Assembly: GCA_902542925.1 (NCBI GenBank)
Contig: CACBWF010000001.1
Location: 41,569-105,568, forward strand
From: an uncultured Alphaproteobacteria bacterium
GTDB lineage: Bacteria > Pseudomonadota > Alphaproteobacteria > Methylaequorales > Methylaequoraceae
Length of the DNA: 64,000 nt
Direction of reading: 5' to 3'
The first letter of the stretch is position 1, and each line of letters begins with the position of its first letter. Made by a program: the position numbers and the translations under genes. Below are positions 1 to 64,000 of the stretch, one piece after another. The notes below the pieces were generated by a model, which saw only the letters and a list, made by a program, of their open reading frames with translations, had not been told where the DNA came from and did not search any database.

Positions 1-843
1 TGGTTTACAACCTCAGCTTCACTAAAAATGTCCTTTTATGGAAGTCAGTCAGTTAAAAATATTGAAAGTTTTAGTTTTACAAATAAAAAGATTCAAATAG
101 TTAAACCTACTAATGTTGATCAGTTACTTGAGGTTATTAAGATTTTGCAAAAAGCAAATCAAGAAAAAAGAGCTTATCCGTTTTTAAAAAAAGTTTTTGA
201 ATCATGTAATACAATTGAAGAAAAAAACTTCGTTATGGAATTTGCATCTAAATTTTCAGACAAAAATTTTGTTGTGAAATTGGCAAAATTAGAACCAAAA
301 ATATCAACATTTTTTTCGCATCCAACAATTATGGATTACATACCAGACAAATTTAGAAATAACAAAAAATATATTTCTTTGATTCATTCTATTATTTTGC
401 AAGAAAGTGCATTTAAAATTTCAGCTAGGAGTCATGCAGGAGCAAGAGGATTAATGCAACTTATGCCTTTTACTGCAAAAAGAGTTGCTAAATCTTTAAA
501 AATCAAATATTACAAAAAAGCATTAACGACAAATCCGCACTATAACATATTACTTGGAACAACTTATATCAGAAATTTACTTGAAAGATTTGACAATTCA
601 CTACCTCTGGCACTTGCAGGGTACAATGCTGGACCAGCAAGAGTAAAAATCTGGCTTAAAAGGTATGGTGATCCTAGAAAAGGAAAAATAAGTTATATAA
701 ATTGGATTGAATCTATACCAATTTATGAAACAAGAAATTATGTAAAAAGAGTAATTGGAAATTATAGTATATATTCAAGAAAATTTAATGCAGATAATTT
801 AACAGAAAATTTTAAATTGGCACAAATATTGAAGACATATTGA
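1..843 (+). CDS. Lytic murein transglycosylase, SLT catalytic domain; 5' partial (reading frame open to window edge)
   Basis: Frame 1 is open from nt 1. Contains the SLT signature ESAFKISARSHAGARGLMQLMP...AGYNAGPARV. Confidence 0.7.
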   Translation, partial: WFTTSASLKMSFYGSQSVKNIESFSFTNKKIQIVKPTNVDQLLEVIKILQKANQEKRAYPFLKKVFESCNTIEEKNFVMEFASKFSDKNFVVKLAKLEPKISTFFSHPTIMDYIPDKFRNNKKYISLIHSIILQESAFKISARSHAGARGLMQLMPFTAKRVAKSLKIKYYKKALTTNPHYNILLGTTYIRNLLERFDNSLPLALAGYNAGPARVKIWLKRYGDPRKGKISYINWIESIPIYETRNYVKRVIGNYSIYSRKFNADNLTENFKLAQILKTY

Positions 844-869
844 CATTATGACTTTATGTCACTATATTA
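840..869 (+). promoter_or_regulatory. Candidate promoter TTGACA-N16-CTATAT(T) upstream of the Hsp20 gene (sigma-70 or RpoH-like)
   Basis: ttgaca at 840-845 and ctatat at 862-867 (tatatt at 864-869). Spacing is compatible with -35/-10 elements. Confidence 0.3.
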
Positions 870-879
870 TAACTATCAG

Positions 880-935
880 TGCCTAATAGGGCTGATATTT
901 AATAACAATCTTGCTTAATAAAGGAGATAATAATT
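880..935 (+). promoter_or_regulatory. ROSE-like RNA thermometer candidate in the 5' UTR of the Hsp20 gene
   Basis: UUGCU (911-915) lies a short loop away from the AGGAG Shine-Dalgarno (922-926). It can pair with it leaving a bulged G, as in ROSE elements. Confidence 0.3.
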
Positions 936-1364
936 ATGCAAAATTCATTAATTAACTTTAACACCGATCAACTTGCTCCGTTCACTGTAGGTTTCGATTC
1001 TCTATTCGATAGACTATTCGACTTAGATACCTCATCTACAGGATACCCACCTTACGATATAATTAAGACTAAGGAACATTCTTATGTGATTGAAATGGCG
1101 CTAGCCGGTTTCAGTAAAAATGACATCAAAGTTGAAACATCTGATGGGGTATTAACGGTTAAATCAACTAAAAAAAATACTAATTCAGATGGAAAAAATG
1201 AAACTGTTCATAAAGGTATTTCTCAAAGAAACTTTATGAGAAAATTTACATTATCAGATGATATTACTGTGAAAAGTGCTGATATGGAAAATGGTATGCT
1301 TTCGATTAAATTAGAAAGAGTATTACCTGAACACAAAAAACCAAAACTAATACAAATAAAATAG
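936..1364 (+). CDS. Hsp20/alpha-crystallin family small heat shock protein
   Basis: PPYDIIKTKEHSYVIEMALAGFSKNDIKVETSDGVLTVK is the alpha-crystallin domain pattern. RBS AGGAG lies 9 nt upstream. Confidence 0.85.
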   Translation: MQNSLINFNTDQLAPFTVGFDSLFDRLFDLDTSSTGYPPYDIIKTKEHSYVIEMALAGFSKNDIKVETSDGVLTVKSTKKNTNSDGKNETVHKGISQRNFMRKFTLSDDITVKSADMENGMLSIKLERVLPEHKKPKLIQIK

Positions 1365-1370
1365 TTTAAA

Positions 1371-1395
1371 GGGGCTAAAATAGCCCCTTTTTTTT
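1371..1395 (+). terminator. Rho-independent terminator
   Basis: GGGGCTA-aaa-TAGCCCC hairpin followed by T8. Confidence 0.7.
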
Positions 1396-1404
1396 ACAAA
1401 TTTC

Positions 1405-1438
1405 TTGAAGTCGAATTGATAATGATTATTATCATCAT
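1405..1438 (+). promoter_or_regulatory. Promoter with overlapping Fur-box-like palindrome (GATAATGATTATTATC at 1418-1433); probable leaderless start
   Basis: TTGAAG (1405-1410), 16 nt, TATTAT (1427-1432). The hexamer-repeat palindrome overlaps the -10 and ends 5 nt before the ATG. Confidence 0.4.
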
Positions 1439-2461
1439 ATGATAATAAGAATCATTTACACTTTTTGTTTTCTAATTTTAAATGCTAACTTTCTTGTTTC
1501 TAAAGAAGTAAATGTGTTTAGTTCAAGGCACTACGAATCAGATTACAAACTGTATGATTTTTTTACAAAAAAAACTGGAATAAAAGTTAACGTTATAACT
1601 GGAAAATCAAAATTATTAGAGAAGAGAATCATAGAAGAAGGTAGTTCATGTAAGGGTGATTTACTCATTTTAGCTGATGCAGGAAGAATGGGTAGTGCTG
1701 AAAGTAAGGGGCTATTTCAAAAATTTAATTCTAGTGTATTAAAAAAAAAAATTCCAGAGAATTTGAGGACTGATTATTGGTATTCAATTGCTAAACGAGC
1801 AAGGATTTTCTTCTACAATAATGCAAATATTAACAATAAAGATCTTAAAAATATAGATTACTTAGATTTAGCCGATGAAAAATGGGATGGGGATATTCTT
1901 ATTAGGGCATCTAATAATATCTATAATCAATCACTGGTTGCTTACATGATAGAAGTTTACGGAGAAAAAAAAGCAACAGAGTGGGTAAGAGGTTTAGTTA
2001 AAAATATGGCTAGATCACCTCAAGGAAATGATAGGGCACAAATTTTGGGTGTTGCAGCTAAAGAGGGAAAGATTGCGGTTGCTAATACGTATTATCACTC
2101 ACTAATGATGTCAGGTAAAAAAGGGACAGAACAGAAAAAAGCAGCCAAAAAAGTAAGTCCAATTTTCCCAGGTCAAAATTCTAAAGGAACTCATATCAAC
2201 ATAAGTGGAGCTGGTTTGCTAAAACATTCGCCAAATAAAAAAAATGCTATAAAATTACTTGAATTTTTTTTATCAGATAAAGCTCAAAAACACATAGTAA
2301 ACAATACTTTCGAGTATCCTATTTCTAAGAATGTTAATCCACACCCACTAGTTAGTAGAATGGGAACAAATTTTAAAGAAAATAACTCAATAAGCATTAG
2401 TAGTTATTTTAAGTGGCAAAGTAAGGCATACAAAATAATGCTTGAAAATGGTTGGAAGTAA
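1439..2461 (+). CDS. Fe(3+) ABC transporter periplasmic substrate-binding protein (FbpA/AfuA family)
   Basis: N-terminal signal peptide. FbpA-like sequence VNVFSSRHYESDYKLYDFFTKKTGIKVNVITGKS. Operon with permease and ATPase. Confidence 0.7.
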   Translation: MIIRIIYTFCFLILNANFLVSKEVNVFSSRHYESDYKLYDFFTKKTGIKVNVITGKSKLLEKRIIEEGSSCKGDLLILADAGRMGSAESKGLFQKFNSSVLKKKIPENLRTDYWYSIAKRARIFFYNNANINNKDLKNIDYLDLADEKWDGDILIRASNNIYNQSLVAYMIEVYGEKKATEWVRGLVKNMARSPQGNDRAQILGVAAKEGKIAVANTYYHSLMMSGKKGTEQKKAAKKVSPIFPGQNSKGTHINISGAGLLKHSPNKKNAIKLLEFFLSDKAQKHIVNNTFEYPISKNVNPHPLVSRMGTNFKENNSISISSYFKWQSKAYKIMLENGWK

Positions 2462-2467
2462 GAAACA

Positions 2468-4087
2468 TTGTTAACACAATTTTATTTAAAAAAATTTAAT
2501 GCATTATACTTTTTGGTATTTGTTTTAAGTTTATTGATCCTATCTCCTTTTTTATCAATTTTCATTAGTTTATTTGGAGAAGTAACAGAATATTTTTTCA
2601 TAATTAAAGATAGATTATTTGAATTATATTTATTCAATACAATCATTCTTGTTGTAAGTGTTGTATCTATTACTTTTTTATTAGGAACCTTTTCAGCTTT
2701 CTTAGTAAGTTTTTATGAATTTCCTGGTTGTAGATTTTTTAAATGGGCCTTAATTTTGTCCTTTGCAGTTCCTTCTTATATTTATGGTTATGCATTTACT
2801 GCTTTTTTTGAAAACTACGGAACGGCATATTCAATTGTTTCTTTTTTCCACAACAGTGAATCAGTTAACACATACATTCCAAAATTTAATGGCATGGTTG
2901 GAGCAATAATTTCATTGTCCTTTTCTCTATATGTATATGTTTATATTTTTTCGAGATCAACTTTTACTAACCAATCATCTGAGATAATAGAAACAAGCAG
3001 AATATTTGGTTTATCAACAGGAAGTTTCTTTCTCAAAGTCTTAATTCCACTTTCAAGACCAGCTATCATAACGGGCTTGTCACTTGTTGCAATGGAAACT
3101 TTGTCGGATTTTGGTACAGTATATTTTTTTAACATACCAACGTTTACGACAGCTATCTATGACTCATGGATGGGATTTGATGATACAACTACAGCAAATT
3201 TATTATCAGCGTTCTTATTAATTATAATTTTAATTTTTTTTACCACTGAAAAGTTTTCAAGAAAAAAATCTTCTTATTATGATAGAAAGCTTAGCAATAA
3301 AAATTTAAAAAAGAATATTAATCTTCATGGGTGGGCATCTTTTTTTGCATTTAGTTTTTGTTTTTTATTATTTTTTTTAAGTTTCATTTTTCCATTTCTA
3401 CAGATGCTGTATTGGTCTTTTAAATTCCCTGAGTATTTTTTTATTTACAATTTTTTTGAGCTTAATTTAAATCTTCTAAAATTAATCTTTCTCTCATTAA
3501 CATTAATAATTTTAGTATCATTTTTTGTTAATTATGCATTAAGAATTCTGAACTCCAATTTTTTAAATTCAGTATCAAGCCTTTCTATAATTGGGTATGC
3601 AGTGCCAGGTTTAATAATTTCAATAGCACTAATGAGTTTTTTATCATTTACTAGTGATTATTTTAACGTAAACCTAAGAAATGCTTTTATAGGTTCTATT
3701 ACAGGATTAGTTTTAGGGTATTTTTTGAGATTTTATTCAGTTTCTTTTCTTGGAATTCAATCTAATTATTTAAAAATAGATAAGAAAGTTGACGAAAGTT
3801 CTTATTTGTTAGGTTTCTCAAAATTTAAAACTTTTCGACTTATTCATTTACCTTACTTTAAAAAACCCACACTTCTTATTTCAATATTACTTGTAATTGA
3901 AATTATTAAGGAACTTCCAATTACATTAGTAATGAGACCATTTAATTTTGAAACTTTTGCTACTAAAGCGTATTCTTTTGCATCACAAGATTTATTAGAA
4001 GCTACTGCGGTTCCTTCATTATCTATTATAGTTTGGGCTACAATTTTTATTATTTTTACTTTTAAATTTTCTGATTCAGATAAATAA
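2468..4087 (+). CDS. Iron(III) ABC transporter permease, duplicated transmembrane domain (FbpB/AfuB family)
   Basis: 539 aa, very hydrophobic, two permease-like halves. Adjacent to the binding protein and ATPase. Confidence 0.7.
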   Translation: MLTQFYLKKFNALYFLVFVLSLLILSPFLSIFISLFGEVTEYFFIIKDRLFELYLFNTIILVVSVVSITFLLGTFSAFLVSFYEFPGCRFFKWALILSFAVPSYIYGYAFTAFFENYGTAYSIVSFFHNSESVNTYIPKFNGMVGAIISLSFSLYVYVYIFSRSTFTNQSSEIIETSRIFGLSTGSFFLKVLIPLSRPAIITGLSLVAMETLSDFGTVYFFNIPTFTTAIYDSWMGFDDTTTANLLSAFLLIIILIFFTTEKFSRKKSSYYDRKLSNKNLKKNINLHGWASFFAFSFCFLLFFLSFIFPFLQMLYWSFKFPEYFFIYNFFELNLNLLKLIFLSLTLIILVSFFVNYALRILNSNFLNSVSSLSIIGYAVPGLIISIALMSFLSFTSDYFNVNLRNAFIGSITGLVLGYFLRFYSVSFLGIQSNYLKIDKKVDESSYLLGFSKFKTFRLIHLPYFKKPTLLISILLVIEIIKELPITLVMRPFNFETFATKAYSFASQDLLEATAVPSLSIIVWATIFIIFTFKFSDSDK

Positions 4088-4109
4088 ATTTTTTTAGTAC
4101 AATCATAGC

Positions 4110-5162
4110 ATGAATGATTTTTTAATTGTTAAAGATTTATCATGTGAAATTAACAGCTCAGTGATACTTGATAAATTATCTTTTTCTATAAGAAATAAAG
4201 GAGAAATTATTTCTTTTTTAGGTCCTTCGGGTGTCGGAAAAACAACTTTAATTAGGTGTATTGCAGGTCTTGAAAAAATTAGTAGTGGTGAAATAGTTAT
4301 GAATGGAAGTTTATATTCAACAAAAATAAACAGTATTGAACCAGAAAAAAGAAATATGGCTCTTTCATTCCAAGAAAATTGTTTATTTCCAAATAAAACT
4401 GTACTAGAAAATATTGATATTGGTTTTTCAAGAAAAAAAAAACCTCTTAAATTAACTAAAAATAACTTGATCAATCTTTTTAATCTTTCTGAAATAGTTT
4501 CAAAATATCCTCATGAAATTAGCTCAGGAGAAATACAACGAGCACAAATTTTGAGGGCATTAATTTCTAATCCTGATCTACTTTTACTGGATGAACCTTT
4601 TTCAAATATTGATCAAGATCAGAGAGAGGAACTTCAAACAAACTTAAAAAGGGTGCTTAAAGATAACAATATACCAACTATAATTGTCACTCATGATATA
4701 AATGAAGCTTTTTACATGAGTGACAAATGCGGTGTTTTAATTAAAAACTCAATAGTTCAATTTGACACACCATATAACATTCACCATTACCCCAATTCAA
4801 AAGAAGTAATGCAATTTATTAGTAGAGGTTCTCTCATCAAAGTTAAAGTATTAGATAAGGAAACTGTCTTTCATGAAAAACTTGGTAAAATCAAGGGAAA
4901 TTTTATAACCGCTCCTAAAATAAATTCAACAGTAAAACTTCTCATTCAACCTGAAGATATAACTCATGATAACACAAGTAAGCTCAAGCTTAAAATTTGT
5001 GACAGAAAATTTAGAGGAACAAACTTTATTTATTATCTTAAATTAAATGCTAATGAAGCCATTCCAGTTTCAGTACAATCTCATAATTGTGAACCATGTA
5101 ATATAAATGACGAACTTGGTATTAAATTACCCATATTTATAAACCATTTAGTTTTTTTTTAA
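4110..5162 (+). CDS. ABC transporter ATP-binding protein (FbpC-like) with C-terminal TOBE-like extension
   Basis: Walker A GPSGVGKTT, signature SSGEIQRAQI, Walker B LLLLDEPFSNID. Confidence 0.8.
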   Translation: MNDFLIVKDLSCEINSSVILDKLSFSIRNKGEIISFLGPSGVGKTTLIRCIAGLEKISSGEIVMNGSLYSTKINSIEPEKRNMALSFQENCLFPNKTVLENIDIGFSRKKKPLKLTKNNLINLFNLSEIVSKYPHEISSGEIQRAQILRALISNPDLLLLDEPFSNIDQDQREELQTNLKRVLKDNNIPTIIVTHDINEAFYMSDKCGVLIKNSIVQFDTPYNIHHYPNSKEVMQFISRGSLIKVKVLDKETVFHEKLGKIKGNFITAPKINSTVKLLIQPEDITHDNTSKLKLKICDRKFRGTNFIYYLKLNANEAIPVSVQSHNCEPCNINDELGIKLPIFINHLVFF

Positions 5163-5186
5163 AGAATAGTATGGTATTAATATTTT

Positions 5187-5390
5187 ATGGATGAAGAAAA
5201 GTTAAATCTTTCTTTAAGAAAATTTCTTAAACAAGTTGGAATAAACTCTCAAAGAATTGTTGAAACAGAAATAAGAAAGCAATTTGCAGAAAAAAAGTTT
5301 AGTTCACCAAAGTCATTTGAAATTTCTGTAGAATTAAATAGTAGTGAACTTGGTGTTAAAGAAAAGATTCATGGAAAGATTGAAGTATAA
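5187..5390 (+). CDS. Hypothetical small protein
   Basis: ORF only; no recognisable motif. Confidence 0.2.
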   Translation: MDEEKLNLSLRKFLKQVGINSQRIVETEIRKQFAEKKFSSPKSFEISVELNSSELGVKEKIHGKIEV

Positions 5391-5664
5391 AATTCCTTTT
5401 TTTTTGACTTTTCTTTTTTTTACTTATGTAAAAAATATAAAAGCTCAAGATCAAGCTGAAAACAAATCTTCAATTTCTAAATATTGTGACGAATCTAATG
5501 AAAAAACATTTAGCGAGTTTATGTGTGCTGAACAACAGATACATGAGTCTATGTTAAATAATCCACTTGGATTCATAATTTTTTATGTAGTAAGTATTTT
5601 ATTCCTTGCTTTCCTATATAGAATGTCAACTAGAAATATGAGAAATAAAAAAAATAAAAATTAA
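5344..5664 (+). CDS. Hypothetical small secreted or membrane-anchored protein (start uncertain)
   Basis: Signal-like segment KIPFFLTFLFFTYVKNIKAQ and a C-terminal transmembrane segment. Confidence 0.3.
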   Translation: MNLVLKKRFMERLKYKIPFFLTFLFFTYVKNIKAQDQAENKSSISKYCDESNEKTFSEFMCAEQQIHESMLNNPLGFIIFYVVSILFLAFLYRMSTRNMRNKKNKN

Positions 5665-5691
5665 TAAATTTGATTACAAATTACCGGTTAT

Positions 5692-6519
5692 TTAGTTTAC
5701 ATCCTGAGAAGAAAAAAATACCTGTTGGCCGTTTACTCTAAAATTATTAATTAAACTTTTACCTTCTTTAGACTTTAACCAATATATAAATTTTTCCGCC
5801 TCTAAAGATTTTGTTGTTGGACAATTTTTTGGATTGATTGGGATAATTCCATAATTATTTACTAGCAAGGGCTCATTCTCTACAATTATCGTATGGTTCT
5901 TTTTATTACCAAATGAAATCCAAGTTGATCTATCTGAAAGTATATATGCCCCTATATTCACTGCTAAATTTAAGGAAGACCCCATTCCAGAACCTGACTC
6001 AAAATACCAATCAGATTTTTTTCTTTCGATTTTTATTCCAACTAATGCCCAAAGTTCTTGTTCTTTCAAATGTGTTCCGCTTTTATCTCCTCTTGATACA
6101 AATGAATGTTTTGAATTATAAATAATTTTTAAAGCTTCTTTGATATTTTTTTTTATTTTTATTCCAGCCGGATCATTTTTAGGCCCCACAAGAATGAAAT
6201 CATTATGCATTATAACATTTCTATAAAGTCCATAACCATTTTTAACAAATTTTATTTCAGATGGTTCATGATGAACAAACAATAAATCTGCATCACATTT
6301 TTTTGCGTTTTCAATTGCTTGACCAGTACCTACTGCAACAACCTTCAATTTTGTAGAGCTTTCTTCTTGATATTTATCCTGAATATAATTATAAAAGCCT
6401 GAGTCTCTTATAGATGTAGTAGATTGAATCGTAATAAATTCCTGCGCAGTAAGAGAAAAGAAAAAGAAGCAGAATTTAAGAAAAATAATTTTTTTCATAA
6501 TGCAGATATATTTAGTCAT
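5692..6519 (-). CDS. tupA: Tungstate/molybdate ABC transporter substrate-binding protein, TupA family
   Basis: Signal peptide. Contains a SRGDKSGTH motif. Confidence 0.6.
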   Translation of the reverse strand: MTKYICIMKKIIFLKFCFFFFSLTAQEFITIQSTTSIRDSGFYNYIQDKYQEESSTKLKVVAVGTGQAIENAKKCDADLLFVHHEPSEIKFVKNGYGLYRNVIMHNDFILVGPKNDPAGIKIKKNIKEALKIIYNSKHSFVSRGDKSGTHLKEQELWALVGIKIERKKSDWYFESGSGMGSSLNLAVNIGAYILSDRSTWISFGNKKNHTIIVENEPLLVNNYGIIPINPKNCPTTKSLEAEKFIYWLKSKEGKSLINNFRVNGQQVFFSSQDVN

Positions 6520-7253
6520 TACTTAAGTAACTTTCCACTTATATAGTTTCTCACAGATTTAGACTTTGGGTTCTTAAAAAAAATCCCTTTTTCTGAATGA
6601 TCGGCTACCCTCCCTTTGTTTAAGAAAATAATTTCATCGGCAAGTCGCTTTGTTTGAAGTAAATCATGGGTAACAAATAATACCTTAACTCCTTGTCTAC
6701 TTGCTTTTTTTATTATTGCCTCAATTATAGAGGTATAATGGGGATCTAAATTACTGCATGGTTCATCTAGAAGAAGTAGATTTGGTTTTATTACCAAAGA
6801 TCGTATTATTGCTAAAAGCTGTTGTTTCCCGATGGATAGTTTTCTTGCTGACATACTCAACTTATTTTCAAAGTCAGTTAATTTGATAATGTTTGAAATT
6901 CTTTTTTTTATTTCATTTTTCTGAAATTTAAATACTTTCATTGTGAATGCCAAATTTTCATAAATACTTCTTCTTAAAAAAATAACTTTTTGTGGAACAT
7001 AACCAATTCTAACTCTTTTATTAAATATAACTTTTCCTTTATCTGGTTTTAGAATTCCAGATAAAATTTTAAGACATAAAGTTTTTCCAGCACCATTTGG
7101 ACCCATTAAAAAAGAAATTTTATTTTCTGTTGTCTTAAAGCTTAATCTGTCAATTATTACTTTTTTGCCATATCTAAATGAAATATTGTTCGCTGTAATT
7201 TCAACTGGATTACTATTTTGATTGTCAAAAGGCTTGTATAAGTCATCAATCAT
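6519..7253 (-). CDS. ABC transporter ATP-binding protein (TupC-like)
   Basis: Walker A GPNGAGKT, signature LSIGKQQ, Walker B LLLLDEP. Confidence 0.7.
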   Translation of the reverse strand: MIDDLYKPFDNQNSNPVEITANNISFRYGKKVIIDRLSFKTTENKISFLMGPNGAGKTLCLKILSGILKPDKGKVIFNKRVRIGYVPQKVIFLRRSIYENLAFTMKVFKFQKNEIKKRISNIIKLTDFENKLSMSARKLSIGKQQLLAIIRSLVIKPNLLLLDEPCSNLDPHYTSIIEAIIKKASRQGVKVLFVTHDLLQTKRLADEIIFLNKGRVADHSEKGIFFKNPKSKSVRNYISGKLLK

Positions 7254-7953
7254 ATGAAAGATTTTTTGTAAAATGTTTTACCATAAAAACAATAAAGTTA
7301 AGTGAAATTGAAATTAAAATTAATATGGTACCCAAAGCTAATGCTAGTTCAAGGTTGCCTTTTGAGGTTTCTAAGGCAATGGTAGTTGTCATTACTCGAG
7401 TATAATATGCTATATTACCCCCAACAATTATTATTGCACCAACTTCTGACATAGCTCTGCCCAAACCTGCTAAAACAGTTGTAAGTAAACAATATCTCGC
7501 ATCCCATAAGATTATTAAAATTGAGTCTCTAAAGTTAACTCTAAGTGATTTTAACATTTCTTCATATTCAAAATAAATTGACTCAAGAGTTTCAAAACTT
7601 ATGGAAATTATGATCGGGAGAATTAAAATTATTTGAGCTAAAACCATAACAGTTGGCGTGTACAATATTTCAAAAAAACCAAGCGGTCCTGATTTTGAGA
7701 AAACAATGTAAAGAACCAGCCCAACAAAGACTGGTGGCAATCCCATTAAAGAATTTACTAATAAGATAAAAAATTTTTTCCCGAAAAAAGCCTTTACACT
7801 AGAATATGCTGCTATTGGTAATCCAATCAAACATGAAATTAGTAATGCTGATAATGAAACCTTAAGGGAAAGAAATACTATATCAGATAGTTCAGTATTA
7901 AAACTAAAAATAAGCCTTATGGAATTTGTTAATATTTCACTAAAGTCTGACAA
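7246..7953 (-). CDS. ABC transporter permease (TupB-like)
   Basis: Hydrophobic 235-aa permease. Overlapping start and stop with the ATPase gene. Confidence 0.65.
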   Translation of the reverse strand: MSDFSEILTNSIRLIFSFNTELSDIVFLSLKVSLSALLISCLIGLPIAAYSSVKAFFGKKFFILLVNSLMGLPPVFVGLVLYIVFSKSGPLGFFEILYTPTVMVLAQIILILPIIISISFETLESIYFEYEEMLKSLRVNFRDSILIILWDARYCLLTTVLAGLGRAMSEVGAIIIVGGNIAYYTRVMTTTIALETSKGNLELALALGTILILISISLNFIVFMVKHFTKNLSYD

Positions 7954-7994
7954 AAAAACGAACTATCAATTTTTTAAATAAAATTAATTATATT

Positions 7995-8231
7995 TTAATT
8001 TTCTTTTGCAATAATAACAGTTGCGGCAGGAAAAATTGCTATAACTTTAGTGTTATTTTCTAATTTCATTTTTTTTGCAATATCAACGGGAATAGCAGCA
8101 TGAATAAAACTTCCAGTCTCCATACCGTCAGCATCCGTTTGCTCGATAGCAATTTGTGAATAGCTTTGTCCATGAATAACAGTTTTTACTTTACCTTTAA
8201 TTTGATTTTTTGCACTTATTTCCATTTTCAC
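7995..8231 (-). CDS. TOBE/Mop domain molybdate- or tungstate-binding protein
   Basis: 78 aa. N-terminus ISAKNQIKGKV matches the Mop-domain start pattern (ISARNxLxGxV). Confidence 0.55.
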   Translation of the reverse strand: MKMEISAKNQIKGKVKTVIHGQSYSQIAIEQTDADGMETGSFIHAAIPVDIAKKMKLENNTKVIAIFPAATVIIAKEN

Positions 8232-8258
8232 TCCTTTAAAATTTTAGATTACCCTAAA

Positions 8259-9155
8259 TTACTTTTTTTTGTCACCCCAAAAATTAATTAAAATTATTGC
8301 TGAAATATTATGCCACAGACTAAATATAGCAGAGGGTAAAGCTACTAATTTATTAAAATGTAACATTGATAATGTAACACCTAAACCTGAATTTTGCATA
8401 GCAACTTCAATTGCAACAGTTTTTTGTTGTTTTAAGTTTAAAGAAATTTTCCTAGCAATTAAAAAAGCAACAATAAACCCAATTAAATTGTGAAGTATAA
8501 TTACTAATAAGAAATTAAAATCTACTAGGTTTAAATTTTCAATGTTTAAAGAAACAATAATTCCGATAATTGTTGCTACTATTAATTCAGCAATACGAGG
8601 TAAGATTTTTAATATTTTATTAATTTTTTTCTTTAAAATTTTTCTTAAAATTATTCCATCAATGATTGGAAAAATAACTATCCAAAATGTACTTTTGATG
8701 AGACCTTGTACGTCAACATCAACGTAAGTTTTGCCATAAAAATAAATCATTAATGGAGTTAGCACACATGCAAGAATTGTAGATAATATTGTCAAAGATA
8801 CAGATAAAGCTACATCAGCATCCATTAAATAAGCAATAATATTTGAAGCTGTACCACCAGGACAACTACCTAAAATAATAAATCCTAAAATAAATTGCTC
8901 TTGTAAATTAAACAAACCTGCAAGAATAAATGCTAATAACGGCATTATAGAAAATTGCAAAAAGACCCCTAAAATTATTGCTTTGGGACGAAATATAATT
9001 CTTTTTAAATCTGAAAAATCTATTGTCATACCCATGCCTAACATTACAAGTCCTAACAAAAAAGGGATAGAATTCTTTAAGGACAAAAAAACTGAAGGAA
9101 AATTTAAACTTATTATTAAACTAAAGAAAATAAAGAAAATGAATGAGAGTTTCAC
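8259..9155 (-). CDS. Bile acid:sodium symporter (BASS/SBF) family transporter
   Basis: SCPGGTASN motif. Multi-pass membrane protein. Confidence 0.6.
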   Translation of the reverse strand: MKLSFIFFIFFSLIISLNFPSVFLSLKNSIPFLLGLVMLGMGMTIDFSDLKRIIFRPKAIILGVFLQFSIMPLLAFILAGLFNLQEQFILGFIILGSCPGGTASNIIAYLMDADVALSVSLTILSTILACVLTPLMIYFYGKTYVDVDVQGLIKSTFWIVIFPIIDGIILRKILKKKINKILKILPRIAELIVATIIGIIVSLNIENLNLVDFNFLLVIILHNLIGFIVAFLIARKISLNLKQQKTVAIEVAMQNSGLGVTLSMLHFNKLVALPSAIFSLWHNISAIILINFWGDKKK

Positions 9156-9235
9156 TTTAACAGTCTAGTCTTTGATTAATAACAATACAAGTTATGGATT
9201 TTATACGTTGATTTTTAATAAATATAAAGAAATGG

Positions 9236-9251
9236 TGGCACAATGTTTGCA
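9236..9251 (+). promoter_or_regulatory. Sigma-54 promoter (TGGCAC-N5-TTGCA) upstream of flgG
   Basis: Exact tggcacaatgtttgca, about 40 nt upstream of the flgG ATG. Confidence 0.55.
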
Positions 9252-9290
9252 CTGATTGACTGTAAAAACAATTAAAAAAAAGGTCTATAA

Positions 9291-10079
9291 ATGAGTACAA
9301 ACGCAATGCACGTAGCAAAAACTGGGTTAAATGCACAACAAGTCAGGATGCAAATTATTTCCAATAACTTAGCCAATGTAAATACTAATGGCTTCAAAAG
9401 AGATAGAGCAAATTTTGAATCACTTCTTTATCAGGTTATCCGAAGCAGTGGTGCCCAAACATCCGTTGACACTGAACTTACATCTGGTTTTTCTGTTGGC
9501 ACTGGCGTAAATATTGTGAACTCAAACAAGTTGCATTCACAGGGTAGCATCGTCTCAACAGATAATGCTTTAGATCTTGCAATAGATGGAGGTGGTTTTT
9601 TTCAAGTGCTTTTACCTGACGGACAAATTGTTTATACTCGAAATGGAGCATTCGCAAGAAATAATGAAGGTACATTGACTACAAATAGTGGATTTATACT
9701 CCAGCCAGAGATAGTGATTCCAGCTGAAGCAACAAAAATAAATGTTTCATCCGATGGAATTGTATCCGTTCAAATTCCTGAACAGGTTGATGCACAGGAA
9801 GTCGGACAGCTCCAACTAGCTGATTTTCAGAATAGAACTGGTCTTCAACCTATTGGTGAAAATTTTTATATTGAAACTACAGCAAGCGGTCCACCAGTAT
9901 TAGAAAATCCATTCAATGCTGGATTTGGAAAACTTATTCAGGGCTCACTTGAGAGTTCAAATGTAAATGTTATTCAAGAACTTGTAGATATGATTGAAAC
10001 ACAAAGAGCGTATGAAGTAAATTCGAAAGCAATTACATCAGTAGATGAAATGCTTAGATTTGTAAGTAATAATCTTTAG
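9291..10079 (+). CDS. flgG: Flagellar basal-body rod protein FlgG
   Basis: N-terminus HVAKTGLNAQQVRMQIISNNLANVNTNGFKR. C-terminal METQRAYEVNSKAITS motif. Confidence 0.9.
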   Translation: MSTNAMHVAKTGLNAQQVRMQIISNNLANVNTNGFKRDRANFESLLYQVIRSSGAQTSVDTELTSGFSVGTGVNIVNSNKLHSQGSIVSTDNALDLAIDGGGFFQVLLPDGQIVYTRNGAFARNNEGTLTTNSGFILQPEIVIPAEATKINVSSDGIVSVQIPEQVDAQEVGQLQLADFQNRTGLQPIGENFYIETTASGPPVLENPFNAGFGKLIQGSLESSNVNVIQELVDMIETQRAYEVNSKAITSVDEMLRFVSNNL

Positions 10080-10090
10080 GAGTTAGGTAA

Positions 10091-10780
10091 ATGAAATATA
10101 TATTTTCTTTATCATTATTCTTTTTGTTCAGTTGTTCAACATATATGGAACATAAAATAGGTGAAGACTTCAAAAGTATTCAGCCTGAATATACTAATAT
10201 TGAAAGAAAGGAATCGAAAGATGGGACTGTATATGACGGCGGCGGCGGCTTGTTTGCTTCAGACAGAAGAGCTAATAATGTTGGCGACATAATTACTATA
10301 ACATTAGAAGAATCTATGTCAGCTGCAAATTCAGGATCTGAAACACTTTCTAAGAGCGACTCTTATGTTTTTGATCTTCCTGAAGCTCTTTTTGGCCCAA
10401 GTTCACTAATTGGTAAATTTTTATTTCCTGGAGGTGTCAAAGAAGATAGACTACAGGCAGGAACAACGCAAAGTTTTACTGGAAGTGGTACAGCTGCACA
10501 AGCGAATACTTTAACTGGAACAATATCAGTAACTGTGGTGAGAGTGTTTCCTAATGGTAATTTAGAAGTTAAAGGTGAAAGAAAACTATCTTATAACAGT
10601 GGTACAGAGTTTATTAGAGTTGCTGGAGTTATTAGACCTGAAGACATTTCATCGTCAAACACTGTATCTTCAACAAAAGTTGCAGATGCACAAATATCCT
10701 ATACAGGAACTGGAGATATGAATGATAGTGTAACCAGGGGTTGGTTGGGAAGATATTTTGCTTATATTTCGCCATTTTAA
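10091..10780 (+). CDS. flgH: Flagellar L-ring lipoprotein FlgH
   Basis: Lipobox LFSC; FlgH core [18 protein letters not shown]...RPEDIS. Confidence 0.85.
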
Positions 10781-11909
10781 AATGAAAAATAAACTTAAAA
10801 TTTTTATATACCTTGTATTACTAATTTTTTCAGCTAAAGAGTTGTCTGCTGACAGAATTAAGGATTTAGTCACAATAGCTGGAATAAGAACAAATCAACT
10901 TGTAGGTTATGGATTGGTAATAGGACTCGCTAAAACAGGTGATGGAAGTGTCAACTTAACAAAACAAAGTATCGCAGCAATGATTTCTCAGTTTGGTGTA
11001 ATTGCAAATACTGCTGATATAGACGGCAGTAATTCGGCGACAGTTATGGTAACAGCTACTCTACCCCCATTTTCAAAACCTGGGCAAACAATAGATGTCA
11101 CAGTTTCAACTATAGGAAAGGCAAAATCGTTAAAGGGTGGAACCTTATTGATGACAGCTTTAAAAGGTGCTGATGGAGATGTTTATGCAATTGCTCAAGG
11201 AAATTTGGTAGTGGGCGGATTAGGAGTTGAAGGAGCAGACGGTTCAAGTACAATTCAAGGTACACCAACAGTAGGAAGAATTCCTGGAGGAGCAACGGTT
11301 GAAAAATTGGTTGAATCAAATTTTCTTGAAAAGGGTAATGTTGTTCTTAATCTTCATCAATCCGATTTTTCACAAGCAAATAAAGTTGCTGAAACAATTA
11401 ATGAAACGTTTGGACCAGAAGTTGCTACACCCTTAGATTCAACTTCAATTAAAGTAAGAACACCATCTGATCCATCACAAAAAGTTTCTTTTATTGGTTT
11501 GTTAGAAAATATTGCTTTTGAACCAGTTCGTCCTAAAGCAAAAGTTGTTGTAAATTCTAGAACAGGCACAGTGGTAATCGGTGGAGATGTAAGAATTTCT
11601 CCAGCAGCAGTTGCTCATGGTTCTCTTTCAGTAAAAATAAAGGAAGATACAAAACTGCTTTCAGAAGGAACTGGAACAGTTGTAGGTACATCAGCTACAG
11701 TAGCTGGTACTGCTGCAGCTACTGCAGCAGATACAGAAATAGAAGTTGATCAACAACCTGCAAGAGCGTTTGTCTTTGATCCAGGTATTGAATTACAAAC
11801 ACTTGTGGATGCATTAAATGAAACTGGAACTACAGCAACGGATATGGTTGCTATACTGGAAGCACTTAGAGAGGCAGGTTCGTTAAGGGCTGAATTAATT
11901 ATTATTTAA
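10758..11909 (+). CDS. flgI: Flagellar P-ring protein FlgI
   Basis: [25 protein letters not shown]...[10 protein letters not shown] is the FlgI pattern. Signal peptide present. Confidence 0.9.
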
Positions 11910-11919
11910 GGTAACCAAA

Positions 11920-12231
11920 ATGGACAATGTAAATCATCTTGAAAAATTTAAATTACAGATAGAACTTGGTGATAATAACAAGAAATTAGCGGGAATACAG
12001 AATCTTGAGCAAGTTGCTCAAGAGTTTGAATCTTTGTTTGTCCATCAAATGTTAAAAAGTGCTAGGAATGCAAAACTTGCTGAATCAATATTCCACAATG
12101 ATGCTCAGGATACTTATCAAACTCTTTTAGATCAGGAGTATTCAAAATCACTTGCTAAAAATCATAATTTTGGAATTGCTGAATCACTTGTTAGACAGTT
12201 TGGCAATTATGTAAAAGGAACGGAAGATTAA
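11920..12231 (+). CDS. flgJ: Flagellar rod-binding protein (FlgJ N-terminal domain only, no muramidase domain)
   Basis: 103 aa. FESLFVHQMLKSARNAKLAESIF rod-binding motif. Sits between flgI and flgK. Confidence 0.65.
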   Translation: MDNVNHLEKFKLQIELGDNNKKLAGIQNLEQVAQEFESLFVHQMLKSARNAKLAESIFHNDAQDTYQTLLDQEYSKSLAKNHNFGIAESLVRQFGNYVKGTED

Positions 12232-15200
12232 TGCCAAGTTTATTTGACATCGGAAAAAGTGGATTACAAGCTTACAGGCAGTCACTTGCTGTTACTGGAC
12301 AAAATATAGCAAATGTAAACACCAAAGGGTATAAAAAAAGAGATGCCTCATTAGCAGAAGTTTCTGGTGCTGGTGGTGGCGTAACTGAAATATCTGATCA
12401 AACAGGTTTAGGTGTAAGAGTTGAACAAATCAGACGTTCGTTTGACGAATTTTTACTAGATAAATCAAGACAAGCAAGCGCATTATTTCAAAAGTCTGAT
12501 ACTTTTTTACAGGAAGTAAGAGATCTGGAAAATCTTTTGTTACCAGGCGATTCAAATTTAAGTTCTTCAATATCAAATTTTTTTAATGCTTTACAGGAAG
12601 TAGCTGCTGCGCCAGATGATCAGGCTCCAAGGATAGTTGCAAATGAACAAGGTAAAGATATGGCTGGTCAATTCAATCTTTATTCTGATAGAATAGATAA
12701 CTTGAAAGGTAGACTGAAAAGCCAAGCAAATAATGCAGTAACTTCAGTAAATTTATTGTTAACACAACTTTCAAGTATAAATGAAGATTTATTAACTTCT
12801 GGATTAACCTCTCAAACTTCAAATGCAAAACTTGATCAGAGAGACCTGTTAATTGATCAATTATCTGAAATATCTCAAATAACTGTAAATTACGGATCAA
12901 GAGGTGATGCTCTAATAAGATTGGGTAATACAGGATCTGGACCAATAATTCTCGAAAAAGATAAGATTAGTAAAATTGATGTTTTAGAACAGGGTGAAAG
13001 ATTACAACCCGTTGTTGGTCTAGGAAAAGTTGCAACAAATCAAATACAAGGTGGAATAATAAGTGGTTTAGCAGATGCTTATGCGCTTGTCGGCGATACT
13101 CAAAATGAAATTGATAACTTAGCAATAATTGTTGCTAAGAATTTTAATCAAATTAATAAAAATGGGCTTAATCTTGAAGGTAATATTGGCAAAAAAATGT
13201 TTTCGGTAACAAGTCTTGAAGCCATTGCAAACCCTACAAATAGAACAACAGTTGGAGCTGAAATAATTGTTGATGATCCAGAAATACTTAAAAGAGATAA
13301 TTATAGTCTGCAATATAGTAGTTCAAATAATTCATGGACATTAAATTCTTCATCATTAGATTCACCAATTGTTTCTAACACTTCTCAAATTGAAGGTCCT
13401 GGATTTAAAGTTTCAATATTTGGCTCTGCTATGGATGGAGACGAATTCAATTTAAAACCAGTAAATGAATCAAAAGGAATTCAATATCTTTTTACTAGAC
13501 CTCAAGATATTGCTGCTGCTGCCAAAATACTAATTAGCTCTGATACACAAAATTTGGGCAGTGCACAACTTCAAGAAATACCTTTAATAGCTTCAGTAGA
13601 TGATACAACTTTAGAAAATATTGAAAGTGTCTTTTCTAACAGTCTTCACCCAGTTACTTCAACTCAATTTTCTTCTGATGGAGGCGTTGCAATCATTCAG
13701 GAAGGAACGAGTAGTGTAAATTTAAGTTCGTACAAAGCCCAACCAACTGCAAAATTTGGTTTGTCTTCTTCAGATATAAGTAGTTTGACAAATATGACAT
13801 TGACCCTATCTGATTCAAGTACGGTTTCAGTTGATCTAACTGGACTATCCTCAATTCAAGAAGTAGCCCAGACTCTTAATAATGGTTTGGATGTAAATGG
13901 AAGCTCACACAATTTTAGAACGAAAGGATTATTCGCATCTGGCGGTGATTCATCTTTAACAATTGCAAGTAATAATCTAACTTTCAATTCAGCAACACTA
14001 TCTACAGGAACTACTCTTAATGGAGTAATTAATAATCCTACAGTTACTGCTGCAAGTGATATTCAAATTTTTACAAGAGAGGGAAGACATTTATCTGGAA
14101 CAACTCTTTCTACATCAGAAATTGCTAAATACCTTACAAAAGAAAATGGTTTTAATATTTCAGCTGAGTATAGAGCAGACTATCTAAATGGTACAGGTTC
14201 AGAACAATATAGAGGAATTGAAATAGAACGCTCAACAACAGCAGGTAATCATACAGTTAGTTTGATGGCAAATGGTAGTAATAGTTTTAGTGCTCAACAG
14301 CATGCCAGCACATTGCCAGCTAGCAACGTAACATCAGCTTATACATTAAAAGTTACATCTGGAAGTAGTTCAAGTTCGGTTAATATAAGTGTGCCAGTTG
14401 AATCATCAGCGGGATATGTAGCAGGACTTATTAATACTCAAGCAAATAATTTAGGTGTTGAAGCTACTGCACTGACGAGAGTAAAAATTCCTGCACCAAG
14501 TTCAAATGGTACAATTTCTTTTTCTTTAAAAAGTAAAGCTGGAACAAATAGTACTGTATCAATAAGCGCTTCAGTGCTTTCAGATGATTTAACTAACTTA
14601 GCAACCGCTATAAATAACTTTTCTGGCAGGACTGGAGTAACAGCATATCTTTCTAATGATAAAAATCATGTAATTATGGAAAATACAGAGGGTGATGATA
14701 TAGAATTGACTTCATTTACGGCACCGGCTAATTTGACATTATCGCTCTTAAAATCAGACTTTTCATCAGCAGCAACATTAACAAATATGGGATCAACAAA
14801 TAAAGCTGCTCGATTTGGTGGAGAATTACAAATTGAATCATCTGGAACAATTACAACATCAAACGATGGTGGCTCAACAAATATCTCAAGTTCAGCAAAT
14901 GCTTTTAAAGATGGTTTTTTTAAAATTAGTTCTTCAACAACTGGTGAAACAAAAACTATAAAACCTGTCACTCTAGAAGGTGATATATCCGGTTCTCATC
15001 CAAGTGGAATTGATGCATCAAGTTCAGTTTTATCTTATGGGTTAACACTTCCTCAAACTGGAACAGGAACACAATTTACAACTTCATTTGATGCATCTAA
15101 ACTTGAAAGTGTCTCTGCTAACTCGGTAGCTAAATCACTCGCTGATGGGTTAAGATCTTCAAGCCCTTCAGTAGAAATTAGAGGGAATTCTATTAGTAGT

Positions 15201-17300
15201 TTACCAGCTGACGATTCGAGTTTTCAAATTAATCATGACGGTTTAACATATACTATAACTATGAAAAATGGCGAGGCAAGAATATCTGGGGGAGAAACAG
15301 ATATGGTTGATGCATATTTTGAAGATCCAAATGAAATAACAATAAATACTACTGGGTTTAATAGTACCTCAACAATAACTAGTACTGAACACGGATTAGA
15401 AACTGGTGATGCAATTATCTATAATGCTGCTGAAAAAGTCAAAGTGGATACAACAAATTTTACTTCAACTGTAAGTATTACAGCTGAAAGTCATGGGTTT
15501 ACAACTGGAGATCCTATTGTCTATAAAGCTGGTGGTAATCTTCCTATAAATGGCCTAACAGATGGAACTACTTACTTTGCAATTAGAGTCGACGCAGATA
15601 CATTTAAATTAGCTACCACGAGCTCAAATGCGTCAGGAGGAACAGCTATAACAATTACAGGGGGTTCTGGAGGAAGTGTTGAAGATACGTTTGCAAGTCC
15701 AATTACTGGTCTTACGGATGGAGAGACATATTTTGTAGTTAAAACTGATGATCACAACTTTAAATTAGCGCAAACATTAGCATTAGCAACAAATGCTTCT
15801 CCTTCTACTATTACTATTGCTGGGCAGACAGGAGGTAACGCATTGGACACTTTTGACCCAGGAAAAAGACTTTATCTTTCAGCAGGTAAAACAATTTCAG
15901 CATCACAATTTTCATTTGCAACTGATAGTGTAAATGATACTAATGCTACAGCTTTTGGAATGCTTGATTCCAACATTGAAACAACAATAACTGGTTCTTC
16001 AATCACAACTCCTGCAGCTAGTGATTCCACCCATTTTCATCTTCAACTTAATGAGTATGCAAATCCAATTGGAGTATTTGTTAGAGCTAATTCTAAAACG
16101 ATAAATACATCAACAGTCGGTGGTTCTTCAACTACACTTACATCAGCAGGTCATGGATTTAAAACTGGAGATAAAATTCTTTATACAGCAGCTGGAACTG
16201 CGATGTCCGGTCTATCAGGTGGAACTTCTTATTTTGCAAAAGTTGTAGATGCTAATACATTTAGCCTAGCATCAACTTTTGAAAATGCAACAGCTGATAC
16301 CCCTACCCTATTAAGTTTTGGAGGTGGTAATGGACATGCATCTGATACATTCGCTACCGTTTATGCTCAGGCTTACATTAGTGACAATTTATCAGCACCT
16401 GCAACAACTATTGGTATATCCGCAGAAATAAATCAAGTCAGTGATACAAATGCTCAAATTTCCATTATAAAAGAGGCAGATAAAAATAGTCTAATTGTTG
16501 ATACAATCACTGCAAGTGATGGAACAGCTGCAGAAAATTTTGGTTTTAAAACAAACCTAACCAGAGTCAATGTTTTAAATGATGAGATAAAAATTACATC
16601 AATTTCTACCGATCAAACTAATAGTAAGGCAATAAGTGTATCAGCTAATAATATGAGTTCGTTGGTAGGTAATAATTTGACAATAAATAATTTACCTCCT
16701 GAAGATCTAATTATTTTATCAACTGGTTCAGGTGCTAACAAAATAGCTGCGAGTTATGGTGAGAAAATACCTGTCATTGATAACTCTGAATTCAGATTTG
16801 TAATAGACTCAACCAATTCGAGTCAGGTTGAAATATTTGAAGCAGATACCTTACATTCAATTGCAACACGCCTTATTCCTACTGATGGGAAATTTAGTGC
16901 AATCGATAGATCCTTTGAAATTACAGGAGAAACAAAGGTCAAAGATATCTTTCATATTCAGAATAACAATGAAGGTGTTGGTGATAATAGGAATATTTTA
17001 CAGATGATAGCTCTTCAAGAATCAGATGTAAATGGACTTAATTCAGGAAGTTTTCAAGATATTTTTAATACCACCTTAACAGAAATTGGATCAACAGTAA
17101 GGTCTGCTGAAATGAATGCCAGTAATAATGAAGCTAGTAGAGATGAGGCAAAAGCTCTTGAAGATGAAAGATCTGGAGTTGAAATGGATGAAGAAGCAGC
17201 AGCTCTAATTCAATTTCAACAATCTTACTCAGCAAATGCGAGAATCATTCAAACAGCAAGAGAATTATTTGATTCTCTAATTCAAGTCATAAGATCATGA
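12231..17300 (+). CDS. flgK: Flagellar hook-associated protein 1 FlgK, giant variant with a ~1200-aa central insertion
   Basis: Canonical FlgK N-terminus MPSLFDIGKSGLQAYRQSLAVTGQNIANVNTKGYKKR. Canonical C-terminus EEAAALIQFQQSYSANARIIQTARELFDSLI. Single uninterrupted 1689-codon frame. Confidence 0.8.
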   Translation: MPSLFDIGKSGLQAYRQSLAVTGQNIANVNTKGYKKRDASLAEVSGAGGGVTEISDQTGLGVRVEQIRRSFDEFLLDKSRQASALFQKSDTFLQEVRDLENLLLPGDSNLSSSISNFFNALQEVAAAPDDQAPRIVANEQGKDMAGQFNLYSDRIDNLKGRLKSQANNAVTSVNLLLTQLSSINEDLLTSGLTSQTSNAKLDQRDLLIDQLSEISQITVNYGSRGDALIRLGNTGSGPIILEKDKISKIDVLEQGERLQPVVGLGKVATNQIQGGIISGLADAYALVGDTQNEIDNLAIIVAKNFNQINKNGLNLEGNIGKKMFSVTSLEAIANPTNRTTVGAEIIVDDPEILKRDNYSLQYSSSNNSWTLNSSSLDSPIVSNTSQIEGPGFKVSIFGSAMDGDEFNLKPVNESKGIQYLFTRPQDIAAAAKILISSDTQNLGSAQLQEIPLIASVDDTTLENIESVFSNSLHPVTSTQFSSDGGVAIIQEGTSSVNLSSYKAQPTAKFGLSSSDISSLTNMTLTLSDSSTVSVDLTGLSSIQEVAQTLNNGLDVNGSSHNFRTKGLFASGGDSSLTIASNNLTFNSATLSTGTTLNGVINNPTVTAASDIQIFTREGRHLSGTTLSTSEIAKYLTKENGFNISAEYRADYLNGTGSEQYRGIEIERSTTAGNHTVSLMANGSNSFSAQQHASTLPASNVTSAYTLKVTSGSSSSSVNISVPVESSAGYVAGLINTQANNLGVEATALTRVKIPAPSSNGTISFSLKSKAGTNSTVSISASVLSDDLTNLATAINNFSGRTGVTAYLSNDKNHVIMENTEGDDIELTSFTAPANLTLSLLKSDFSSAATLTNMGSTNKAARFGGELQIESSGTITTSNDGGSTNISSSANAFKDGFFKISSSTTGETKTIKPVTLEGDISGSHPSGIDASSSVLSYGLTLPQTGTGTQFTTSFDASKLESVSANSVAKSLADGLRSSSPSVEIRGNSISSLPADDSSFQINHDGLTYTITMKNGEARISGGETDMVDAYFEDPNEITINTTGFNSTSTITSTEHGLETGDAIIYNAAEKVKVDTTNFTSTVSITAESHGFTTGDPIVYKAGGNLPINGLTDGTTYFAIRVDADTFKLATTSSNASGGTAITITGGSGGSVEDTFASPITGLTDGETYFVVKTDDHNFKLAQTLALATNASPSTITIAGQTGGNALDTFDPGKRLYLSAGKTISASQFSFATDSVNDTNATAFGMLDSNIETTITGSSITTPAASDSTHFHLQLNEYANPIGVFVRANSKTINTSTVGGSSTTLTSAGHGFKTGDKILYTAAGTAMSGLSGGTSYFAKVVDANTFSLASTFENATADTPTLLSFGGGNGHASDTFATVYAQAYISDNLSAPATTIGISAEINQVSDTNAQISIIKEADKNSLIVDTITASDGTAAENFGFKTNLTRVNVLNDEIKITSISTDQTNSKAISVSANNMSSLVGNNLTINNLPPEDLIILSTGSGANKIAASYGEKIPVIDNSEFRFVIDSTNSSQVEIFEADTLHSIATRLIPTDGKFSAIDRSFEITGETKVKDIFHIQNNNEGVGDNRNILQMIALQESDVNGLNSGSFQDIFNTTLTEIGSTVRSAEMNASNNEASRDEAKALEDERSGVEMDEEAAALIQFQQSYSANARIIQTARELFDSLIQVIRS

Positions 17301-17312
17301 AAAAATGCATTA

Positions 17313-17328
17313 CGGCATAATCTTTGCA
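17313..17328 (+). promoter_or_regulatory. Sigma-54-like promoter candidate (CGGCAT-N5-TTGCA) upstream of flgL
   Basis: GG-N10-GC spacing intact. Only ~20 nt from the flgL ATG, so the leader is very short. Confidence 0.3.
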
Positions 17329-17348
17329 GTTGAGATTTAGTTAATGTT

Positions 17349-18629
17349 ATGAAAATAAGTAGCAAATTATTTAATGAACAGCAATTGAATCTTCTCTCAA
17401 AACAAATGGAGAATATTCAATCTGTTCAATCTAAAATTGCATCTGGAAAAAATATAGTTTTTGCATCAGATGACCCCGTTGGTGCTGTTGAATTATCTGG
17501 GTTAAAAGATATAAACAGTAAGGTAGGGCAATATATTAATAATGCAGAACTTTCTTTGAGTAGACTTCAGATGATGGATGATACTCTGGAAGCAGCAAAA
17601 AATGTTTTTATTAGGTGTAACGAATTAGCTATTCAGGCAGCAAATGATGTTCTTGCACCTAGTGATAGAGAGTCTATTGCATTAGAGTTTGATGAATTAA
17701 AAAAGGAATTACTTTCTCTTGCAAATACGACAGATAGTACTGGAGCACATTTATTTTCTGGATTTAAAACTAAAACAACACCATTTGTAATGGATTCTAC
17801 AGGCACTGTAACCTATGAAGGAGATAGAGGTGTAATTAGTTTAGCAGTTTCAGAAAGTAGAATGTTAGAATCAACTATTGATGGTGGTACTGTTTTTAGA
17901 GATATTGTTACAAGTGACGGTGTTTCAACAGATTTATTTGAAGCAGTTGATAACATAAGTAGATCTATTCGAACGGCCTCCTCTGGAGTTGAAGCAGCAA
18001 AAGCGCCAGGTATAGCAAAAATAAATCTTACAAATGAAGATCCTGGAACATATAGTTTCACAATTACTTCTGGAAGCAAATCTGCAGACTTCTCAATTGA
18101 TATAACTGGTGCCGATTTATCGGATTTACGTACAGCAATTAACGCTGCTGATCTAGATATTACAGCAACACTTGAGGATTCAAATACAACTCTCAAACTT
18201 ACTAATACATTTAGTCAAGACATAACAATGAGTAATGTTAAAATTCCTGGTATTACAAAAGCACAAGAACAACCAACGTCTTTTTTTACTTTTCAACCAG
18301 TAGATGCATCTGGTAACAGTCTTGGAAACTCTCAAACCCTTTATGACTTTGATCAAACAATTGCAAGTCGACTAGACGAAATGGTTACTATTCAAAATCA
18401 TTTAGCTAATCAAAGAGCAAAAGTAGGAGCTAGATTAAATTCAGCACAAAGACAAACTGATATTATGAGGGAACGTCAACAGTTAATTAACAAAGATATA
18501 AGTGAATTAGCAGATGCAGATTTAGCTGAACTCGTTACACAACTACAATCACAATTAACAAGTCAAGAAGCAACCCAAAAAGCATTTGTAAGAATTTCTC
18601 AGTTAAATCTTTTTGACCATATTGGTTAA
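17349..18629 (+). CDS. flgL: Flagellar hook-associated protein 3 FlgL
   Basis: Flagellin-like N-terminus SKIASGKNIVFASDDPVGA. Position directly after flgK. Confidence 0.8.
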   Translation: MKISSKLFNEQQLNLLSKQMENIQSVQSKIASGKNIVFASDDPVGAVELSGLKDINSKVGQYINNAELSLSRLQMMDDTLEAAKNVFIRCNELAIQAANDVLAPSDRESIALEFDELKKELLSLANTTDSTGAHLFSGFKTKTTPFVMDSTGTVTYEGDRGVISLAVSESRMLESTIDGGTVFRDIVTSDGVSTDLFEAVDNISRSIRTASSGVEAAKAPGIAKINLTNEDPGTYSFTITSGSKSADFSIDITGADLSDLRTAINAADLDITATLEDSNTTLKLTNTFSQDITMSNVKIPGITKAQEQPTSFFTFQPVDASGNSLGNSQTLYDFDQTIASRLDEMVTIQNHLANQRAKVGARLNSAQRQTDIMRERQQLINKDISELADADLAELVTQLQSQLTSQEATQKAFVRISQLNLFDHIG

Positions 18630-19126
18630 AGAAGATCCTCAATTCCAAAATCTTTTTTTATGAGAGGTTCAAAAAATTCAAGACCTTTTTCATTTTTTAA
18701 GCTCCATCCAGAGGGTGCTTTTGGAATTGAACCTGCTCTTAGAGCAAAGCAATAAGCTTTAAATTCCTTAAAAAACTTATCTTCACTAAACTTTTTTTCT
18801 TTTGTACCGTCAAAAGCACTTCCAAACAGACCTTTAAGCTTTCTTGGTCCTTTTATACCATCATGTTTAAGAATGTAATATATAAAATGATTAACTCGTT
18901 CATGTGCTTCAAACTGAGCTCCTTTTAATTCCGCCATAAATCGAATAGATTCCTCAGCAGGCTTTGTTAACTCCTCAGTTGGTATTTCAATATATTCCTC
19001 TGAAAGACCCTCAGCATATTTCTTCCCAACCATTTCCAAGGAATATTGCTTGGTTAAAAAATCGTACATAACACATCCAACAGCTAAATCATACAAAAAG
19101 TGAGGACAATAAAGTTTTTCGCTCAT
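18626..19126 (-). CDS. Hypothetical protein encoded on the opposite strand between flgL and the flagellin genes
   Basis: 166 aa; no family recognised by eye. Confidence 0.4.
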   Translation of the reverse strand: MSEKLYCPHFLYDLAVGCVMYDFLTKQYSLEMVGKKYAEGLSEEYIEIPTEELTKPAEESIRFMAELKGAQFEAHERVNHFIYYILKHDGIKGPRKLKGLFGSAFDGTKEKKFSEDKFFKEFKAYCFALRAGSIPKAPSGWSLKNEKGLEFFEPLIKKDFGIEDLL

Positions 19127-19299
19127 TAAACTCTTGCTATTTTGTTAAAATAAAACATTGAATTCTCGTTATAGCACAAAAGTTTAAAAATCTTCAAGAT
19201 GTACTAAACAAATTTTTTGTTTGTCGTTTAACTTAACATGGTTTTTGGAAAAAACTGTAAATGGAAATAGTTAATGATAACTTTTAAGGAGAAACTAAT

Positions 19300-20088
19300 A
19301 TGCCTTCAGTCTCGAATTTAGCCGTTGGTGCTGCAATGGCTGGTGCCGCTGCCTCTAAGGCTCGTCATCAAATGAACGAATCAATTGCAAGATTGTCAAC
19401 TGGTATTAGATCCATGTATGGTGGTGATGCTGCTGGTCAATCAATTGCAAACATGATTGGTGCCAAGGGTAAAAGTTTTGCTGTTGCTTCAAGAAATCTT
19501 GAAGACGGTATTTCTTACCTTCAAGCTGCTGAAAGTGTCCTCTTGGAAATGGCTGCACTAGCAACTAGATTGAGAGAACTTGGAACGCAGTACAATAATG
19601 TCGCTCTTATGACATCATTTGATCAAGTAGCTTTGAATAATGAAGCTGCAGCGATTGGTGATACAATGGATGCGATCCAAACAAATATGAAATTTAATGG
19701 AGTCTTCCTTGTTGGTGCGAGTCATAAATTTCAAATCGGTATTAATGATGCTAGTAGTACGTTAACCATAGGTGTAAACCAAACTATTGGTGTTCTAAAT
19801 ACTATAACTGGTGCTAACGGAGCTGATGCTTCTGCTGACACAGTTATTGGTCACATTGCGAAAGCACTTGGTAATGTTGCTGCCGGTATGGCTGGCTTAA
19901 AGGGTGCTCAAGCTGTTGCTGCTAACTCAGCTGCAAATTTAAATGCTGCTGCTGCAAGAATTCAGGATACTGATTACGCTCTTGAAACTGCTGCATTGAC
20001 AAAAGCTGCAATCTTAAACCAATCTGCGATGGCGATGGTAGCTCAAGCTAATGATGCGCAACAATCAATATTAACCGTTATACAATAA
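19300..20088 (+). CDS. Flagellin (short, divergent, 262 aa)
   Basis: N-terminus ESIARLSTGIRSMYGGDAAGQSIA. C-terminus ARIQDTDYALETAALTKAAILNQSAMAMVAQANDAQQSIL. RBS AGGAG. Confidence 0.8.
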   Translation: MPSVSNLAVGAAMAGAAASKARHQMNESIARLSTGIRSMYGGDAAGQSIANMIGAKGKSFAVASRNLEDGISYLQAAESVLLEMAALATRLRELGTQYNNVALMTSFDQVALNNEAAAIGDTMDAIQTNMKFNGVFLVGASHKFQIGINDASSTLTIGVNQTIGVLNTITGANGADASADTVIGHIAKALGNVAAGMAGLKGAQAVAANSAANLNAAAARIQDTDYALETAALTKAAILNQSAMAMVAQANDAQQSILTVIQ

Positions 20089-20108
20089 CATAATTTAGGA
20101 GAATAAAT

Positions 20109-20894
20109 ATGCCTTCTGTTTCAAATATAGCCGTTGGTGGAGCTCTAGCATCCGCTGCTGCTGACAAAGCCAGACACGGAATGAATGAGAGTATTGCTCG
20201 TTTATCAACCGGCGTAAGGGCAATGTATGGTGGTGATGCTGCTGGTCATTCCGTCGGAACGGTTCTTGTAGCTAAAAGTAAGAGTTTTTCGCAAGCTGTA
20301 AGAAATATCGAAGATGGTATTTCAATGCTACAGCAAAGTGAATCTTTACTACTTGAAGTTGCAAACTTACTAACCAGAGGAAGAGAACTTGGTATTCAAG
20401 ATGATGGATTAACAAGTGCTTTGGGTGATGCTAACCAGATTGCAGCAGCGAATGCTGAGATTATAGTGATCACAGACACAGTTGATACATTGTTAGCACA
20501 GACCAAATTTAATGGTAAACTTCTGGAAACAGGCAACTTTGCAATTGGTGTAAACGACGCAAGTACTACACATAGTGCTGGTCCCAACAAAGATATTACC
20601 GCCGTTGATGATGCTGACGCAACAGGCTTCGAATCTCAAGCTGATGTTGGTTTGCAAGAAGTTGCTGCGGCGTTAGGTAACGTAGCTGCGGATCTTGTTT
20701 CTTTGAAAGCATTCCAAGCGGTTGCTGCTAACACATCAGCTAACATGGCTGCTGCTGCTGCACGTGTTATGGATACTGATTTTGCCAAAGAGACTGCTGA
20801 TTTGACAAAAAATAGTATTTTAAATCAGGCAGCACTATCTATGGCAGCTCAGGCAAACGACGCTCAATCTGCTATATTGGCTGTACTACAATAA
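20109..20894 (+). CDS. Flagellin (short, divergent, 261 aa; paralog of the preceding gene)
   Basis: Same D0/D1 architecture; tandem with a 20-nt spacer. Confidence 0.8.
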   Translation: MPSVSNIAVGGALASAAADKARHGMNESIARLSTGVRAMYGGDAAGHSVGTVLVAKSKSFSQAVRNIEDGISMLQQSESLLLEVANLLTRGRELGIQDDGLTSALGDANQIAAANAEIIVITDTVDTLLAQTKFNGKLLETGNFAIGVNDASTTHSAGPNKDITAVDDADATGFESQADVGLQEVAAALGNVAADLVSLKAFQAVAANTSANMAAAAARVMDTDFAKETADLTKNSILNQAALSMAAQANDAQSAILAVLQ

Positions 20895-20921
20895 GGAAAC
20901 ACTACATATAGTATGTTTTAA

Positions 20922-20957
20922 GGGAAATGTGAGTAACTCACATTTCCCTTTTTTTTT
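20922..20957 (+). terminator. Rho-independent terminator after the second flagellin gene
   Basis: GGGAAATGTGAG-taac-CTCACATTTCCC hairpin followed by T9. Confidence 0.7.
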
Positions 20958-20972
20958 GGCATTGGATTTGCA
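20957..20972 (+). promoter_or_regulatory. Sigma-54 promoter (TGGCAT-N5-TTGCA) upstream of the 514-aa flagellin gene
   Basis: tggcattggatttgca lies ~40 nt upstream of the ATG at 21012. Confidence 0.55.
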
Positions 20973-21011
20973 GTTACTCTTTGTAAAAATTTATGTATAC
21001 AAAGAGAAATT

Positions 21012-22556
21012 ATGACAAAAATTAACACAACAATGGGGACAACAGGCGCGCTAAAAAGTCTCCTAAAAAATGAAAGAGAAATGCTTTCCGCAATGGAAAG
21101 AATTTCTTCAGGTAAAAGAATTAATCATGCAGGCGATGATGCTGCTGGTGCTGCTATTGCAGATAGAATGTCTGCTACTATTGGTGCATTAGATATGTCA
21201 ATTAGAAATGCATCTGATGTTTTATCAATGGCACAGGTTGCTGAAGGAGCGCTAGATGAAGCTTCTGCTGCATTACAAAGAATAAGAGAATTAGCAATTC
21301 AAGCTGCAACAGATATTATTAATGGTGAGCAAAAAGTTTATTTACAAACTGAAGTTGATCAATTACTTGATGAGATGGACCGTGTAACAAGAGATACAAC
21401 TTTTAATGAAATTGCTGTATTAGACGGAACTTTTGCAGACAGACGTTTTCAAATTGGTTCTCATGAAAGAGAAAAAGCAGTAATTTCTATTGCTAATATG
21501 AGAAATACTTCGATTGGTGCCTATCAAGCTACTACTGAAGGAACTAGTGGTCAAGCAAACCTAGCACAAAATGCTTTTCTTGCAGCGAGTAAATCAGCAG
21601 CAACTAGTAAAGTTACAACTTCCGATGCATTCACTATTACAGGTCTTTTAGGATCAAATGAATTAACACCAACGGCTGGTGAAACTGCAAAATCATTGAC
21701 TAACAGAATCAATGATTCTTTTGACAAAACAGGTGTTTCTGCAACGGCTTCTACTCAGGCTAGACTAAGAATGAAGACAAATTCAGCTGGTGATCACGTT
21801 GTTACCATGAAAGTTTATGGAAAAAACACAACAGCTCAGTCAATTTCTGCAACTGTAACTTTAACAACTGCATATACAGGAAATGATCTAACAGATCTTA
21901 GAGACCAGTTTAATTCTTTCAGTTCAGTAACAGGTATTACAGCGACTTTAAGTGCTGATAGTAACCAAATCGTTCTAGTACAAGATGAAGGTGAAGATAT
22001 TGTCATAGAAGATTTAGATTTTGCAAGTGTTACAGATGCAAATACATTAATGGAAGTAACAGGACTTAATTTTAAACAAGATACAACTGGAACATCAGTT
22101 GAAGTTCAGGATGCTAGCCAAACTAATGATAGTTTTAGATTAGGTGGAGAAATTACTTTCCATTCATCTCATACTTTTTCAATTGTTGGTAATGCAGATG
22201 GAGGATTATTTGAGTCGTCTGCAGCAACTTCAAGTTTAAATTCAGTTTCAACTATTGACATCAAAACAATGGCAGGTGCTGTTGATGCACTAAAGGTAGT
22301 TGACAGAGCATTAGATAGAGTTCACATGGAAAGAGCAAAATTTGGTGCCATTATGAGTAGAATGAATGTTGTTGTTGATAATTTAACTAATGTTTCTCAA
22401 AACCAAAGAGCTTCAAAAGCTAGAATTATGGATGCAAATTTCGCTTCAGAATCTTCAAGATTAGCGAAATCTCAAATTCTGCAGCAATCTGCATTAAATA
22501 TGATTGCCCAGGCTTCAAGAACAATGCAAAATGTATTAGTTTTATTCCAAGGATAA
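21012..22556 (+). CDS. Flagellin (canonical FliC/FlaA type, 514 aa)
   Basis: N-terminus ERISSGKRINHAGDDAAGAAIADRM. C-terminus KSQILQQSALNMIAQASRTMQNVLVLFQG. Confidence 0.9.
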   Translation: MTKINTTMGTTGALKSLLKNEREMLSAMERISSGKRINHAGDDAAGAAIADRMSATIGALDMSIRNASDVLSMAQVAEGALDEASAALQRIRELAIQAATDIINGEQKVYLQTEVDQLLDEMDRVTRDTTFNEIAVLDGTFADRRFQIGSHEREKAVISIANMRNTSIGAYQATTEGTSGQANLAQNAFLAASKSAATSKVTTSDAFTITGLLGSNELTPTAGETAKSLTNRINDSFDKTGVSATASTQARLRMKTNSAGDHVVTMKVYGKNTTAQSISATVTLTTAYTGNDLTDLRDQFNSFSSVTGITATLSADSNQIVLVQDEGEDIVIEDLDFASVTDANTLMEVTGLNFKQDTTGTSVEVQDASQTNDSFRLGGEITFHSSHTFSIVGNADGGLFESSAATSSLNSVSTIDIKTMAGAVDALKVVDRALDRVHMERAKFGAIMSRMNVVVDNLTNVSQNQRASKARIMDANFASESSRLAKSQILQQSALNMIAQASRTMQNVLVLFQG

Positions 22557-22597
22557 ATTTTATTAAAATAAGTCGTTTTTAATCAAAGGATAATTAT

Positions 22598-24277
22598 ATG
22601 GCCGAAACTGAAATTCTTTCCAAAATTGGCGTAGGTTCTGGTCTAGACACAACCGCATTGATTAAAGCACTCGTTGACGCAGATAGTGCAGCTGAAACCT
22701 CACAGTTAGAAAAAGATGAAGAAAAAACAAATGCTAAAATTTCAGCATTAGGAACTCTTAAATCTAATCTTAAACAATTTAATAATATCATTAAAAGTAT
22801 ACAAACCTCAGAATCATCTGGGTTTGTTGGAAACTCTTCAAATACCGCAACCGCAACTTTAACAGCTTCGGGTGACGCTGCTGGTGCAGACATAGATTCT
22901 TCATTGACAGTTACAACATTAGCATCCTCACATACATTGACCGGACCTGCATATAGTGCAACAACCTCAACAGTTGGTGCAGGAAGTATCTCAATAGCTT
23001 TTGGAACTTGGAGTGCAGACCCTACTTCCGGTGGGGGTCAGAGTCATACTGCTAATTCTCAATCAACGATTTCTGTGAATACTACTTCAAGTACAACTCT
23101 AAAGGATTTAAGAGATTTAATAAATAATGCTGCAACAGATTCAGATAGTGATGGAGAAAGAGATGTATTAGCATCAATAATTTATGACGGAACAAATTAC
23201 ATGCTTATGTTAAAAAGTGAGTCAGGAGCAAGTAATGAAATGAAGGTAACGGCTTCAAGTGATCTTGCTAATACTATCAGTGGTGTGTCGTATAATTACA
23301 ATGCAACAACTTCAAATATGACACAAAGAGTTTCAGGAATAAACTCTGCGTTCACAGTTGACGGGATTTCCATGACAAGATCTTCAAATGAGATTAAAGA
23401 TCTTTTTGATGGTTTTACTCTTGACTTATTAGCAACAAATTCTTCTGCAATCAGAGTTTCAAGCCAAGTTGATTTAACAAAGATAAAAGCATTAATGAAT
23501 GATTATGTTTTAACATATAACGAGGTTATGAGCTTGATTGATTCACTTACTACATCTGGAGATACAGCTCTTGGTGGAAGTAATGAGGCTGGCGCTTTGA
23601 ATGGCAACTCATTGTTGATGTCAATTAAATCTCAACTTCGAGGTTTATCAACGAAATCAATTGGCGGTTATGAAGGTGGTCCTTACTTTTTATCACAAAT
23701 GGGTATTAAAACCGAAAGAGATGGATCCTTGACTCTAAATCAATCAGATTTGGAAGAATCTTTCGATTTTAATCCGGAAATGGTACATGCTTTTTTTTCT
23801 GATCAATTGAAAACCGATACTAATGGAATTTCAGTAACTAGTTTTGAGCTTCTTAACACTAAACCAGGAACTTATGCTTTTGCAACTAATGGAAGCACTC
23901 ACACAATTGGTGGAGTAAACGCTACTAAAAATGGTACAAAATATAGTGTATCTTCAGGTGATCCAAATGGTTTAGTATTGAATGTAGCAAATGGAATAAC
24001 AAGTGGTAATGTGTATTATGGAAAAAGTTTTCTTTCACTTGCTCATGAAACAGTTGAAGTATTTACTAAATTCGATTCTGTGATTGATACCCAAGTTGAA
24101 AGCGGTAGATCTAGAATAAAGGATTTAGCAGAAAAAAGACTCAGATTAGAAGATAGAATTGAAAAGTTAACTCAAAGATATCAAAAACAGTATGCTAATA
24201 TGGAGTCAGCTGTTGCTGGTCTAAACGAAACTGGAAATATGCTCACAGCTCTTCTTGGTAATAATGATGATGATTAA
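22598..24277 (+). CDS. fliD: Flagellar filament cap protein FliD
   Basis: N-terminus IGVGSGLDTTALIKALVDADSAAETSQL...KISALGTLKSNL. 559 aa. Follows the flagellin gene. Confidence 0.85.
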   Translation: MAETEILSKIGVGSGLDTTALIKALVDADSAAETSQLEKDEEKTNAKISALGTLKSNLKQFNNIIKSIQTSESSGFVGNSSNTATATLTASGDAAGADIDSSLTVTTLASSHTLTGPAYSATTSTVGAGSISIAFGTWSADPTSGGGQSHTANSQSTISVNTTSSTTLKDLRDLINNAATDSDSDGERDVLASIIYDGTNYMLMLKSESGASNEMKVTASSDLANTISGVSYNYNATTSNMTQRVSGINSAFTVDGISMTRSSNEIKDLFDGFTLDLLATNSSAIRVSSQVDLTKIKALMNDYVLTYNEVMSLIDSLTTSGDTALGGSNEAGALNGNSLLMSIKSQLRGLSTKSIGGYEGGPYFLSQMGIKTERDGSLTLNQSDLEESFDFNPEMVHAFFSDQLKTDTNGISVTSFELLNTKPGTYAFATNGSTHTIGGVNATKNGTKYSVSSGDPNGLVLNVANGITSGNVYYGKSFLSLAHETVEVFTKFDSVIDTQVESGRSRIKDLAEKRLRLEDRIEKLTQRYQKQYANMESAVAGLNETGNMLTALLGNNDDD

Positions 24278-24284
24278 AAGAAAT

Positions 24285-25037
24285 CTACCATCCCATTATT
24301 AGATTAATAATTTTTTCTCTTTTTTCTTCTAAAAACTTTGTCGGATTAATTGCTCTATCTTTTGAAAAATCTTTCATGATATCATTCTTTGTTTTTGAAA
24401 ATCCGGAATGTATACCTGCCTCATTTCTATCTCGTGCAAAGTGTTCTAAGAAAGAAGTGTTAGATTGGATGAAGGGAACTTTTAATTGGGCTGGCCAATA
24501 ATAATCAAATCCGTATATAGTTTCAAAAAATGGATTATGATTTAAAAAATTTACCATTATTTCAACCATATTTCTATCATAACATTGGCTTACTCCAGGA
24601 CATGTTTTTCTCAAACTAAAATCTTTATTTTGTTCAATAATATTTTCTGATTTATTATGAAATACACTATTAAACAGCCCGATTGGAAATTTTTTTTTTT
24701 GTTTTTTAGAAATATTATAAAAATATCTAAGTTGATTAAGAAACTGTGGATCATGAATAACATCATTATCAGTAATATAAAGCAAATCAAAGTTCTTATA
24801 TATATAACAAAAATCTCTAAAGCATCTTGCTCTTGATCTTTCTATCCCTCCCCTAACTCTGAATCTCAAAATATTTTGAGAATATTTTTTGAGAAATTTT
24901 TCATTATATTCTGTTGATGCATCATCATAAATTAATAATTGAGAATTTTTATCCAATAATTGGGTTAAATTCTCTAGACAAAGCTTGGTAATATTTTTTC
25001 TATTATACGTTGATAAAGCAACAAGAATTTTTTCCAT
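24285..25037 (-). CDS. Glycosyltransferase family 2-like protein
   Basis: VALSTYNR...YDDAST pattern typical of GT-A/GT2 enzymes. Confidence 0.55.
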   Translation of the reverse strand: MEKILVALSTYNRKNITKLCLENLTQLLDKNSQLLIYDDASTEYNEKFLKKYSQNILRFRVRGGIERSRARCFRDFCYIYKNFDLLYITDNDVIHDPQFLNQLRYFYNISKKQKKKFPIGLFNSVFHNKSENIIEQNKDFSLRKTCPGVSQCYDRNMVEIMVNFLNHNPFFETIYGFDYYWPAQLKVPFIQSNTSFLEHFARDRNEAGIHSGFSKTKNDIMKDFSKDRAINPTKFLEEKREKIINLIMGW

Positions 25038-25091
25038 AAACTAAACATTTTTTTATATTAGACGTTTATAGATTTAGTATAATATTAATCT

Positions 25092-25451
25092 TTGAATAAA
25101 GGTATAGTTATGGAAATTTTTACTGAAAAAATGGTTAACCAGATTAAGATTATCGAAAAACTTCTTAATCAGCTTGAAAAAGATCTTAACCATTTAAATA
25201 AACCAAGTAAACTAGACAACGTCTCAGAACTAGTTGAAAGAGTTGGTAAAATTACAACTGTTTTAAAAACTACTCTTGATTTAGAAAAGGGTGGCGACAT
25301 TGCAAAAAATTTACTTCATCTTTATAATCACATTCAATATGCTGCTCAAAGAATCAAAGAACACGAAGATTATTCAGCAGTCAAGAGTGCTCATAAAGTA
25401 GTAAAAGAAATTAATGAAGGATGGTCTAAGCTTTCAACTGCTGCTGCTTAG
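25092..25451 (+). CDS. fliS: Flagellin-specific chaperone FliS
   Basis: LDLEKGGDIAKNLLHLYNHIQYAAQRIKEHEDYSAVKSAHKVVKEINEGW matches the FliS core. Confidence 0.8.
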   Translation: MNKGIVMEIFTEKMVNQIKIIEKLLNQLEKDLNHLNKPSKLDNVSELVERVGKITTVLKTTLDLEKGGDIAKNLLHLYNHIQYAAQRIKEHEDYSAVKSAHKVVKEINEGWSKLSTAAA

Positions 25452-27031
25452 CTTAAAAATTTTTTTACTTCATTATTTATATGTGACCAATCATTGAATT
25501 TTGATTGTCTAACCATTTTTACAGACTTATACCATGGGGTTTTGGAATCTTTCAAACCCCATCTCCAATCTGGTACTTTTGGAAGTAGTAATAATGTTTT
25601 CTGTCCAAGAGTGCCAGCTAAATGAACTAATGACGTATCTATTGTAATCACCTTATCCATTAAACTTAAAACCAAGGCTGTTTGCGAAAAGTCTTCAAGC
25701 TTATTATCAAGGACTTCTACATTTGAAAATTTTTTTAAAAATTTATGTTCCTCATTTGAAACACCTTTTTGTAATACAAAAAATTTACAATCATTATTTT
25801 TGAATATTTCTGAAAATTTTTCGATATGAATTGATCTATTTAGGTGCCTTTTATGTAGAGGGTTCCCAGACCATGAAACTCCAATATTCAATTTACTTTT
25901 ATCAATCCTTTTAGTTAAAAACTTATTAAAATTTACATTAAAACTCTTAAGCCTTTCGACATCAACAATAAGTGGATCAATAATTTTTTTGCTATTTTCC
26001 CAAAATAGATAGGGTAAGCTCATCATAAATATTCGATAGTCAAATGAAGTTTCATCAACATCATCAAATTTGTCTGAAATATTTACACTATCCAGTTCTG
26101 GACAAGATTTAAAAAAATTAATTGTCGATTTGTGTGCAGCAAAACTTACTTTATAATTTTTCTCAAGAAATGATTTTAAGAATCTTGATGCCATAAAATC
26201 GTCGCCATAGCCTTGTTCGCGATGTATTACAATTTTTAGATTTTTTTCTTTAAGATTCTTTTTAGTAAGTTCTGGATATCCATCTCCACCATATTTTACT
26301 AAAAATTTTTCTTTATCTCTATGTTTTTCGTATAATTCAAGGCCTTTATTATAATTACCTTGCAACAATTCAAGTAGAGATAAGTTGAAATTAGCAAAAA
26401 AATTATCTTCTTTTTCTAATGTTTTTTTATAAAATTCTTTTGCTTTTTTAAATTGAGATGTTTCAAAGAAATAAACACCTAAGCCTAAGTGAGCTAGAGC
26501 ATTTTCTTTATCTAAATGCATACAAGTAATAAAACATTCTTTAGCCATTTCAGGTTCTTGTGTTGCAATATAGGCTATACCTAATTGGGCCCAATTGTTT
26601 GGCATTTGTGGTAATTTATGTACACAGTCTGATAAAATATCTTTAGCTTTATACACATCTGCATAATCATGCATTAACATACATGCATAATCAAATGCAA
26701 TCATGTAGCATTCTGGACAATATTGATAACCTTTTTCTAAGATTAAAAATCGTTCTTCTTTCATTTTTTCATGTTCGTAAATCATAGAAAGTTGTAAATA
26801 AGCTTCTTCAAACGATTTGTCATTTTCTAATATTTTCTTAAGTTTTTCTATTGCATCATCATAATTACAAAATTCAATATCATCTAATGCTAAGACGTAA
26901 TTAGCATATGAACTATCCTTTTTTTTATTCAGAATTTCTTCAGCTAGATCTCTTGCTTTTGTAAGATGATTTGTGGAGTCCGGATTCGATATAAATTCTT
27001 TTAAGTTATTTTCTAAGGTTTCAAGATTCAT
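25448..27031 (-). CDS. TPR-repeat protein with C-terminal GT9-like (heptosyltransferase-fold) glycosyltransferase domain; FlmG-like flagellin glycosyltransferase candidate
   Basis: N-terminal TPR repeats. C-terminus NIGVSWSGNPLHKRHL...ITIDTSLVHLAGTLGQKTLLLLPKVPDWRWG resembles the GT9 DSGxxHLAxALG region. Confidence 0.55.
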   Translation of the reverse strand: MNLETLENNLKEFISNPDSTNHLTKARDLAEEILNKKKDSSYANYVLALDDIEFCNYDDAIEKLKKILENDKSFEEAYLQLSMIYEHEKMKEERFLILEKGYQYCPECYMIAFDYACMLMHDYADVYKAKDILSDCVHKLPQMPNNWAQLGIAYIATQEPEMAKECFITCMHLDKENALAHLGLGVYFFETSQFKKAKEFYKKTLEKEDNFFANFNLSLLELLQGNYNKGLELYEKHRDKEKFLVKYGGDGYPELTKKNLKEKNLKIVIHREQGYGDDFMASRFLKSFLEKNYKVSFAAHKSTINFFKSCPELDSVNISDKFDDVDETSFDYRIFMMSLPYLFWENSKKIIDPLIVDVERLKSFNVNFNKFLTKRIDKSKLNIGVSWSGNPLHKRHLNRSIHIEKFSEIFKNNDCKFFVLQKGVSNEEHKFLKKFSNVEVLDNKLEDFSQTALVLSLMDKVITIDTSLVHLAGTLGQKTLLLLPKVPDWRWGLKDSKTPWYKSVKMVRQSKFNDWSHINNEVKKFLS

Positions 27032-27139
27032 TTTTAAACTTTCTAAATTGGTTTACTAATCCCAAAATACTTCAATATTTATGCCAATTATTAGTTTTTT
27101 TTGGCATAAATATTGAAACAATACATTTAAGGTTTTTTA

Positions 27140-28042
27140 ATGATAAGTGTAATAATACCAACATATAATGGCATAGAAAAAGGGCTTGAAAGGTCGATAA
27201 GATCTGTATTAATGCTAAAAAACATAGATGAAGTTATTATAGGAATTGATGGTTCTGATGATACAAGTAATGAATTATGTAATGAACTACAAAAAAAAGA
27301 TAAAAGAATAAAGTACTTTGAAAATAAAAAAAATATTGGATGGGGAAAAACAGCTGCCATTTGTATATCAAAGGTAGGATGTAATCGAACTATAATTCAT
27401 AGTGATGATGATTGGATGCTTCCAGAAATGAATAATCTCATTGAATTTTCTTTAAAAAATAATTTAGATCTAGCATATAGTAAGTATGCTATTGGGAATG
27501 ATCAGACAAAAAAGATCAATATTTTTAGTAATCCTACATGGGAAAAAAAAAATTATATTGGTGAAAAAGATGAGTTTCATGAACTTTTATTACATGACTG
27601 TTATATCGGAAGATCTATAATAAAAACCGAAATTTACAAAAACACTTTTAATCTTAAAGCATTAGAAAACTTAAATAGAGAATTTGGAGAAGAATTTACA
27701 GCAATCGACTATAATTTATTTTTAGACTTATCTTCACAAGATTCTAAATTTGGGTATTTAAACCAAATTACAAATATATGGACCCAACGTGCAAACCAAG
27801 AAACTGGAATGTTTTATAATACCTCGGGAAAACATTTAGGCGAATCTTCTTATCTTTTTAATAAATATTACGATGAAAAAAAACACAGGAAAGATTGGGA
27901 TTTTTTAGGAAGTGTATTTAATCGAGTTAAATATTTATATACGTTTGCAAAAAAAAAAAATAAAAAAATTAATCCGATTTATGAAAATCATTTTAAAGTA
28001 TTTTCAAAAAAAATTAGTTCTTTAAGAGGTTCAAATGTTTAA
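27140..28042 (+). CDS. Glycosyltransferase family 2
   Basis: N-terminus MISVIIPTYNG...IIGIDGSDD. Confidence 0.6.
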   Translation: MISVIIPTYNGIEKGLERSIRSVLMLKNIDEVIIGIDGSDDTSNELCNELQKKDKRIKYFENKKNIGWGKTAAICISKVGCNRTIIHSDDDWMLPEMNNLIEFSLKNNLDLAYSKYAIGNDQTKKINIFSNPTWEKKNYIGEKDEFHELLLHDCYIGRSIIKTEIYKNTFNLKALENLNREFGEEFTAIDYNLFLDLSSQDSKFGYLNQITNIWTQRANQETGMFYNTSGKHLGESSYLFNKYYDEKKHRKDWDFLGSVFNRVKYLYTFAKKKNKKINPIYENHFKVFSKKISSLRGSNV

Positions 28043-29114
28043 AAAAAATTGTCATTTACTTATTACAGGTGGTACAGGGTCATTTGGAAAAGCAATGTTA
28101 GAAAAAATATTATTCAACAAAAATATTTCAAAAATTTCAATACTTAGTAGAGATGAAAAAAAACAAGATGATTTGAGAAAACAATTTAATAACAAAAAGT
28201 TAAATTTTATTTTATGTGACATAAGAGACAGAGAAAATGTTTTTTCTTCAATAAATGATGTTGATTATATTTTTCATGCGGCTGCTTTAAAGCAAGTACC
28301 AAGTTGTGAATTTAATCCAATGGAAGCAGTAAAAACAAACATTTTAGGTGCATTAAATGTAATAGACGCTTCAATAAGAAATAATGTAAAAAAAATTGTG
28401 CTATTAAGTACAGATAAAGCTGCCTATCCAATTAACACTCTAGGGTGTAGTAAAATGTTAATGGAAAAAATTATGTTTGCTAAAACCACAGAAAAGTCAA
28501 AAAACTCAAAAACAATCATTTGTGCAATTAGATATGGAAATGTGCTCTTTTCAAGAGGTTCTGTTGTTCCACTTTTTTTAAAACAACTTAGTGACAATAA
28601 ACCATTAACGATTACAAATCCAAGTATGACAAGATTTTTAATTTCACTATCAGAAGCAATAGATTTGGTTTTATATGCTCTATCACATGGTAAAAATGGT
28701 GATTTATTCATCAGAAAATCAAAAGCCGCTACAATTTTAAATATAGCTAAAGCATGTAGTTTAATGTTTAACAAAGAGTTGAATATAAATTACATAGGAA
28801 TAAGGGAAGGTGAAAAAATGGATGAAACACTTGCAACTAGAGAAGAAGTTGCTAAGTCAGAAGATAGAAATACTTATTTAAGAATACCTCATGAACAATC
28901 TAAAAATTTTAATAAATATTTTACGGAAGGAACTATAACTAAAGAAATTTTTCCATTCACATCTAAAAATACAAAACAACTTTCAATCGAAGAAATTATA
29001 GGTATATTTAAGGCAATTCCTGAAATACAACAAATTTTAAATGTAAATAAACATATGATAAATCTTCCAGTGAATGTAAGCGAAAGTTTTACTAATTCGC
29101 TCCTTATCAATTAG
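28035..29114 (+). CDS. UDP-GlcNAc 4,6-dehydratase of the PseB/LegB/CapD (FlaA1) family
   Basis: N-terminus LLITGGTGSFGK; polysaccharide-biosynthesis SDR family. Confidence 0.7.
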   Translation: MFKKNCHLLITGGTGSFGKAMLEKILFNKNISKISILSRDEKKQDDLRKQFNNKKLNFILCDIRDRENVFSSINDVDYIFHAAALKQVPSCEFNPMEAVKTNILGALNVIDASIRNNVKKIVLLSTDKAAYPINTLGCSKMLMEKIMFAKTTEKSKNSKTIICAIRYGNVLFSRGSVVPLFLKQLSDNKPLTITNPSMTRFLISLSEAIDLVLYALSHGKNGDLFIRKSKAATILNIAKACSLMFNKELNINYIGIREGEKMDETLATREEVAKSEDRNTYLRIPHEQSKNFNKYFTEGTITKEIFPFTSKNTKQLSIEEIIGIFKAIPEIQQILNVNKHMINLPVNVSESFTNSLLIN

Positions 29115-29874
29115 TATTTAATACATCTCCGGGAGATAGGTATTTTTTTTCTTTAGATTTTAAATAATAAGCTTGTTCATAAGGTGGAAAATAACATGCC
29201 CTTACAATTCTATCAATTTTCTTACAATTCCATTTTGGATCAATAATTCTAAGTTTTTCAATTGAATCTTTACTATAAAATTTACCCTGTTTTTTAATTT
29301 TCTTTTTCGGAATGTTATTTTTAATAATTGCTAAAAAAAGTTTTATCAAAATTTCTTCTGCGCATTTTAAAGATTTTTTGTATAAACTTTTAGCGGTTTC
29401 AGATTTACTAATTTTAGTTGAAGATTCAAAAGCTATATCTCCCTCATCAACTTGCTCTGAAACCCAATGAATTGTTGAAGTATACTTTTTATCATTATTT
29501 GCTATCGCAAAATTAATGGAATTATAGCCTTTATAATTTGGAAGTTTTGCATTGTGAAGATTTAGGCATTTATTACCAACTAGTTCTAATATTTTATTTG
29601 ATAAAATCCATTTATGCTGGATTGAAATTAAATAATCTGGAGATAAACTTTTAATTTTTAATGAGATGAGTTTTTCGTTACGTTTTTCATTAGATATAAA
29701 AAAAGTATTTTTAAGGGTATTATTTTTTAAAAATTTTTTTTTTACTTTTGAGTTATAGAAATTTTTATTAGATACAAATCCCAATATCTCTATTTCTTTT
29801 TTAAAATATTTTTTGATTATTCTTAGAGCTATCTCAGTTGTTTTTTTATCGCCAAGTAAGATTATTTTTTTCAT
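29107..29874 (-). CDS. Sugar N-formyltransferase (formyl_trans_N family)
   Basis: Motif NLHNAKLPNYKG corresponds to the HxSLLPxxxG formyltransferase signature. Confidence 0.6.
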   Translation of the reverse strand: MKKIILLGDKKTTEIALRIIKKYFKKEIEILGFVSNKNFYNSKVKKKFLKNNTLKNTFFISNEKRNEKLISLKIKSLSPDYLISIQHKWILSNKILELVGNKCLNLHNAKLPNYKGYNSINFAIANNDKKYTSTIHWVSEQVDEGDIAFESSTKISKSETAKSLYKKSLKCAEEILIKLFLAIIKNNIPKKKIKKQGKFYSKDSIEKLRIIDPKWNCKKIDRIVRACYFPPYEQAYYLKSKEKKYLSPGDVLNTN

Positions 29875-29880
29875 AGGAAA

Positions 29881-30294
29881 TTAATTAATTTCTTTAGAAA
29901 TAGTATCGGGATCATTTGGATCAAATTCTTTTGATGCATAAGCAACCATAATTGCCTCTTCTTTATTTTTATTAATTATTGTATGAGCTGTTCCTGGACC
30001 AACATAAACAAGTTGAGGGCGTTTTGATTTTAATATTTTTTTTATTTTTTTGCCGTTTGCTTTCATTAATAAAGTAACCGTACCTGCAACACAACAAAAC
30101 CATTCTCCTTTTCTTTCGTGATAATGATCCCCTCTCCTAAAGCCAGGCATAACGCTATAGACATATATCTGTCCACCATTAGGTATTTTTTCTGACTTAA
30201 ATCTTAGTGCTTCAAACAGAGCACCTCTACTATCTGAGTATAATTTTAAGTCTTTAATTTTATAATCTATATTTTCTGTAAAGTGCATATCCAT
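29881..30294 (-). CDS. Cupin-fold WxcM/FdtA/QdtA-like sugar 3,4-ketoisomerase
   Basis: 137 aa. GDHYHERKGEWFCCVAGT resembles FdtA-type ketoisomerases. Confidence 0.5.
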   Translation of the reverse strand: MDMHFTENIDYKIKDLKLYSDSRGALFEALRFKSEKIPNGGQIYVYSVMPGFRRGDHYHERKGEWFCCVAGTVTLLMKANGKKIKKILKSKRPQLVYVGPGTAHTIINKNKEEAIMVAYASKEFDPNDPDTISKEIN

Positions 30295-30299
30295 TTTTT

Positions 30300-31442
30300 T
30301 TACCCTACCAAATTCATGGAATTAGCACCCCAAACTTCTTTTTTAATGATTTTTGACATACCTAAAATAATTCTTACAATTTTTTTTGAAACTTCTTTTT
30401 GTATGTAGGCTTCGGGTGGTGAAGAGAAATTAAAATTTATTGGTTTTTTGCAAATTATTCCTAACATCCTTAAAACATCATCTTGGTCTAAACCTGTGAT
30501 TGGACAATATCCTGCTTCAATTGACTCTTGCTTTTCAGTAGACTTTCTAATTGCTATTGCAGGAAATTTTAGTACAGCTGAATCTTCATGAATGGTTCCA
30601 CTATCAGAAATTACACATTTCGACTCTTTTTGTAGTTTTATAAAATCAACTAAACCAAAAGGTTTGTGCCATATTATTTTTTGGTTTGATTTTTTAATTA
30701 GACCTGAATTAATTAATTTAGTTTTTGTTCTTGGATGAGTGCTCACTACAATTGGAATTTTATATTTTTTTATGATAGCATTAAAAGTTTCTACAAGTTT
30801 CTTCAAAGAGTCTACACTTTCAACATTTTCCTCTCTGTGGATACTTGCTGTAAAAAATTGATTGGTATTGAGACCAAGTTTATTTAAAATTTTACTTTTT
30901 TCAAACTTGAAACCTAAATCGTTATATACTTCAATAATTGGACTCCCAACCACATAAATATTTTTTGGGTGAATACCTTCTCTTAATAGATTTCTTCTGC
31001 TTTGTTCGCTATAAGCAATATTAACATCGCTAGTATGATCAATAATCCTTCTATTTAGTTCCTCAGGTACTTCGTTATCATAAGAGCGGTCTCCAGCTTC
31101 AATGTGAAAAATTGGAATTTTTTTTCTCTTTGCTGCAATTGCACTTAGACCTGAATTTGTGTCACCTAGAATCAAAACTGCATCAGGATTTTCAACGTCC
31201 ATTACTTCCCCAGTACTGCTTATAATTTTTGCTATTTGATCTTGAATGTTTTGAGATTTTGATTTTAAGTTATAATTTGGTAGTCTTAATCCTAAATCTT
31301 TAAAAAAGATACGGTTAAGATTATAGTCATAATTTTGTCCAGTATGTACCAATATATGATTACAATGTTCGTCTAATTCTTTTATTATTTTTGCTAAACG
31401 AATAATTTCTGGTCTTGTACCCAGTATTGTCATTATTTTCAT
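30300..31442 (-). CDS. UDP-N-acetylglucosamine 2-epimerase family protein (WecB/NeuC/LegG type)
   Basis: N-terminus MKIMTILGTRPEIIRLAKII is characteristic of the 2-epimerase family. Confidence 0.7.
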   Translation of the reverse strand: MKIMTILGTRPEIIRLAKIIKELDEHCNHILVHTGQNYDYNLNRIFFKDLGLRLPNYNLKSKSQNIQDQIAKIISSTGEVMDVENPDAVLILGDTNSGLSAIAAKRKKIPIFHIEAGDRSYDNEVPEELNRRIIDHTSDVNIAYSEQSRRNLLREGIHPKNIYVVGSPIIEVYNDLGFKFEKSKILNKLGLNTNQFFTASIHREENVESVDSLKKLVETFNAIIKKYKIPIVVSTHPRTKTKLINSGLIKKSNQKIIWHKPFGLVDFIKLQKESKCVISDSGTIHEDSAVLKFPAIAIRKSTEKQESIEAGYCPITGLDQDDVLRMLGIICKKPINFNFSSPPEAYIQKEVSKKIVRIILGMSKIIKKEVWGANSMNLVG

Positions 31443-32560
31443 GACACAGCCTCTTTTACTTTTTCAATTATAAAATTTTGGGTTTGTTTACTGACCCACC
31501 ATCCACAAGGAATTGCGATTTCTGACTTATCAAACCAGTCTGTATTTGGAAGCTGAAGTTTTTTATTAGACTTGAACATAGAATATTTATCATTTCTAGC
31601 ATGAATTTGTCCGCTTTCTATATTACACCTGTTGAGAGCTTTAATTAATTTATCTCTGTTTTTGACAAGTATTGTATAACCCCAATAAGTTTGAAAATCA
31701 TTTGGGTTTCTTTCAAGAATTTTAATTCCTTTGGTTTTTCTAAATGCTTCATCATATCTTCTTCCATTTTGATGAAATTTATCAAGAATCCAGTCAATAT
31801 ATTTCATTTGAGACAAACCAATTGATGCAGCAATATCATTCATATTTCCTTTAAATCCCCATTCTGGAATATCTTCTTTCCATACATTTCTCCCTTCTCT
31901 ATTATCCCTATCTATTCCAAACCATTTCAATTTTTTAGCTTTTATGTAATCTTTTTTGTTTCCGCATAAAAGAGCACCCCCGTCTCCTGTTGTAATGTGT
32001 TTTATTGCTTGGAAAGAAAAACAAATAAAATCTCCAAAAGATCCAATTTTTTTATTATTTTTTTTTGCTCCGAATGCATGAGCAGCATCTTCAACAATTC
32101 TTATTTTATTATTATATCTCTTTAGAGCATATATATCGTCTAAGTTGGCTGGTGATCCTTCTTTATGGAGTATATAAATGGCTCTTGTCTTTTTAGTTAT
32201 TAGTGGCCTAATATTTTCAGCTGTGACCATTCCTGTTTTTCTACAAATATCTGCCCAAATTGGTTTTGCTCCAAGTGATACTATAGGAATATTCCCAGCA
32301 ATACATGTCAGAGGCGTCGTAATTACTTCGGTATTTGGTCCAACACCGGCTATTTTATAAGCCATTGTAATTGCCATTGTACATGAGTTTGTCAATACTA
32401 CATGTGGATTTTTAAGATATTTAGATATTTTTCTACTAAAAGCATTTACTTTTTTACCTTCAGCTAGAAAACCGCTGTAAAGTGTATTTTTAACATTTTT
32501 TTCTGCTTCTTTTGGAACAAAAACTTTAAATAAAGGTATTCTTTTTTTTTGTTTAATCAT
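31439..32560 (-). CDS. DegT/DnrJ/EryC1/StrS family PLP-dependent sugar aminotransferase
   Basis: LTNSCTMAITMA...FSFQAIKHITTGDGGAL, with the Lys in the PLP-binding context. Confidence 0.75.
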   Translation of the reverse strand: MIKQKKRIPLFKVFVPKEAEKNVKNTLYSGFLAEGKKVNAFSRKISKYLKNPHVVLTNSCTMAITMAYKIAGVGPNTEVITTPLTCIAGNIPIVSLGAKPIWADICRKTGMVTAENIRPLITKKTRAIYILHKEGSPANLDDIYALKRYNNKIRIVEDAAHAFGAKKNNKKIGSFGDFICFSFQAIKHITTGDGGALLCGNKKDYIKAKKLKWFGIDRDNREGRNVWKEDIPEWGFKGNMNDIAASIGLSQMKYIDWILDKFHQNGRRYDEAFRKTKGIKILERNPNDFQTYWGYTILVKNRDKLIKALNRCNIESGQIHARNDKYSMFKSNKKLQLPNTDWFDKSEIAIPCGWWVSKQTQNFIIEKVKEAVS

Positions 32561-32671
32561 TGTATTAAAAATATTTTTAAAAATATAATCTAAAACTTCA
32601 ATTATTATGCCAAATCCTGCTAAAACTGTTAAAAAAAATCTATTTTAAGTCGTACTCAATTAGAGGTTAAT

Positions 32672-33448
32672 GTGAGTAATACGCTATCATCATTCCCAGT
32701 CCCAATTTTTTCTCTGAAAAAATCTGAGAGGAATATTAGAGAAGCAATCTCTAGGATCTCTACTGGTATAAATGTACTTGGTGGAAATGATGCAGCTAGA
32801 CATGCTTTGGGGACGACTTTGAAAGCAGATGGGAAGAGTTTTGAGGCAGCCTCTAGTAGCATTGAGAACTCATTAAGTTTATTAAGTCTAGTAGAAGAAG
32901 CTTTATTTGAACTTAACTCTCTTGCAACAAGACTCAAAGAAACCGGTAATCAAGCTTCACTTTCTACAAATACTTCAGAGGATACAGCGGCATTAAATGC
33001 TGAAGCAGTCAATATTAGTGATACAATTGATTCAATAGTTTCATCCCTTACCTTCAATAATATTAATGTCTTAGATACGTCTGCAAAAAGTTTTACTATA
33101 GGTATAAATGATGTGGGAACGACAGCTACAATGCAAACTACTACAGGTATCGCAGCAACAAGCATAACAGGTGCTACAAATGCGAATACTTCTGCTGCAA
33201 CTACAATCGGAGAAATAACACGTTCACTAGGCTCTGTAGCGGGAAGTATACAATCTTTTAATGGTTATCTTAATATTGCCGAATCTTCTTCAGCTGCTCT
33301 TATAGCTCAAGCTGCAAAATTACAAGATACAGATTTTGCCCAAGAGACTGCAAGATTAGCAAAAAATGCTATATTAAAAAATTACAGTTTAGCTATGGTT
33401 GCCCAGGTTCAAAATGCAGACGAAGATCAACTTAAATTATTAGCTTAG
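32672..33448 (+). CDS. Flagellin (short, divergent, 258 aa; GTG start)
   Basis: N-terminus EAISRISTGINVLGGNDAARHALG. C-terminus KLQDTDFAQETARLAKNAILKNYSLAMVAQVQNA. RBS AGAGG. Confidence 0.7.
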   Translation: MSNTLSSFPVPIFSLKKSERNIREAISRISTGINVLGGNDAARHALGTTLKADGKSFEAASSSIENSLSLLSLVEEALFELNSLATRLKETGNQASLSTNTSEDTAALNAEAVNISDTIDSIVSSLTFNNINVLDTSAKSFTIGINDVGTTATMQTTTGIAATSITGATNANTSAATTIGEITRSLGSVAGSIQSFNGYLNIAESSSAALIAQAAKLQDTDFAQETARLAKNAILKNYSLAMVAQVQNADEDQLKLLA

Positions 33449-33508
33449 ACTAAATATTTTTTTTTTACGTCGTTATTATTAGTAACTATTAAACGAAAGG
33501 TTGATGGA

Positions 33509-33940
33509 ATGAAAAAAAATGAATATAAAACACAAGTTGAGACAAGTAAAACTCTTCTAAAAAAAGAAACAAACTTAAATAACGTAGTTCGAAATGATAT
33601 ACCAAAATATGAAATTATAAAGCAGCTAATTGTAGGTCTGGAAAGTGAATTTGTAAATTTAAAAAAAATAGTTTCGGTTGACTTTGAAGTAAATGACGAA
33701 GCAGTAGAAAAAGCTGAAAAAATATCAAAAATTGCTTTTGCGTTGCAGAGTTGTCTTAATGTTGATAAGGGTGAGGAAATAGCTGTAAATTTAACGTGGT
33801 TATACAGATTTGTTAGATATAGTTGTAAACGAATTATTGATAATGAAGATTTAACATATGTTAAACCAGCACACCTAGTAGCAAGAAATCTTAAAGAGGG
33901 TTGGTTAAATATGCCCGAAGAATCAAGACAAATAAATTAA
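33509..33940 (+). CDS. fliS: Flagellin-specific chaperone FliS (second paralog)
   Basis: LNVDKGEEIAVNLTWLYRFVRYSCKRIIDNEDLTYVKPAHLVARNLKEGW. Confidence 0.7.
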   Translation: MKKNEYKTQVETSKTLLKKETNLNNVVRNDIPKYEIIKQLIVGLESEFVNLKKIVSVDFEVNDEAVEKAEKISKIAFALQSCLNVDKGEEIAVNLTWLYRFVRYSCKRIIDNEDLTYVKPAHLVARNLKEGWLNMPEESRQIN

Positions 33941-33955
33941 TTTTTTTATACCTTA

Positions 33956-33996
33956 TTCTCCCAAATTAAACTAAACTTAACTTTAATTTGGGAGAG
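33956..33996 (+). terminator. Inverted repeat / hairpin downstream of the second fliS (possible terminator)
   Basis: ttCTCCCAAATTAAA-ctaaacttaac-TTTAATTTGGGAGag, a perfect 13-bp stem. Only a weak T-run follows. Confidence 0.3.
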
Positions 33997-34177
33997 GCTC
34001 ATCTTAAAATCTATATTTTCTACACTTTTTTTTGGAAGTTTAATTGGCAGTGTAGTTTCTCTTGGTGTATTTTGTTTCATTGAATTAATAAATATTTTAA
34101 CATCTGTAATCAGAAGTAAAAATTTTACAATTGATAGTATTAACGATTTTTTTACCCTAGAAACGATACCCCTTTTT

Positions 34178-35692
34178 TTGCTTCCTATAATTGCGGGTTT
34201 AGTCGTTGGATTTCTTAGATCAATGGAGCTAGGTAATCGCTGGCATGGACCTCCAGATGTTATTCTTTCAGCTCATTCCAGCAAAGAAAAACTTAGTATA
34301 AAATCTGGTTTTGTGGCCTCTTTGTCAGCTGTGATATCAATTTCAGCTGGTGGTTCTGTTGGTCAGTATGGGCCATTAGTTCACTTCGGAGCAACATTAG
34401 GTGCAAATATAAAGGAGTTTTTTAAAACTTTTGGTGATTATCAAGTTTTTATTGGTGCAGGGGTGGCAGCGGCAATATCTTCTGGTTTTGGAGCTCCCAT
34501 TGCTGGTTTAATTTTTTCTAGGGAAGTAATTTTGAGACATCAATCTCTAGCATCTTTTGCTCCAATTTTAGTATCTTCAATGATTGCATATTTAATCTCA
34601 AAATTCTTGTTTGGGATAGATCCTATTCTTGAGACAAATTTTGGAGGTATTTCTGATATTAAAGAATTTCCAGCGTTGGTTGCCACAGGTGTAGTTGCTG
34701 GATTTGTCTCAGTTATTTATATGAATGGATTAACGCACCCAAAATTTTTTCCTAATACAAATTATATTAAACCTTATTTTCAACCCGCAATTGCAGCATT
34801 AATTTGTACTATTGTTGGAATTTTTATTCCTGAAGCTATAGGGTTGGGAACTGAAACAATAAAAGATCTTTTGGTAGCCAAAATTAGTTGGGAGAATGCG
34901 CTTATTTTTCTAATTGCTAAACTCTTTTTAACTATAATTTGTATTAGATTAGGTTTAATTGGAGGTGTTTTTGCTCCGGCTCTTTTCCTTGGAGCATGTA
35001 CTGGATTAGTTATAGGTGTATTTATAAAAGTAATATTACCAGATACGAATGTAGCATTATATGCAGTTTCTGCTATGGCAGCAATTGGGAGTTGTGTTAT
35101 AGGGGGCCCAGTTGCAAATATGATGATTGTCTTTGAGTTAACAACAGATTATCAGGCAACATTAGCTGCAGGAATAAGTATTGTATTTGCTTCTATTATT
35201 TCCTTCAAATTAATAGGCCAATCTGTATTTGATAGAGTTTTATTTAATAGAAATATTGACCTCAAAATTGGAAGAGACCATTTGCTTTTAAATGAAAAAA
35301 TTATTGACGAAATAAAACAAAATAAATTCTGTAAGATTACAAAAGATATTCCAATTAAAAAAGCAATAGATATTATGGCGAGTAAAAATTATAGTGAGGC
35401 CTATTTCATTGATGAACAAGGAAGACTGAGTAAAAAAATTGAAATAGCCAAACTAATCAAAATAGTTAATAAAAACTTACCTTTATCTAAATTGAAAAGG
35501 AATAAATTTTTAAAAATTTATAATTATGAAACTGTACTTAAAACAATTAATGTTTGTAAAGATTTTGTTGGGGAATCAATTCCAATAGTTGACAAAGATG
35601 AAAGAATTGTAGGAGTGATTTCAGAAAGCGATTTATTTAAAACATTTCTAGAAGCATCTGAAACTGTACATAAACTTGAAGCTAAAGATTAG
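34178..35692 (+). CDS. ClC family chloride channel with C-terminal CBS domain pair (annotated TTG start; true N-terminus probably upstream)
   Basis: GGSVGQYGP and GVFAPALFLG match ClC selectivity motifs. Frame is open upstream to 33941 and encodes a further transmembrane helix. Confidence 0.65.
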   Translation: MLPIIAGLVVGFLRSMELGNRWHGPPDVILSAHSSKEKLSIKSGFVASLSAVISISAGGSVGQYGPLVHFGATLGANIKEFFKTFGDYQVFIGAGVAAAISSGFGAPIAGLIFSREVILRHQSLASFAPILVSSMIAYLISKFLFGIDPILETNFGGISDIKEFPALVATGVVAGFVSVIYMNGLTHPKFFPNTNYIKPYFQPAIAALICTIVGIFIPEAIGLGTETIKDLLVAKISWENALIFLIAKLFLTIICIRLGLIGGVFAPALFLGACTGLVIGVFIKVILPDTNVALYAVSAMAAIGSCVIGGPVANMMIVFELTTDYQATLAAGISIVFASIISFKLIGQSVFDRVLFNRNIDLKIGRDHLLLNEKIIDEIKQNKFCKITKDIPIKKAIDIMASKNYSEAYFIDEQGRLSKKIEIAKLIKIVNKNLPLSKLKRNKFLKIYNYETVLKTINVCKDFVGESIPIVDKDERIVGVISESDLFKTFLEASETVHKLEAKD

Positions 35693-36030
35693 ACAAATCT
35701 CATAATTGAGTATTTAATTTCACTACTTTTATCAGGTATTGTTGAAATATGAGCATACTTTGTTGCCAATTCATTATGGTGATAAACTGGTGAAAATGAA
35801 ATTCTAGCTTTAAAAAAAGCATCCGCAGTAGAGCCATTAGAAGGAGCTAGAAAAGGATGATGACGTTGTGCAAAGTTTTTTTCGCTATATGGTTTTGTCT
35901 TATCAACAGAACCAAGATTAAAAATTCTTCTTTGTGGATTAACAAGTGGCATACCATTTGCAATTTCTTCATTAAATGAAAAAATTATTTGATTGGGAAT
36001 ATTGGTTAAACTGTTGAAGACTTGATCCAT
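35689..36030 (-). CDS. Hypothetical protein
   Basis: ORF only. Confidence 0.25.
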   Translation of the reverse strand: MDQVFNSLTNIPNQIIFSFNEEIANGMPLVNPQRRIFNLGSVDKTKPYSEKNFAQRHHPFLAPSNGSTADAFFKARISFSPVYHHNELATKYAHISTIPDKSSEIKYSIMRFV

Positions 36031-36462
36031 TTTAAGAATTTAACAAAAAAAATTAAAAAATTCAATAGAGTTATAAATATGCACTTTAATAAAGCAAAAA
36101 ATATCTATAAAAAAACAGATTTATCAGATGTTAAAAATCATGACAACGTTAAACTTGTTAAAAAAGTCGTTCAAGAGCTAATTAGATCAATGAATATAGT
36201 TTCAGAAAATATAAATACTAAAAATTACCAAATAAAAAATAAACATTTTAGTAAAAGTCTCGTTTTAATATATACACTGCAAACAAGTTTAGATTTTGAA
36301 AAAGCTGAAAAATTTTGTGCTCACTTATTCCAAATCTACGAATTTTGTAGAAAGAAGCTTATAGACGGTATGACAAAAAGAACAGCAGAAGAAATCAATA
36401 AAGCCATTTTTTGGCTAGAAGAAATATTTTTTGGTAATGTAAGGGCAGAAAATCGTGGTTAG
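36022..36462 (+). CDS. FliS-like flagellar chaperone (third, divergent paralog)
   Basis: LQTSLDFEKAEKFCAHLFQIYEFCRKKLIDG aligns with LQSCLNVDKGEEIAVNLTWLYRFVRYSCKRIID of the FliS at 33509. Confidence 0.45.
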   Translation: MIHFKNLTKKIKKFNRVINMHFNKAKNIYKKTDLSDVKNHDNVKLVKKVVQELIRSMNIVSENINTKNYQIKNKHFSKSLVLIYTLQTSLDFEKAEKFCAHLFQIYEFCRKKLIDGMTKRTAEEINKAIFWLEEIFFGNVRAENRG

Positions 36463-36757
36463 TAGTTCTTCATTAGATAATCAATTTCTAACATTGCAAA
36501 AAATTTCAGAAAATATCGCATCTTTAATTAAAAAAGAAGATTTTGTTAAAGTTTCTCATCTGGATAAGATAAGAAAAAAAATTCTCAGTGATATTAAAAA
36601 AAAAGATCTGATAATTAATAATAATAAAAACTCTTTATTAAAACTAATTTCGAAAAATGATGAACTGATTTATGAAATTGAAAACAAAAAGAAGGTACTT
36701 TCTAAAGAATTTAATCAGAATATGAGATGTCAAAAAGAATATGGCAGGCACTTATAA
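36455..36757 (+). CDS. Small helical protein, possible FliT/FlgN-type flagellar chaperone
   Basis: 100 aa, predicted coiled-coil. Overlaps the stop of the FliS-like gene, echoing the fliS-fliT arrangement. Confidence 0.2.
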   Translation: MVSSSSLDNQFLTLQKISENIASLIKKEDFVKVSHLDKIRKKILSDIKKKDLIINNNKNSLLKLISKNDELIYEIENKKKVLSKEFNQNMRCQKEYGRHL

Positions 36758-36769
36758 TAAAGTCCTAAC

Positions 36770-37615
36770 TTATTTAATTAGCCTTGAAAGAAGTTTTGGA
36801 TGAAGAAATGCTTTTTGTATATTTAGCATATTTTTTGATTGCTCATCTAGATCATTTTCTGGAAAATATTTATCCAATTGACTAAAATCATCTTCTTTTA
36901 ACAAATCATTTTCACAAAAAAATAACTTTCTAGACATATTTAATAAATATTGAATTGAAGAACAATGTGTTCCATCCTTGTCAGCAAAATCGTTCACACT
37001 AGTTAAAAAAGGCATAAAACAATATCCTTTAATGTGACCTTCTCTTATAAATCGAGCTATTATAATATCAAGATTTTCATCAATTTTATGCATTTTACTA
37101 TTAATCATTTCAATTATTTTTCTTTTAGATTTAGAGTTAATGATATAAGAATTCAGTGAAGAAAAAAAATAATTTTTAAGCGACAATATAGTTGTTTCAC
37201 TCTTTCTTTTTAAAAATCTATTTAAATTAAACAAGTTTAAAATTTGGGATGGATCTCCAAAACACACATCAGTGAAGATTATATCCCAGTCGGAAAAATT
37301 ATTAAGTTTTGAAATATTTTTATAACAAGATCTGCTAATAATCGAATCATCTTCGCAGATCCACGAATTTTTATCTTGTTTAACGTTGTTTATTGCTTCT
37401 AGGTGACTCAGAAAAATAGCTTTTCCTCTGTCATGAAGTTTTCCATTTAAATTTTCTTTTCTTACATCATCAACTGTTTTTGCAGAATCTCTATTAAACG
37501 TAAATGGTAAATGTCTAATTTGTTTTTCAAATCTCTTTTTTCTTTCTTTAGCACTATCTAGATTGATGTATGTACAATTTAAATTCATCACAAAAATTAG
37601 CAATTGGTATGCCAT
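36770..37615 (-). CDS. Glycosyltransferase family 25 (LPS/glycan beta-glycosyltransferase type)
   Basis: N-terminus YINLDSAKERKKRFEKQ matches the GT25 start pattern. Confidence 0.5.
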   Translation of the reverse strand: MAYQLLIFVMNLNCTYINLDSAKERKKRFEKQIRHLPFTFNRDSAKTVDDVRKENLNGKLHDRGKAIFLSHLEAINNVKQDKNSWICEDDSIISRSCYKNISKLNNFSDWDIIFTDVCFGDPSQILNLFNLNRFLKRKSETTILSLKNYFFSSLNSYIINSKSKRKIIEMINSKMHKIDENLDIIIARFIREGHIKGYCFMPFLTSVNDFADKDGTHCSSIQYLLNMSRKLFFCENDLLKEDDFSQLDKYFPENDLDEQSKNMLNIQKAFLHPKLLSRLIK

Positions 37616-37643
37616 GGCTTAAAATTTGCTAAATTAATAGTCT

Positions 37644-39344
37644 ATGCAAAATATAAATTCCAATCAAATTAGTTTTTTAAAGCAATTAATTGACAAAAAT
37701 CAATTTAGTGAAGCTCACCATCAGATAAATAAATTTATAGAATCTAAAAATATGAATCCAGATGTAATAAATTTGAAAGGTGTTTTATTTAAAAAACAAA
37801 AAAAATATAAAATAGCAAAAAAATATTTCATGCTTAATATTAAAAATTACCCTTTAGACCCTTCTTGTAATTTTAATTTAGCTAACCTTTTTGCAGAAAT
37901 GAATCAATTTGACAAAGCAATTTATTATTACAAAAGAACAGAAAAATATGGAACATCTAAACTTGTTTTTTCAGCATTAAATAACCTTGGTGTGATATTT
38001 AAAAAAAAAAAAGATTTTAATAAGGCTCTTCAATACTTCAACAAAGCAAGAAAAAACCAACCTAACGTTTGGTATACGTACAACAATATAGCTGATGTAT
38101 ATTTTGAAATAGAAAATTACAAAAAAGCACTTAATTTTTATGAAGAATCAGAAAAAAAAAATCCAAATTTATGCATGAATAAGGCAAATACTCTTAGATA
38201 TTTAGGAAAATATAATGAATCAAGAAAACTACTTGAAAAGATATTATCAACTAAAAAAAATGATTTTTTAGTAGCATACAATTTAGCAAATGTTTATTTG
38301 GAATTAGGTTTTTTTAAAAAATCTATTGAAATGTTAAAGAGATCTATCCTGTTAAAGCCAAACTTTTTTGATGCTTTATATTGTTTATCAAGGATAAATT
38401 TCTTGTTAAATAAACAAAATGAATTTGCAAAGTTTCATCATTACCGATGCTATTTAAGGGAACACTTTACAACAAAAATTCTTGAAGACAAAAAATCAAA
38501 ATATAAGTTTGAAGATGCAGTTCAATCTGCATCAAACAAAATAATTTTTTATGCTGAACAAGGTATTGGTGATGAAATATTTTTTGCTTCATTGATAAAC
38601 AGTTTTACAAAAGAATATGAAAATGAAGTTGCAATATGTTGTTCAAACAGGTTAAAAAATATTTTTAAACTTTCATTTCCAAATAATTTAATTATTGATG
38701 AAAATGATTTAAAAAATAAAAAAAACTTAAATAGTTTTGAAATTCAACTACCTATTGGATCCCTACTAGAGAATTTTAAACCAAAAAAAATGTCAAAGAA
38801 TTTTGGAAAACAATATTTGTTTTCAAATGCAGAACTAAATTTAAAATGGAAAAAACAACTAAGGTTTGATAATTCTTATAAAATTGGCATATCCTGGTCA
38901 GGAGGGGCAACAAAATTTCAACAAAGCAAAAGAACATTACCATTAAAAATGTTTTTAGATGTTTTTTCAACAAATGTTTGTTTAATAAATTTACAGTACG
39001 GGTCAGAAAGGTTTAAGTTAAAAAAATATCAACAAACCTTTAAAAGAAATATTATTGATTTTGTTGACATAGAATCTAGTGATAATTTTGATGATTATTT
39101 TTCACTCATAAGTCAGTTAGATTTAGTTATTACATGTGATAATACTGTTGCTCATATAGCAGGATCACTTGGCATTAAGACGTATCTTCTTTTGAATAAA
39201 ATACCCGACTTTAGGTGGGGTATAAAATCAAATAAAACACCCTTTTATCAAAGTATCGAAATAATAAGGCAAATAAAAAATAATTCGTGGAAAGAACCAT
39301 TAAAAATTCTCAAAGAAAAGATTAACACCTTGATTAAAAATTAG
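37644..39344 (+). CDS. TPR-repeat protein with C-terminal GT9-like glycosyltransferase domain; second FlmG-like paralog
   Basis: TPR repeats. C-terminus KIGISWSGGATKFQQSKRTLPL...VITCDNTVAHIAGSLGIKTYLLLNKIPDFRWG is homologous to the C-terminus of the 25448-27031 protein. Confidence 0.55.
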   Translation: MQNINSNQISFLKQLIDKNQFSEAHHQINKFIESKNMNPDVINLKGVLFKKQKKYKIAKKYFMLNIKNYPLDPSCNFNLANLFAEMNQFDKAIYYYKRTEKYGTSKLVFSALNNLGVIFKKKKDFNKALQYFNKARKNQPNVWYTYNNIADVYFEIENYKKALNFYEESEKKNPNLCMNKANTLRYLGKYNESRKLLEKILSTKKNDFLVAYNLANVYLELGFFKKSIEMLKRSILLKPNFFDALYCLSRINFLLNKQNEFAKFHHYRCYLREHFTTKILEDKKSKYKFEDAVQSASNKIIFYAEQGIGDEIFFASLINSFTKEYENEVAICCSNRLKNIFKLSFPNNLIIDENDLKNKKNLNSFEIQLPIGSLLENFKPKKMSKNFGKQYLFSNAELNLKWKKQLRFDNSYKIGISWSGGATKFQQSKRTLPLKMFLDVFSTNVCLINLQYGSERFKLKKYQQTFKRNIIDFVDIESSDNFDDYFSLISQLDLVITCDNTVAHIAGSLGIKTYLLLNKIPDFRWGIKSNKTPFYQSIEIIRQIKNNSWKEPLKILKEKINTLIKN

Positions 39345-39347
39345 GTC

Positions 39348-40031
39348 ATGCATTTTTTAAATAAAAAACTTTTTATTCATATTCCAAAAACTGGAGGTAG
39401 TTGGCTTGAACATAATCTTAATAAATATTCTGATGACAAAAAATATACCATAAAGGAATCAAGAAGAGATAATTTTGGAATTAGGGGAAAAATATCTACA
39501 CAAAAACACAATCTATTAGCTGAATACAAATATTTGTTGAAAAAAAAATACAATTCATATGATATTTTTACCATAATAAGAAATCCAGTTTCTAGACTCA
39601 TTTCTTACTACTTTTCCCCAGATATTTGGAAAGTGGAAACATCATCAGGAACGAAACACATAGACGAGGATCAAATAAAGTTTGATATTAATTTTTTTCA
39701 AAAAATTTGTAATGACGCTCTTACTTGTTGCGATTATATAAATGAAGACTTTAGTCCCAACGTATTAAGATTTAACTTAAGATCTTATATTCAATATTAC
39801 AGAAATAAAATATTAACAAATATTGATATATATAGATTTGAGAACTTTGAGTGTGAAATTAGCAAATTATTAAAAAATCATTCATTTAAAATTAATTTAG
39901 AAAATATTAAGAAAAAAGTTTACGCCTCTAAAAATTCTGAAAAAAAAAAATCTCTTGAAAAAAGTCTTGAAGTTAAACAAGTGGTTGAAAGATCAAAACA
40001 CATAGTAGATCTCGAATTATTTTACAACTAA
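39348..40031 (+). CDS. Putative sulfotransferase
   Basis: N-terminus FIHIPKTGGSW resembles the PAPS-binding 5'PSB loop of sulfotransferases. Confidence 0.4.
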   Translation: MHFLNKKLFIHIPKTGGSWLEHNLNKYSDDKKYTIKESRRDNFGIRGKISTQKHNLLAEYKYLLKKKYNSYDIFTIIRNPVSRLISYYFSPDIWKVETSSGTKHIDEDQIKFDINFFQKICNDALTCCDYINEDFSPNVLRFNLRSYIQYYRNKILTNIDIYRFENFECEISKLLKNHSFKINLENIKKKVYASKNSEKKKSLEKSLEVKQVVERSKHIVDLELFYN

Positions 40032-40087
40032 GAAAATATAAAATCTAATACTTTGAGTGAATAGAAAAATAAAGACTTTTATACATA

Positions 40088-40876
40088 ATGGCATGTTCTT
40101 TGCTGAGATATTTTATGTATGAACAATCTCAAATTTTAACACCCAGTATCAAAACCTCATTAAATGATTTAATGACTGTAGAAGAGTTAGTTACTTTTGC
40201 TAAAAACCACAGAGCATCAAATCATCCTATCTACAAAAAATTTATTAACTTGAACAATAAAGATAATTTAGAACTTCTTAGATATTATTCTATACAATAC
40301 AAAAAATTTTCATCAGACTTTTGTAATTATATTACAAATGTTTTGTCATTAGCACCATATGGCTTAAATATTGATTGTATTATAGAGAATTTGAATGAAG
40401 AGAATGGAGATTTATCTCAAAAGGGCTTCAAATCTTATCCTCACAAAAAATTATATAATCTTTTCTTAGAAGAACTTACAGATCACACTAAAAACTCAAT
40501 AAAAACCACTTACATTAGCGAAGTACATGATTGGCATAAAGAAATTTTAGAAATTTCTAAGACATCTTTTGCATCTGGAGTTGGAGCACTTGGAATAGGA
40601 AATGAACTCGTGGTTCCTCAAATATATCAAAATATTTTAAAAGGGCTCAATACATCAAAAAAATTTTCAAAACGTGCAATTTTCTTTTTTGAATTACATT
40701 CTGAATGTGATGTTAAACATAGTGAAGATTTTATTAACATATCAATTAAGATTTCAAACAAATATGAGAATTTAAGAGACCTAAATAATGGAGTCAAAAA
40801 AATGCTTTTCTTAAGAGAAAGGTTTTGTGACAAAATTCTGATGAACTTTAATGAAAAAAACAGAAACTATATATAA
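40088..40876 (+). CDS. Hypothetical protein, possibly heme-oxygenase-like or iron-containing redox enzyme fold
   Basis: Weak resemblance only. Confidence 0.25.
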   Translation: MACSLLRYFMYEQSQILTPSIKTSLNDLMTVEELVTFAKNHRASNHPIYKKFINLNNKDNLELLRYYSIQYKKFSSDFCNYITNVLSLAPYGLNIDCIIENLNEENGDLSQKGFKSYPHKKLYNLFLEELTDHTKNSIKTTYISEVHDWHKEILEISKTSFASGVGALGIGNELVVPQIYQNILKGLNTSKKFSKRAIFFFELHSECDVKHSEDFINISIKISNKYENLRDLNNGVKKMLFLRERFCDKILMNFNEKNRNYI

Positions 40877-41594
40877 TAAAAATGCAGATTTTTGGTCTAG
40901 AAATAAACCTTTAAGTCTTTCTGACTTTACTGCTAGAGATTATCTATTTAAATATCTTGGGAAACTAAATAATTTAAAAATAGCGGATATTGGATGCGGT
41001 GAAGGATATTGTTCAAGAGAGTTTATAAAATTTGGTGCAAAGCATATTATTGGAGTTGATTCATCTAAATCTATGATTCAAAATGCCAACAAAAACGTTT
41101 TTAAAAGTCAAAATGAAACATTCATTCATGCGGATCTAAAAAGAAATATCCCTAAGGAAATATTTAAATGCGATATAATTTGTGCAATTTTTCTATTTAA
41201 TTACATAGATAATAATAATATGCAAAAAATATTTAATCAGATTGCATTAAAAAAAAAAAAAAAAACCAGGTTTATTTTTACTCTACCACACCCAATATTT
41301 CCTTTTATTTATAAAAAAAAATTCCCTTTTTCATTTACAAATAACTCAAAAGATTATTTTGATAGTTCCAACAAATGTTTTGATGGAAAAATTTATAGAA
41401 TTGATGATGTTATTTTACCAATTAAAATGTACCATAGAACATTTGAAAAAATTTTCGAAATTATTAGAAGTGCTGGATTTAATAGAATAATTCATTTTAA
41501 GGAGTTAGGGGTAAATAAATCATTAATTAATAAAAATAAAAAATTTTTTGGTCCTCTGCAAGGGATTCCACTTCATATATTAATTGAGGTTTAA
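40851..41594 (+). CDS. Class I SAM-dependent methyltransferase (contains an A17 homopolymer)
   Basis: Motif I KIADIGCGEGY. Lys-run KKKKK is encoded by 17 consecutive A residues at 41249-41265. Confidence 0.65.
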   Translation: MKKTETIYNKNADFWSRNKPLSLSDFTARDYLFKYLGKLNNLKIADIGCGEGYCSREFIKFGAKHIIGVDSSKSMIQNANKNVFKSQNETFIHADLKRNIPKEIFKCDIICAIFLFNYIDNNNMQKIFNQIALKKKKKTRFIFTLPHPIFPFIYKKKFPFSFTNNSKDYFDSSNKCFDGKIYRIDDVILPIKMYHRTFEKIFEIIRSAGFNRIIHFKELGVNKSLINKNKKFFGPLQGIPLHILIEV

Positions 41595-42833
41595 TTGATG
41601 GATTCCTTTCTTCCAAGAGCTAACGATATTTGTTTTTGCGGTTGTTTAAGATCTTTAGCAGAAACTACAACAAATATTTATCCACTTTTATATAACTGGG
41701 AAAATTCTAACCCATGGTTTTCTGATCATTCAAAAGAATTAAAAGAAAAATTTAATGTTCCAAATCCTTTTGATGATTTACTCGGTTTTACATCAAGTAT
41801 TAAGTATATTAGCAAAGAAAAAAACCTTAAAACACCTCTTTATATTCCGACGAGTGATACTAATTTAATGGCGGCAAAACAAGATAATAGTCTAAGTAAA
41901 TTTTTAAAGTTTTTTGGGAATAAAAAAAATAACAAACTCATAAATGAGGTTATAAGTAAATTTTCAATGTATAGATTTTTAAAAAAAAATGATATTTTTA
42001 CTCCAAAAACTGTTTTATTAAAAAAAACAAGTCTGTTTAATGAAAACAAGGTAAAGGGTTTAAATTTTCCAATTGTGTTTAAACCAAATGAAAAAGATTA
42101 TAATCAATCATTTTATTTACTAGCAAATGGTTTAAAGGCCGTAAAGTGTTCTAATCTTGAAGAATTGAAGAAAAAAATAAAAAGCTTTTCAAATTATATT
42201 GGAGAACTTGTTATACAGGAATATATTCCTTTTAATACTAAAAGTGATGAACTTCCTTTTTATGCTTCAACTGACAATTATGGAAATATACGAGCTCAAA
42301 CTTGTGCAATAAAACACTTAGTTACTCCAAAATCATTTGGTACAGCTTATATACTTGGTATTAAAAAAGCACCAAATGAAATAAAAAAAATAGCTCATAA
42401 AATAATCAAACTTCTAAATTGGTCTGGTCCAATAATGATAGAATTCATAAAACATGAAAAGTCTGGAAAATGGTATGTAATAGAAATTAATGGGAGACCT
42501 TGGTTAATGATTGATTTTTTTAGAAGAGTTGGTTTTAATTTTTTGAAATCGTTTTTTGAAAGAACATCTAATGACGATGTTTGGGAACCACAAAAAAAAG
42601 ACGAATTAAAGCTTCATATTGATTACTCTAAAGTTTTTTTTAACCATTTGAAGAATTCAAACCTTAAGGCAATTGAAAAGGAAATGGATAATTTAAATAG
42701 TACAATATCTTTCACCTTTTTTGATCCAAATGATCCAAATCCTGGGTATGCTGAAATAAATTACAATTCCAAAAAATATAATCTTAATGAAAAACAACTG
42801 TTACAATTAATTGAAAAGTTTGCTTCCTTTTAA
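41595..42833 (+). CDS. ATP-grasp domain protein
   Basis: GELVIQEYIP...KWYVIEINGRPW matches the ATP-grasp C-terminal motif. Confidence 0.5.
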   Translation: MMDSFLPRANDICFCGCLRSLAETTTNIYPLLYNWENSNPWFSDHSKELKEKFNVPNPFDDLLGFTSSIKYISKEKNLKTPLYIPTSDTNLMAAKQDNSLSKFLKFFGNKKNNKLINEVISKFSMYRFLKKNDIFTPKTVLLKKTSLFNENKVKGLNFPIVFKPNEKDYNQSFYLLANGLKAVKCSNLEELKKKIKSFSNYIGELVIQEYIPFNTKSDELPFYASTDNYGNIRAQTCAIKHLVTPKSFGTAYILGIKKAPNEIKKIAHKIIKLLNWSGPIMIEFIKHEKSGKWYVIEINGRPWLMIDFFRRVGFNFLKSFFERTSNDDVWEPQKKDELKLHIDYSKVFFNHLKNSNLKAIEKEMDNLNSTISFTFFDPNDPNPGYAEINYNSKKYNLNEKQLLQLIEKFASF

Positions 42834-42881
42834 AATTGTTATCTTTTTGGTGGCATATATATTGCTCAATTACTTAAAAGT

Positions 42882-44342
42882 GTGGTGAAAGTGCTTCAAA
42901 GTCAGAATTTAATAAAAATAAATACTAAAATTAAACAGAAACCTCTTTATACAAAACTAAATAATTTCTTAGATGAATCAATAACATTTGATCAAGAAAA
43001 AATTAGTAAAATTGTTAATATTTCATGTAAATTGGCAAGTGAATTAGATAATTGGTTTTTTTATTTTATTAAAGAGTTCATTAGTAAATATACATCAACA
43101 AACAATATAGACTATGCAATACATATTGAAACCCTATTTGCGTCACAATTTTTAAAAAAAAATGAATCTGAAAATAGCTACGAAAAATTTTATAGCGCAC
43201 TTAACTCTGCTTACAAGAATGTTCCAATACATAAATTAGAAACTAATAATAAACTTTCTAAAGGTGTTTTATTTGTAGTCCATACTCCATATTTCCTTGC
43301 TCATATTGAGCCTTTAAAATTATTATTATCTTCAAATACCAAAAAATATAACGAAAAAAATAATATTTCAATAATTACTCTTAGTGGATTTAATAAATTA
43401 TTTATAAAAACTTTTAAGGATTTAGGTGTAAATACATTTTCCCTTGATAAAATATTTTCTATAAGTGAAAAAATTAAAACAATTGGTTTATTAAAACAAA
43501 GACTTAAGTCAAAGCATATTGTGTGGCAATGTTGTCCTGTAGGACTAACTTATGCAACCAAAATTCTTCCTAATATTAATTGGTGGTCTCTTAAATTTCA
43601 CCCTAACATTCATGGTATTAAACACTACATAGGTGATATATCTTCAGGAAAAGACTTCATAATTAATAAGAGAAAATGGAAAAAATTTAAAGCTTCTGTT
43701 CATTTCAAAAATTTAAATTCAAAACCTAATAATTTTTTTTCAAGAAAAAAACTATTCGGCTGTTTTTGTAGAGAAGAATTAATTGATAATGAATACTTTT
43801 GGTTAAATATCAAATTAATCCTTAGTAATAATTTAAAAACAATGTTTTGTTATACTGGAAGAACATCCGTGCATTTACATTGGATAAAAAAACTTGGTAT
43901 AAATTCATCACAAATCCTTTTTTTAGGGTGGCTAGACGAGCCGCATGAATACATAAAAAAATGCGCATTTCTAATTGACCCTTTTCCATGGGGTCATGGA
44001 TTAATGGCAAGAGAAGCTATACTTGCTAGTATTCCAATCTTATATAAAGAACATTCAAAGTTGGAAGAGTTTTCACCCATTCAAAAAATTTTAGCAAGTA
44101 ATAAAAGGGATTATACAAAAATAAAAAAAACAAAAAAAAAAATTTCAAATACTTTGTTAACACAATCTACAAATTATAATTCGAAAAAAGATCTTATACA
44201 TAAAGCTAACCTTTTATTTAATAATGAGACATATAATGTCTGGGTTGGAAAAGCTTATAAAAGACTTCTACTAAATACAAAGGATTTTTCTGGTGAAAGT
44301 TGGAATGCTTTTCAAAAAATCTTAGATAGTAGTAATTTTTAA
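42882..44342 (+). CDS. Putative GT-B fold glycosyltransferase (SPINDLY/GT41-like C-terminal lobe)
   Basis: LIDPFPWGHGLMAREAILASIPIL resembles the DTFPYNGHTTxxDALWMGVPV region of GT41 enzymes. Confidence 0.35.
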   Translation: MVKVLQSQNLIKINTKIKQKPLYTKLNNFLDESITFDQEKISKIVNISCKLASELDNWFFYFIKEFISKYTSTNNIDYAIHIETLFASQFLKKNESENSYEKFYSALNSAYKNVPIHKLETNNKLSKGVLFVVHTPYFLAHIEPLKLLLSSNTKKYNEKNNISIITLSGFNKLFIKTFKDLGVNTFSLDKIFSISEKIKTIGLLKQRLKSKHIVWQCCPVGLTYATKILPNINWWSLKFHPNIHGIKHYIGDISSGKDFIINKRKWKKFKASVHFKNLNSKPNNFFSRKKLFGCFCREELIDNEYFWLNIKLILSNNLKTMFCYTGRTSVHLHWIKKLGINSSQILFLGWLDEPHEYIKKCAFLIDPFPWGHGLMAREAILASIPILYKEHSKLEEFSPIQKILASNKRDYTKIKKTKKKISNTLLTQSTNYNSKKDLIHKANLLFNNETYNVWVGKAYKRLLLNTKDFSGESWNAFQKILDSSNF

Positions 44343-44383
44343 AATTTAGGCACTGTAATTGCAATAATAAATAAAGGTTTTTT

Positions 44384-45277
44384 ATGATTGGTATTATTGC
44401 AGCTGGAGGATATGGTACAAGACTTTATCCATTTAATATTACAACAAATAAGCATTTGTTGCCTGTAAACGATAAACCACTAATCTATTACCCAATAACT
44501 AACCTAATAGCAGCAGGTATAAAAAAAATAATACTATGCTCTGACTTTAATCATCTGAAGAGCTTTAAACAATTACTAGGTAATGGAAAAAAGTTAGGGT
44601 GTAAGTTTGAATATGTAGAACAAAAAAAACCTAATGGAATACCAGAGGTTTTGCTGTTATGTAAAAGATTCGTTAAAAAAAATCAAAGTGTGACATTACT
44701 TCTTGGGGATAATATTTTTGTAGCAGGAGGAGATTTTTCAAAAAATCTTTCAAAAAAAACAACTAAAGGTGCCTCAATTTTTGCGGTAAAAGTTTCTAAC
44801 CCATCTAGATTTGGTGTTATAGAATTAAAGGGTAAAAAAATTCTATCAATTCAGGAAAAACCTAGACATCCAAAAAGTAACTATATAATCCCAGGTGCTT
44901 ATAAGTTTAATTACTCATGTTTTGATTTAATTAAACAACTCAAACCTTCTGTAAGAAACGAATTAGAAATAATTGAATTAATAAATCAGTATTTATTTAA
45001 GGATCAGTTAGAAGTAAATATTTTGCGAAGAGGATGTGCATGGTTTGATGCTGGCACACCAAATTCAATTCAGCAAGCATCAAACTATATTTATCAAATT
45101 GAAAAAAATATGGGGTTTAAAATTGGTTGTCCAGAAGAGGCAGCATTTTACAAGGGCTTTATAACTAGGTTCCAATTACAAAAAAATATAAATCAAATGC
45201 CAGAATGCGAATACAGAGACTATTTACAAAAGGTAATGGATGATAGAAACGAAAATAATCTTAATTTGGTAGCATAA
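44384..45277 (+). CDS. Sugar-1-phosphate nucleotidyltransferase (RmlA-like glucose-1-phosphate thymidylyltransferase)
   Basis: N-terminus MIGIIAAGGYGTRLYPFNITTNKHLLPV. Confidence 0.7.
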   Translation: MIGIIAAGGYGTRLYPFNITTNKHLLPVNDKPLIYYPITNLIAAGIKKIILCSDFNHLKSFKQLLGNGKKLGCKFEYVEQKKPNGIPEVLLLCKRFVKKNQSVTLLLGDNIFVAGGDFSKNLSKKTTKGASIFAVKVSNPSRFGVIELKGKKILSIQEKPRHPKSNYIIPGAYKFNYSCFDLIKQLKPSVRNELEIIELINQYLFKDQLEVNILRRGCAWFDAGTPNSIQQASNYIYQIEKNMGFKIGCPEEAAFYKGFITRFQLQKNINQMPECEYRDYLQKVMDDRNENNLNLVA

Positions 45278-46410
45278 TGCAAAAAATATCTTTCAATGAA
45301 TTCTCCTTAATTGGAAATGAAAAAAAATATCTCAATAATTTTATAAATTCAAAAAAAATTAGTGCTCCTAATATTTTTTCAAAAAAATGTGAAAAGCTTA
45401 TAAATAAAACTCTTAATATTAACTATAGTCTTTTGACCAATTCTTGCACATCTGCGCTAGAGGTTGCTTCGATATTATCAAAAATTAAAGCAGGTGATGA
45501 GGTAATAATGCCTTCTTTTACATTTTCTTCAACCGCAAACTCCATAGTATTATTAGGTGGAAAACCTGTTTTTGTTGATATTAATGAAACAACCTTAAAT
45601 ATCGATGCAAATGAAATTGAAAAGGCTATAACAAGAAAAACAAAAGCAATTATAGTTGTTCATTATGCAGGTATTGCAGCAGATATGCACAAAATTTTAA
45701 AAATTTGTAAAAAATATAAACTTTTATTAATAGAAGATGCTGCACAAGCATATGGATCTTTTTATAGAGATTTACCTTTAGGAAGCATAGGAGATTACGG
45801 TGCAATAAGTTTCCATCATACAAAAAACATTTCTTCAATTGAAGGTGGTTGTCTCATTATGAAAAAAAAAAATGATTTTATATTATCTCAATATATTTGT
45901 GATAAAGGAAATAATAGATATGATTTTGTAAATGGTAAAACTAATAAATATAATTGGGTTAATCTAGGGTCATCTTATAGAGCAAGCGAAGTGTCATCCT
46001 CAATTTTGCTTGCACAGTTAGAAAAACACGAAAATATCAAGAAAAATAGAATTAATCTTTGGGATAACTACCATGAAAACCTTAATGATTTAGAAAAATT
46101 AGGAAAAATTCAAAGACCCACCCTCCCAGATTATTGTCAACATAATGGCCATATGTACTACATTGTGCTCGATAAAATATTTGATAGAGCAAGAATTATT
46201 AAGAAACTTAGTAGATCTGGTATTGAGTCAACCTTCCACTACATACCACTACATAATTCTCCAGCTGGACTAAAATATGGAAAATTTGTTTCTGAAATGA
46301 AAGTAACCAATAATGTGTCAAAAAGAATTTTGAGATTACCATTACATAACAATTTATCCAAAAAACACATTGAAATAATTTGTGAAAAACTTAAAAGCTA
46401 TTTGAAATAG
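45277..46410 (+). CDS. DegT/DnrJ/EryC1/StrS family sugar aminotransferase
   Basis: LTNSCTSALEVA...ISFHHTKNISSIEGG. Confidence 0.75.
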   Translation: MQKISFNEFSLIGNEKKYLNNFINSKKISAPNIFSKKCEKLINKTLNINYSLLTNSCTSALEVASILSKIKAGDEVIMPSFTFSSTANSIVLLGGKPVFVDINETTLNIDANEIEKAITRKTKAIIVVHYAGIAADMHKILKICKKYKLLLIEDAAQAYGSFYRDLPLGSIGDYGAISFHHTKNISSIEGGCLIMKKKNDFILSQYICDKGNNRYDFVNGKTNKYNWVNLGSSYRASEVSSSILLAQLEKHENIKKNRINLWDNYHENLNDLEKLGKIQRPTLPDYCQHNGHMYYIVLDKIFDRARIIKKLSRSGIESTFHYIPLHNSPAGLKYGKFVSEMKVTNNVSKRILRLPLHNNLSKKHIEIICEKLKSYLK

Positions 46411-46417
46411 ATATACT

Positions 46418-47509
46418 ATGAGTGAAAAATTTTTAATTACAGGGGGTGCTGGTTTTATAGGTTCTGCTTTTTGTAGATTTTTAATTAATAAAACGAACAA
46501 CAAGGCAGTAATAGTTGACAAATTTTCTTATGGTTCAAATAAAAACTCATTATCAACAATTAAGAATTCTAAGAGAGTAAAAATATATGCTGAAGATTTA
46601 TGTGAATATGAAGCTGTAAAGAAAATTTTAATAAAAGAAAAACCTGACAAAATTATACATTTTGCAGCAGAAACACATGTTGATCATTCAATTGAAAATC
46701 CAAAAAAGTTTTTTATGAATAATTTACTTGCTACTTTTAATTTACTAGAGATAACAAAACATTATTATACAACATATCATAAAAATAAAAAATTTCTTTT
46801 TCATCATGTGTCAACAGATGAAGTGTTTGGTGATTCATTCGATCAATCAGTAAAATCGACAGAAAGTTCTGCTTATCTACCAAATTCACCTTACTCTGCA
46901 ACAAAGGCTGGTTCAGATCATTTAGTTAGAGCATGGGGGAAAACTTTTTGCCTACCAGTTACAATTTCATACTCTTCAAATAATTTTGGATCTTTTCAAG
47001 CAAATGATAAATTAATTCCAAAAGTTATTAAAAATGCTATTGAAGAAAAAACAATTCCAATTTATGGTGATGGATTACAAAAAAGAAACTGGATATATGT
47101 CGATGATAATGTTTCTGCAATTTATAAAATAGCTACTAAGTCTTCAGCTGGAGAAAAATATAATATTGCTGGAATTAATGAAATTACAAACATCGACGTT
47201 GTTAAAATGATTTGTAAAAAAATAGATTATTATTTCCTTAAAAAATATAAAATTTTAAGACAATCACATAAATTAATCAGATTTGTTAATGATCGAGTCG
47301 CACATGATAAGGTTTATAGTATTGATTCAAGTAAAATTAGAAAAAAATTTAAATGGAATGAAGTTGAAAACTTTGAATCAAATCTAGAAAAAACAATAAA
47401 ATGGTATTTTGAAAATTCTGTTTTTGATTTACCAAAAACTCAAGAAATCAATTCAAATTATTTAAATATTTCTAAGACGAAAGAAAATGGAAATTTTTTA
47501 AATATATAG
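46418..47509 (+). CDS. rmlB: dTDP-glucose 4,6-dehydratase (RmlB family)
   Basis: FLITGGAGFIGS Rossmann motif. YSATK catalytic YxxxK. Confidence 0.75.
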   Translation: MSEKFLITGGAGFIGSAFCRFLINKTNNKAVIVDKFSYGSNKNSLSTIKNSKRVKIYAEDLCEYEAVKKILIKEKPDKIIHFAAETHVDHSIENPKKFFMNNLLATFNLLEITKHYYTTYHKNKKFLFHHVSTDEVFGDSFDQSVKSTESSAYLPNSPYSATKAGSDHLVRAWGKTFCLPVTISYSSNNFGSFQANDKLIPKVIKNAIEEKTIPIYGDGLQKRNWIYVDDNVSAIYKIATKSSAGEKYNIAGINEITNIDVVKMICKKIDYYFLKKYKILRQSHKLIRFVNDRVAHDKVYSIDSSKIRKKFKWNEVENFESNLEKTIKWYFENSVFDLPKTQEINSNYLNISKTKENGNFLNI

Positions 47510-47527
47510 GATTAAGAAAGGTTTAAC

Positions 47528-48313
47528 ATGACTAAAAATTTAATTGTAGAGATAAATCAAGATATTGGAGAAAAATCTGACAAAATTCAAAGTGTGCTTT
47601 CTGAAAAAAACTTTTGTATCATTAGAGGTGCGATAGATCCAAAGATAGTTAAGAATGGGATAAAAAAAGTTAAAAAATATATTGAAAAAAATGATGATAA
47701 TCCCGTTACTGGTGAATCACCTTCAGCGGTTAGAGATTATTTCATGAAACTTTCTTTGGGTGAGGCAAGACATAGTGGAAAGAAAATCGATAAAAAGTTT
47801 AATATAGTTAGACCGAGATTTAAAAGAGTAATCTATAGTCCATTATTTAAACAGGACATATTTAAACTAGATGAAGTTTTTATTCGATTTGCAAAAATTA
47901 GAAATTTTTTAATGGGAGTAGATCCTGAATATGCCTTAAGAGAAGATAAAACTAACAAAATGTGGACAGCATCAAGAATACATCAGTTTCCGAGTGGAGG
48001 AGGATTCATGAGTTCACATGTTGATACTGTGCTACCCTCTATAATTAAAAAGGATTCAATAGGAAAAGGTTTTTTTCAACCAATCTTAATAATGAGTCAA
48101 AAAGGGAAAGATTTTGAAAGCGGTGGTGGTTTTGCAAAAATAGATGGAAATAATGTTATTTATGAGGATTTCACAGAAATAGGAGATATTGCAATCTATA
48201 ACTCGTTTACTGAACACGGCTGCTTTGATATTGATACACATAAACCTTTCTTTCAAAGATCTGGAAATGGAAGATTTTCTGGGTTATGTACGCTATATAA
48301 AACTTTAAATTAG
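47528..48313 (+). CDS. Hypothetical protein, possible Fe(II)/2-oxoglutarate oxygenase (PhyH-like)
   Basis: HxD (SHVDT) followed by a distal His (TEHG) facial-triad-like spacing. Confidence 0.3.
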   Translation: MTKNLIVEINQDIGEKSDKIQSVLSEKNFCIIRGAIDPKIVKNGIKKVKKYIEKNDDNPVTGESPSAVRDYFMKLSLGEARHSGKKIDKKFNIVRPRFKRVIYSPLFKQDIFKLDEVFIRFAKIRNFLMGVDPEYALREDKTNKMWTASRIHQFPSGGGFMSSHVDTVLPSIIKKDSIGKGFFQPILIMSQKGKDFESGGGFAKIDGNNVIYEDFTEIGDIAIYNSFTEHGCFDIDTHKPFFQRSGNGRFSGLCTLYKTLN

Positions 48314-48352
48314 ATAGTCTAAAATAAAAATTGGAAATTTAATTTTTAGGAA

Positions 48353-49108
48353 TTACTCAACTTCAAAATAACTTTGCCACGTAGAATTGATGTGGGGAAT
48401 TCTTTTGAATCTCAACTTAATATCACTTAATTCTTCTATGATAGCTGACATTTCACCTGAAAATTCTGGATGACACGTTTCATCAACTATAACAATACTA
48501 CCTTTAAATAATCTGTTCTTTATTTTTTGTATAACAAATTTTGTTGAAGATGAAATATTTAAATCAAGATGTACCATTGCAAAATATTGATGTTTATTTT
48601 TTTCTAAAAAAGGTTCTAATGTATTTTCTACTGAGCCTTTAATAAGGTTAAATTTTTGAGTTTGAGGTAGAGGATTTAATTGTTCCCTCACCTTTAAAAG
48701 TTTATTCAGGTATTTCTCATAATTTTTTGAAACAGCTAAACCTCCAGTTTTAATTAATTTTGTTTGATCTTTTTTTTTAATTTTTGGATATCCAGTAAAG
48801 GTATCAAATCCATAAATTGATCTAGAATGATTAAATGGTTCAAAGATCGTTCTAAGCATCTCAAATAATGCTAATTCTCTTCCCCATCTAACACCAAATT
48901 GTATAATTGAACCAGGCATACCAATAATTTTTTTATATATTTCATAAAAAAAAATTTCTCTTTTTTTATGTTGTACTGTAGTAAAAAGATTTAGATTTTC
49001 TAGAATCTCGTTTTCATTAATTGCAGAAGATTTATACAAATTATATATCTCATCCTCAGCCTTTAGGTATTCTTTTGTACTTATTCCTCTTTTAGATGCT
49101 CTATCCAT
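48353..49108 (-). CDS. TylF/MycF family O-methyltransferase (macrocin-O-methyltransferase-like)
   Basis: GSIIQFGVRWGRELALFEML...YGFDTFTGYP matches the TylF signature. Confidence 0.6.
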   Translation of the reverse strand: MDRASKRGISTKEYLKAEDEIYNLYKSSAINENEILENLNLFTTVQHKKREIFFYEIYKKIIGMPGSIIQFGVRWGRELALFEMLRTIFEPFNHSRSIYGFDTFTGYPKIKKKDQTKLIKTGGLAVSKNYEKYLNKLLKVREQLNPLPQTQKFNLIKGSVENTLEPFLEKNKHQYFAMVHLDLNISSSTKFVIQKIKNRLFKGSIVIVDETCHPEFSGEMSAIIEELSDIKLRFKRIPHINSTWQSYFEVE

Positions 49109-49134
49109 TTTAAAAAATTAATTCTAAGTTATTC

Positions 49135-50064
49135 CTATAAGGTCATTTGAACGAAACTAGTATCTTTGTCACCAATCATTTTTGATTTTTCATTAAATAA
49201 AAAGAAATTCCCCCAGATATTAATATCTAATTCAACATCTCTAAGTTTGTAATTTCTAGGAAATTTAATTTTAAGTCCAATTATATTTCTTCCTTTTTTA
49301 TCCTTTTTAAGTTCCCCATTTTCTTGGTTTTGCGTAATAACTTCCCAAGCTTTACATCTATACATGTGGAGCCCTGTGTGATTGACGGTTGATCCGGCTA
49401 TTAATGGAACAGGCGAACGTTTTTGATGGCTCTTTAACCACTTGCATCCAGCATTTTTTCTCTCACTGAGGTTAAAGTTCTTGTCCTTTTTAACAATAAA
49501 AGAGTTTTCAATTCCTCCTATTTGCATCATTTTACCTTTTTTACAATCGAATCCTGCATAAATCAAACTTTGTAAAAATACGGGCAATATGCATGTATTT
49601 ATATGACCCTCAACAAAGCGCTCTACAGGGTGCTTAGGTCCAGAAATTATTAAAATAGAATGGTCATGCATTATATCAAAAATTTTATCTAGGAATTGAC
49701 CTATATTTCTCTGGTGTTCTATCACATGAGAACAATAAATAACATCGTACTTGGATTTAAAACTATATTCATTAAAATCCTCGTTAATTTCTGCATCTTT
49801 TTTATATTTATCTATTTGATCAACTTTAATTCCGAAAGATCTCATCAATTTTGTTTGATAACCTTCACCACTTCCAATATCAAGCGCAGTTGTATATTTT
49901 TTTGGATTTTTTGAGTATTCTGATAAAAGAAATTCTATTAAGGCAAAACCACCATAATTTAACCTAATATCACTTTTTTTTAAATTAGATTTAAATTGAC
50001 GTAAATAAATTGTCTTTAAGGCATCAATAGATCTCATAGTTAAAGTTCGCAATTTTTGTACCAA
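49135..50064 (-). CDS. Class I SAM-dependent methyltransferase with C-terminal extension
   Basis: Motif I LDIGSGEGYQT. Confidence 0.55.
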   Translation of the reverse strand: MVQKLRTLTMRSIDALKTIYLRQFKSNLKKSDIRLNYGGFALIEFLLSEYSKNPKKYTTALDIGSGEGYQTKLMRSFGIKVDQIDKYKKDAEINEDFNEYSFKSKYDVIYCSHVIEHQRNIGQFLDKIFDIMHDHSILIISGPKHPVERFVEGHINTCILPVFLQSLIYAGFDCKKGKMMQIGGIENSFIVKKDKNFNLSERKNAGCKWLKSHQKRSPVPLIAGSTVNHTGLHMYRCKAWEVITQNQENGELKKDKKGRNIIGLKIKFPRNYKLRDVELDINIWGNFFLFNEKSKMIGDKDTSFVQMTL

Positions 50065-50105
50065 AATTAGTTTTTTGTATTTTTCAAATATGGTAAATTT
50101 TAGTA

Positions 50106-50801
50106 ATGCAAAAAATTAAACTTATCATTTTTGATGTTAATCAAACCATGTTTAGTTTAAACAAAATTGAAAATGAATTTAATAACCTCGGAATCAGTCC
50201 ACTCTATTGTGATATCTGGTTTAATTCAGTTCTAAAAGAAGGATTTGCATTAAATAATATTAACAAATTTATTACCTTTAAAGACATTGGCATTTCAATT
50301 TTAACGAATATCTTAAATATTAATCAGATTAGAAACTCTGAAGAAATATCAAAAAAAATTATCAAAAATTTTAATAAATTAGAACCAGTTAATGGTCTGG
50401 GTAAAAGTTTAAGGAATTTTAGTCTTTTAAATATAAAAATGGCAACATTAACAAACGGTAATAAAGATACAACATATGAATTGTTGGTGAAAAATAATTT
50501 AGATAAATTTATAACAAAAACATTCTCTATAGACGATGTAGAATGCTGGAAGCCTTCTCCGAAGCCTTACCTAATGGTAACAAAGTATTTTGGTATAAAA
50601 CCTGAAAATACTTTAATGGTTGCGTGTCATAGCTGGGATTTAGAAGGTGCAAAAAACGTTGGATTACAAATTGGTTATGTAAAGAAAACTCCTGAAGTAT
50701 TACCTGAATATATTCACTCACCTGATTATCAGGGTAAGAATATTCTTGAATTATCTAAAGATGTTTTAAGGAGCCAACAGAAATTAATTACTTCCATTTA
50801 A
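50106..50801 (+). CDS. HAD superfamily hydrolase (haloacid dehalogenase-like)
   Basis: Motif I IIFDVNQTMF at the N-terminus. Confidence 0.45.
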   Translation: MQKIKLIIFDVNQTMFSLNKIENEFNNLGISPLYCDIWFNSVLKEGFALNNINKFITFKDIGISILTNILNINQIRNSEEISKKIIKNFNKLEPVNGLGKSLRNFSLLNIKMATLTNGNKDTTYELLVKNNLDKFITKTFSIDDVECWKPSPKPYLMVTKYFGIKPENTLMVACHSWDLEGAKNVGLQIGYVKKTPEVLPEYIHSPDYQGKNILELSKDVLRSQQKLITSI

Positions 50802-51336
50802 TACTACAACCCATACTAGGGAATTGTTCTTTTGGACCAATTCCATTTTTACTGATTGCCAACATTGCATTAAATAATTCATTAATGCTATTAACTTTTT
50901 TTAAATTATTTAGTTTTGTTAATCTTCCTCTATATTGGAGTTCGTTTTCTGAATTATATCCAAAAAAATCTGGTGTACATACTGCTTCATAATTTTTAGC
51001 GACTTCTTGATTTTTATCAATCAAATAAGGAAAGTTAAAATTATATTTTTTAGAAAATTTGATCATATTTTCAGGATTATCTTCTGGATATTTTTCATAA
51101 TCGTTTGGCATAATAGCAATTGTATTAATTCCCAACTTTTTTATATCATTTGTTGTTTTTATAATATCTTCAATGATTGCTTTAACATATGGACAATGAT
51201 TGCACATAAATATTATTAAAGTGCCATTTTTACCTAAATTGTTGATCAGGGAAATCTTTTCATTATTTGCTGAAAATAATGAAAAAGGTATTATTTTTTT
51301 TCCAAAGTCACAAACAGGAGAATATTTCAAACTCAT
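50788..51336 (-). CDS. Thioredoxin-fold redoxin (AhpC/TSA family-like)
   Basis: CNHCPYV CxxC motif. Confidence 0.55.
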   Translation of the reverse strand: MSLKYSPVCDFGKKIIPFSLFSANNEKISLINNLGKNGTLIIFMCNHCPYVKAIIEDIIKTTNDIKKLGINTIAIMPNDYEKYPEDNPENMIKFSKKYNFNFPYLIDKNQEVAKNYEAVCTPDFFGYNSENELQYRGRLTKLNNLKKVNSINELFNAMLAISKNGIGPKEQFPSMGCSIKWK

Positions 51337-51755
51337 ATGCTATCTCCCAAAATATGAAGCTGTATATTTCTATTTTTCATACTTCTTCTATGTTCAAAAA
51401 AATAAATACCTTGCCATTGCCCTAAAACAATGCATTGATTGACTACAGAAAATGTGAGGTGGTTTTGTGTTAGTAGTGATCTTAAATGTGCAGGCATATC
51501 ATCTTTTCCTTCAGTATTATGTTTATAATTTATACTTTCTGGACATAATTGATCAAAAAATTCAAGCACATCTTGCCTTACCGAATAATCAGCATTTTCT
51601 TGTACGATTAATGATGCACTAGTGTGTAAAACTGTTATATTCAACAAACCATCTTTAATATGACTTTTTTTTACAAAATCATCAACTATAGCAGTAATAT
51701 CATACAAATCTTTACCATTGGTTGATATTGAAATTTGTTTTCTTTTTTGAAACAT
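51333..51755 (-). CDS. YjbQ/UPF0047 family protein
   Basis: HTSASLIVQENADYSVRQD...MPAHLRSLL...LGQWQGIYFFEHR matches the family pattern. Confidence 0.8.
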   Translation of the reverse strand: MFQKRKQISISTNGKDLYDITAIVDDFVKKSHIKDGLLNITVLHTSASLIVQENADYSVRQDVLEFFDQLCPESINYKHNTEGKDDMPAHLRSLLTQNHLTFSVVNQCIVLGQWQGIYFFEHRRSMKNRNIQLHILGDSI

Positions 51756-52006
51756 TAAGTAATTTCTACTCTAATTTTACACAATAAATTAACTTGACAT
51801 AGTAATCTATATGTTTTGTAATTACTAGGTAGTTTTTTGGTAACTAGATCAAATTACAACGAAAGGAAAAAAAATGGCTAAATCAGAAAAAAAAGATTCT
51901 GGAGCATCTAATATGAAGAAGGAAGATGTAAAAGAGGTCTTTTCAAGAGTACTCAAAAAATTAAAGAACAGATAAAGTTCTTTTTGGAGACAGTTGTTTT
52001 AAATAA

Positions 52007-52147
52007 ATGTCTAAACTATGGGTAGAATGCCAAAAATGCGGTAAAATCTTTTGGGTTTACGCTTCTGAGTTTCATATAATTTACCCAAAACGTAGTATTA
52101 ACTATCAGTTATGCGGGGCTTGTGAAAATGATTCAAAATCATCATGA
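52007..52147 (+). CDS. Small zinc-ribbon protein (46 aa; missing from the ORF track because it is short)
   Basis: MSKLWVECQKCGKIF...YQLCGACEN has two CxxC pairs. Stop overlaps the next gene's start (ATGA). Confidence 0.35.
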   Translation: MSKLWVECQKCGKIFWVYASEFHIIYPKRSINYQLCGACENDSKSS

Positions 52148-52884
52148 ATAACCATGAGTCAATTACATTTGTATTAACAAGTTGTGGTAGACCAGAGCTA
52201 TTAGATAGAACATTAAAGTCATTTTTTAAATTCAATAAATTTAAAATTAACAAGTACTATATTGTAGAAGATTCTTTAGATAAAACATTCCACAATAGTT
52301 TAAGAAAAAAATGGGGAAATAAAATTGATTTCATTTTTAATACTCAAAAAAAAGGACAAATAAAGTCTATAATAGATACATACAAATTAATTAAAACACC
52401 TTATGTTTTTCATTGCGAGGATGATTGGATTTATACCAGATCAGGTTTTATTGAAGAATCAATTCAAATTCTTAAAAAAGACAAAAACATCATTCAAGTC
52501 TGGTTGGAAAGTAAAAAAAGTGCTAGTAGGTTAGATATTTTTTCATACGGTAAAAAAATTAAGCATAAAAATACTGAATTTTCAGAAGTGACTTGTAAAA
52601 GTGGATGGGAATGGGGACATTTTTCTTTTAGGCCTGGAGTAAAAAGAATGTCTGATTATAATAAAATTGGAGGGTATGGTCGTTTTAAAAATGAATTAGA
52701 TATAAGCGTTGAATACAAAAAACTTGGTTATTATACAGTCATAATGCAAAAACCTGCAGTAATAGATATAGGAGACGATCATCATGTTTCTGATCCTACA
52801 AGAAAATGGCCAAAAAGAAGAAAGAAAAATGCTCCAACCGGTCTAAAAAGATTATGGGGACACATAAAAAAGATGAAGTTTTAA
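52144..52884 (+). CDS. Hypothetical protein (possibly a GT-A-like transferase)
   Basis: Acidic HCEDDW motif only; weak. Confidence 0.3.
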   Translation: MNNHESITFVLTSCGRPELLDRTLKSFFKFNKFKINKYYIVEDSLDKTFHNSLRKKWGNKIDFIFNTQKKGQIKSIIDTYKLIKTPYVFHCEDDWIYTRSGFIEESIQILKKDKNIIQVWLESKKSASRLDIFSYGKKIKHKNTEFSEVTCKSGWEWGHFSFRPGVKRMSDYNKIGGYGRFKNELDISVEYKKLGYYTVIMQKPAVIDIGDDHHVSDPTRKWPKRRKKNAPTGLKRLWGHIKKMKF

Positions 52885-53591
52885 TCTAAGTTATTTTCAC
52901 TTGGAATAAAAAAACAAGTAAGATGATAAAAAGAAACCAACTTATATTTTTTAGAAATTAAGAATTTATATACATCGCTTTTTTTTATTATCTCTATCTC
53001 ATTGCCATGAATCTCAACTGTTATTAATTTGGGCCTGAATTGTTTAAAGTCAAAGCCTTTCAAAACTTTAATTTCATGAGACTCAACATCAATATTTAAA
53101 TATTCAAAATTTTTGCTAGATGTATTGTCAGAAATAATTGATGTAAGTGTATCACTTCTAATTTTTACAGTCTTATATTTTTTATTAATTTTCTTTGACC
53201 AAATTTCAGCATATTTTTTTTCAAGAGTATTTAAGCCAGATCCAACATCAAAAATATAAGATTCTAGTATTTTTTTTTTATCTGAAACTGCAATTTGGAT
53301 TGAAATGTCTCTTTTTCTTGTAAGTTTAAAAAGTTTTATATTTTCTTCAGTCAAATCTATATTGATTCCACTCCAACCCTTTTTATATAGTTGGTATGTT
53401 AAAGATCCAACTCTTGGATTTAAAGCACCTACATCTACATAAAAACCTAGATCTATATTTTTAAAAATTCTATTAACAAGTATTTCCTCACCAAATGCAG
53501 AGTGTGAAACAAATGGCCTAAACTTGTACATTCTATATAAACTATAAAGAATTGTAGGTTTGATAAATTGTTCTTTAAAATATTTAAACAT
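52881..53591 (-). CDS. FkbM family methyltransferase
   Basis: FYVDVGALNPRVGSLT resembles the FkbM-domain SAM-binding segment. Confidence 0.5.
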   Translation of the reverse strand: MFKYFKEQFIKPTILYSLYRMYKFRPFVSHSAFGEEILVNRIFKNIDLGFYVDVGALNPRVGSLTYQLYKKGWSGINIDLTEENIKLFKLTRKRDISIQIAVSDKKKILESYIFDVGSGLNTLEKKYAEIWSKKINKKYKTVKIRSDTLTSIISDNTSSKNFEYLNIDVESHEIKVLKGFDFKQFRPKLITVEIHGNEIEIIKKSDVYKFLISKKYKLVSFYHLTCFFIPSENNLD

Positions 53592-53859
53592 TTTTAAAAA
53601 ATTTATTTTCTAAGCAAAATTTATTAGTATTCAAAAGTGTTCTTTCCTAAACTTTTCATTTTATTGTACATTTTAAGTGTATGATGTTGGTGTCAAGTTG
53701 ACTATAATATTTCTTTAAATCTCCCCTGCATGATTTTAAACAGTTCGAACGTTTAAATCATATTCTAATTTAACATCATTCCTTTATTTTTTGGATAAAT
53801 TAAAAGTTATATCTGTTAAAATTATATTAGAAAATTTAGCTTTAGTATATTATTAAAAT

Positions 53860-54222
53860 ATGCTACTAGCTGATTTAATTCTAATAATTCATGTTTTTAT
53901 TGTTATTTTTATAATTAGCCTTTTTGCTTTAGTTCCTTATGGATATTATAAAAAATGGGACTGGGTAAATAGAAAAAAAATAAGATACACACATATATTT
54001 CTAATGGCTTTTGTTACAGTTGAAAGTTTTGTAGGTATTCTTTGTCCCTTAACTATTTTGGAAAATGTATTAAGAGGTGATTTTTCTGATCAAACCTTCC
54101 TAAGTAAATATTTATCAAAAATAATTTATTATAATTTTCCAAGTTCTTTTTTTCTAGCTTTATATTTTACAGGATTTTTAGTAGCGATTTATTTAAGTTT
54201 TAAATACCCACCAAAAAAATAA
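53860..54222 (+). CDS. Small integral membrane protein
   Basis: Three hydrophobic helices. Confidence 0.35.
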   Translation: MLLADLILIIHVFIVIFIISLFALVPYGYYKKWDWVNRKKIRYTHIFLMAFVTVESFVGILCPLTILENVLRGDFSDQTFLSKYLSKIIYYNFPSSFFLALYFTGFLVAIYLSFKYPPKK

Positions 54223-54277
54223 TTTATTTAGGTATACCTCAACTTTGTGTTGGGATTTATATATTTTTTCTTAAGTA

Positions 54278-55828
54278 TTATTCATATTCAATAGTTCCTG
54301 GAGGTTTTGTAGTTAAATCAAAACAAACTCTATTTATACCATCAACATTATTAACTATTTTATTAGCGCATTTACTTAGAAAATCTTGATTAAATTTAAA
54401 GGTTTCTGCTGTCATACCATCGGTTGAGGTCACAGCTCTTAAAATGCAAATTTGTTCATATGTTCTACTATCTCCCATTACACCAACGGTTTTTATAGGC
54501 AGTAAAACACAAAATGCTTGCCATATCTTGTTGTAAAGATTATTTTTCTTCAATTCTTCAATAAAAATATAATCAGCATCTTGCAAAGTTTTTACTCGCG
54601 ATTTTGTTACTTCACCTAATACGCGGATAGCTAAACCTGGTCCAGGAAATGGGTGCCTGTTTATAATAGTATCTGGCAAACCTAATTCTTTGCCAAGTTT
54701 TCGAACTTCGTCTTTAAAAAGATTTCTAAGCGGTTCTATCAGCTTAAAATGCATTTTTTTAGGTAATCCACCAACATTATGATGAGATTTAATTGTTAAA
54801 GATTTTTCTCCCACAATTGCAACAGATTCTATTACATCAGGATATAAAGTACCTTGGGCTAAATATTTTATTTTTTTTTGATTTTGAGAATATTTTTCAA
54901 AAATTTTAATAAATGTTTTCCCAATTATTTTTCTTTTTTTTTCAGGATCAGTTATACCTTTTAAATTTTTAAAAAAAAAATTTGATGCATTTATTATCTT
55001 AAACTTAGAATCAAGGTATTGTTTAAATAATTCCTTGAGTTGCAAAGTTTCATTTTTTCTCATTAATCCGGTATCTACATAAAAACAGTTTAAATTCTTA
55101 CCGACTGCCTTACTTATAAGGCTCGCTACCACAGTAGAATCCACACCACCAGACAATGCGCAAATTACATTATTATTTTTTAATTTATGTTTTATATCTA
55201 AAATCAGATTATTTTTTAATGATTTTATATCCCAGTCTTTCATACAAGAACATATTTTGAATAAAAAATTTGATAATATTAATTTTCCTTTCTTTGTATG
55301 AGTAACTTCTGGATGAAATTGTATTCCATAAATGTTTGATTTTTTATTTTGTATTATAGCATTTGTAGAATTATCTGTGGATGCTACTGACTCGAAATCA
55401 CTGGGCAATTGCAATATTGAATCGCTATGACTCATCCAGACTTTACTATTAGATTTTTCAAAATTAATACTATCAATTAATTTTGAATTTTTTGTTTTTT
55501 TTAAATTTGCCAGTCCAAATTCTCTTTTTTTACAAGATTCTACTTTTCCACCAAGTATTTTTGTAATCAACTGCGCTCCATAACAAATACCTAAAATAGG
55601 AACTTTTTTTTCAAAGAATTTTCTTTTTAGCTTTGGATAATTACTGTCATCTACAGAACAAGGACTGCCTGATAAGATAAAGCCTTTAAAATTTCTACTT
55701 TTTAAAAAGTTTTCATTTATTTTCTGAAATGGCTCTATCTCACAGTAAACCCCATTTTCTCTTACCCTCCTAGCAATCAATTTTGTAACTTGAGAACCAA
55801 AATCTACAACTAATATCTGAGAATTCAT
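54278..55828 (-). CDS. guaA: GMP synthase (glutamine-hydrolysing)
   Basis: N-terminus ILVVDFGSQVT...GICYGAQL. ATP-PPase SGGVDS motif. C-terminus KPPGTIEYE. Confidence 0.9.
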   Translation of the reverse strand: MNSQILVVDFGSQVTKLIARRVRENGVYCEIEPFQKINENFLKSRNFKGFILSGSPCSVDDSNYPKLKRKFFEKKVPILGICYGAQLITKILGGKVESCKKREFGLANLKKTKNSKLIDSINFEKSNSKVWMSHSDSILQLPSDFESVASTDNSTNAIIQNKKSNIYGIQFHPEVTHTKKGKLILSNFLFKICSCMKDWDIKSLKNNLILDIKHKLKNNNVICALSGGVDSTVVASLISKAVGKNLNCFYVDTGLMRKNETLQLKELFKQYLDSKFKIINASNFFFKNLKGITDPEKKRKIIGKTFIKIFEKYSQNQKKIKYLAQGTLYPDVIESVAIVGEKSLTIKSHHNVGGLPKKMHFKLIEPLRNLFKDEVRKLGKELGLPDTIINRHPFPGPGLAIRVLGEVTKSRVKTLQDADYIFIEELKKNNLYNKIWQAFCVLLPIKTVGVMGDSRTYEQICILRAVTSTDGMTAETFKFNQDFLSKCANKIVNNVDGINRVCFDLTTKPPGTIEYE

Positions 55829-57291
55829 TTGTTCAGTTGATAATTAGGTGATTCTCTTGTAATAGAAATACTATGCACATGACCTTCATTGAAACCAGCA
55901 GAGGTGATTCTTATTAATTTAGTATTTTTTTTCATTTGAATAATATTTTTGTTACCTGTGTATCCCATTGCTGCTCTTAACCCTCCTGTTAATTGTTCTA
56001 TAACTATATTAACTGGTCCCTTATATGGGACTCTTCCTTCAACACCCTCAGGTACTAATTTTTTTATATCATTTTTATCCTGAAAATATCTATCGGCTGA
56101 ACCACTTCCCATAGCGCCAATTGATCCCATTCCTCTATATTGTTTATAACTTCGTCCCTCATACAAAAAAACTTCACCAGGTGATTCGTCTGTTCCAGCA
56201 AATAAGGACCCTATCATTACTGCATCAGCTCCAATAGCAATTGCTTTTGCAATGTCTCCTGAAAATCTAATTCCTCCGTCAGCTATCACTGGTATTTTAT
56301 ATTTTTTTGCTACTTCTGAAACATTATAAATAGCAGTTAGCTGAGGAACCCCGACCCCAGCTACTATTCTTGTTGTACAAATAGAGCCTGGGCCAATTCC
56401 AACTTTTATTGAATCTGCGCCAGCTTTTATTAAGTCTAAAGCTGCATCTGCCGTAGCAATATTACCTACAACTATAGGTAAATTTGGAATTTTTTTTTTA
56501 ATTAACTTTAAAGTTTCAATAACATTTTTTGAATGTCCATGTGCTGTATCAATAGTTAAAAAATCAACATCTGAATCCAATAAAGTAAGTGCTCTTTCTA
56601 TCCCCTCTTTTTCTCCTATCCCAACTGCTGCTCCAACAATTAGTCTGCCAAATTTATCTTTACTTGCGCTTGGGTATAATTCAGCTTTTTCAATATCCTT
56701 AACCGTAATCAAACCAACGCACTGATTTTCATTATTAACTACAAGTAATTTTTCAATTCTATGCTTATGCAATAACTTTTTTGCTTCTGTTTCACTTATA
56801 TTATTTTTTACAGTAATTAAGTTATCTTTAGTCATCAAGGAGCTAACTGCCTGTGACGGGTTTTTTGCAAATCTAATATCTCTATTTGTAAGAATACCTA
56901 AAAGTTTTTTTGATTTTTTATCAACGACTGGAAACCCAGATATATTAATTTTTTTTTTGTACTCTAGTGCATCTTTTATTGTACTATTTGGATTGATGGT
57001 TACTGGGTTAATAACCATGCCTGATTCAAACTTTTTTACTTTTTTAACTTCTTCGGCTTGTTCTATTTTTGTCAAGTTTTTATGAATAATTCCAACTCCA
57101 CCAAGTTGAGCAATTTTTATAGCAAGATCTGATTCAGTAACCGTATCCATGGCTGAAGATACTAATGGTATATTTAATTTTATTTTTTTTGTTAATAATG
57201 TTGATACATCTGTTTTGGAGGGATGAACATCTGATGATGAGGGAACAATTAATACATCATCGAATGTTAACGCTTCTTTCAATTTTTCCAT
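55825..57291 (-). CDS. guaB: Inosine-5'-monophosphate dehydrogenase
   Basis: N-terminus [16 protein letters not shown] pair. Catalytic [11 protein letters not shown] loop. Confidence 0.9.
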
Positions 57292-57340
57292 ATACTAAAC
57301 TAAATCAAAAAAACTTTTTTTTAAACAATTAATTACAAAT

Positions 57341-57970
57341 TTATATTTTTTTTGCAACTAGATAAGCTTCTGATGATTCAGGTCTAGAGGACTTTGGTTT
57401 AAAATATTTAAGATTATAAAAATTTTTTTTCATTTTTTTTTGGAGCTCACCCTGTGCTCCTCCCTGAAAAATTTTACAAATAAAAATACCTTCCTTTTTT
57501 AAAACTTTATCAGATATCTCTATAGCCACCTCTACTAAATTTATTATTCTTAAATGGTCTGCTTTTGCATGTCCAATTGTATTTGGAGCCATATCACTTA
57601 ATAAAACATCAACTTTACCTTGAAAGTAATCTTCTACACTTCTAATAGCATCATTCTTTTGAAGATCGCATTTAAGGAAATATACTCCCTCTAACTCTTT
57701 TATATTCAATAAATCTATTCCCATAATTTTACCTTCACTACATTTCTTTCTTGCTACTTGTGCCCACCCACCTGGTGCGGCTCCTAAATCTAAAACTTTA
57801 GTTTTTTTGAGTAAAAAGTTGAACCTATTATTTAATTCAATTAGTTTAAATGAAGATCTTGAACGAAAACCCTCTTTTTTCGATCTTATATAGTATATAT
57901 CTGTGATTTGTCTTCTTAACCACTTCTTACTCTTTTCTTTAAATTTTTTTTTTAAAATTAATTTTTTCAT
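57341..57970 (-). CDS. rlmE: 23S rRNA (uridine-2'-O)-methyltransferase RlmE (FtsJ)
   Basis: RSRSSFKLIELNNRF...VLDLGAAPGGWAQV. Confidence 0.85.
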   Translation of the reverse strand: MKKLILKKKFKEKSKKWLRRQITDIYYIRSKKEGFRSRSSFKLIELNNRFNFLLKKTKVLDLGAAPGGWAQVARKKCSEGKIMGIDLLNIKELEGVYFLKCDLQKNDAIRSVEDYFQGKVDVLLSDMAPNTIGHAKADHLRIINLVEVAIEISDKVLKKEGIFICKIFQGGAQGELQKKMKKNFYNLKYFKPKSSRPESSEAYLVAKKI

Positions 57971-58884
57971 GAAGTTAAAAATTGATTTAAAATACTTCTT
58001 CTTAATCCATTGTCAGAAAATGAAATATTTTTAAAAAAAAAGATATTATAAATTCTTCTTAAAATAAAATTTCCATTATCTAAAAGTTTAAATTTTTCAC
58101 CAATGTTTGGCATTTTCTTTTTTTCTTCAACTGACATATTAAAATATTTTTCACTTGTTCTTTTTAATGATTTGTAATCAATCTCAATTTCATTTACTAA
58201 TTTTTTTTCGTAGTAATCTTTTTTTTGGTGAATATTTGCTAGAGAGGTGGCTGTCACACAACATCCAATAGCATTAAATTCATTTACTCTTGAAAAATAT
58301 TTATAATGGAAGTATTTTAATTCTCTATCAATAGATTCAACAACTTTTTTTTTAGACAGCAAGGCAATATATTCTTCTAAGTTAAGGACTCCATAAGGTA
58401 AGGATATATATTTAAATTTATCAAGTGAATCCAATTTATTAAATAGAATTAACTCTGTACTCCCACCACCAATATCAAAAACTAATGAGTATTGATTTTT
58501 TCTTAAATATTTTTTAGAACAACTTTTTAAACATAATTTAGCTTCTTCTTCAGCGGATATTATCTCGACCTCTAAACCTGATTTAGATTTAATTTCTTTA
58601 ACTAACAAATCTGCATTTATTGATTTTCTACAAGCTTCAGTGGCTACACATCTATAAGTTTCTATATCATATTCTTTAATAATTTTTGCCATTTTTTGAA
58701 AAAAAATTACTGTTTTTGATATTACTGAACTATCAAACTCACCTCTGTAAACCAAATTCTTACCCAAAAAAAGTGGTTTTGATACTGTGTGGATGATATT
58801 TAAACTATTATTTTCAACCTCTGCAATCACAAGTCTGCAATTGTAAGTCCCTAAATCAATAGCTGCAACACGCTTTTTATTCAA
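57967..58884 (-). CDS. Ppx/GppA family phosphatase
   Basis: N-terminus RVAAIDLGTYNCRLVIAEV. Second motif DIGGGSTE. Confidence 0.65.
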   Translation of the reverse strand: MNKKRVAAIDLGTYNCRLVIAEVENNSLNIIHTVSKPLFLGKNLVYRGEFDSSVISKTVIFFQKMAKIIKEYDIETYRCVATEACRKSINADLLVKEIKSKSGLEVEIISAEEEAKLCLKSCSKKYLRKNQYSLVFDIGGGSTELILFNKLDSLDKFKYISLPYGVLNLEEYIALLSKKKVVESIDRELKYFHYKYFSRVNEFNAIGCCVTATSLANIHQKKDYYEKKLVNEIEIDYKSLKRTSEKYFNMSVEEKKKMPNIGEKFKLLDNGNFILRRIYNIFFFKNISFSDNGLRRSILNQFLTS

Positions 58885-58967
58885 AATGTTCTCTTTATAA
58901 ATATTTTATTTATTATAATATAAACTCAACTATCTTTTAAGAAATTAAGATACTAAATTTAAGATTT

Positions 58968-60041
58968 ATGAATTTTCCAAACAATAAAAAATTTATTAGT
59001 ACAAAAAGTATTTTGCTGGTATTTGGTTTAATATTTTTTATTTTTTCTTTTTTTAGAGAAAATGACTCAATTGAGAAAGAGCAAATTAAAGACAAAAAAC
59101 CATTATTCAAAGTAGAGGCTAAAGTATTTGAAACGAGTTTATTTTCAGAAAGTTTAGTTTTGAGGGGTTTTACTGAGGCCTCAAGAATGGTAACTATAAA
59201 ATCTCAAGTAGAAGGTAAAATAAGCAGTTTAAATTTCGTTAAGGGAATGCACGTAAAGGCAGGTAAACAAATTTTATTAATTGATCCAGAAGATAAGGTT
59301 GCAAAAGTAAAAGAAATGGAAGCGTTACTGGATCAAAGAAAAAAAGAGTACGAAGTTGCTGAAAAATTATTTAAAAAAGGTTTCAGATCAGAATTAAATT
59401 TAAGTAAAGCAAGAGTCAATTTTGAAAAGGCGCTCGCAACTTATGAAAAAAGTCAGGTTGAATTAAATAATACAAAAATTATTATTCCTTTTGATAGTTT
59501 TTTAGAGAGTAGTTTTGTAGAACTTGGTGATTATTTAAAAAAGGGAGATGAAATTGTCAAAATCGTAGATTTGGATCCTATTTTTTTAACAACTACTGTT
59601 TCTGAAAAATATATTAATCAACTTAAGTTTGGACAAAAAGGAGAAGTATTTCTAAAAAACGGTTATAAAGGTGTTGGTAAGATTAATTATATTTCAGCAA
59701 CAGCTGATCCTCAAACCAAAAAATTTGAAGTGCAAGTTGAATTAAAAAATAGCAATAAAAAAATTTTTTCCGGTGTCACAGGTGAAGTAACAATAAAGCT
59801 TGATCCAAAAAAATCTTTTTTTATACCCTCCTCAATTATTTCTTTAGATGAGAACGGAGATATTGGAATAAAGACAATAACTGACAATAATATTGTTAAA
59901 TTTTTAAATATATCAATAATAAGTGATACCGGAAGTGGTTACTGGATTAATAGCGAAGACCTGGAAAATATTACTGTTATAACAAGAGGTCAAGACTACG
60001 CATTAGAAGGTGATATTGTTGATATAGAGTTTGAAAAATAA
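58968..60041 (+). CDS. RND efflux periplasmic adaptor (membrane fusion protein)
   Basis: N-terminal transmembrane anchor. HlyD-like coiled-coil and beta-barrel segments. Immediately upstream of the RND pump gene. Confidence 0.7.
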   Translation: MNFPNNKKFISTKSILLVFGLIFFIFSFFRENDSIEKEQIKDKKPLFKVEAKVFETSLFSESLVLRGFTEASRMVTIKSQVEGKISSLNFVKGMHVKAGKQILLIDPEDKVAKVKEMEALLDQRKKEYEVAEKLFKKGFRSELNLSKARVNFEKALATYEKSQVELNNTKIIIPFDSFLESSFVELGDYLKKGDEIVKIVDLDPIFLTTTVSEKYINQLKFGQKGEVFLKNGYKGVGKINYISATADPQTKKFEVQVELKNSNKKIFSGVTGEVTIKLDPKKSFFIPSSIISLDENGDIGIKTITDNNIVKFLNISIISDTGSGYWINSEDLENITVITRGQDYALEGDIVDIEFEK

Positions 60042-63000
60042 TGCTCAAAAAACTTTTACTTTCATCTAAAACAATACTCACTCTGCTTTTTTTTATATTT
60101 GTTTATGGATTGTTTACATACTCTACTCTTCCTAGAGAGGCTGATCCAGATATTAGTTTGCCAGTTATATATGTATCTGTACATCACACAGGAATTTCTC
60201 CAGATGACTCTGAGAGATTACTCATAAAGCCATTAGAAAAAGAATTAAAAAAAATAGAGGGACTTAAAAAAATGTCGTCAACTTCATATTTAGGTGGTGG
60301 GAATGTTGTATTGGAATTCGACGCTGGATTCGAATCAAAAACTGCTCTAAACGATGTAAGAGTAAAGGTTGACCTAATGGAAAACAAACTTCCACAAGAT
60401 ACCGAAGAACCTAGAGTTACTGAAATAAATTTATCTAGGTTCCCAGTACTAGCTATTGCATTATCAGGAAATCTTGATGAAAGATTATTAATAAAGTTAT
60501 CAAAAAGATTGAAGGAAAGACTTGAGGGTTTATCAGAGGTTTTAGAAGTAAAAACTGTTGGAGCTAGAGTAAGACAAATAGAAATTTTGGTTGATCCTCT
60601 TACAGTAAAAAATTATGGGTTAACTGCTAATGAGGTTTTAGAATCAATAAAACAAGCTAATATTCTTATTCCAGCTGGAACATTAACAAATGAAACTGGA
60701 AGTTTTAATATACGTGTTCCTGGATTGTTTAAAGAAATAGATGATCTTTTAAAATTACCAATAAAATCAAATGAAAAGTCCTCAGTGAGACTTGGTGATT
60801 TGGCTAAAATAGTTGACTCATTCAAAATTAGACAAGGATTTGCAAGAAATAATGGACAGAGTGCAGTAATACTTGAAGTGTCAAAAAGGTCCGGAGAAAA
60901 CATTATCGACACAATAGAAAAATTGAAAAAAATAATTAATAAAGAAATGAAGAATATTAATAACAGCATAAAGGTCGACTATTTCCAAGATGAATCTAAT
61001 TCTATCAATTCTATGATAAGTGATTTAGAAAATAATATTATATTAGCAGTAATACTTGTTTTAATAATCATAATTTACTGGATGGGCTTAAAACCAGCTA
61101 TCCTGGTAAGTTTGTCAATACCAGGATCTTTTTTATTATCAATGATACTACTATCTACAATTGGAGTAACAATTAATGTTGTAGTCTTATTTTCATTAAT
61201 TTTATCAGTTGGCATTCTAATTGATGGAGCAATAATTGTTGTAGAATATGCAAATCGAAGAGCACTAGAAAATAATTTAGACAATAGATCAATATATATC
61301 TTAGCTGCTCAAAAAATGGCACGCCCTGTTGTGGCTTCTACTTTAACAACACTTGCAGCTTTTTTTCCTCTCATATTTTGGCCAGGTATTGCTGGAGAAT
61401 TTATGTATTATCTTCCTGTGACTTTACTTACAATTTTGAGTTCATCTCTTATCATGGCACTAGTTTTTATACCTACTTTAGGTATCAAATTAAATGCTAA
61501 TAATAGTAACACTTTATATCAAAGTGATAATAATATTAGTTTATTAGAATCCGGTAATTTAGATCAAGTCGATGGTATACAAGGAAAATATATTTCTTTT
61601 TTAAAGTTGGTTTTATTACATCCTGTTAAAATAGTTTTAGGAACTCTTTTTTTATTAATTTCAATTCAAATCATTTACTCAAAGCTAGGTAAAGGATTTG
61701 AGTTTTTTCCTCCTATTGAACCAGATTATGCAGAAATAGTAGTTCATGCGAGAGGTAATCTTTCAGTGTATGATAAAGACAAAATTATAAAAAATATTGA
61801 AGAAATTACATTAAAAAATAAGTATATATCAAACATGTATTCTACTAGTGGTACAGTTCCTGGAGCTAGAAGAGAAGGACCAGAAGATGCAATTGGAAGC
61901 ATAAAATTAGAGTTTGTTGATTGGAGAAAAAGACCGAAAGCAAAATATATTATTAATGACCTCTATGGTGAATTTAATGAAATAGCTGGTATTAAGGTAG
62001 AGATAATAGAAAAAAAAGATGGCCCACCAAAAGACAAAGATGTTGAGATTGAAATTTCAAATTCAAATCTTCAAAATCTTATGTTTGACACTAAAGAATT
62101 ATTAAAATTTCTTAATAAACAAAATTGGGTTTTAAATCTTGATGACGGATTAAATGTTCCTGGAATTGACTGGGAACTTATCGTTGATAGAGAACAAGCA
62201 GATAAATATGGAGTTGATATATCTAAAGTTGGAAATGCTGTACAAATGTTAACCCATGGACTTAAAATTTCAGAATTTATGCCAGAGGATAGCGATGAAG
62301 AAGTTGATATTGTAGTGAAATATAAAAAAAATTTTCAAACCCTTGATGAACTAGATCGTCTTGAAATAGAAAGTAAACAAGGACCTATTTCTTTGAGTTC
62401 TTTTGTCCAAAGAGTTCCTGTTGAAAAAGTAGGAAGAATTAACAGGGTGGATTCTAAAAGATCTGTGAATATAAAATTTGATGTACCAACAGGATACGTA
62501 GCAAATAATTTGGTTAAAGAAATTAAAAGTTGGCAAGAAACAACAAAAAATATGAAGAATTCTATCATTAAGTTTAGGGGCCAAGAAGAAGATCAAGAAG
62601 AAGCTAAAGAATTTCTTTTTAAGGCATTTTTTATTTCAATTTTTTTAATCACTATTATTCTAATAACAACTTTTGAGAAATTTTATTATTGTTTTATAAT
62701 TCTGACTTCAGTAATTATGTCAACTATTGGAGTCATGATAGGACTTTTACTAACTATGCAGCCATTTGGTGTTATTATGTCAGGTATAGGTGTTATTGCT
62801 TTAGCAGGAATTGTTGTAAATAATAATATTGTATTATTAGATACTTATAAAACTATCAGGTCACAAACTTCTGATATTAAAGAAGCAATCATTCGCACAG
62901 GTGCTCAGAGACTTCGGCCAGTTTTACTTACAACTTTAACAACATTTTTTGGTTTAATTCCTATGGCGATAGGATTAAACATAAACTTTATAAATCAAGA

Positions 63001-63157
63001 AATTAATTTTGGAAGTCCTAGTTCTCAATGGTGGTTACAACTGTCAAATGCAATTGTTTTCGGAATTATATTTTCATTTGTATTAACTCTTATTGTAACA
63101 CCGAGTTTAATTTATATTGGGGAACGATTTTTTAAAAGTGAGAATAAGTTTTTTTAA
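60041..63157 (+). CDS. RND family efflux transporter permease (AcrB/HAE1-like)
   Basis: 1038 aa, 12-TM plus two large periplasmic loops. Confidence 0.85.
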   Translation: MLKKLLLSSKTILTLLFFIFVYGLFTYSTLPREADPDISLPVIYVSVHHTGISPDDSERLLIKPLEKELKKIEGLKKMSSTSYLGGGNVVLEFDAGFESKTALNDVRVKVDLMENKLPQDTEEPRVTEINLSRFPVLAIALSGNLDERLLIKLSKRLKERLEGLSEVLEVKTVGARVRQIEILVDPLTVKNYGLTANEVLESIKQANILIPAGTLTNETGSFNIRVPGLFKEIDDLLKLPIKSNEKSSVRLGDLAKIVDSFKIRQGFARNNGQSAVILEVSKRSGENIIDTIEKLKKIINKEMKNINNSIKVDYFQDESNSINSMISDLENNIILAVILVLIIIIYWMGLKPAILVSLSIPGSFLLSMILLSTIGVTINVVVLFSLILSVGILIDGAIIVVEYANRRALENNLDNRSIYILAAQKMARPVVASTLTTLAAFFPLIFWPGIAGEFMYYLPVTLLTILSSSLIMALVFIPTLGIKLNANNSNTLYQSDNNISLLESGNLDQVDGIQGKYISFLKLVLLHPVKIVLGTLFLLISIQIIYSKLGKGFEFFPPIEPDYAEIVVHARGNLSVYDKDKIIKNIEEITLKNKYISNMYSTSGTVPGARREGPEDAIGSIKLEFVDWRKRPKAKYIINDLYGEFNEIAGIKVEIIEKKDGPPKDKDVEIEISNSNLQNLMFDTKELLKFLNKQNWVLNLDDGLNVPGIDWELIVDREQADKYGVDISKVGNAVQMLTHGLKISEFMPEDSDEEVDIVVKYKKNFQTLDELDRLEIESKQGPISLSSFVQRVPVEKVGRINRVDSKRSVNIKFDVPTGYVANNLVKEIKSWQETTKNMKNSIIKFRGQEEDQEEAKEFLFKAFFISIFLITIILITTFEKFYYCFIILTSVIMSTIGVMIGLLLTMQPFGVIMSGIGVIALAGIVVNNNIVLLDTYKTIRSQTSDIKEAIIRTGAQRLRPVLLTTLTTFFGLIPMAIGLNINFINQEINFGSPSSQWWLQLSNAIVFGIIFSFVLTLIVTPSLIYIGERFFKSENKFF

Positions 63158-63863
63158 AATTAATTATAGCAAATGGAAGTGATGCATAATAAAGAGTAAT
63201 TATCAAAATCATTGCTAGCCAAAAATCACTTATTAAGAGTGAAACAATTGAAGCAAAAATTACTAAAAAAAATGGAAGTTCTCTCTTTTTTAATTTCATC
63301 CCCTTAAGAGAATATGTAGGTATGTTCGTTATCATAAGTATTGCAGTTACAATTATTAAAATAGCAGAGAATATTGGTTCGAAATCAATAATATTTTCAA
63401 ATCTAAAACTAATCATCATTGGAAGTAGAACCAAACCTGCAGCAGCGGGCGTAGATACTCCTTTAAAAAATCTTAAATCCTTATCTTCATTCTCTAAAGA
63501 TGCTAGATTAAATTTTGCTAATCTAGAGGCTGAACAAATTGAATAGAAAATAACAAATGCCCAACTATTTTGAATATTTTCAGACAATGTCCATAAATAA
63601 ACAACAATTACAGGTGAAATACCAAAACTAACAAAGTCTGATAATGAATCTAATTCGACACCAAAATTTGAATTGCTTTTAAGTAACCTCGCAATTTTTC
63701 CATCTAGATTGTCTAAAAATGAAGCAAAAACTATACAAGCTACAGCATTCTCCCACTTAAACTCTATAGCAAATTTTATGGCAGTTATCCCTAGTGTTAA
63801 GGAAAAAAAAGTAAAAATATTTGGAATCAAACCTCTAAAGCTCAATTTTTTTTTCATTATCAA
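63132..63863 (-). CDS. pssA: CDP-alcohol phosphatidyltransferase, probably phosphatidylserine synthase (true start perhaps ATG at 63857)
   Basis: [11 protein letters not shown]...GVELDSLSD is the CDP-alcohol phosphatidyltransferase motif. Confidence 0.6.
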
Positions 63864-64000
63864 ATATTTTTAGGTGATTTTAATTTTTTTGTTGAAGCAA
63901 TTTTAGTTTCACCACCAATAACAGTTTGACCTTTTAAAACCTCAATTTCATAATCTGTAGGCAAGTACAAATCAACTCTACTTCCAAATCTAATTATACC
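63860..64000 (-). CDS. psd: Phosphatidylserine decarboxylase, C-terminal part (5' end beyond window)
   Basis: Reverse-strand translation ...[35 protein letters not shown] matches the Psd C-terminal MGSTV-type motif. Adjacent to pssA. Confidence 0.5.

Follow-up and report, generated by a model that had tools for sequence, protein, structure and literature searches.

Among the external parts of the flagellum, the junction between hook and filament has, to our knowledge, been studied least, and the first native structures of it date only from 2025. A very large FlgK is already known from Rhodobacter (Cereibacter) sphaeroides, where FlgK1 (HAP1) has 1,363 aa with a non-conserved centre of 860 aa and at least three Flagellin_IN motifs, and where electron microscopy revealed a bulky hook-associated region (PMC7277832). 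After deletions of 100 aa in this centre flagella were still assembled, with swimming impaired or abolished (PMC7277832). In Salmonella and Campylobacter the junction is made of 11 FlgK plus 11 FlgL subunits and buffers mechanical stress (PMC12221982), and the FlgK proteins of Burkholderia (4ut1) and Campylobacter (9gsx, PMC5691160) have an extra outer domain, D3, added. The novelty that the first-pass annotation of our locus implied for a giant FlgK was thus overstated, since the R. sphaeroides protein had been described before.

We analysed a stretch of 64,000 nucleotides (the window), in which the ORF listing gives one unbroken ORF for a protein of 1,689 aa (Table 1). This protein is FlgK and its ORF is real. 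Its N-terminal end matches the Pfam families Flg_bb_rod (PF00460) and FlgK_D1 (PF22638, E 8.4e-44) and its C-terminal end Flg_bbr_C (PF06429, E 4.3e-11), it passes the FlgK equivalog TIGR02492 of NCBIfam with 246.1 bits (cutoff 170.75), and NCBI names a protein of the identical cluster, MDC3176197.1, FlgK. Salmonella FlgK (9go6_A, 553 aa) is collinear throughout, its residues 1-444 aligning to 1-437 and its residues 446-552 to 1579-1686 of our protein, so that all of the extra mass lies at one point, the return from D2 to D1. The canonical D2 has a Foldseek match to the FlgK D2 of 2d4y over 89 residues and a weak match to the D2-like family PF21158. The description of canonical ends around one large unbroken insert is borne out by Pfam, TIGR02492 and the Salmonella alignment, while its measures needed correction: the ends comprise the first ~437 and the last ~111 aa and not 330 and 130, and the insert, formerly placed at 13.2-16.9 kb, occupies window positions 13542 to 16964 (aa ~438-1578, ~1,140 aa). 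The gene lies in the operon flgG-flgH-flgI-flgJ-flgK-flgL, an order kept at the loci of five relatives. Translational coupling is seen at flgJ/flgK, where the flgJ stop and the flgK ATG share one base (TAATG), and AGGA precedes the ATG by 12 nt.

Table 1. Window positions of flgK, its parts and its two neighbouring genes
Feature	Residues (aa)	Position	Strand	Basis
flgJ, short form, 103 aa, rod-binding domain alone		11920..12231	+	PF10135; stop overlaps flgK start
flgK, giant hook-associated protein 1, 177 kDa, no Cys	1,689 in total	12231..17300 incl. stop codon	+	ORF, TIGR02492, Salmonella FlgK alignment
Canonical N-terminal part: D0 rod motif (6-35), FlgK_D1 (98-324), D2 beta domain (~328-412)	1-437	12231..13541	+	Pfam; Salmonella FlgK 1-444
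Low-confidence stretch at the canonical D2/insert boundary, probable linker	~422-484	13494..13682	+	pLDDT <50, segment A model residues 103-138 and 144-165
Insert between D2 and C-terminal D1 helix, ~1,140 aa, 118 kDa	438-1578	13542..16964	+	Flanked by Salmonella residues 444 and 446
Insert first half, predicted beta-rich and alpha/beta domains, flagellin-outer-domain-like	~485-1030	13683..15320	+	AlphaFold2 segment A, Foldseek
Flagellin hook IN motif PF07196	763-816	14517..14678	+	E 5.5e-5, whole protein
Module copy 1, N-terminal third (profile positions 2-27)	1043-1068	15357..15434	+	hmmsearch profile A3, E 7.6e-9
Module copy 2, complete, nested within copy 1 (profile positions 1-83)	1076-1158	15456..15704	+	122 bits
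Module copy 1, C-terminal two thirds (profile positions 28-80)	1156-1209	15696..15857	+	E 1.1e-16
Module copy 3, complete (profile positions 3-87)	1298-1382	16122..16376	+	126 bits; AlphaFold2 pLDDT >90
Insert distal part, predicted beta domains and some low-confidence loops near D1 return	1383-1578	16377..16964	+	AlphaFold2 segment B
Canonical C-terminal part, D1/D0 helices with Flg_bbr_C (1646-1685)	1579-1689	16965..17297	+	Salmonella FlgK 446-552; Pfam
flgL (HAP3), ordinary size, 426 aa, FlgK's junction partner		17349..18629	+	TIGR02550, 223 bits, above cutoff

The giant size is not a peculiarity of this contig. The single-cell genome SAG AG-896-A16 holds the same intact ORF at 98.6% nucleotide identity, with 70 nucleotide differences that fall into 56 synonymous and 13 non-synonymous codons. 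FlgK ORFs of 1,780 aa are found in identical synteny in the MAGs MED723 and SAT45. Across NCBI, ENA, JGI, Logan and Tara we find more than 100 protein clusters with full-length relatives of 1,415-2,030 aa, their members spread over many contigs of up to 1.55 Mb. The insert persists even in deeply diverged relatives, with identity as low as 35%, and shows 50-65% identity across 38 non-redundant relatives. An assembly error or a frameshift, which the first-pass annotation had considered, was checked against the single-cell genome, the two MAGs and the clusters, and misassembly is excluded. The clade is one of marine alphaproteobacteria that are abundant and whose genomes appear to be small, and in its sister lineages the hook protein is giant as well (1,250-1,430 aa). 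In relatives a giant FlgE (1,433 and 1,291 aa) is encoded upstream of flgK, and no sequence or module common to these FlgE proteins and the FlgK insert was found; the flgE of the source organism lies outside the window.

The composition of the insert is indeed rich in Ser, Thr, Gly and Asn (14.6, 12.7, 8.3 and 7.5%), these four making up 43.6% of it, versus 31.6% of the core and 27% of the other proteins in the window. The first-pass annotation also called it low-complexity, and this part of the description does not hold. Measured over 40 aa at a time, Shannon entropy spans 3.25-3.95 bits for the insert and 3.3-3.9 bits for the ends, hydrophobic content is ~35% in both, the longest Ser/Thr run has 5 residues, and the insert is free of DNA tandem repeats, a single array (score 36) lying in the N-terminal core. 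AlphaFold2, run on two segments, gave a mean pLDDT of 77.9 and a pTM of 0.62 for segment A, with most blocks at 80-95, and 82.5 and 0.71 for segment B; these values apply to the domains, as the domain-domain orientations are unreliable. The predicted high-confidence, beta-rich domains argue against low complexity, and a disordered region is ruled out by the core-like entropy and hydrophobic content together with the confident prediction of defined strands and helices. In the codon comparison with the single-cell copy, dN/dS is 0.233 for the insert versus 0.197 and 0.151 for the core, and the module region has the lowest value within the insert (0.174). The models and this comparison together describe the insert as a chain of conserved, beta-rich domains that are predicted with confidence to fold and are under purifying selection like the core. 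Exposure at the surface, as proposed earlier, is what such an insert would bring about.

The predicted first half of the insert resembles flagellin outer domains. Foldseek matches it to D2/D3 of Pseudomonas aeruginosa FliC (8erm_A, E 4.7e-9, TM 0.69 on the target), and further to Helicobacter pylori and Campylobacter jejuni flagellins and to FliD D2-D3, and entries 9ygu, 9yh1 and 6x80 are also matched. This D2/D3-type match is confined to the first half, where no PHROG match was found. On the segment alone PF07196 reaches 8.5e-10 in two stretches, the second of them somewhere in aa 601-830.

The region that follows holds three copies of a beta-barrel module of ~80 aa with the sequence pattern HGFxTGD...GLxxGxxYF. 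Copies 2 and 3 share 46% identity, and removal of aa 1070-1156 in silico joins the two parts of copy 1, which then score as a single complete module at 88 bits. Residues 1031-1400 match the PHROG families phrog_2885, a baseplate wedge protein (E 1.4e-22), and phrog_38233, a tail fiber protein (E 1.3e-18), while the FCCH and End_beta_barrel signals are weak and sub-threshold and indicate likeness at the fold level only. We count 8,722 representative proteins with the module. They include giant flagellins, FliD, one rod/hook-family protein and giant proteins that lack annotation, which reach ~8,000 aa and 27 copies, and some carriers have weak Pfam matches to the endosialidase beta-barrel. As this module is common with phage tail fibres and endosialidase-like, it would fit binding as well as a structural role. 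Among the FlgK relatives, copy number (0, 3, 4 or 4-5) tracks protein length, and judging from the sequences module gain and loss accounts for the length classes. The relatives of 1,415-1,560 aa are without the module and still giant, and they also have the distal part of the insert. Pfam has no separate family for this module, which is common to exposed axial flagellar proteins (flagellin, FliD, FlgK), phage tail fibres and baseplates, and giant unannotated proteins. This gives annotation, and work on the exchange of modules between phages and flagella, a useful lead.

We think it fairly probable that this is a functional FlgK whose folded, conserved and modular insert forms a mechanical collar at the junction; such a collar, along with the size and mechanical role given to it, is argued by analogy with R. 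sphaeroides. As part of the same explanation, the host is probably an uncultured low-GC marine alphaproteobacterium, with the 1,689-aa FlgK as its functional hook-filament junction protein. The protein would leave the cell in unfolded form by way of the flagellar type III system and would assemble as a single turn of 11 subunits. Eleven inserts of ~118 kDa each, ~1.3 MDa in total, might then project radially and form a bulky collar, similar to the hook-associated region in the electron microscopy of R. sphaeroides. Its most likely role would be mechanical, to stiffen or buffer the loaded junction and so preserve a working shape of the filament. In R. sphaeroides the centre deletions affected swimming and not assembly; for the present insert, its dN/dS and deep conservation would support a similar need for swimming only indirectly. 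In the sister lineages the collar may also extend an enlarged hook, because giant FlgE genes are found in the same operon there.

The collar could instead serve chiefly for binding, as an adhesin or sensor where the filament begins, with phage-type beta-barrel modules that bind polysaccharide or particle surfaces. The PHROG matches to tail fibres and baseplates, the multiplication of the module in giant proteins and the weak endosialidase matches of its carriers point in this direction, as does a copy number that differs between close lineages, which is expected of parts that face a host or the environment. Yet the low dN/dS of the module region is not that of a diversifying receptor-binding tip, no ligand-binding site was identified, and relatives can be giant without any module. 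Only 11 copies at a fast-rotating junction near the cell would also be awkward for adhesion. We regard this explanation as unlikely. A wider version, which we rate slightly lower still, is that of an armoured junction, in which a ~1.3 MDa collar of flagellin-type outer domains and phage-tail-type modules would do more than mechanics. It might anchor the cell to particles and polysaccharides or sense them, or it might act as a shield or decoy against flagellotropic phages that use the same tail-fibre module. If this were true, gain, loss and nesting of the module would be an evolutionary dial.

A further possibility is that the insert is largely neutral baggage, composed of selfish or drifting mobile surface domains that a permissive site tolerates and that serve no function themselves. 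The module occurs promiscuously in several protein families and varies in copy number, and flagellin outer domains are often dispensable for motility (PMC8931119). Against this, purifying selection on the insert matches that on the core and the insert is kept down to 35% identity. A 3.4-kb insert has been retained in an apparently small genome (cluster members lie on contigs of ~1.55 Mb), and in R. sphaeroides swimming suffers from deletions of a comparable kind (PMC7277832). Drift without function is thus quite improbable.

Marginally less probable again is a disordered, mucin-like Ser/Thr brush which mainly carries O-linked glycans made by the neighbouring flagellin glycosylation genes. The insert does contain 317 Ser/Thr residues (27.8%), and 7-35 kb downstream of flgK there are sugar-nucleotide genes interleaved with flagellin and FliS genes. 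This set encodes an FnlA/PseB-like dehydratase and PseC-like aminotransferases, which score below the cutoffs of their models, a WecB-type epimerase, which scores above its own, a formyltransferase, an FdtA-like cupin and GT2 enzymes. The same stretch encodes two TPR proteins, paralogues with 527 and 566 aa and a conserved C-terminal domain of ~300 aa. Their layout is like that of FlmG (596 aa), a flagellin O-glycosyltransferase that combines TPR and GT-B parts (PMC7591256); their C-terminal half had no match to a family model or to the PDB. But the insert is neither disordered nor low-complexity and is conserved at core-like levels. Neither Maf nor a nonulosonic-acid synthase of the NeuB/PseI/LegI type was found among the window ORFs scanned, and no glycosylated FlgK was found in the literature searched. 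Ser/Thr content is also equally high in the centre of the long flagellin (28.0%), the centre of FlgL (26.7%) and FliD (24.9%), and because of this the bias of the insert is generic to exposed flagellar domains here and no specific pointer to glycosylation of FlgK. Glycans on the folded domains may be an addition to the folded-collar explanation. Of the five flagellins encoded in the window, the other four are minimal, with 258-262 aa and no outer domains; mechanics would not obviously call for a huge junction on so thin a filament, which counts against a mechanical collar.

That the ORF is an artefact, in which the ends of FlgK were fused around unrelated sequence by a sequencing error or by an assembly that is chimeric or collapsed, has a negligible chance: only the unusual length and the apparent origin of the window from an uncultured organism, with MAGs and SAGs as relatives, would suggest it, against an independent single-cell assembly with mostly synonymous differences, syntenic orthologues in two MAGs, more than 100 clusters on many contigs and no tandem repeats that could collapse.

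The giant FlgK insert is therefore real and not low-complexity, giant FlgK is not unprecedented, and glycosylation is only putative. FlgK proteins of 1.4-2.0 thousand residues form a conserved and selected family which is widespread in ocean metagenomes, in hosts that apparently economise on DNA. As such organisms keep ~3.4 kb of coding sequence for the insert, the junction seems to have a function that repays this cost. Relatives differ in module number (0, 3, 4 or 4-5) and in whether a giant hook protein is encoded nearby, and so provide a natural series in which the function of a bulky junction could be studied.

Compared with known systems, our protein shares with the canonical FlgK of Salmonella, Burkholderia and Campylobacter the D0/D1/D2 core and the flgJ-flgK-flgL context, but it is three times longer than that of Salmonella (2d4y, 9go6), with the extra mass between residues 444 and 446 of the latter. 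Marine gamma-proteobacteria have giant flagellins (>1,000 aa), and these, like the outer domains of flagellins in general, follow the same principle of a conserved helical core with surface-exposed, beta-rich insertions in the middle (PMC6248924, PMC11532411, PMC8931119). The likeness here consists of the flagellin D2/D3 match in the first half of the insert and of the ~80-aa module that also occurs in giant flagellins. Thousands of flagellin copies thicken the whole filament, however, whereas 11 copies of FlgK would make a local collar. Phage tail-fibre and baseplate-wedge proteins have the module alone in common with it (E 1e-18 to 1e-22), FlgK being a flagellar axial protein and not a phage protein, and the E1 FCCH and endosialidase beta-barrel folds resemble the module at a sub-threshold, fold level only. 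R. sphaeroides FlgK1 is like our protein in its conserved termini, huge centre, Flagellin_IN motifs and internal repeats. It differs in size, as the present FlgK has 1,689 aa (up to 2,030 in relatives), of which ~1,140 make up the insert, versus 860 aa for the centre of FlgK1, and in origin, the present one coming from uncultured low-GC marine alphaproteobacteria. The nested and tandem phage-tail-like beta-barrel module sets our protein apart from FlgK1 as described, and it is a larger addition to the giant-FlgK type that was already known.

On the evidence of its sequence, the 1,689-aa protein is FlgK. It scores 246 bits against the NCBIfam FlgK equivalog TIGR02492 (cutoff 170.75), and Pfam finds a rod-family D0 motif (aa 6-35), the FlgK-specific D1 (aa 98-324, E 8e-44), Flagellin_IN at aa 763-816 and, at the C terminus, the rod-family helix of aa 1646-1685. 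NCBI gives the name 'flagellar hook-associated protein FlgK' to MDC3176197.1, which belongs to the same 90% cluster. The gene order is flgG, flgH, flgI, a short flgJ, flgK, flgL, three flagellin genes and fliD, and upstream of flgG the window holds a transporter gene, not flgE or flgF. The ATG of flgK shares one base with the TAA of flgJ (TAATG) and an AGGA lies 12 nt upstream; the start is credible since the alignment of the N terminus to Salmonella FlgK begins at the first residue. Promoter and terminator scans over 9.0-19.4 kb stayed at or below shuffle expectation; nothing points to a transcription unit within flgK.

Two further genes of the window deserve mention. A separate SLT-domain lytic transglycosylase gene lies 11 kb upstream of flgJ, and its presence beside a short FlgJ presumably recalls the FlgJ/SltF division of labour in R. 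sphaeroides. Neither Pfam nor NCBIfam matches the 166-aa ORF that follows flgL and precedes the first flagellin gene; it may encode an unrecognised flagellar regulator or chaperone. A 177-aa minus-strand gene, also without a Pfam match, is similarly placed between flagellin genes in L004, a locus from another single-cell genome.

A PDB sequence search with FlgK returned four FlgK structures of 463-673 residues. Residues 1-444 of Salmonella FlgK (9go6, 553 aa) pair with residues 1-437 of our protein and residues 446-552 with 1579-1686. Both parts together cover the Salmonella protein, so the whole canonical FlgK is present. All extra material is found at one point, as an insert of about 1,140 residues and 118 kDa (aa 438-1578) placed at the passage of the chain from D2 back to the C-terminal D1 helix. 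The first-pass annotation had assigned about 330 and 130 residues to the conserved ends, which is approximately right but draws the canonical part too narrowly. We regard the identity and architecture of this FlgK as close to certain.

An assembly artefact is ruled out by intact ORFs, in the same gene order, in one single-cell genome (uncultured Alphaproteobacteria AG-896-A16) and two 'Rickettsiales bacterium' metagenome-assembled genomes (MAGs) from the Mediterranean and the South Atlantic, with products of 1,689, 1,780 and 1,780 aa. The single-cell product is 99% identical over residues 1-1689. The two genes differ by 70 nucleotides (56 codon changes are synonymous and 13 non-synonymous) and represent independent sequences of one gene that is under selection. 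The DNA of the insert offers no tandem repeats for an assembler to collapse: the only array that Tandem Repeats Finder detected in flgK is a trivial 9-bp one in the N-terminal core. The homologue scan took one genome per species, and relatives were searched in a collection of 5.8 billion proteins. Full-length relatives, with sources in NCBI, ENA, JGI, Logan and Tara, fall into more than 100 clusters and measure 1,685-1,805 aa (54-84% identity), 1,989-2,030 aa (about 42%) or 1,415-1,560 aa (about 38%). Members of the 90% cluster that includes MDC3176197.1 lie on contigs of about 1.55 Mb, which suggests, without proving, a small genome.

The insert had also been described as low-complexity, a description that does not survive closer analysis. 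Its composition is rich in a few residues (S 14.6, T 12.7, A 8.9, G 8.3 and N 7.5%), but the Shannon entropy (3.25-3.95 bits in 40-aa windows) and the hydrophobic fraction (about 35%) match those of the conserved ends, and the longest Ser/Thr run is five residues. Identity to our protein among 38 non-redundant relatives is 50-65% in the insert and 55-87% in D0/D1. Against a MAG orthologue, dN/dS (Nei-Gojobori) is 0.233 for the insert, 0.197 for the N-terminal core and 0.151 for the C-terminal core, with the repeat-module region as the most constrained part of the insert (0.174); dS is about 1.2 and near saturation, which makes these ratios rough, although the regions can still be compared with one another. 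Given the family alignment, AlphaFold2 predicts a confident fold, dense in beta-strand with some helix, both for aa 320-1020 (mean pLDDT 77.9, pTM 0.62) and for aa 900-1600 (mean pLDDT 82.5, pTM 0.71, half of the residues at pLDDT >=90). The sole long stretch of low confidence is the boundary between core and insert (aa ~422-484).

The first half of the insert resembles flagellins. With the model of aa 320-1020, Foldseek finds the outer D2/D3 domains of P. aeruginosa FliC (8erm, E 4.7e-9, TM 0.69 on target), further matches to H. pylori and C. jejuni flagellins and to FliD D2-D3, and, as expected, FlgK D2 over about 89 residues. Pfam on six sub-segments of the insert places two Flagellin_IN stretches within aa 601-830 (E 8.5e-10); the remaining signals are one weak FlgK D2-like match and sub-threshold noise (E1_FCCH, E 0.1). 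No phage family in PHROGs matches aa 438-1030.

The second half carries a module of about 80 aa with the invariant signature H-G-F-x-T-x-D...Y...G-L...Y...F...A...G...G...D-x-F, which can also be written as the consensus HGFxTGD...GLxxGxxYF...FxLA...GGxGGxxDxF. BLASTP of FlgK against itself listed no internal repeats, and they came to light only with profile HMMs of 80-aa slices cut from the family alignment, and only in aa ~1034-1400. Two full copies in FlgK are 46% identical to each other. Removing aa 1070-1156 in silico joins two partial matches into one complete module of 88 bits; together with the profile matches this indicates three copies, of which copy 2 lies within a loop of copy 1. 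When the module profile was run against PDB sequences, no match was significant; the top one, at E 0.025, was to an F5/8 type C protein.

The number of modules follows the length of FlgK. Proteins of 1,415-1,560 aa have none, those of 1,688-1,689 aa three (the nested pair plus one), those of 1,774-1,802 aa four, and those of 1,989-2,027 aa four to five diverged copies. The additional complete copy in the 1,774-1,802-aa class (aa ~840-930) coincides exactly with some 90 extra residues in pairwise alignments, and the nested arrangement is kept throughout the 1,688-1,802-aa group. In the loci of two further single-cell genomes (L004 and L005), which encode FlgK of 2,027 and 1,553 aa, the operon runs flgE-flgF-flgG-flgH-flgI-flgJ-flgK-flgL-flagellins and begins with a giant FlgE (1,433 and 1,291 aa). 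FlgE of 1,244-1,273 aa occur commonly in marine data, and the labels on some of them read Puniceispirillaceae, Rhodobacteraceae or Alphaproteobacteria. The flgE of the organism studied here is located outside the window. The idea of one shared outer layer built from the same domains in FlgE and FlgK was rejected, as both comparisons are negative: the giant FlgE of relatives contain no FlgK module and have no BLAST similarity to the FlgK insert.

Beyond FlgK, the module profile was run against 1.84 billion representative proteins and found 8,722 carriers at E <= 0.001, including 1,892 at E <= 1e-10. Lengths of 1,000-8,000 aa are frequent among them, and copy numbers reach 27. Four of ten carriers scanned with Pfam are flagellins, two with both termini (P0125, 1,133 aa, 10 copies; P0127, 961 aa, 7 copies) and two with the C-terminal domain only (P0167 and P0181). 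The remaining six comprise a FliD cap (P0160, 832 aa, 4 copies), a rod/hook-family protein (P0128, 970 aa) and four proteins that lack a flagellar domain and show only weak E1_FCCH, endosialidase-beta-barrel, Cpn10 or tail-sheath-domain signals. In PHROGs, FlgK aa 1031-1400 match a 'baseplate wedge subunit' (phrog_2885, E 1.4e-22) and a 'tail fiber protein' (phrog_38233, E 1.3e-18), and the non-flagellar carriers match both more strongly than FlgK does. From this spread and these matches, the module is a promiscuous surface beta-barrel to which no Pfam family is dedicated; phage tails share it with giant unannotated proteins and with all exposed axial proteins of the flagellum.

The Ser/Thr richness of the insert had been taken to make it a plausible substrate for O-glycosylation. 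Ser and Thr amount to 27.8% of the insert, 28.0% of the centre of the long flagellin, 26.7% of that of FlgL and 24.9% of FliD, against 14.0% for window proteins overall; such a content is normal for the exposed flagellar domains of this organism. Two more FliS genes and a flagellin gene are scattered among downstream genes of sugar and glycosylation type, and a flagellin glycosylation island is plausible from the gene content, though not established. Nothing ties this putative island to FlgK, and the literature searched gave nothing specific on glycosylated FlgK. The WecB-type UDP-GlcNAc 2-epimerase passes its NCBIfam cutoff, the PseC/LegC-like aminotransferases score below theirs, and neither Maf nor a nonulosonic-acid synthase was found among the window ORFs scanned. 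The sugar-nucleotide sets suggest a deoxy-amino-hexose, N-formylated or N-acylated, in place of pseudaminic or legionaminic acid.

Two TPR proteins in this region are paralogues, 30% identical over their C-terminal ~360 residues, with the motifs EQGxGD and D-x-x-x-x-H-x-A-G-x-L-G in the C-terminal domain, which may also contain a GT9-like motif. No profile or PDB sequence assigns this C-terminal half, and a PDB search matches TPR regions only, including those of eukaryotic OGT. With TPRs followed by a C-terminal domain of ~300 aa, they are candidates by layout only for a counterpart of Caulobacter FlmG, a flagellin O-glycosyltransferase of 596 aa with TPR and GT-B parts (PMC7591256). The flagellin genes of the window differ greatly in size, and the filament would be thin and composed of several flagellins, adjoining a huge junction protein.

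Features of the flgK region, its repeat modules and the downstream genes (window positions unless stated)
Feature	Position	Strand	Remarks
SLT-domain lytic transglycosylase	28-843
flgJ	11920-12231		short form, 103 aa, rod-binding only, without muramidase domain
flgK	12231-17300	+	uninterrupted, 1,689 aa
FlgK insert	13542-16964		aa 438-1578
Module region	15357-16376		aa 1043-1382
Module copy 1, N part	aa 1043-1068		profile positions 2-27
Module copy 2	aa 1076-1158		profile positions 1-83
Module copy 1, C part	aa 1156-1209		profile positions 28-80
Module copy 3	aa 1298-1382		profile positions 3-87
166-aa ORF	18626-19126	-
Minimal flagellins	19300-20088, 20109-20894, 32672-33448		258-262 aa, D0/D1 only
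Long flagellin	21012-22556		514 aa, Ser/Thr-rich centre
GT2	24285-25037	-	beside a FliS gene
FliS chaperones	25092-25451, 33509-33940, 36022-36462		three separate genes
TPR protein, 527 aa	25448-27031	-
Sugar-nucleotide set 1	27140-32560		FnlA/PseB-like dehydratase, formyltransferase, FdtA-like cupin, WecB-type epimerase, DegT aminotransferase
Further downstream genes			second GT2, GT25, sulfotransferase, methyltransferases
TPR protein, 566 aa	37644-39344	+
Sugar-nucleotide set 2	44384-47509		nucleotidyltransferase, DegT aminotransferase, 4,6-dehydratase (second dehydratase)
Giant flgE, L004	1-2184 of the locus		operon head
Giant flgE, L005	1-2228 of the locus		operon head

FlgK is exported unfolded via the flagellar type III system; its D0 and D1 domains form the core and D2 faces outward. 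An insert leaving the D2-D1 connection would have to project radially. On the hook tip, 11 FlgK subunits make a single turn and 11 FlgL come next, and the junction buffers the filament against the mechanical stress of the flexing hook (PMC12221982). Eleven inserts would thus add about 1.3 MDa around the junction. Taking identity, architecture and role as one package, the best explanation would be a structural collar, which would stabilise the junction under load or tune it, and we think this somewhat probable. The collar reading draws on the analogy with R. sphaeroides FlgK1 and on the purifying selection measured on flgK. For the mechanical role of the insert by itself, we see the chances as about even. 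The main rival is a binding role for the insert, suggested by the kinship of the module with phage tails, which we consider improbable. That the inserts armour the junction of these abundant marine bacteria and serve in binding or against phages seems slightly less probable still.

In the literature searched we found nothing specific on giant hook or junction proteins in SAR116 and relatives. It also gave no description of the precise single insertion point of a giant FlgK, of flagellin-type domains followed by a phage-tail-type module with a nested copy, of a link between module copy number and FlgK length, or of giant FlgK and giant FlgE co-occurring in sister lineages. These four points are refinements and not a new category, and a giant FlgK with a large folded centre is already known as a kind. 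The sole studied counterpart is FlgK1 of R. sphaeroides, a protein of 1,363 aa whose non-conserved centre of 860 aa contains at least three Flagellin_IN motifs and internal repeats, and which gives a bulky HAP region in electron microscopy (PMC7277832). When 100-aa parts of this centre were deleted, flagella were still assembled and swimming was slowed or abolished (PMC7277832). Compared with FlgK1, the FlgK described here is larger and comes from a different, uncultured and environmentally abundant group.

What the first reader, a model, noticed from the sequence alone, without database searches (positions are those of the whole stretch)
15380..16330. Four ~70-aa internal repeats inside the FlgK insertion
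A recurring motif appears at least four times: HG(F/L)xTGDxIxYxAxG...GL(T/S)xG(T/E)(T/S)YFxx(V/R)(V/T)DxxxFxLAxT...G(G/Q)xGGxxxDTF. Examples are TAESHGFTTGDPIVYKAGG...GLTDGTTYFAIRVDADTFKLATT and TSAGHGFKTGDKILYTAAG...GLSGGTSYFAKVVDANTFSLAST. Short beta-rich repeats like this in surface or fibre proteins suggest a modular adhesin-like or phage-fibre-like domain grafted into a flagellar junction protein.
Basis: seen in the sequence. Interest (0 to 1): 0.6.

Follow-up and report, generated by a model that had tools for sequence, protein, structure and literature searches.

The report
Phage-tail-like barrel domains in giant FlgK
A marine bacterium's flagellar hook-filament junction protein is three times the usual size and carries three copies, one probably nested inside another, of a small beta-barrel module also found in phage tail fibres and in other bacteria's flagellins; this extends a known theme to a new protein and is not a new kind of system.

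Summary
The repeat is real and far beyond chance, but it is not four ~70-aa units. The 1,689-aa FlgK (12231-17300, +) has two complete ~75-aa units: R1 (aa 1080-1154) and R3 (aa 1300-1374). It also has an N-terminal third (R0, aa 1046-1068) and a C-terminal two-thirds (R2, aa 1155-1208) that flank R1. The two pieces are exactly complementary, so the best reading is three domains, one split by R1 sitting in its β2-β3 loop.

Each unit is predicted to be a small β-barrel (pLDDT about 86). No Pfam or NCBIfam model reaches its cut-off. It is weakly related to the endosialidase and E1-FCCH barrels. It is clearly homologous to modules in marine phage tail-fibre and baseplate proteins. It is also very common: 26,550 representative proteins match, including giant flagellins and FliD caps.

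The host gene is a genuine FlgK inside a flagellar operon. The architecture is conserved in relatives, and one relative differs by a clean one-domain indel.

Function is inferred, not shown: 33 outward-facing decoration or binding modules on the 11-subunit junction ring. Verdict: a new variant of known flagellar outer-domain elaboration, of moderate interest.

The parts
12231..17300 (+). flgK, a giant hook-associated protein 1 (1,689 aa). The D0/D1 core is about aa 1-330 and about aa 1600-1689. The surface-exposed insertion is about 1,270 aa.
   Evidence: Pfam hits: Flg_bb_rod at aa 6-35, FlgK_D1 at 98-324 (8e-44), Flg_bbr_C at 1646-1685. TIGR02492 flgK_ends scores 246 bits against a cut-off of 170.75. 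It is the only FlgK in the window. Neighbouring genes are FlgG, FlgH, FlgI, FlgL, flagellins and FliD.
15366..15434 (+). R0: the N-terminal part (β1-β2, 'HGLETGDAIIYNAAE') of the split outer barrel domain, aa 1046-1068.
   Evidence: It matches domain HMM positions 1-24 only (1e-09). Shuffle z = 11-12 against the N-parts of R1 and R3. It is 87% identical to the L003 orthologue. AF2 predicts strands at model residues 14-16 and 26-30, with block pLDDT 75-90.
15435..15467 (+). Linker (aa 1069-1079, 'KVKVDTTNFTS') leading from the outer domain into the inserted copy.
   Evidence: AF2 predicts a strand at model residues 33-38. It is conserved in all FlgK relatives.
15468..15692 (+). R1: a complete barrel domain (aa 1080-1154) lying in the β2-β3 loop of the outer domain.
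   Evidence: HMM positions 1-74, 4e-36. It matches phrog_38233 at 2.5e-11 and phrog_2885 at 3.4e-10. In the AF2 model it forms β1-β2-β3-β4-helix-β5 with pLDDT 85-96.
15693..15854 (+). R2: the C-terminal part (β3-β4-helix-β5, 'GLTDGETYF...DTF') of the split outer barrel domain, aa 1155-1208.
   Evidence: HMM positions 25-74 only, 2e-20. BLASTP E = 5e-8 against R3. Shuffle z = 12-20. It is 81% identical to L003. R0 spliced to R2 matches phrog_2885 contiguously over residues 1-71 at 1.6e-10.
15855..16127 (+). A 91-aa spacer (aa 1209-1299) that is not a repeat and is of unknown fold.
   Evidence: It has no domain HMM match and no Pfam or PHROG hit. It is 60% identical to L003.
16128..16352 (+). 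R3: a complete stand-alone barrel domain (aa 1300-1374).
   Evidence: HMM positions 1-74, 3e-36. The AF2 model has pLDDT 85.6 and pTM 0.75. Pfam E1_FCCH scores only 15-21 bits against a cut-off of 29.5. It is 83% identical to L003.

Best explanation
**What it is.** The region encodes three copies of one autonomous ~70-aa β-barrel module with the order β1-β2-β3-β4-short helix-β5. The copies sit in the surface-exposed insertion of a genuine but giant FlgK.

**Arrangement.** Two copies are contiguous (R1 and R3). The third is split. Its β1-β2 piece (R0) and its β3-β5 piece (R2) flank R1, so R1 most likely lies inside the β2-β3 loop of the outer copy, as a domain within a domain.

**Family.** The module belongs to a very large family that no tested library models. 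The family occurs in phage tail-fibre and baseplate proteins, in giant surface proteins, and in the outer regions of flagellins and FliD of other marine bacteria. It is remotely related to the endosialidase β-barrel and the ubiquitin-E1 FCCH barrel.

**Shown here.**
- The repeat itself and its significance.
- Homology to phage tail modules.
- The complementarity of the two halves.
- Conservation of the architecture in relatives.
- Modular gain or loss of one copy.

**Inferred mechanism.**
- FlgK is exported unfolded through the flagellar type III system. This protein has no cysteine.
- Its D0/D1 helices assemble as the 11-subunit proximal layer of the hook-filament junction.
- The insertion folds outside the axial core as a chain of small β domains.
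- The junction would then display 33 of these barrels on its outer face.
- By analogy with outward-facing barrels on phage tails and the sialic-acid-binding barrel of endosialidase, they probably act as decoration or binding modules. The partners could be glycans or neighbouring subunits. They are unlikely to be part of the torque-transmitting core.
- The pattern of clean loop insertions suggests the module's two ends lie close together, which would explain why it inserts into loops, including loops of itself. No coordinates were available to check this.
For: **Repeat statistics.** R1 against R3 gives E = 1e-18 and z = 22. The half units give z = 11-20.

**Split domain.**
- HMM coordinates are complementary: R0 covers positions 1-24, R1 covers 1-74, R2 covers 25-74.
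- The same pattern occurs in every FlgK relative that covers the region: P0001, P0003, P0004, P0007, P0010, P0012, P0014, P0015, P0016 and L003.
- R0 spliced to R2 aligns contiguously to phrog_2885 at 1.6e-10.
- The halves are the best-conserved parts of the insertion, at 87% and 81% identity to L003. The rest of the insertion is 58-63% and the core is 75%.
- The AF2 model of aa 1036-1216 has pLDDT 82.5 and pTM 0.76. Its strand order is outer β1β2, then the full inner domain, then outer β3β4-helix-β5.
- The same N-half, full copy or copies, C-half pattern occurs in four non-flagellar proteins, with the break at HMM positions about 21-29.

**Fold.** The AF2 single-unit model has pLDDT 85.6.

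**Phage homology.** PHROG tail families, BFVD Foldseek with 16 hits at E < 1e-3 and rmsd about 1 Å, and tblastn to cultured marine phages.

**Breadth.** 26,550 representative proteins match at E ≤ 1e-3, with up to 27 copies per protein.

**Flagellar use elsewhere.**
- A flagellin (P0101/P0115) and a FliD (P0024) carry the domain.
- There are 4 copies in the fragmented flagellin-like stretch of L004 (nt 1769-3498) and 3 in the FliD of L004.
- Among the top 149 representatives, 7 are flagellins, 2 are FliD and 1 is a FlgK.
- Pfam confirms a 961-aa flagellin, a 1,771-aa flagellin and an 832-aa FliD.

**Genuine FlgK.**

**Modular indel.**

**Purifying selection.** Window against L001 shows 56 synonymous and 13 non-synonymous codon differences.

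**Literature.**
- FCCH-type barrels face outward on siphophage tail tubes (PMC13576161).
- The endosialidase β-barrel holds a polysialic-acid binding site (PMC12632334).
Against: - No coordinates of the models were available. Contact between R0 and R2 in three dimensions is inferred from strand order, pLDDT and pTM, not measured.
- The alignment behind the outer domain has only 8 FlgK sequences.
- No BFVD model reproduces the nested pair as a rigid body; TM-score on the query is at most 0.46.
- Similarity to solved structures is not significant. Foldseek against PDB gives E ≥ 0.18. The PDB profile search gives E ≥ 0.36.
- Any ligand-binding function therefore rests on weak analogy.
- Nothing here tests binding, glycosylation or the position of the insertion on an assembled junction.
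- The organism is uncultured.
Confidence: 0.7

Rival explanations
1. The region holds four tandem independent repeats, two of which (R0 and R2) are decayed remnants of once-complete copies. They do not fold together. Only R1 and R3 are functional domains.
For: - R0 and R2 each match only part of the HMM.
- 22 N-half-only and 56 C-half-only matches occur among 1,206 domain hits in other proteins, so partial matches are common.
- The three-dimensional contact between R0 and R2 could not be inspected.
Against: - The two pieces are exactly complementary (positions 1-24 and 25-74), with no overlap or gap.
- They are the most conserved parts of the insertion, at 87% and 81% identity to L003.
- The arrangement is kept in all relatives.
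- The spliced sequence scores like a whole domain against phrog_2885, at 1.6e-10.
- AF2 gives both halves pLDDT of about 85-90.
Confidence: 0.15
2. The barrels have no ligand. They are inert bulk that thickens or stiffens the hook-filament junction, or that spaces other parts of the insertion. This is analogous to the mechanical explanations proposed for giant flagellins.
For: - The literature on giant flagellins and on outer domains leaves function open and discusses mechanical roles (PMC6248924; PMC11532411).
- Similarity to the glycan-binding endosialidase barrel is sub-threshold.
- The FCCH-like domains on phage tail tubes are described only as external decoration.
Against: - The domains are more conserved than the rest of the insertion.
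- The same module is recurrent in phage receptor-recognition organelles such as tail fibres and baseplates. That is more typical of binding modules than of filler.
- Neither point is decisive.
Confidence: 0.3
3. The Ser/Thr-rich barrels are mainly carriers of O-linked nonulosonic-acid glycans. They act as a glycosylation scaffold that changes surface charge, or that masks the junction from flagellotropic phages or grazers.
For: - The insertion is 27% Ser+Thr and the repeat domains are 28%.
- A sugar-modification cluster lies directly downstream of fliD. It contains two GT2 glycosyltransferases, a TPR protein, a PseB-like dehydratase, a formyltransferase, a UDP-GlcNAc 2-epimerase and a DegT aminotransferase.
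- A flagellin locus carrying the same domain has a GT41 glycosyltransferase next to it.
Against: - There is no direct evidence of glycosylation.
- Phage homologues carry the same module without any such context.
- High Ser/Thr content is common in β-rich surface proteins.
- This explanation is compatible with the best explanation and does not exclude it.
Confidence: 0.2
4. The finding is an artefact: a chimeric assembly, or a phage gene fragment fused in frame into flgK.
For: - The window comes from a single-cell or metagenome-type assembly.
- Many database homologues are fragments.
Against: - The same full-length architecture is present in independent assemblies: SAG AG-896-A16 at 99% identity, and MAGs MED723 and SAT45 with a collinear 1,780-aa FlgK.
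- GC content is uniform across the gene, at 0.31-0.38.
- The ORF is uninterrupted and has both FlgK termini.
- Codon differences show purifying selection, 56 synonymous to 13 non-synonymous.
Confidence: 0.02

Closest known systems
Tail-fibre and baseplate-wedge proteins of marine phages. Examples are the Prochlorococcus phage P-HM1/P-HM2 and MED4-213 tail fibres, the Synechococcus phage S-SM2, S-SRM01 and Bellamy gp7 'baseplate wedge initiator', and Pelagibacter phage Baldr tail tubular protein B (PHROGs 2885, 38233, 32294).
   Same: - They carry the same ~70-aa module, with 30-49% identity over the domain.
- They share the HGxxTGD...GLxxGxxY...DxxTFxLA motif set.
- The predicted folds superpose at about 1 Å.
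- The module often occurs in many copies per protein.
   Different: - The host protein is a flagellar axial protein, not a virion protein. Nothing else in FlgK matches phage families.
- No BFVD model matched the nested pair as a rigid body.
- The function of the module in phages has not itself been studied experimentally, as far as I could find.
The β-barrel domain of phage endosialidases (Pfam PF12195; PDB 4hiz, 3gvj) and the FCCH β-barrel of ubiquitin-activating enzyme E1 (Pfam PF16190; PDB 2v31). This includes FCCH-like decoration domains on siphophage tail tubes.
   Same: - All are small Greek-key-type β-barrels of similar size.
- These are the only Pfam families and solved folds that come up repeatedly, by sequence and by structure.
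- They face outward on phage tails.
- The endosialidase barrel binds polysialic acid.
   Different: - All matches are below the curated thresholds: 13-21 bits against 29.5 for E1_FCCH and 14.6 against 35 for End_beta_barrel.
- Foldseek gives E ≥ 0.18 with TM-score on the query of about 0.4.
- This is a remote relationship at most, so no ligand site can be transferred.
Hypervariable outer domains of flagellins, including giant flagellins, and the extra domains of FliD.
   Same: - In each case β-rich modules are inserted between the two halves of the conserved D1 helices of a flagellar axial protein and are displayed on the surface.
- They evolve by duplication and by insertion of pre-existing domains (PMC6248924; PMC11532411).
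- The very same barrel module is used in flagellins and FliD of other marine bacteria.
   Different: - Here the carrier is FlgK, present at 11 copies per flagellum rather than thousands.
- In the papers I read, the flagellin outer-domain survey and the giant-flagellin paper do not mention FlgK.
- By its description, the 'DE region' of Oceanospirillales giant flagellins matches only flagellins, so it appears to be a different domain. This was not tested.
Structurally characterised FlgK proteins (Salmonella and Campylobacter).
   Same: - The D0/D1 core and both termini are shared.
- The operon position next to flgL is the same.
- 11 subunits form the proximal junction layer (PMC12221982; PMC5691160 is listed).
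   Different: - From general knowledge, those proteins are roughly 550-610 aa with two or three outer domains.
- This one is 1,689 aa, and 1,780 aa in relatives, with an insertion of about 1,270 aa.

Membership tests
FlgK (flagellar hook-associated protein 1) | Matches the FlgK equivalog model and has the N- and C-terminal axial-protein helices plus the FlgK D1 domain. | tested here: met
   TIGR02492 scores 246 bits against a cut-off of 170.75. Pfam FlgK_D1 scores 8e-44, and Flg_bb_rod and Flg_bbr_C are both above their cut-offs.
FlgK (flagellar hook-associated protein 1) | Lies in a flagellar operon immediately upstream of flgL. | tested here: met
   The gene order is FlgG, FlgH, FlgI, a short FlgJ-like ORF, FlgK, FlgL, flagellins, FliD. 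The same order is seen in L003.
FlgK (flagellar hook-associated protein 1) | Assembles as an 11-subunit layer between the hook and FlgL. | not testable with these tools
   Known for Salmonella and Campylobacter (PMC12221982). It is assumed here by homology.
Pfam PF16190 E1_FCCH | Score at or above the gathering threshold of 29.5 bits. | tested here: not met
   Scores are 12.9-21.4 bits. Only 5 of 47 family members match at E ≤ 0.1, with a best E of 6.6e-4.
Pfam PF16190 E1_FCCH | Significant fold match to a solved FCCH domain. | tested here: inconclusive
Pfam PF12195 End_beta_barrel (endosialidase β-barrel) | Score at or above the gathering threshold of 35 bits. | tested here: not met
   The spliced R0+R2 sequence scores 14.6 bits. 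10 of 47 family members match sub-threshold, with a best E of 6.3e-5. PDB entry 4hiz gives E = 2.4 by profile and 0.41 by Foldseek.
Pfam PF12195 End_beta_barrel (endosialidase β-barrel) | Sialic-acid binding site residues. | not tested
   No reliable residue-level alignment could be made at this level of similarity.
Phage tail-fibre and baseplate barrel module (the domain shared by PHROGs 2885, 38233 and 32294) | Significant sequence match of the whole ~70-aa unit. | tested here: met
   Single units score 2.5e-11 to 3.4e-10, and the region scores 2e-22 and 2e-18. tblastn to cultured phages gives 1e-5 to 9e-4.
Phage tail-fibre and baseplate barrel module (the domain shared by PHROGs 2885, 38233 and 32294) | Same predicted fold. 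| tested here: met
   BFVD Foldseek gives 16 hits at E < 1e-3, with rmsd 0.8-2.1 Å over 64-71 columns and TM-score on the query of about 0.72 for the best.
Phage tail-fibre and baseplate barrel module (the domain shared by PHROGs 2885, 38233 and 32294) | The full-length protein is a member of those PHROG families, that is, a virion protein. | tested here: not met
   Only the barrel region matches. The other 936 aa of the insertion that were tested have no PHROG hit.
Giant-flagellin 'DE region' (Thomson et al. 2018) | Match to the DE-region HMM. | not tested
   The HMM is not held here. The paper states that DE matches only annotated flagellins, whereas this module is abundant in phage proteins. 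They are therefore probably different domains.

The most novel reading that the evidence does not exclude
The barrel may be a lectin-like module for nonulosonic-acid (sialic-acid-type) glycans that is exchanged between phage tail fibres and flagellar surface proteins. On the flagellum it would bind the O-linked glycans made by the adjacent sugar cluster on neighbouring subunits, or glycans on marine particles. The 33 barrels on the junction would then act as a self-crosslinking or adhesive collar. Phages carrying the same module would use it to grip glycosylated flagella or cell surfaces. This would give a direct molecular link between flagellotropic phage receptor-binding proteins and their targets.
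Probability: 0.1. Interest if true: 0.7.

Novelty: new variant of a known kind. Interest (0 to 1): 0.42.

Why it matters
Outer-domain elaboration is well documented for flagellins. The flagellin papers I read do not mention FlgK at all, and my searches found no description of an enlarged FlgK.

This FlgK is about three times the usual size. It is conserved under purifying selection in a small, AT-rich marine alphaproteobacterial lineage, which argues that the junction carries a function beyond joining hook and filament.

The module itself is one of the commoner uncharacterised β domains in metagenomes. It matches 26,550 representative clusters and can occur up to 27 times in one protein. It has no Pfam or NCBIfam model. 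It is shared between phage host-recognition organelles and the exposed parts of flagella.

The probable nesting of one copy in the β2-β3 loop of another also recurs in unrelated giant proteins. That makes it a tidy example of how repeat proteins can grow by loop insertion as well as by tandem duplication.

A dedicated family model and one experimental structure would annotate tens of thousands of proteins.

Tried and rejected
- **Whole-protein self-BLAST** printed nothing useful. It was replaced by unit-against-protein BLAST and shuffle tests.
- **DNA-level repeats:** TRF found no array in the repeat region; its single hit, a 9-nt unit at 12857-12881, lies elsewhere in flgK. Direct repeats are only 62-76% identical over 58 nt. 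A recent DNA duplication is rejected.
- **Curated family for the unit:** Pfam and NCBIfam have none. The only matches are sub-threshold E1_FCCH, End_beta_barrel, Cpn10 and Toast_rack_N.
- **Solved structures:** the profile search of PDB sequences gave only chance-level hits, such as antibody heavy chains at E = 0.36. Foldseek against PDB gave nothing at E ≤ 0.001.
- **Nested pair against BFVD:** no rigid-body equivalent was found.
It was rebuilt as alignment A2.
- **Cluster names** for ten homologues were uninformative.
- **Literature searches** for a giant FlgK, or for this domain in flagella or phage, found general context only.
- **Rest of the insertion:** it shows no further copies of the module and no phage-family hits.
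- **Other genes in the window:** the module is absent from them.
- **Neighbour-joining tree of domain copies**: it groups R1, R3, the extra L003 copy and the FliD copies, with the split copy apart. With about 70 columns it is not robust, and I draw no conclusion from it about the direction of transfer.
Full report
**1. The observation**

The finding lies inside one long ORF, 12231-17300 (+), of 1,689 aa.
- HGxxTGD at aa 1054, 1088 and 1308
- GLxxGxxYF at aa 1108, 1160 and 1327
- the closing DTF at aa 1152, 1206 and 1372

Unit-against-protein BLAST gives these results:
- R1 (aa 1080-1154) against R3 (aa 1300-1374): 46% identity over 75 aa, E = 1e-18
- R2 (aa 1155-1208) against the C-part of R3: E = 5e-8
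- R0 (aa 1046-1068) against the N-parts of R3 and R1: E = 2e-6 and 1e-5

Shuffle controls give z = 22 for R1 against R3 and z = 11-20 for the partial units. None of 500 shuffles reached the observed score.

At DNA level the copies are only 62-76% identical over 58 nt, and TRF finds no array in this region. The repeat is therefore real, ancient and visible only in protein.

The count is wrong, however. An HMM built from the units matches R1 and R3 over positions 1-74. It matches R0 over positions 1-24 only, and R2 over positions 25-74 only. That is two whole units and two complementary pieces.

**2. The host protein and organism**

The ORF is a genuine FlgK:
- Pfam finds Flg_bb_rod (aa 6-35), FlgK_D1 (aa 98-324, 8e-44) and Flg_bbr_C (aa 1646-1685).
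- The NCBIfam FlgK equivalog TIGR02492 scores 246 bits against a cut-off of 170.75.

It sits in a flagellar operon. The order is:
- FlgG, FlgH and FlgI
- a short FlgJ-like rod-binding ORF
- FlgK, then FlgL
- two minimal flagellins of 262 and 261 aa
- a 514-aa flagellin
- FliD

It is the only FlgK in the window. About 1,270 aa lie between the two halves of the D0/D1 core.

The window is 99% identical to a contig of the uncultured marine alphaproteobacterium SAG AG-896-A16. Two 'Rickettsiales bacterium' MAGs (MED723 and SAT45) have a collinear 1,780-aa FlgK at about 65% identity.

GC content is even across the gene. An assembly chimera or an in-frame prophage fragment is therefore excluded for practical purposes.

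**3. A split domain with a copy inside it**

R0 ends where the β2-β3 loop would be ('...AIIYNAAE'). R2 starts where that loop ends ('GLTDGETYF...'). A full unit, R1, sits between them. Several lines of evidence support one barrel built from R0 and R2, with R1 inserted in its loop:
- The HMM coordinates are exactly complementary.
- R0 artificially spliced to R2 aligns contiguously to the phage profile phrog_2885 over residues 1-71 at 1.6e-10, as well as a whole unit does.
- The same three-part pattern is present in every FlgK relative that covers the region.
- R0 and R2 are the best-conserved parts of the whole insertion, at 87% and 81% identity to L003. The rest of the insertion is 58-63% and the D0/D1 core is 75%. 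This argues against decayed remnants.
- AlphaFold2 on aa 1036-1216 gives pLDDT 82.5 and pTM 0.76. The strand order is outer β1-β2, then inner β1-β2-β3-β4-helix-β5, then outer β3-β4-helix-β5.
- The same pattern of N-half, one to five full copies, then C-half recurs in four unrelated giant proteins. The break lies at HMM positions about 21-29. Two of them were read residue by residue.

Physical contact between R0 and R2 is inferred, not measured. In addition, no BFVD model matched the pair as a rigid body.

**4. What the unit is**

A 47-sequence alignment of domain instances gave an AF2 model of R3 with pLDDT 85.6 and pTM 0.75. It is a small β-barrel with one short helix.

No curated model covers it:
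- Pfam gives only sub-threshold E1_FCCH (13-21 bits against 29.5) and End_beta_barrel (14.6 bits against 35).
- Across the 47 instances, 10 touch End_beta_barrel (best E 6e-5) and 5 touch E1_FCCH.
- NCBIfam gives nothing.
- The PDB profile search gives nothing significant.
- Foldseek against PDB ranks E1 FCCH domains and phage endosialidases first, but at E ≥ 0.18.

The relationship to those barrels is remote at best.

Homology to phage tail modules, in contrast, is clear:
- Single units score 2.5e-11 against phrog_38233 (tail fiber) and 3.4e-10 against phrog_2885 (baseplate wedge). The region scores 2e-18 and 2e-22.
- BFVD gives 16 hits below 1e-3. They include Synechococcus phage baseplate wedge initiators and several tail fibres, at about 1 Å rmsd over 64-65 residues and 30-38% identity.
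- tblastn finds the domain in tail genes of P-HM1, P-HM2, MED4-213, S-SM2, S-SRM01 and a Pelagibacter phage.

A profile search of 1.84 billion representative proteins finds 26,550 proteins at E ≤ 1e-3. One protein has up to 27 copies, and carriers reach about 7,900 aa.

**5. The same module elsewhere in flagella**

- Among the first homologues are a 365-aa flagellin and a FliD fragment.
- The flagellin lies in a locus with FlgM and FlaG. That locus (L005) has four flagellin-type reading frames, each with one copy of the module.
- The FliD in L004 has three tandem copies. Four more copies (nt 1769-3498) lie in the stretch between a Flagellin_N fragment and a Flagellin_C fragment upstream of it. 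This is probably one giant flagellin broken by frameshifts.
- Of the 149 most copy-rich representatives, 7 are flagellins (up to 1,771 aa), 2 are FliD and 1 is a FlgK relative. Pfam confirmed three of these.

Within the present window, however, only FlgK carries the module.

**6. Modularity and selection**

The L003 FlgK differs from the window's by a single clean 87-aa indel at window aa ~835. That indel is exactly one additional barrel.

The comparison between the window and L001 shows 56 synonymous and 13 non-synonymous codon changes. The insertion has no cysteine and is 27% Ser+Thr.

**7. How it most likely works**

[quoted passage not shown] The rest is inferred:
- The 1,270-aa insertion folds on the outside.
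- The junction would then carry 33 of these barrels.
- The pattern of clean loop insertions suggests that the module's two ends lie close together. That would explain why it can be dropped into loops, even into its own β2-β3 loop. The distance could not be measured without coordinates.

Related barrels face outward on siphophage tail tubes (PMC13576161). In endosialidase the barrel holds a polysialic-acid site (PMC12632334). I therefore favour an outward-facing decoration or binding role.

Two alternatives remain open:
- inert mechanical bulk
- a scaffold for O-glycosylation; a sugar-modification cluster lies directly after fliD

None of these was tested.

**8. Comparison and novelty**

Elaboration of flagellin outer regions by duplication and insertion of pre-existing domains is well described (PMC6248924; PMC11532411). 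This finding is a variant of that theme. I found the following points undescribed:
- The carrier is FlgK, at three times its usual length.
- The module has no curated family model, although it is very abundant.
- The module is shared with phage tail organelles.
- The module is probably self-nested.

I rate the finding a new variant of a known kind, with moderate interest (0.42).

Noticed in passing
window 24285-32560: Directly downstream of fliD lies a sugar-modification cluster typical of flagellar glycosylation with nonulosonic acids. It holds two GT2 glycosyltransferases, a 526-aa TPR protein, a PseB-like Polysacc_synt_2 dehydratase, a formyltransferase, a UDP-GlcNAc 2-epimerase and a DegT-type aminotransferase. 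The FlgK insertion is 27% Ser+Thr.
   Followed up: partly
window 19300-22556 and 32633-33445: There are four flagellin genes of very different size. Two are minimal, at 262 and 261 aa (D0/D1 only). One is 514 aa and has Flagellin_IN motifs. One more short flagellin-like reading frame lies beyond the sugar cluster. None carries the barrel module.
   Followed up: partly
window ~11911-12231: A short ORF between flgI and flgK carries the 'FESLFVHQMLKSAR' motif of the FlgJ rod-binding domain and has no muramidase domain. A rod-binding-only FlgJ is usual in alphaproteobacteria (general knowledge). The ORF is seen only in translation.
   Followed up: no
window 18626-19126 (-): A 166-aa ORF on the opposite strand between flgL and the first flagellin has no Pfam match. 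Its function is unknown.
   Followed up: no
L003 6001-11343 (FlgK aa 834-921): The related MAG's FlgK has one extra copy of the barrel. It is inserted cleanly just after the Flagellin_IN-like segment, where the window's FlgK has none.
   Followed up: yes
window 14517-14678 (FlgK aa 763-816): A Flagellin_IN motif (PF07196, 23.7 bits against a cut-off of 22.7, two stretches) sits inside the FlgK insertion. The same motif occurs in the 514-aa flagellin of the window. This suggests that other parts of the insertion are also shared with flagellins.
   Followed up: no
L004 222-7483: In this long-read metagenome contig, a flagellin-like stretch (4 barrel copies at nt 1769-3498) and a FliD (3 copies) are each split into several called genes, apparently by frameshifts. 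The same kind of fragmentation probably explains why all close FlgK homologues in the protein database are pieces of 554 aa or less.
   Followed up: partly
P0137, P0157, P0184, P0199 (representative proteins of 1,172-7,850 aa): These non-flagellar giant proteins show the same self-nesting of the barrel: an N-half, then 1-5 full copies, then a C-half. The break lies at HMM positions about 21-29.
   Followed up: partly
L005 7387-9732 (-): A GT41-family (O-GlcNAc-transferase-like) glycosyltransferase lies next to a flagellin locus whose flagellins each carry one barrel module.
   Followed up: no

Follow-up and report, generated by a model that had tools for sequence, protein, structure and literature searches.

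The window analysed here, a 64 kb stretch of DNA from an uncultured alphaproteobacterium, encodes four flagellins. Between positions 24285 and 53591, about 24 of the 33 ORFs encode glycosyltransferases or enzymes that make nucleotide sugars or modify sugars, according to Pfam and NCBIfam (4 of these assignments are weak), and one flagellin and three FliS paralogs are scattered between them (Table 1). This bears out the first-pass annotation, which had described a glycan-dominated region interleaved with flagellin and FliS genes. That annotation also had the stretch start at fliD and contain almost nothing but glycan genes; fliD does adjoin the range, but lies outside it, and four genes within have no family tie to glycans or flagella (the ClC channel, hyp113, AhpC/TSA and UPF0047). 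The range is a mosaic of a flagellar backbone common to related species, which accounts for about a quarter of it and is kept in all relatives, and two sugar cassettes, A (27140–32560) and B (36770–50801).

Table 1. Genes and promoter motifs of the locus, in window coordinates, with the matches on which each assignment is based.
Feature	Position	Strand	Basis
FliD filament cap; left anchor, last gene of structural block	22598..24277	+	Pfam FliD_N, FliD_C
GT-A (family 2) glycosyltransferase, 250 aa, soluble (no TM)	24285..25037	-	Pfam Glycos_transf_2, 27.4 bits (cutoff 23.3)
FliS_a, flagellin chaperone family	25092..25451	+	Pfam FliS, E=1.2e-12
TPR-GT_527, TPR + GT-B transferase, 527 aa	25448..27031	-	TPR Pfam matches; weak Glyco_transf_9
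Two -24/-12 motifs (TGGCATAAATATTGA), perfect 15-nt palindrome	27072..27116	.	One towards TPR-GT_527, other towards GT2_300
GT2_300, GT-A (family 2) glycosyltransferase, 300 aa	27140..28042	+	Pfam Glycos_transf_2, E=7.5e-19
UDP-GlcNAc 4,6-dehydratase, FnlA/PseB type	28035..29114	+	Pfam Polysacc_synt_2, E=3e-96
Sugar N-formyltransferase	29107..29874	-	Pfam Formyl_trans_N, E=1.9e-22
Small cupin, like FnlB/WbcJ C-terminal domain and FdtA	29881..30294	-	Pfam Polysacc_synt_C, FdtA
Non-hydrolysing UDP-GlcNAc-type 2-epimerase (WecB/FnlC type)	30300..31442	-	NCBIfam TIGR00236 wecB
DegT_a, DegT-family sugar aminotransferase	31439..32560	-	Pfam DegT_DnrJ_EryC1, E=5e-80
Sigma-54-type motif of DegT_a	32598-32612	-	Motif search
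flagellin258, short flagellin, 258 aa	32672..33448	+	Pfam Flagellin_N, Flagellin_C
FliS_b	33509..33940	+	Pfam FliS, E=1.1e-7
ClC chloride channel with CBS domain; backbone, not glycan gene	34178..35692	+	Pfam Voltage_CLC, E=1e-69
hyp113, conserved 113-aa protein	35689..36030	-	No Pfam match; 37-71% in relatives
FliS_c	36022..36462	+	Pfam FliS, E=4.4e-15; kept in relatives
100-aa protein overlapping FliS_c	36455..36757	+	No family match; usual FliT position; kept in relatives
Family 25 glycosyltransferase, 281 aa	36770..37615	-	Pfam Glyco_transf_25, 24.6 bits (cutoff 24)
TPR-GT_566, second TPR + GT-B transferase, 566 aa	37644..39344	+	Strong TPR Pfam matches
Sulfotransferase	39348..40031	+	Pfam Sulfotransfer_2, E=8e-9
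Haem-oxygenase-like iron enzyme	40088-40876	+	Pfam Haem_oxygenas_2
Sigma-54-type motif at haem-oxygenase-like gene start	40089-40103		Motif search
SAM methyltransferase	40851-41594	+	Pfam Methyltransf_25
ATP-grasp ligase	41595-42833	+	Weak ATP-grasp scores, Pfam and NCBIfam
Sigma-54-type motif before hyp486	42851-42865		Motif search
hyp486, rare 486-aa protein	42882..44342	+	No Pfam family
GGCAC-N5-TTGC motif before RmlA	44349		Motif search
RmlA	44384-45277	+	rmlA best NCBIfam match, below cutoff
WecE-type dTDP-4-amino-4,6-dideoxyhexose transaminase	45277-46410	+	PRK11706, TIGR02379
RmlB	46418-47509	+	TIGR01181, 372.8 (cutoff 365.1, passed)
261-aa protein without assigned function	from 47528	+	Pfam
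TylF-type O-methyltransferase	48353-49108	-	Pfam
SAM methyltransferase	49135-50064	-	Pfam
HAD phosphatase	50106-50801	+	Pfam
AhpC/TSA peroxiredoxin-like protein and UPF0047 (YjbQ); backbone, not glycan genes	50788..51755	-	Pfam
Probable GT-A glycosyltransferase	52144..52884	+	Glycos_transf_2, E=0.01, below cutoff
FkbM methyltransferase	52881..53591	-	FkbM domain, E=8e-15

The backbone begins with FliD, which is 49–60% identical across eight related genomes and is followed by FliS_a in all relatives; in two of them (L001 and L003) it is also adjoined by an orthologue of the 250-aa GT-A enzyme (61%). FliS_a and FliS_b share 34% identity. Serine and threonine make up 24% of flagellin258 overall and 43% of its residues 151–180, vs. 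13–15% in the other two short flagellins. The only membrane protein of the range is the ClC channel, with eight TM-like segments, whose position is unchanged in all relatives with sequence extending that far. The neighboring hyp113 gene holds a sigma-54-type motif (35947–35961) directed at FliS_c. AhpC/TSA and UPF0047 mark the right edge of a variable site and are kept after it in L002, L003, L010 and L011, and the GT-A and FkbM pair at the end of the range is kept in L010 (70% and 63%).

Two enzymes of the range combine TPR repeats with a GT-B transferase domain. The GT domain of TPR-GT_527 matches Pfam GT9 weakly (E=0.0016, below cutoff), and no PDB entry is related to it in sequence. Its AF2 model (pLDDT 93) consists of a TPR superhelix (residues 1–247) and two Rossmann-like lobes (258–527), and the top full-length Foldseek matches are SPINDLY and OGT, both TPR + GT-B protein O-glycosyltransferases. 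TPR-GT_566 is a paralog (30% identity over residues 205–549, E=5e-29) with a 55% identical orthologue in L010. Both are similar in architecture to Caulobacter FlmG, a protein of 596 amino acids described as having a flagellin-binding TPR domain (1–313) and a GT-B domain (309–596; PMC7591256). The donors of characterised FlmG enzymes are CMP-pseudaminic or CMP-legionaminic acid; in contrast, no nonulosonate synthase or CMP-transferase was found in the 64 kb window.

We propose that TPR-GT_527 is a flagellin O-glycosyltransferase. As in FlmG, the TPR superhelix of both enzymes would bind unfolded flagellin, allowing sugar to be moved onto Ser/Thr, and the main acceptor is probably the neighboring, Ser/Thr-rich flagellin258. 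Other or additional targets (FlgK, FliD, flagellin514, non-flagellar proteins), with flagellin258 not the specific acceptor, would overlap with this explanation rather than exclude it. Serine and threonine contents are comparable in the giant FlgK (24%, 1689 aa), FliD (25%) and flagellin514 (21%, 514 aa), and there are two or three protein-glycosyltransferase-like enzymes and four flagellins. Distant members of the TPR-GT family (P0079, P0087) also sit outside flagellar contexts, so membership in the family alone does not imply a flagellin target. However, in L001 and L003, where cassette A is missing, the TPR-GT_527 orthologue lies directly between FliS_a and flagellin258, and published FlmG binds flagellins via its TPR domain (PMC7591256); we consider this alternative unlikely.

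The donor sugars can be predicted from the enzymes of the two cassettes. In cassette A, the GT2_300 gene overlaps that of the dehydratase by 8 nt. Among NCBIfam models the dehydratase scores 377 bits with FnlA and 307 bits with PseB, both under the curated cutoffs; the best matches of the formyltransferase (ArnA-type and dTDP-4-amino-sugar formyltransferases) and of DegT_a (PseC) are likewise below cutoff. The cupin matches the C-terminal region of WbcJ. The 2-epimerase passes the wecB cutoff (246.2 bits vs. 210.15); with NeuC it stays below cutoff (88.5 vs. 235.9). Dehydratase, aminotransferase, formyltransferase, cupin and 2-epimerase would together yield a donor that we predict to be UDP-2-acetamido-4-formamido-2,4,6-trideoxyhexose. 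In cassette B, the WecE-type transaminase passes two curated cutoffs (PRK11706, 479.8 bits vs. 375; TIGR02379, 436.4 vs. 434.85), and with RmlA and RmlB it would supply a second donor, predicted to be dTDP-4-amino-4,6-dideoxyhexose. This sugar is perhaps decorated by the ATP-grasp ligase, the methyltransferases, the sulfotransferase and the iron oxidase-like enzyme. The sulfotransferase recurs in L010 (75% identical), again with a TPR-GT as its neighbor, and a methyltransferase of the 47528–50801 block has orthologues (51–52%) with a sigma-54-type motif in L004, L006, L007 and L008.

Only four clusters among 5.8 billion proteins represent hyp486, one of the four with a TPR match. Its AF2 model has a pLDDT of only 58, and the top Foldseek matches are bacterial OGT, SPY and NGT (TM 0.35–0.41); we tentatively regard it as a glycosyltransferase with a helical domain and a GT-B, GT41-like domain. 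This enzyme, possibly, and further soluble GT-A enzymes would extend the glycan, and the three FliS paralogs would chaperone different flagellins.

Promoter motifs are a further argument for flagellin glycosylation. The sigma-54-type motif GGCAY-N5-TTGM occurs 13 times (0.99 expected; 0 of 100 shuffles had as many). Counting one TGGTAC variant, 13 of 14 matches coincide with an annotated gene start or stand shortly before one, correctly oriented; the genes concerned include flgG, flgL, flagellin514, TPR-GT_527, GT2_300, DegT_a, FliS_c, hyp486 and RmlA. Neither rpoN nor its activator is encoded in the window. The motif found between TPR-GT_527 and GT2_300 also precedes their orthologues in L001, L029, L030 and L034, and motif position is kept in distant relatives upstream of flgL, flagellin514, FliS_c, the TPR-GT, GT2_300 and MT23. 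We infer from this motif that the flagellar genes and cassette operons are sigma-54 dependent; since the cassette operons have the same type of promoter as flgG, flgL and flagellin514, the sugars would be made while the flagellum is built.

LPS O-antigen synthesis, too, typically involves FnlABC-type and Rml-type pathways and GT25 enzymes, so the sugar nucleotides could be shared with, or meant for, envelope glycans. The cassettes might then serve an envelope polysaccharide (LPS O-antigen or capsule) and merely neighbor the flagellar genes, with the membrane steps encoded elsewhere. Their FnlA/FnlC-type, RmlA/RmlB/WecE-type and GT25 enzymes are classic components of O-antigen and enterobacterial common antigen systems, and LPS and flagellin glycosylation share genes in, e.g., Aeromonas caviae and Burkholderia (reviewed in PMC3958885). 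We nevertheless find this quite unlikely here, as TM-like segments are lacking from all 24 glycan proteins, the family matches of the range include no flippase, polymerase, ABC exporter, initiating phosphoglycosyl transferase or ligase, and no Wzx/Wzy or Wzm/Wzt was found at the locus with Pfam. Moreover, the cassettes alternate with flagellin and FliS genes, are paired with TPR + GT-B enzymes resembling protein glycosyltransferases, and are preceded by the promoter type of flgG, flgL and flagellin genes. The soluble-only enzymes, absent export machinery, TPR + GT-B transferases and common promoters support the earlier suggestion of a flagellin-glycosylation locus physically tied to flagellin, FliS and FlmG-like genes. 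In our judgment the locus is likely to be the accessory half of the flagellar cluster of a marine alphaproteobacterium (~29% GC), devoted to cytoplasmic O-glycosylation of flagellin.

The locus is native in composition and not the very low-GC island that had been described. Its GC content (27.2%) matches that of the housekeeping flanks (27.6% and 28.3%), and glycan and housekeeping genes have similar median GC (26.6 vs. 28.0%, Mann–Whitney p=0.14) and GC3 (17.5 vs. 17.4%, p=0.55). GC3 is 0.167–0.184 in all four blocks, and codon usage is uniform, with RSCU correlations of at least 0.977 between blocks (r = 0.977–0.992) and 0.984–0.99 with housekeeping genes. Uniform codon usage is an outcome that the first-pass annotation had itself named as speaking against its reading. 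Because the stretch equals its housekeeping flanks in GC, GC3 and RSCU, the compositional anomaly is the flagellar structural block (35.4% GC). Its excess lies entirely at codon positions 1 and 2 (GC12 0.443 vs. 0.330, p=1.4e-5), reflecting Ala/Gly/Thr/Ser-rich proteins. The stretch is indeed more AT-rich than the structural genes, as first noted, and the embedded flagellin does keep a higher GC than its neighbors (36.7%).

Variation was assessed among conspecific contigs and SAGs from more than 10 samples (L009/L016, L013–L015, L017–L024, L034–L036). All are collinear and 98.6–99.98% identical, apart from one diverged SAG (95.3% overall), no differences or indels in gene content were found between those compared, and contigs of up to 401 kb assemble straight across the locus. 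In SAG L022 the island is 98–99% and the flank 91–93% identical; in L023 the flank is 100% and one cassette gene 96% identical. Such mosaic identity suggests recombination between genomes. Cassette A is missing from L002 as well as L001 and L003, and in the sister species L030 an FnlB-like reductase replaces the aminotransferase, formyltransferase and cupin (an FnlA/FnlB-like/FnlC set); the protein at the cupin position is a 374-aa SDR + cupin reductase. At the cassette B site, L010 has just a TPR-GT and the sulfotransferase, L011 carries a GT2/DegT/SDR set of another kind, L002 has two other TPR-GTs, and L003 has nothing comparable. Within this species the cassettes are fixed; variation in their content is confined to comparisons between species or genera and falls at the same two sites. 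Variability as suggested by the first-pass annotation thus holds between species and genera, where cassettes are absent, reduced or replaced, but not within this species, and the likeness it drew to strain-level hypervariable regions is not supported.

That the 29 kb are a foreign, horizontally acquired and strain-hypervariable island, as in streamlined marine genomes, is therefore very improbable, even though cassette content varies at two fixed sites, L022 and L023 show mosaic identity, and the GC content of cassette B is a little below that of the flanks (26.2 vs. 28.0%). Composition, collinearity among conspecifics and the conserved backbone all argue against it, as does the lack of tRNA genes, Rfam matches and meaningful flanking repeats around the stretch and of integrase or transposase families among the Pfam matches. 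The locus instead combines a flagellar backbone that has been kept in evolution with two insertion sites, at which the sugar cassettes differ between species. One further contig, L033, agrees with the window across the portion that it covers.

ORF listing together with Pfam and NCBIfam scans split the window (~29% GC, tightly packed genes; closest cultured GuaB match Telmatospirillum, 65% identity) into four blocks, listed in the table with their main features. In the third block, read by the first-pass annotation as a glycan island interleaved with flagellar genes, ~24 of 33 ORFs indeed encode glycosyltransferases, nucleotide-sugar enzymes or modifying enzymes by Pfam/NCBIfam, with weak support for four of these assignments (hyp486, hyp261, hyp246 and a HAD phosphatase); four genes (a ClC channel, hyp113, AhpC/TSA and UPF0047) are unrelated by family. 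The interleaving is also real, as a 258-aa flagellin, three FliS paralogs and a small gene in the FliT position lie among the glycan genes, though fliD, which had been placed inside the range, lies outside and directly adjoins it. The glycan genes are within or adjoining the flagellin/fliD/fliS region, and conspecific contigs have the same layout. We consider it likely that this is a flagellin-glycosylation locus of the described kind. It would operate in the manner of the Pseudomonas and Campylobacter flagellin glycosylation islands, and its transferases resemble Caulobacter FlmG. About 20 kb beside the flagellins would be given to filament decoration, despite the low GC content and tight gene packing. 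Placement of the source in AEGEAN-169/HIMB59 or in Mitibacteraceae, a free-living Rickettsiales family, was dropped because published work did not back it and a higher GC is described for Mitibacteraceae; the source is treated as belonging to the uncultured marine Alphaproteobacteria.

Coordinates of features in the window (strand in parentheses where assigned)
Feature	Position	Content or description
Block 1, housekeeping	1-9155	SLT, Hsp20, two ABC transport systems, SBF symporter
Block 2, flagellar structural	9291-24277	FlgG, FlgH, FlgI, rod-binding FlgJ, FlgK (1689 aa), FlgL, conserved 166-aa gene, short flagellins of 262 and 261 aa, 514-aa flagellin, FliD
Block 3	24285-53591	stretch singled out by the first-pass annotation
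Block 4, housekeeping	53860-64000	DUF2784, guaA, guaB, ftsJ, ppx, RND pump, CDP-alcohol transferase
FlgK	12231-17300	
166-aa gene	18626-19126 (-)	no family match
GT2_250	24285-25037 (-)	
FliS_a	25092-25451	FliS paralog
TPR-GT_527	25448-27031 (-)	TPR + GT-B transferase
Cassette A	27140-32560	six genes
GT2_300	27140-28042	in cassette A
DegT_a	31439-32560 (-)	in cassette A
Flagellin258	32672-33448	258-aa flagellin
FliS_b	33509-33940	FliS paralog
ClC and hyp113	34178-36030	channel with CBS domain; 113-aa gene without family
FliS_c	36022-36462	FliS paralog
hyp100	36455-36757	
Cassette B	36770-50801	fourteen genes
GT25	36770-37615 (-)	in cassette B
TPR-GT_566	37644-39344 (+)	TPR + GT-B transferase
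hyp486	42882-44342	in cassette B
MT23	49135-50064 (-)	methyltransferase
Intergenic gap	51756-52143	388 nt, UPF0047 to hyp246
Sigma-54-type motif sites	819, 9237, 17314, 20958, 27072-27116, 32598-32612, 35948, 37600-37614, 40090, 42852, 44349, 50049-50063	gene starts with motif: Hsp20, flgG, flgL, flagellin514, TPR-GT_527, GT2_300, DegT_a, FliS_c, GT25, iron enzyme, hyp486, RmlA, MT23
Homopolymer tracts	24690-24700, 27949-27960, 29734-29743, 38001-38012, 39940-39950, 41249-41265, 44132-44142, 45862-45872	

As had been proposed, the stretch exceeds the flagellar structural block in AT content (27.2% vs. 35.4% GC), but it does not exceed the housekeeping flanks (27.6% and 28.3%). Nor does codon usage set it apart: GC3 is 0.184, 0.170, 0.174 and 0.167 in the four blocks, with RSCU correlations of 0.977–0.992, and each cassette correlates with the housekeeping genes at 0.984–0.99. 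Glycan and housekeeping genes are similar in GC (Mann-Whitney p = 0.14) and GC3 (p = 0.55), and flagellar structural genes differ from housekeeping genes in GC (p = 1.2e-5) and not in GC3 (p = 0.7). The extra GC of the structural genes falls entirely at codon positions 1 and 2; their proteins contain more Gly+Ala+Arg+Pro (23% vs. 15–17% elsewhere) and less Phe+Tyr+Met+Ile+Asn+Lys (26% vs. 38–42%). Given uniform third positions and codon usage and this amino-acid makeup, the apparent low-GC island is normal genome composition beside compositionally unusual structural proteins. The same effect accounts for the embedded flagellin, whose higher GC was correctly noted (36.7%, with a GC3 of 0.193); flagellins have a GC of 0.35–0.44 vs. 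0.25–0.31 for their neighbours in every related genome compared.

Horizontal acquisition of the stretch as an island is not supported: neither base composition nor codon usage deviates and no mobility signatures appear. The tRNA scan returned no tRNA genes, the Rfam scan no elements flanking the stretch, and the repeat search only low-complexity, AT-rich chance repeats as flanking direct repeats; integrase and transposase families are absent from the Pfam matches. The locus is not a compositionally foreign island. A GC contrast inside an AT-rich genome can stem from protein composition alone, and third codon positions should be checked before an island is called.

Both TPR-GT_527 and TPR-GT_566 have TPR matches in Pfam. 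An AF2 model of TPR-GT_527 (47 homologues, pLDDT 93) consists of a TPR superhelix (residues 1–247) and two Rossmann-like lobes (258–527), and its best full-length PDB matches by Foldseek, SPINDLY and OGT, are both protein O-glycosyltransferases of TPR + GT-B architecture. The catalytic domain has a weak Pfam GT9 match (E = 0.0016); searched alone against PDB sequences the GT domain had no significant match, and a profile of the whole alignment was swamped by TPR proteins and did not inform on it. TPR-GT_566 is a paralog (30% identity over the catalytic half, E = 5e-29). FlmG is not named among the database matches to the transferases. Members of the wider TPR-GT family are not confined to flagellar settings, as two distant ones occur in unrelated contexts. 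“FlmG-like” here therefore refers to architecture and context.

No TM-like segments were found in any glycan protein of the stretch, and Pfam searches of the stretch found no flippase (Wzx), polymerase (Wzy), ABC exporter, initiating transferase (PGT) or ligase families. Soluble enzymes without export machinery fit cytoplasmic protein glycosylation and argue against a self-contained envelope-polysaccharide locus. Ser+Thr make up 24% of flagellin258, about twice the share in the two other short flagellins, and 43% of its residues 151–180.

Among 5.8 billion proteins, just four clusters contain hyp486, an extremely rare protein. It was seen in glycan-related contexts only, one relative has an N-terminal TPR match, and conserved motifs include WSLKFHPN, FCREELI and GHG..EA. 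Its model, built from an alignment of five sequences only (pLDDT 58), resembles bacterial OGT-type enzymes, a tentative GT41-like match.

Cassette A encodes an FnlA/PseB-type UDP-GlcNAc 4,6-dehydratase, a DegT aminotransferase, a formyltransferase, a cupin and a WecB-type non-hydrolysing 2-epimerase, the last scoring above its curated NCBIfam cutoff. The set resembles the UDP-L-FucNAc pathway FnlA/FnlB/FnlC (CapE/F/G, WbjB/C/D) in its FnlA-like dehydratase, its FnlC/WecB-like 2-epimerase and its cupin, which is like the C-terminus of FnlB; the full FnlA, FnlB-like and FnlC set occurs at the same place in a sister species (locus L030). In contrast to that pathway, the FnlB reductase domain is missing and an aminotransferase and formyltransferase are present instead, which predicts a 4-formamido rather than a 4-hydroxy sugar. 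Comparing positions 1075–4405 of L030 with 28035–32560 of the window, the sister species has FnlA, an FnlB-like reductase of 374 aa (SDR + cupin) and FnlC; at the position of the reductase, the window has a cupin-only gene, the aminotransferase and the formyltransferase. This looks like a reductase-to-transaminase/formylase swap that would change the C4 substituent of the sugar. Given this difference, the product of cassette A is probably a 4-formamido analogue of the FucNAc-type UDP-sugar.

In cassette B, RmlA, RmlB (which passes its cutoff) and a WecE-type transaminase (which passes two) would, judging by their families, make a dTDP-4-amino-4,6-dideoxyhexose. Around these genes are an ATP-grasp ligase, three methyltransferases, a sulfotransferase and a haem-oxygenase-like iron enzyme. 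A modified dTDP-viosamine pathway serves flagellin in Pseudomonas syringae and P. aeruginosa (PMC3958885; PMC3927599), and amino- and formyl-substituted deoxyhexoses have been reported on a-type flagellin of the latter (PMC3958885).

Caulobacter FlmG is a 596-aa protein whose TPR domain binds flagellins and whose GT-B domain sets donor specificity (PMC7591256; bioRxiv 10.1101/2022.03.25.485807). Our locus shares with the Caulobacter crescentus/Brevundimonas FlmG system an alphaproteobacterial host, several short flagellins of ~260–270 aa, and a soluble transferase with N-terminal TPR and C-terminal GT-B domains (527 and 566 aa here), encoded with flagellar genes; glycosylation there is cytoplasmic and precedes export, as is predicted here. 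The likeness of the transferases is one of architecture, and our locus differs in having two paralogous transferases rather than one. The FlmG enzymes characterised so far use CMP donors and transfer pseudaminic or legionaminic acid, whereas the adjacent pathways here are predicted to make UDP- and dTDP-activated 6-deoxy-amino-hexoses, and no NeuB/PseI/LegI nonulosonate synthase or CMP-transferase families were found across the 64 kb in ORFs of 100 aa or more. The two proteins are candidate FlmG-like transferases with possible UDP or dTDP donors in place of CMP-nonulosonates.

As in the P. aeruginosa a-type island and the P. syringae glycosylation and viosamine islands, glycosyltransferases lie in or beside the flgL-fliC-fliD region (PMC3958885; PMC3927599), accompanied by a dTDP-4-amino-4,6-dideoxyhexose pathway, a methyltransferase and N-acylating enzymes, with content polymorphic between lineages; the likeness to these islands, whose transferases are Fgt1/Fgt2 and VioT/OrfN, is one of gene content and location. 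The Pseudomonas islands, however, vary among strains or pathovars of one species, while content here is fixed within the species sampled, and the acylation chemistry differs (an ATP-grasp ligase, sulfotransferase and iron enzyme vs. an ACP/KAS/reductase set). The Campylobacter jejuni locus, also from an AT-rich genome, is likewise a large cluster beside flagellins that encodes many modifying enzymes and has long homopolymer tracts in glycan genes, but it relies on Maf (MAF_flag10) transferases and nonulosonic acids, families absent from our locus. The present locus differs from these systems in four ways: two paralogous TPR-GTs, UDP and dTDP donor pathways with no nonulosonate genes in the 64 kb, three FliS paralogs, and content fixed in the species.

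Relatives were collected by a FliD scan of species-representative genomes, yielding eight uncultured marine alphaproteobacterial MAGs/SAGs (FliD 49–60% identical), and a ClC-protein scan of metagenomes, yielding four contigs, one nearly identical and the others more distant; their ORFs were compared with window proteins by local BLAST. They share a backbone of FlgK, FlgL, the 166-aa protein, short flagellins, flagellin514, FliD, GT2_250, FliS_a, TPR-GT_527, flagellin258, FliS_b, ClC, hyp113, FliS_c, hyp100, a variable site, AhpC/TSA and UPF0047, with GT2_250 and TPR-GT_527 missing from some. Cassette A is absent from L001 and L003 (TPR-GT 43–44% identical to that of the window), where TPR-GT_527 abuts flagellin258, and from L002, which also lacks the TPR-GT_527 orthologue. 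The sister-species locus L030 (TPR-GT 64%) carries FnlA, the FnlB-like reductase, FnlC and GT2_300 at this site, and L033 (59%) matches the window across the part covered by its 7-kb contig. At the cassette B site, L010 has only a TPR-GT (55% identical) and a sulfotransferase (75%), L011 a different GT2/DegT/SDR set, L002 two other TPR-GTs and L003 only a 171-aa gene. In four more distant loci (L004, L006, L007 and L008), FliS_c, with or without hyp100, is followed instead by an MT23 homologue. Species thus differ in gene content at two fixed sites, where decoration appears to have been remodelled, as in the replacement of a reductase by an aminotransferase and formyltransferase. Such remodelling fits selection on the filament surface, for example by flagellotropic phages or grazers, a link we infer. 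One contig (L005, PBAP01000021.1) carries the same alphaproteobacterial flagellar cluster (FlgK 62%, FlgL 68% identical) in a Flavobacteriales-labelled MAG and is probably mis-binned.

Within the species, the suggested analogy with strain-hypervariable glycosylation regions did not hold up: all conspecific contigs and SAGs with DNA share gene order and gene content, and differences in content were seen only from species to species. At least 23 contigs encode a flagellin258 protein identical to that of the window, and at the nine places with DNA, from different samples, the sequence is collinear with the window at 98.6–99.5% identity with no gene-content indels. Several of these contigs were found through identical flagellin258, with a possible bias to carriers of the same island. 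Contigs of 48–401 kb cross the region unbroken, three single-cell genomes found via anchors outside the island (DUF2784, AhpC) have the same gene order, and a contig with a 94%-identical TPR-GT keeps it too. Synteny among strains, proposed as a check, showed island content conserved in all conspecifics with DNA, the reverse of strain hypervariability.

Identity across 44–64 kb of the window is mosaic in the two SAGs compared. L022 (CABZJY010000014.1) is 98.4–99.5% identical to the window in cassette B and ~96–98% at 49–53 kb, vs. only 91–93% in the guaA-to-RND flank; in L023 (CACAUC010000002.1) the flank is 99.9–100% identical and the MT23 gene 96.2%. In these two genomes, this suggests homologous recombination moving island alleles between lineages, decoupled from the genomic background.

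Elements of the sigma-54 (RpoN) type (-24 GG, -12 GC) lie upstream of both flagellar and cassette genes. The motif TGGCAY-N5-TTGM occurs 11 times in the window (0.41 expected) and GGCAY-N5-TTGM 13 times (0.99 expected, ~13-fold); no shuffle equalled either count. Thirteen of 14 sites, including one TGGTAC variant, are at a gene start or 13–104 nt upstream in the right orientation. The TPR-GT_527 and GT2_300 sites form a perfect 15-nt palindrome in their common intergenic region, and three cassette A sites have TTGA, not TTGC, at -12. The motif position is kept in relatives upstream of flgL, flagellin514, FliS_c, TPR-GT, GT2_300 and MT23, at 44–79% protein identity. This promoter type is used for late flagellar genes in Caulobacter. 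Because the motif stands on cassette operons, these putative promoters suggest that the cassettes are part of the flagellar regulon; neither rpoN nor enhancer-binding activator genes lie within the 64-kb window. A motif-to-start-codon spacing of ~13 nt, seen for flgL and MT23 in relatives and for the iron enzyme, GT25 and MT23 here with a downstream ATG, would give leaderless or very short-leader mRNAs. A sigma-28-like -10 element, GTCGTT, upstream of flagellin262, fliD, flagellin258 and FliS_b was discarded as being at chance level (6 vs. 3.3 expected).

Sense-strand poly-A tracts of 11–17 nt occur in seven glycan genes vs. one such tract in 19.6 kb of flanks. Flanks are as rich as the island in homopolymers of at least 9 or 10 nt, and for those of at least 11 nt the counts (7 vs. 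1) are too small to decide. Tract length varies among assemblies, with frameshifts in TPR-GT_566 (A11 in assembly MDTE01, A13/A14 in two long-read contigs), the methyltransferase at 40851 (A18 in contig L014) and the formyltransferase (T10, T11 in MDTE01). Phase variation through poly-G tracts is established in Campylobacter; unlike those, the poly-A length differences here could be phase variation or homopolymer sequencing errors.

A more elaborate reading would join these observations into two, possibly three, separate glycosylation modules, each with an FlmG-like TPR + GT-B transferase and its own non-nonulosonate donor pathway, one leading to a UDP-4-formamido-FucNAc-type sugar and the other to a methylated, sulfated or acylated dTDP-4-amino-4,6-dideoxyhexose. 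Each module would have its own FliS chaperone, placing different glycans on flagellin paralogs of one filament, and the 11–17-nt poly-A tracts in seven glycan genes would act as phase-variation switches. We think this joint scheme unlikely, and favor the simpler reading of a flagellin-glycosylation locus.

The three FliS paralogs are divergent (FliS_a and FliS_b 34% identical, FliS_c without significant similarity to either) and are kept in relatives that reach them; together with four flagellins, they suggest flagellin-specific chaperones. Between FliS_b and FliS_c, the ClC channel and hyp113 form an unexplained conserved membrane-channel insert within the flagellar locus, the pair being present in every relative reaching that far (L001–L004, L006–L008, L010–L012). 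FlgK is a giant whose long central part is Ser/Thr-rich (24% S+T) and which carries Flagellin_IN motifs; FlgK is large in relatives too (ORFs of 1273–1568 aa cut by contig ends, 59–64% identical). The 166-aa gene separates flgL from the first flagellin, a position that flagellin regulators often occupy in alphaproteobacteria, and relatives covering the position have it at 41–63% identity. Finally, the gap between UPF0047 and hyp246 holds a small Lys-rich ORF of 33 aa, which gene callers report in conspecific contigs L022–L024.
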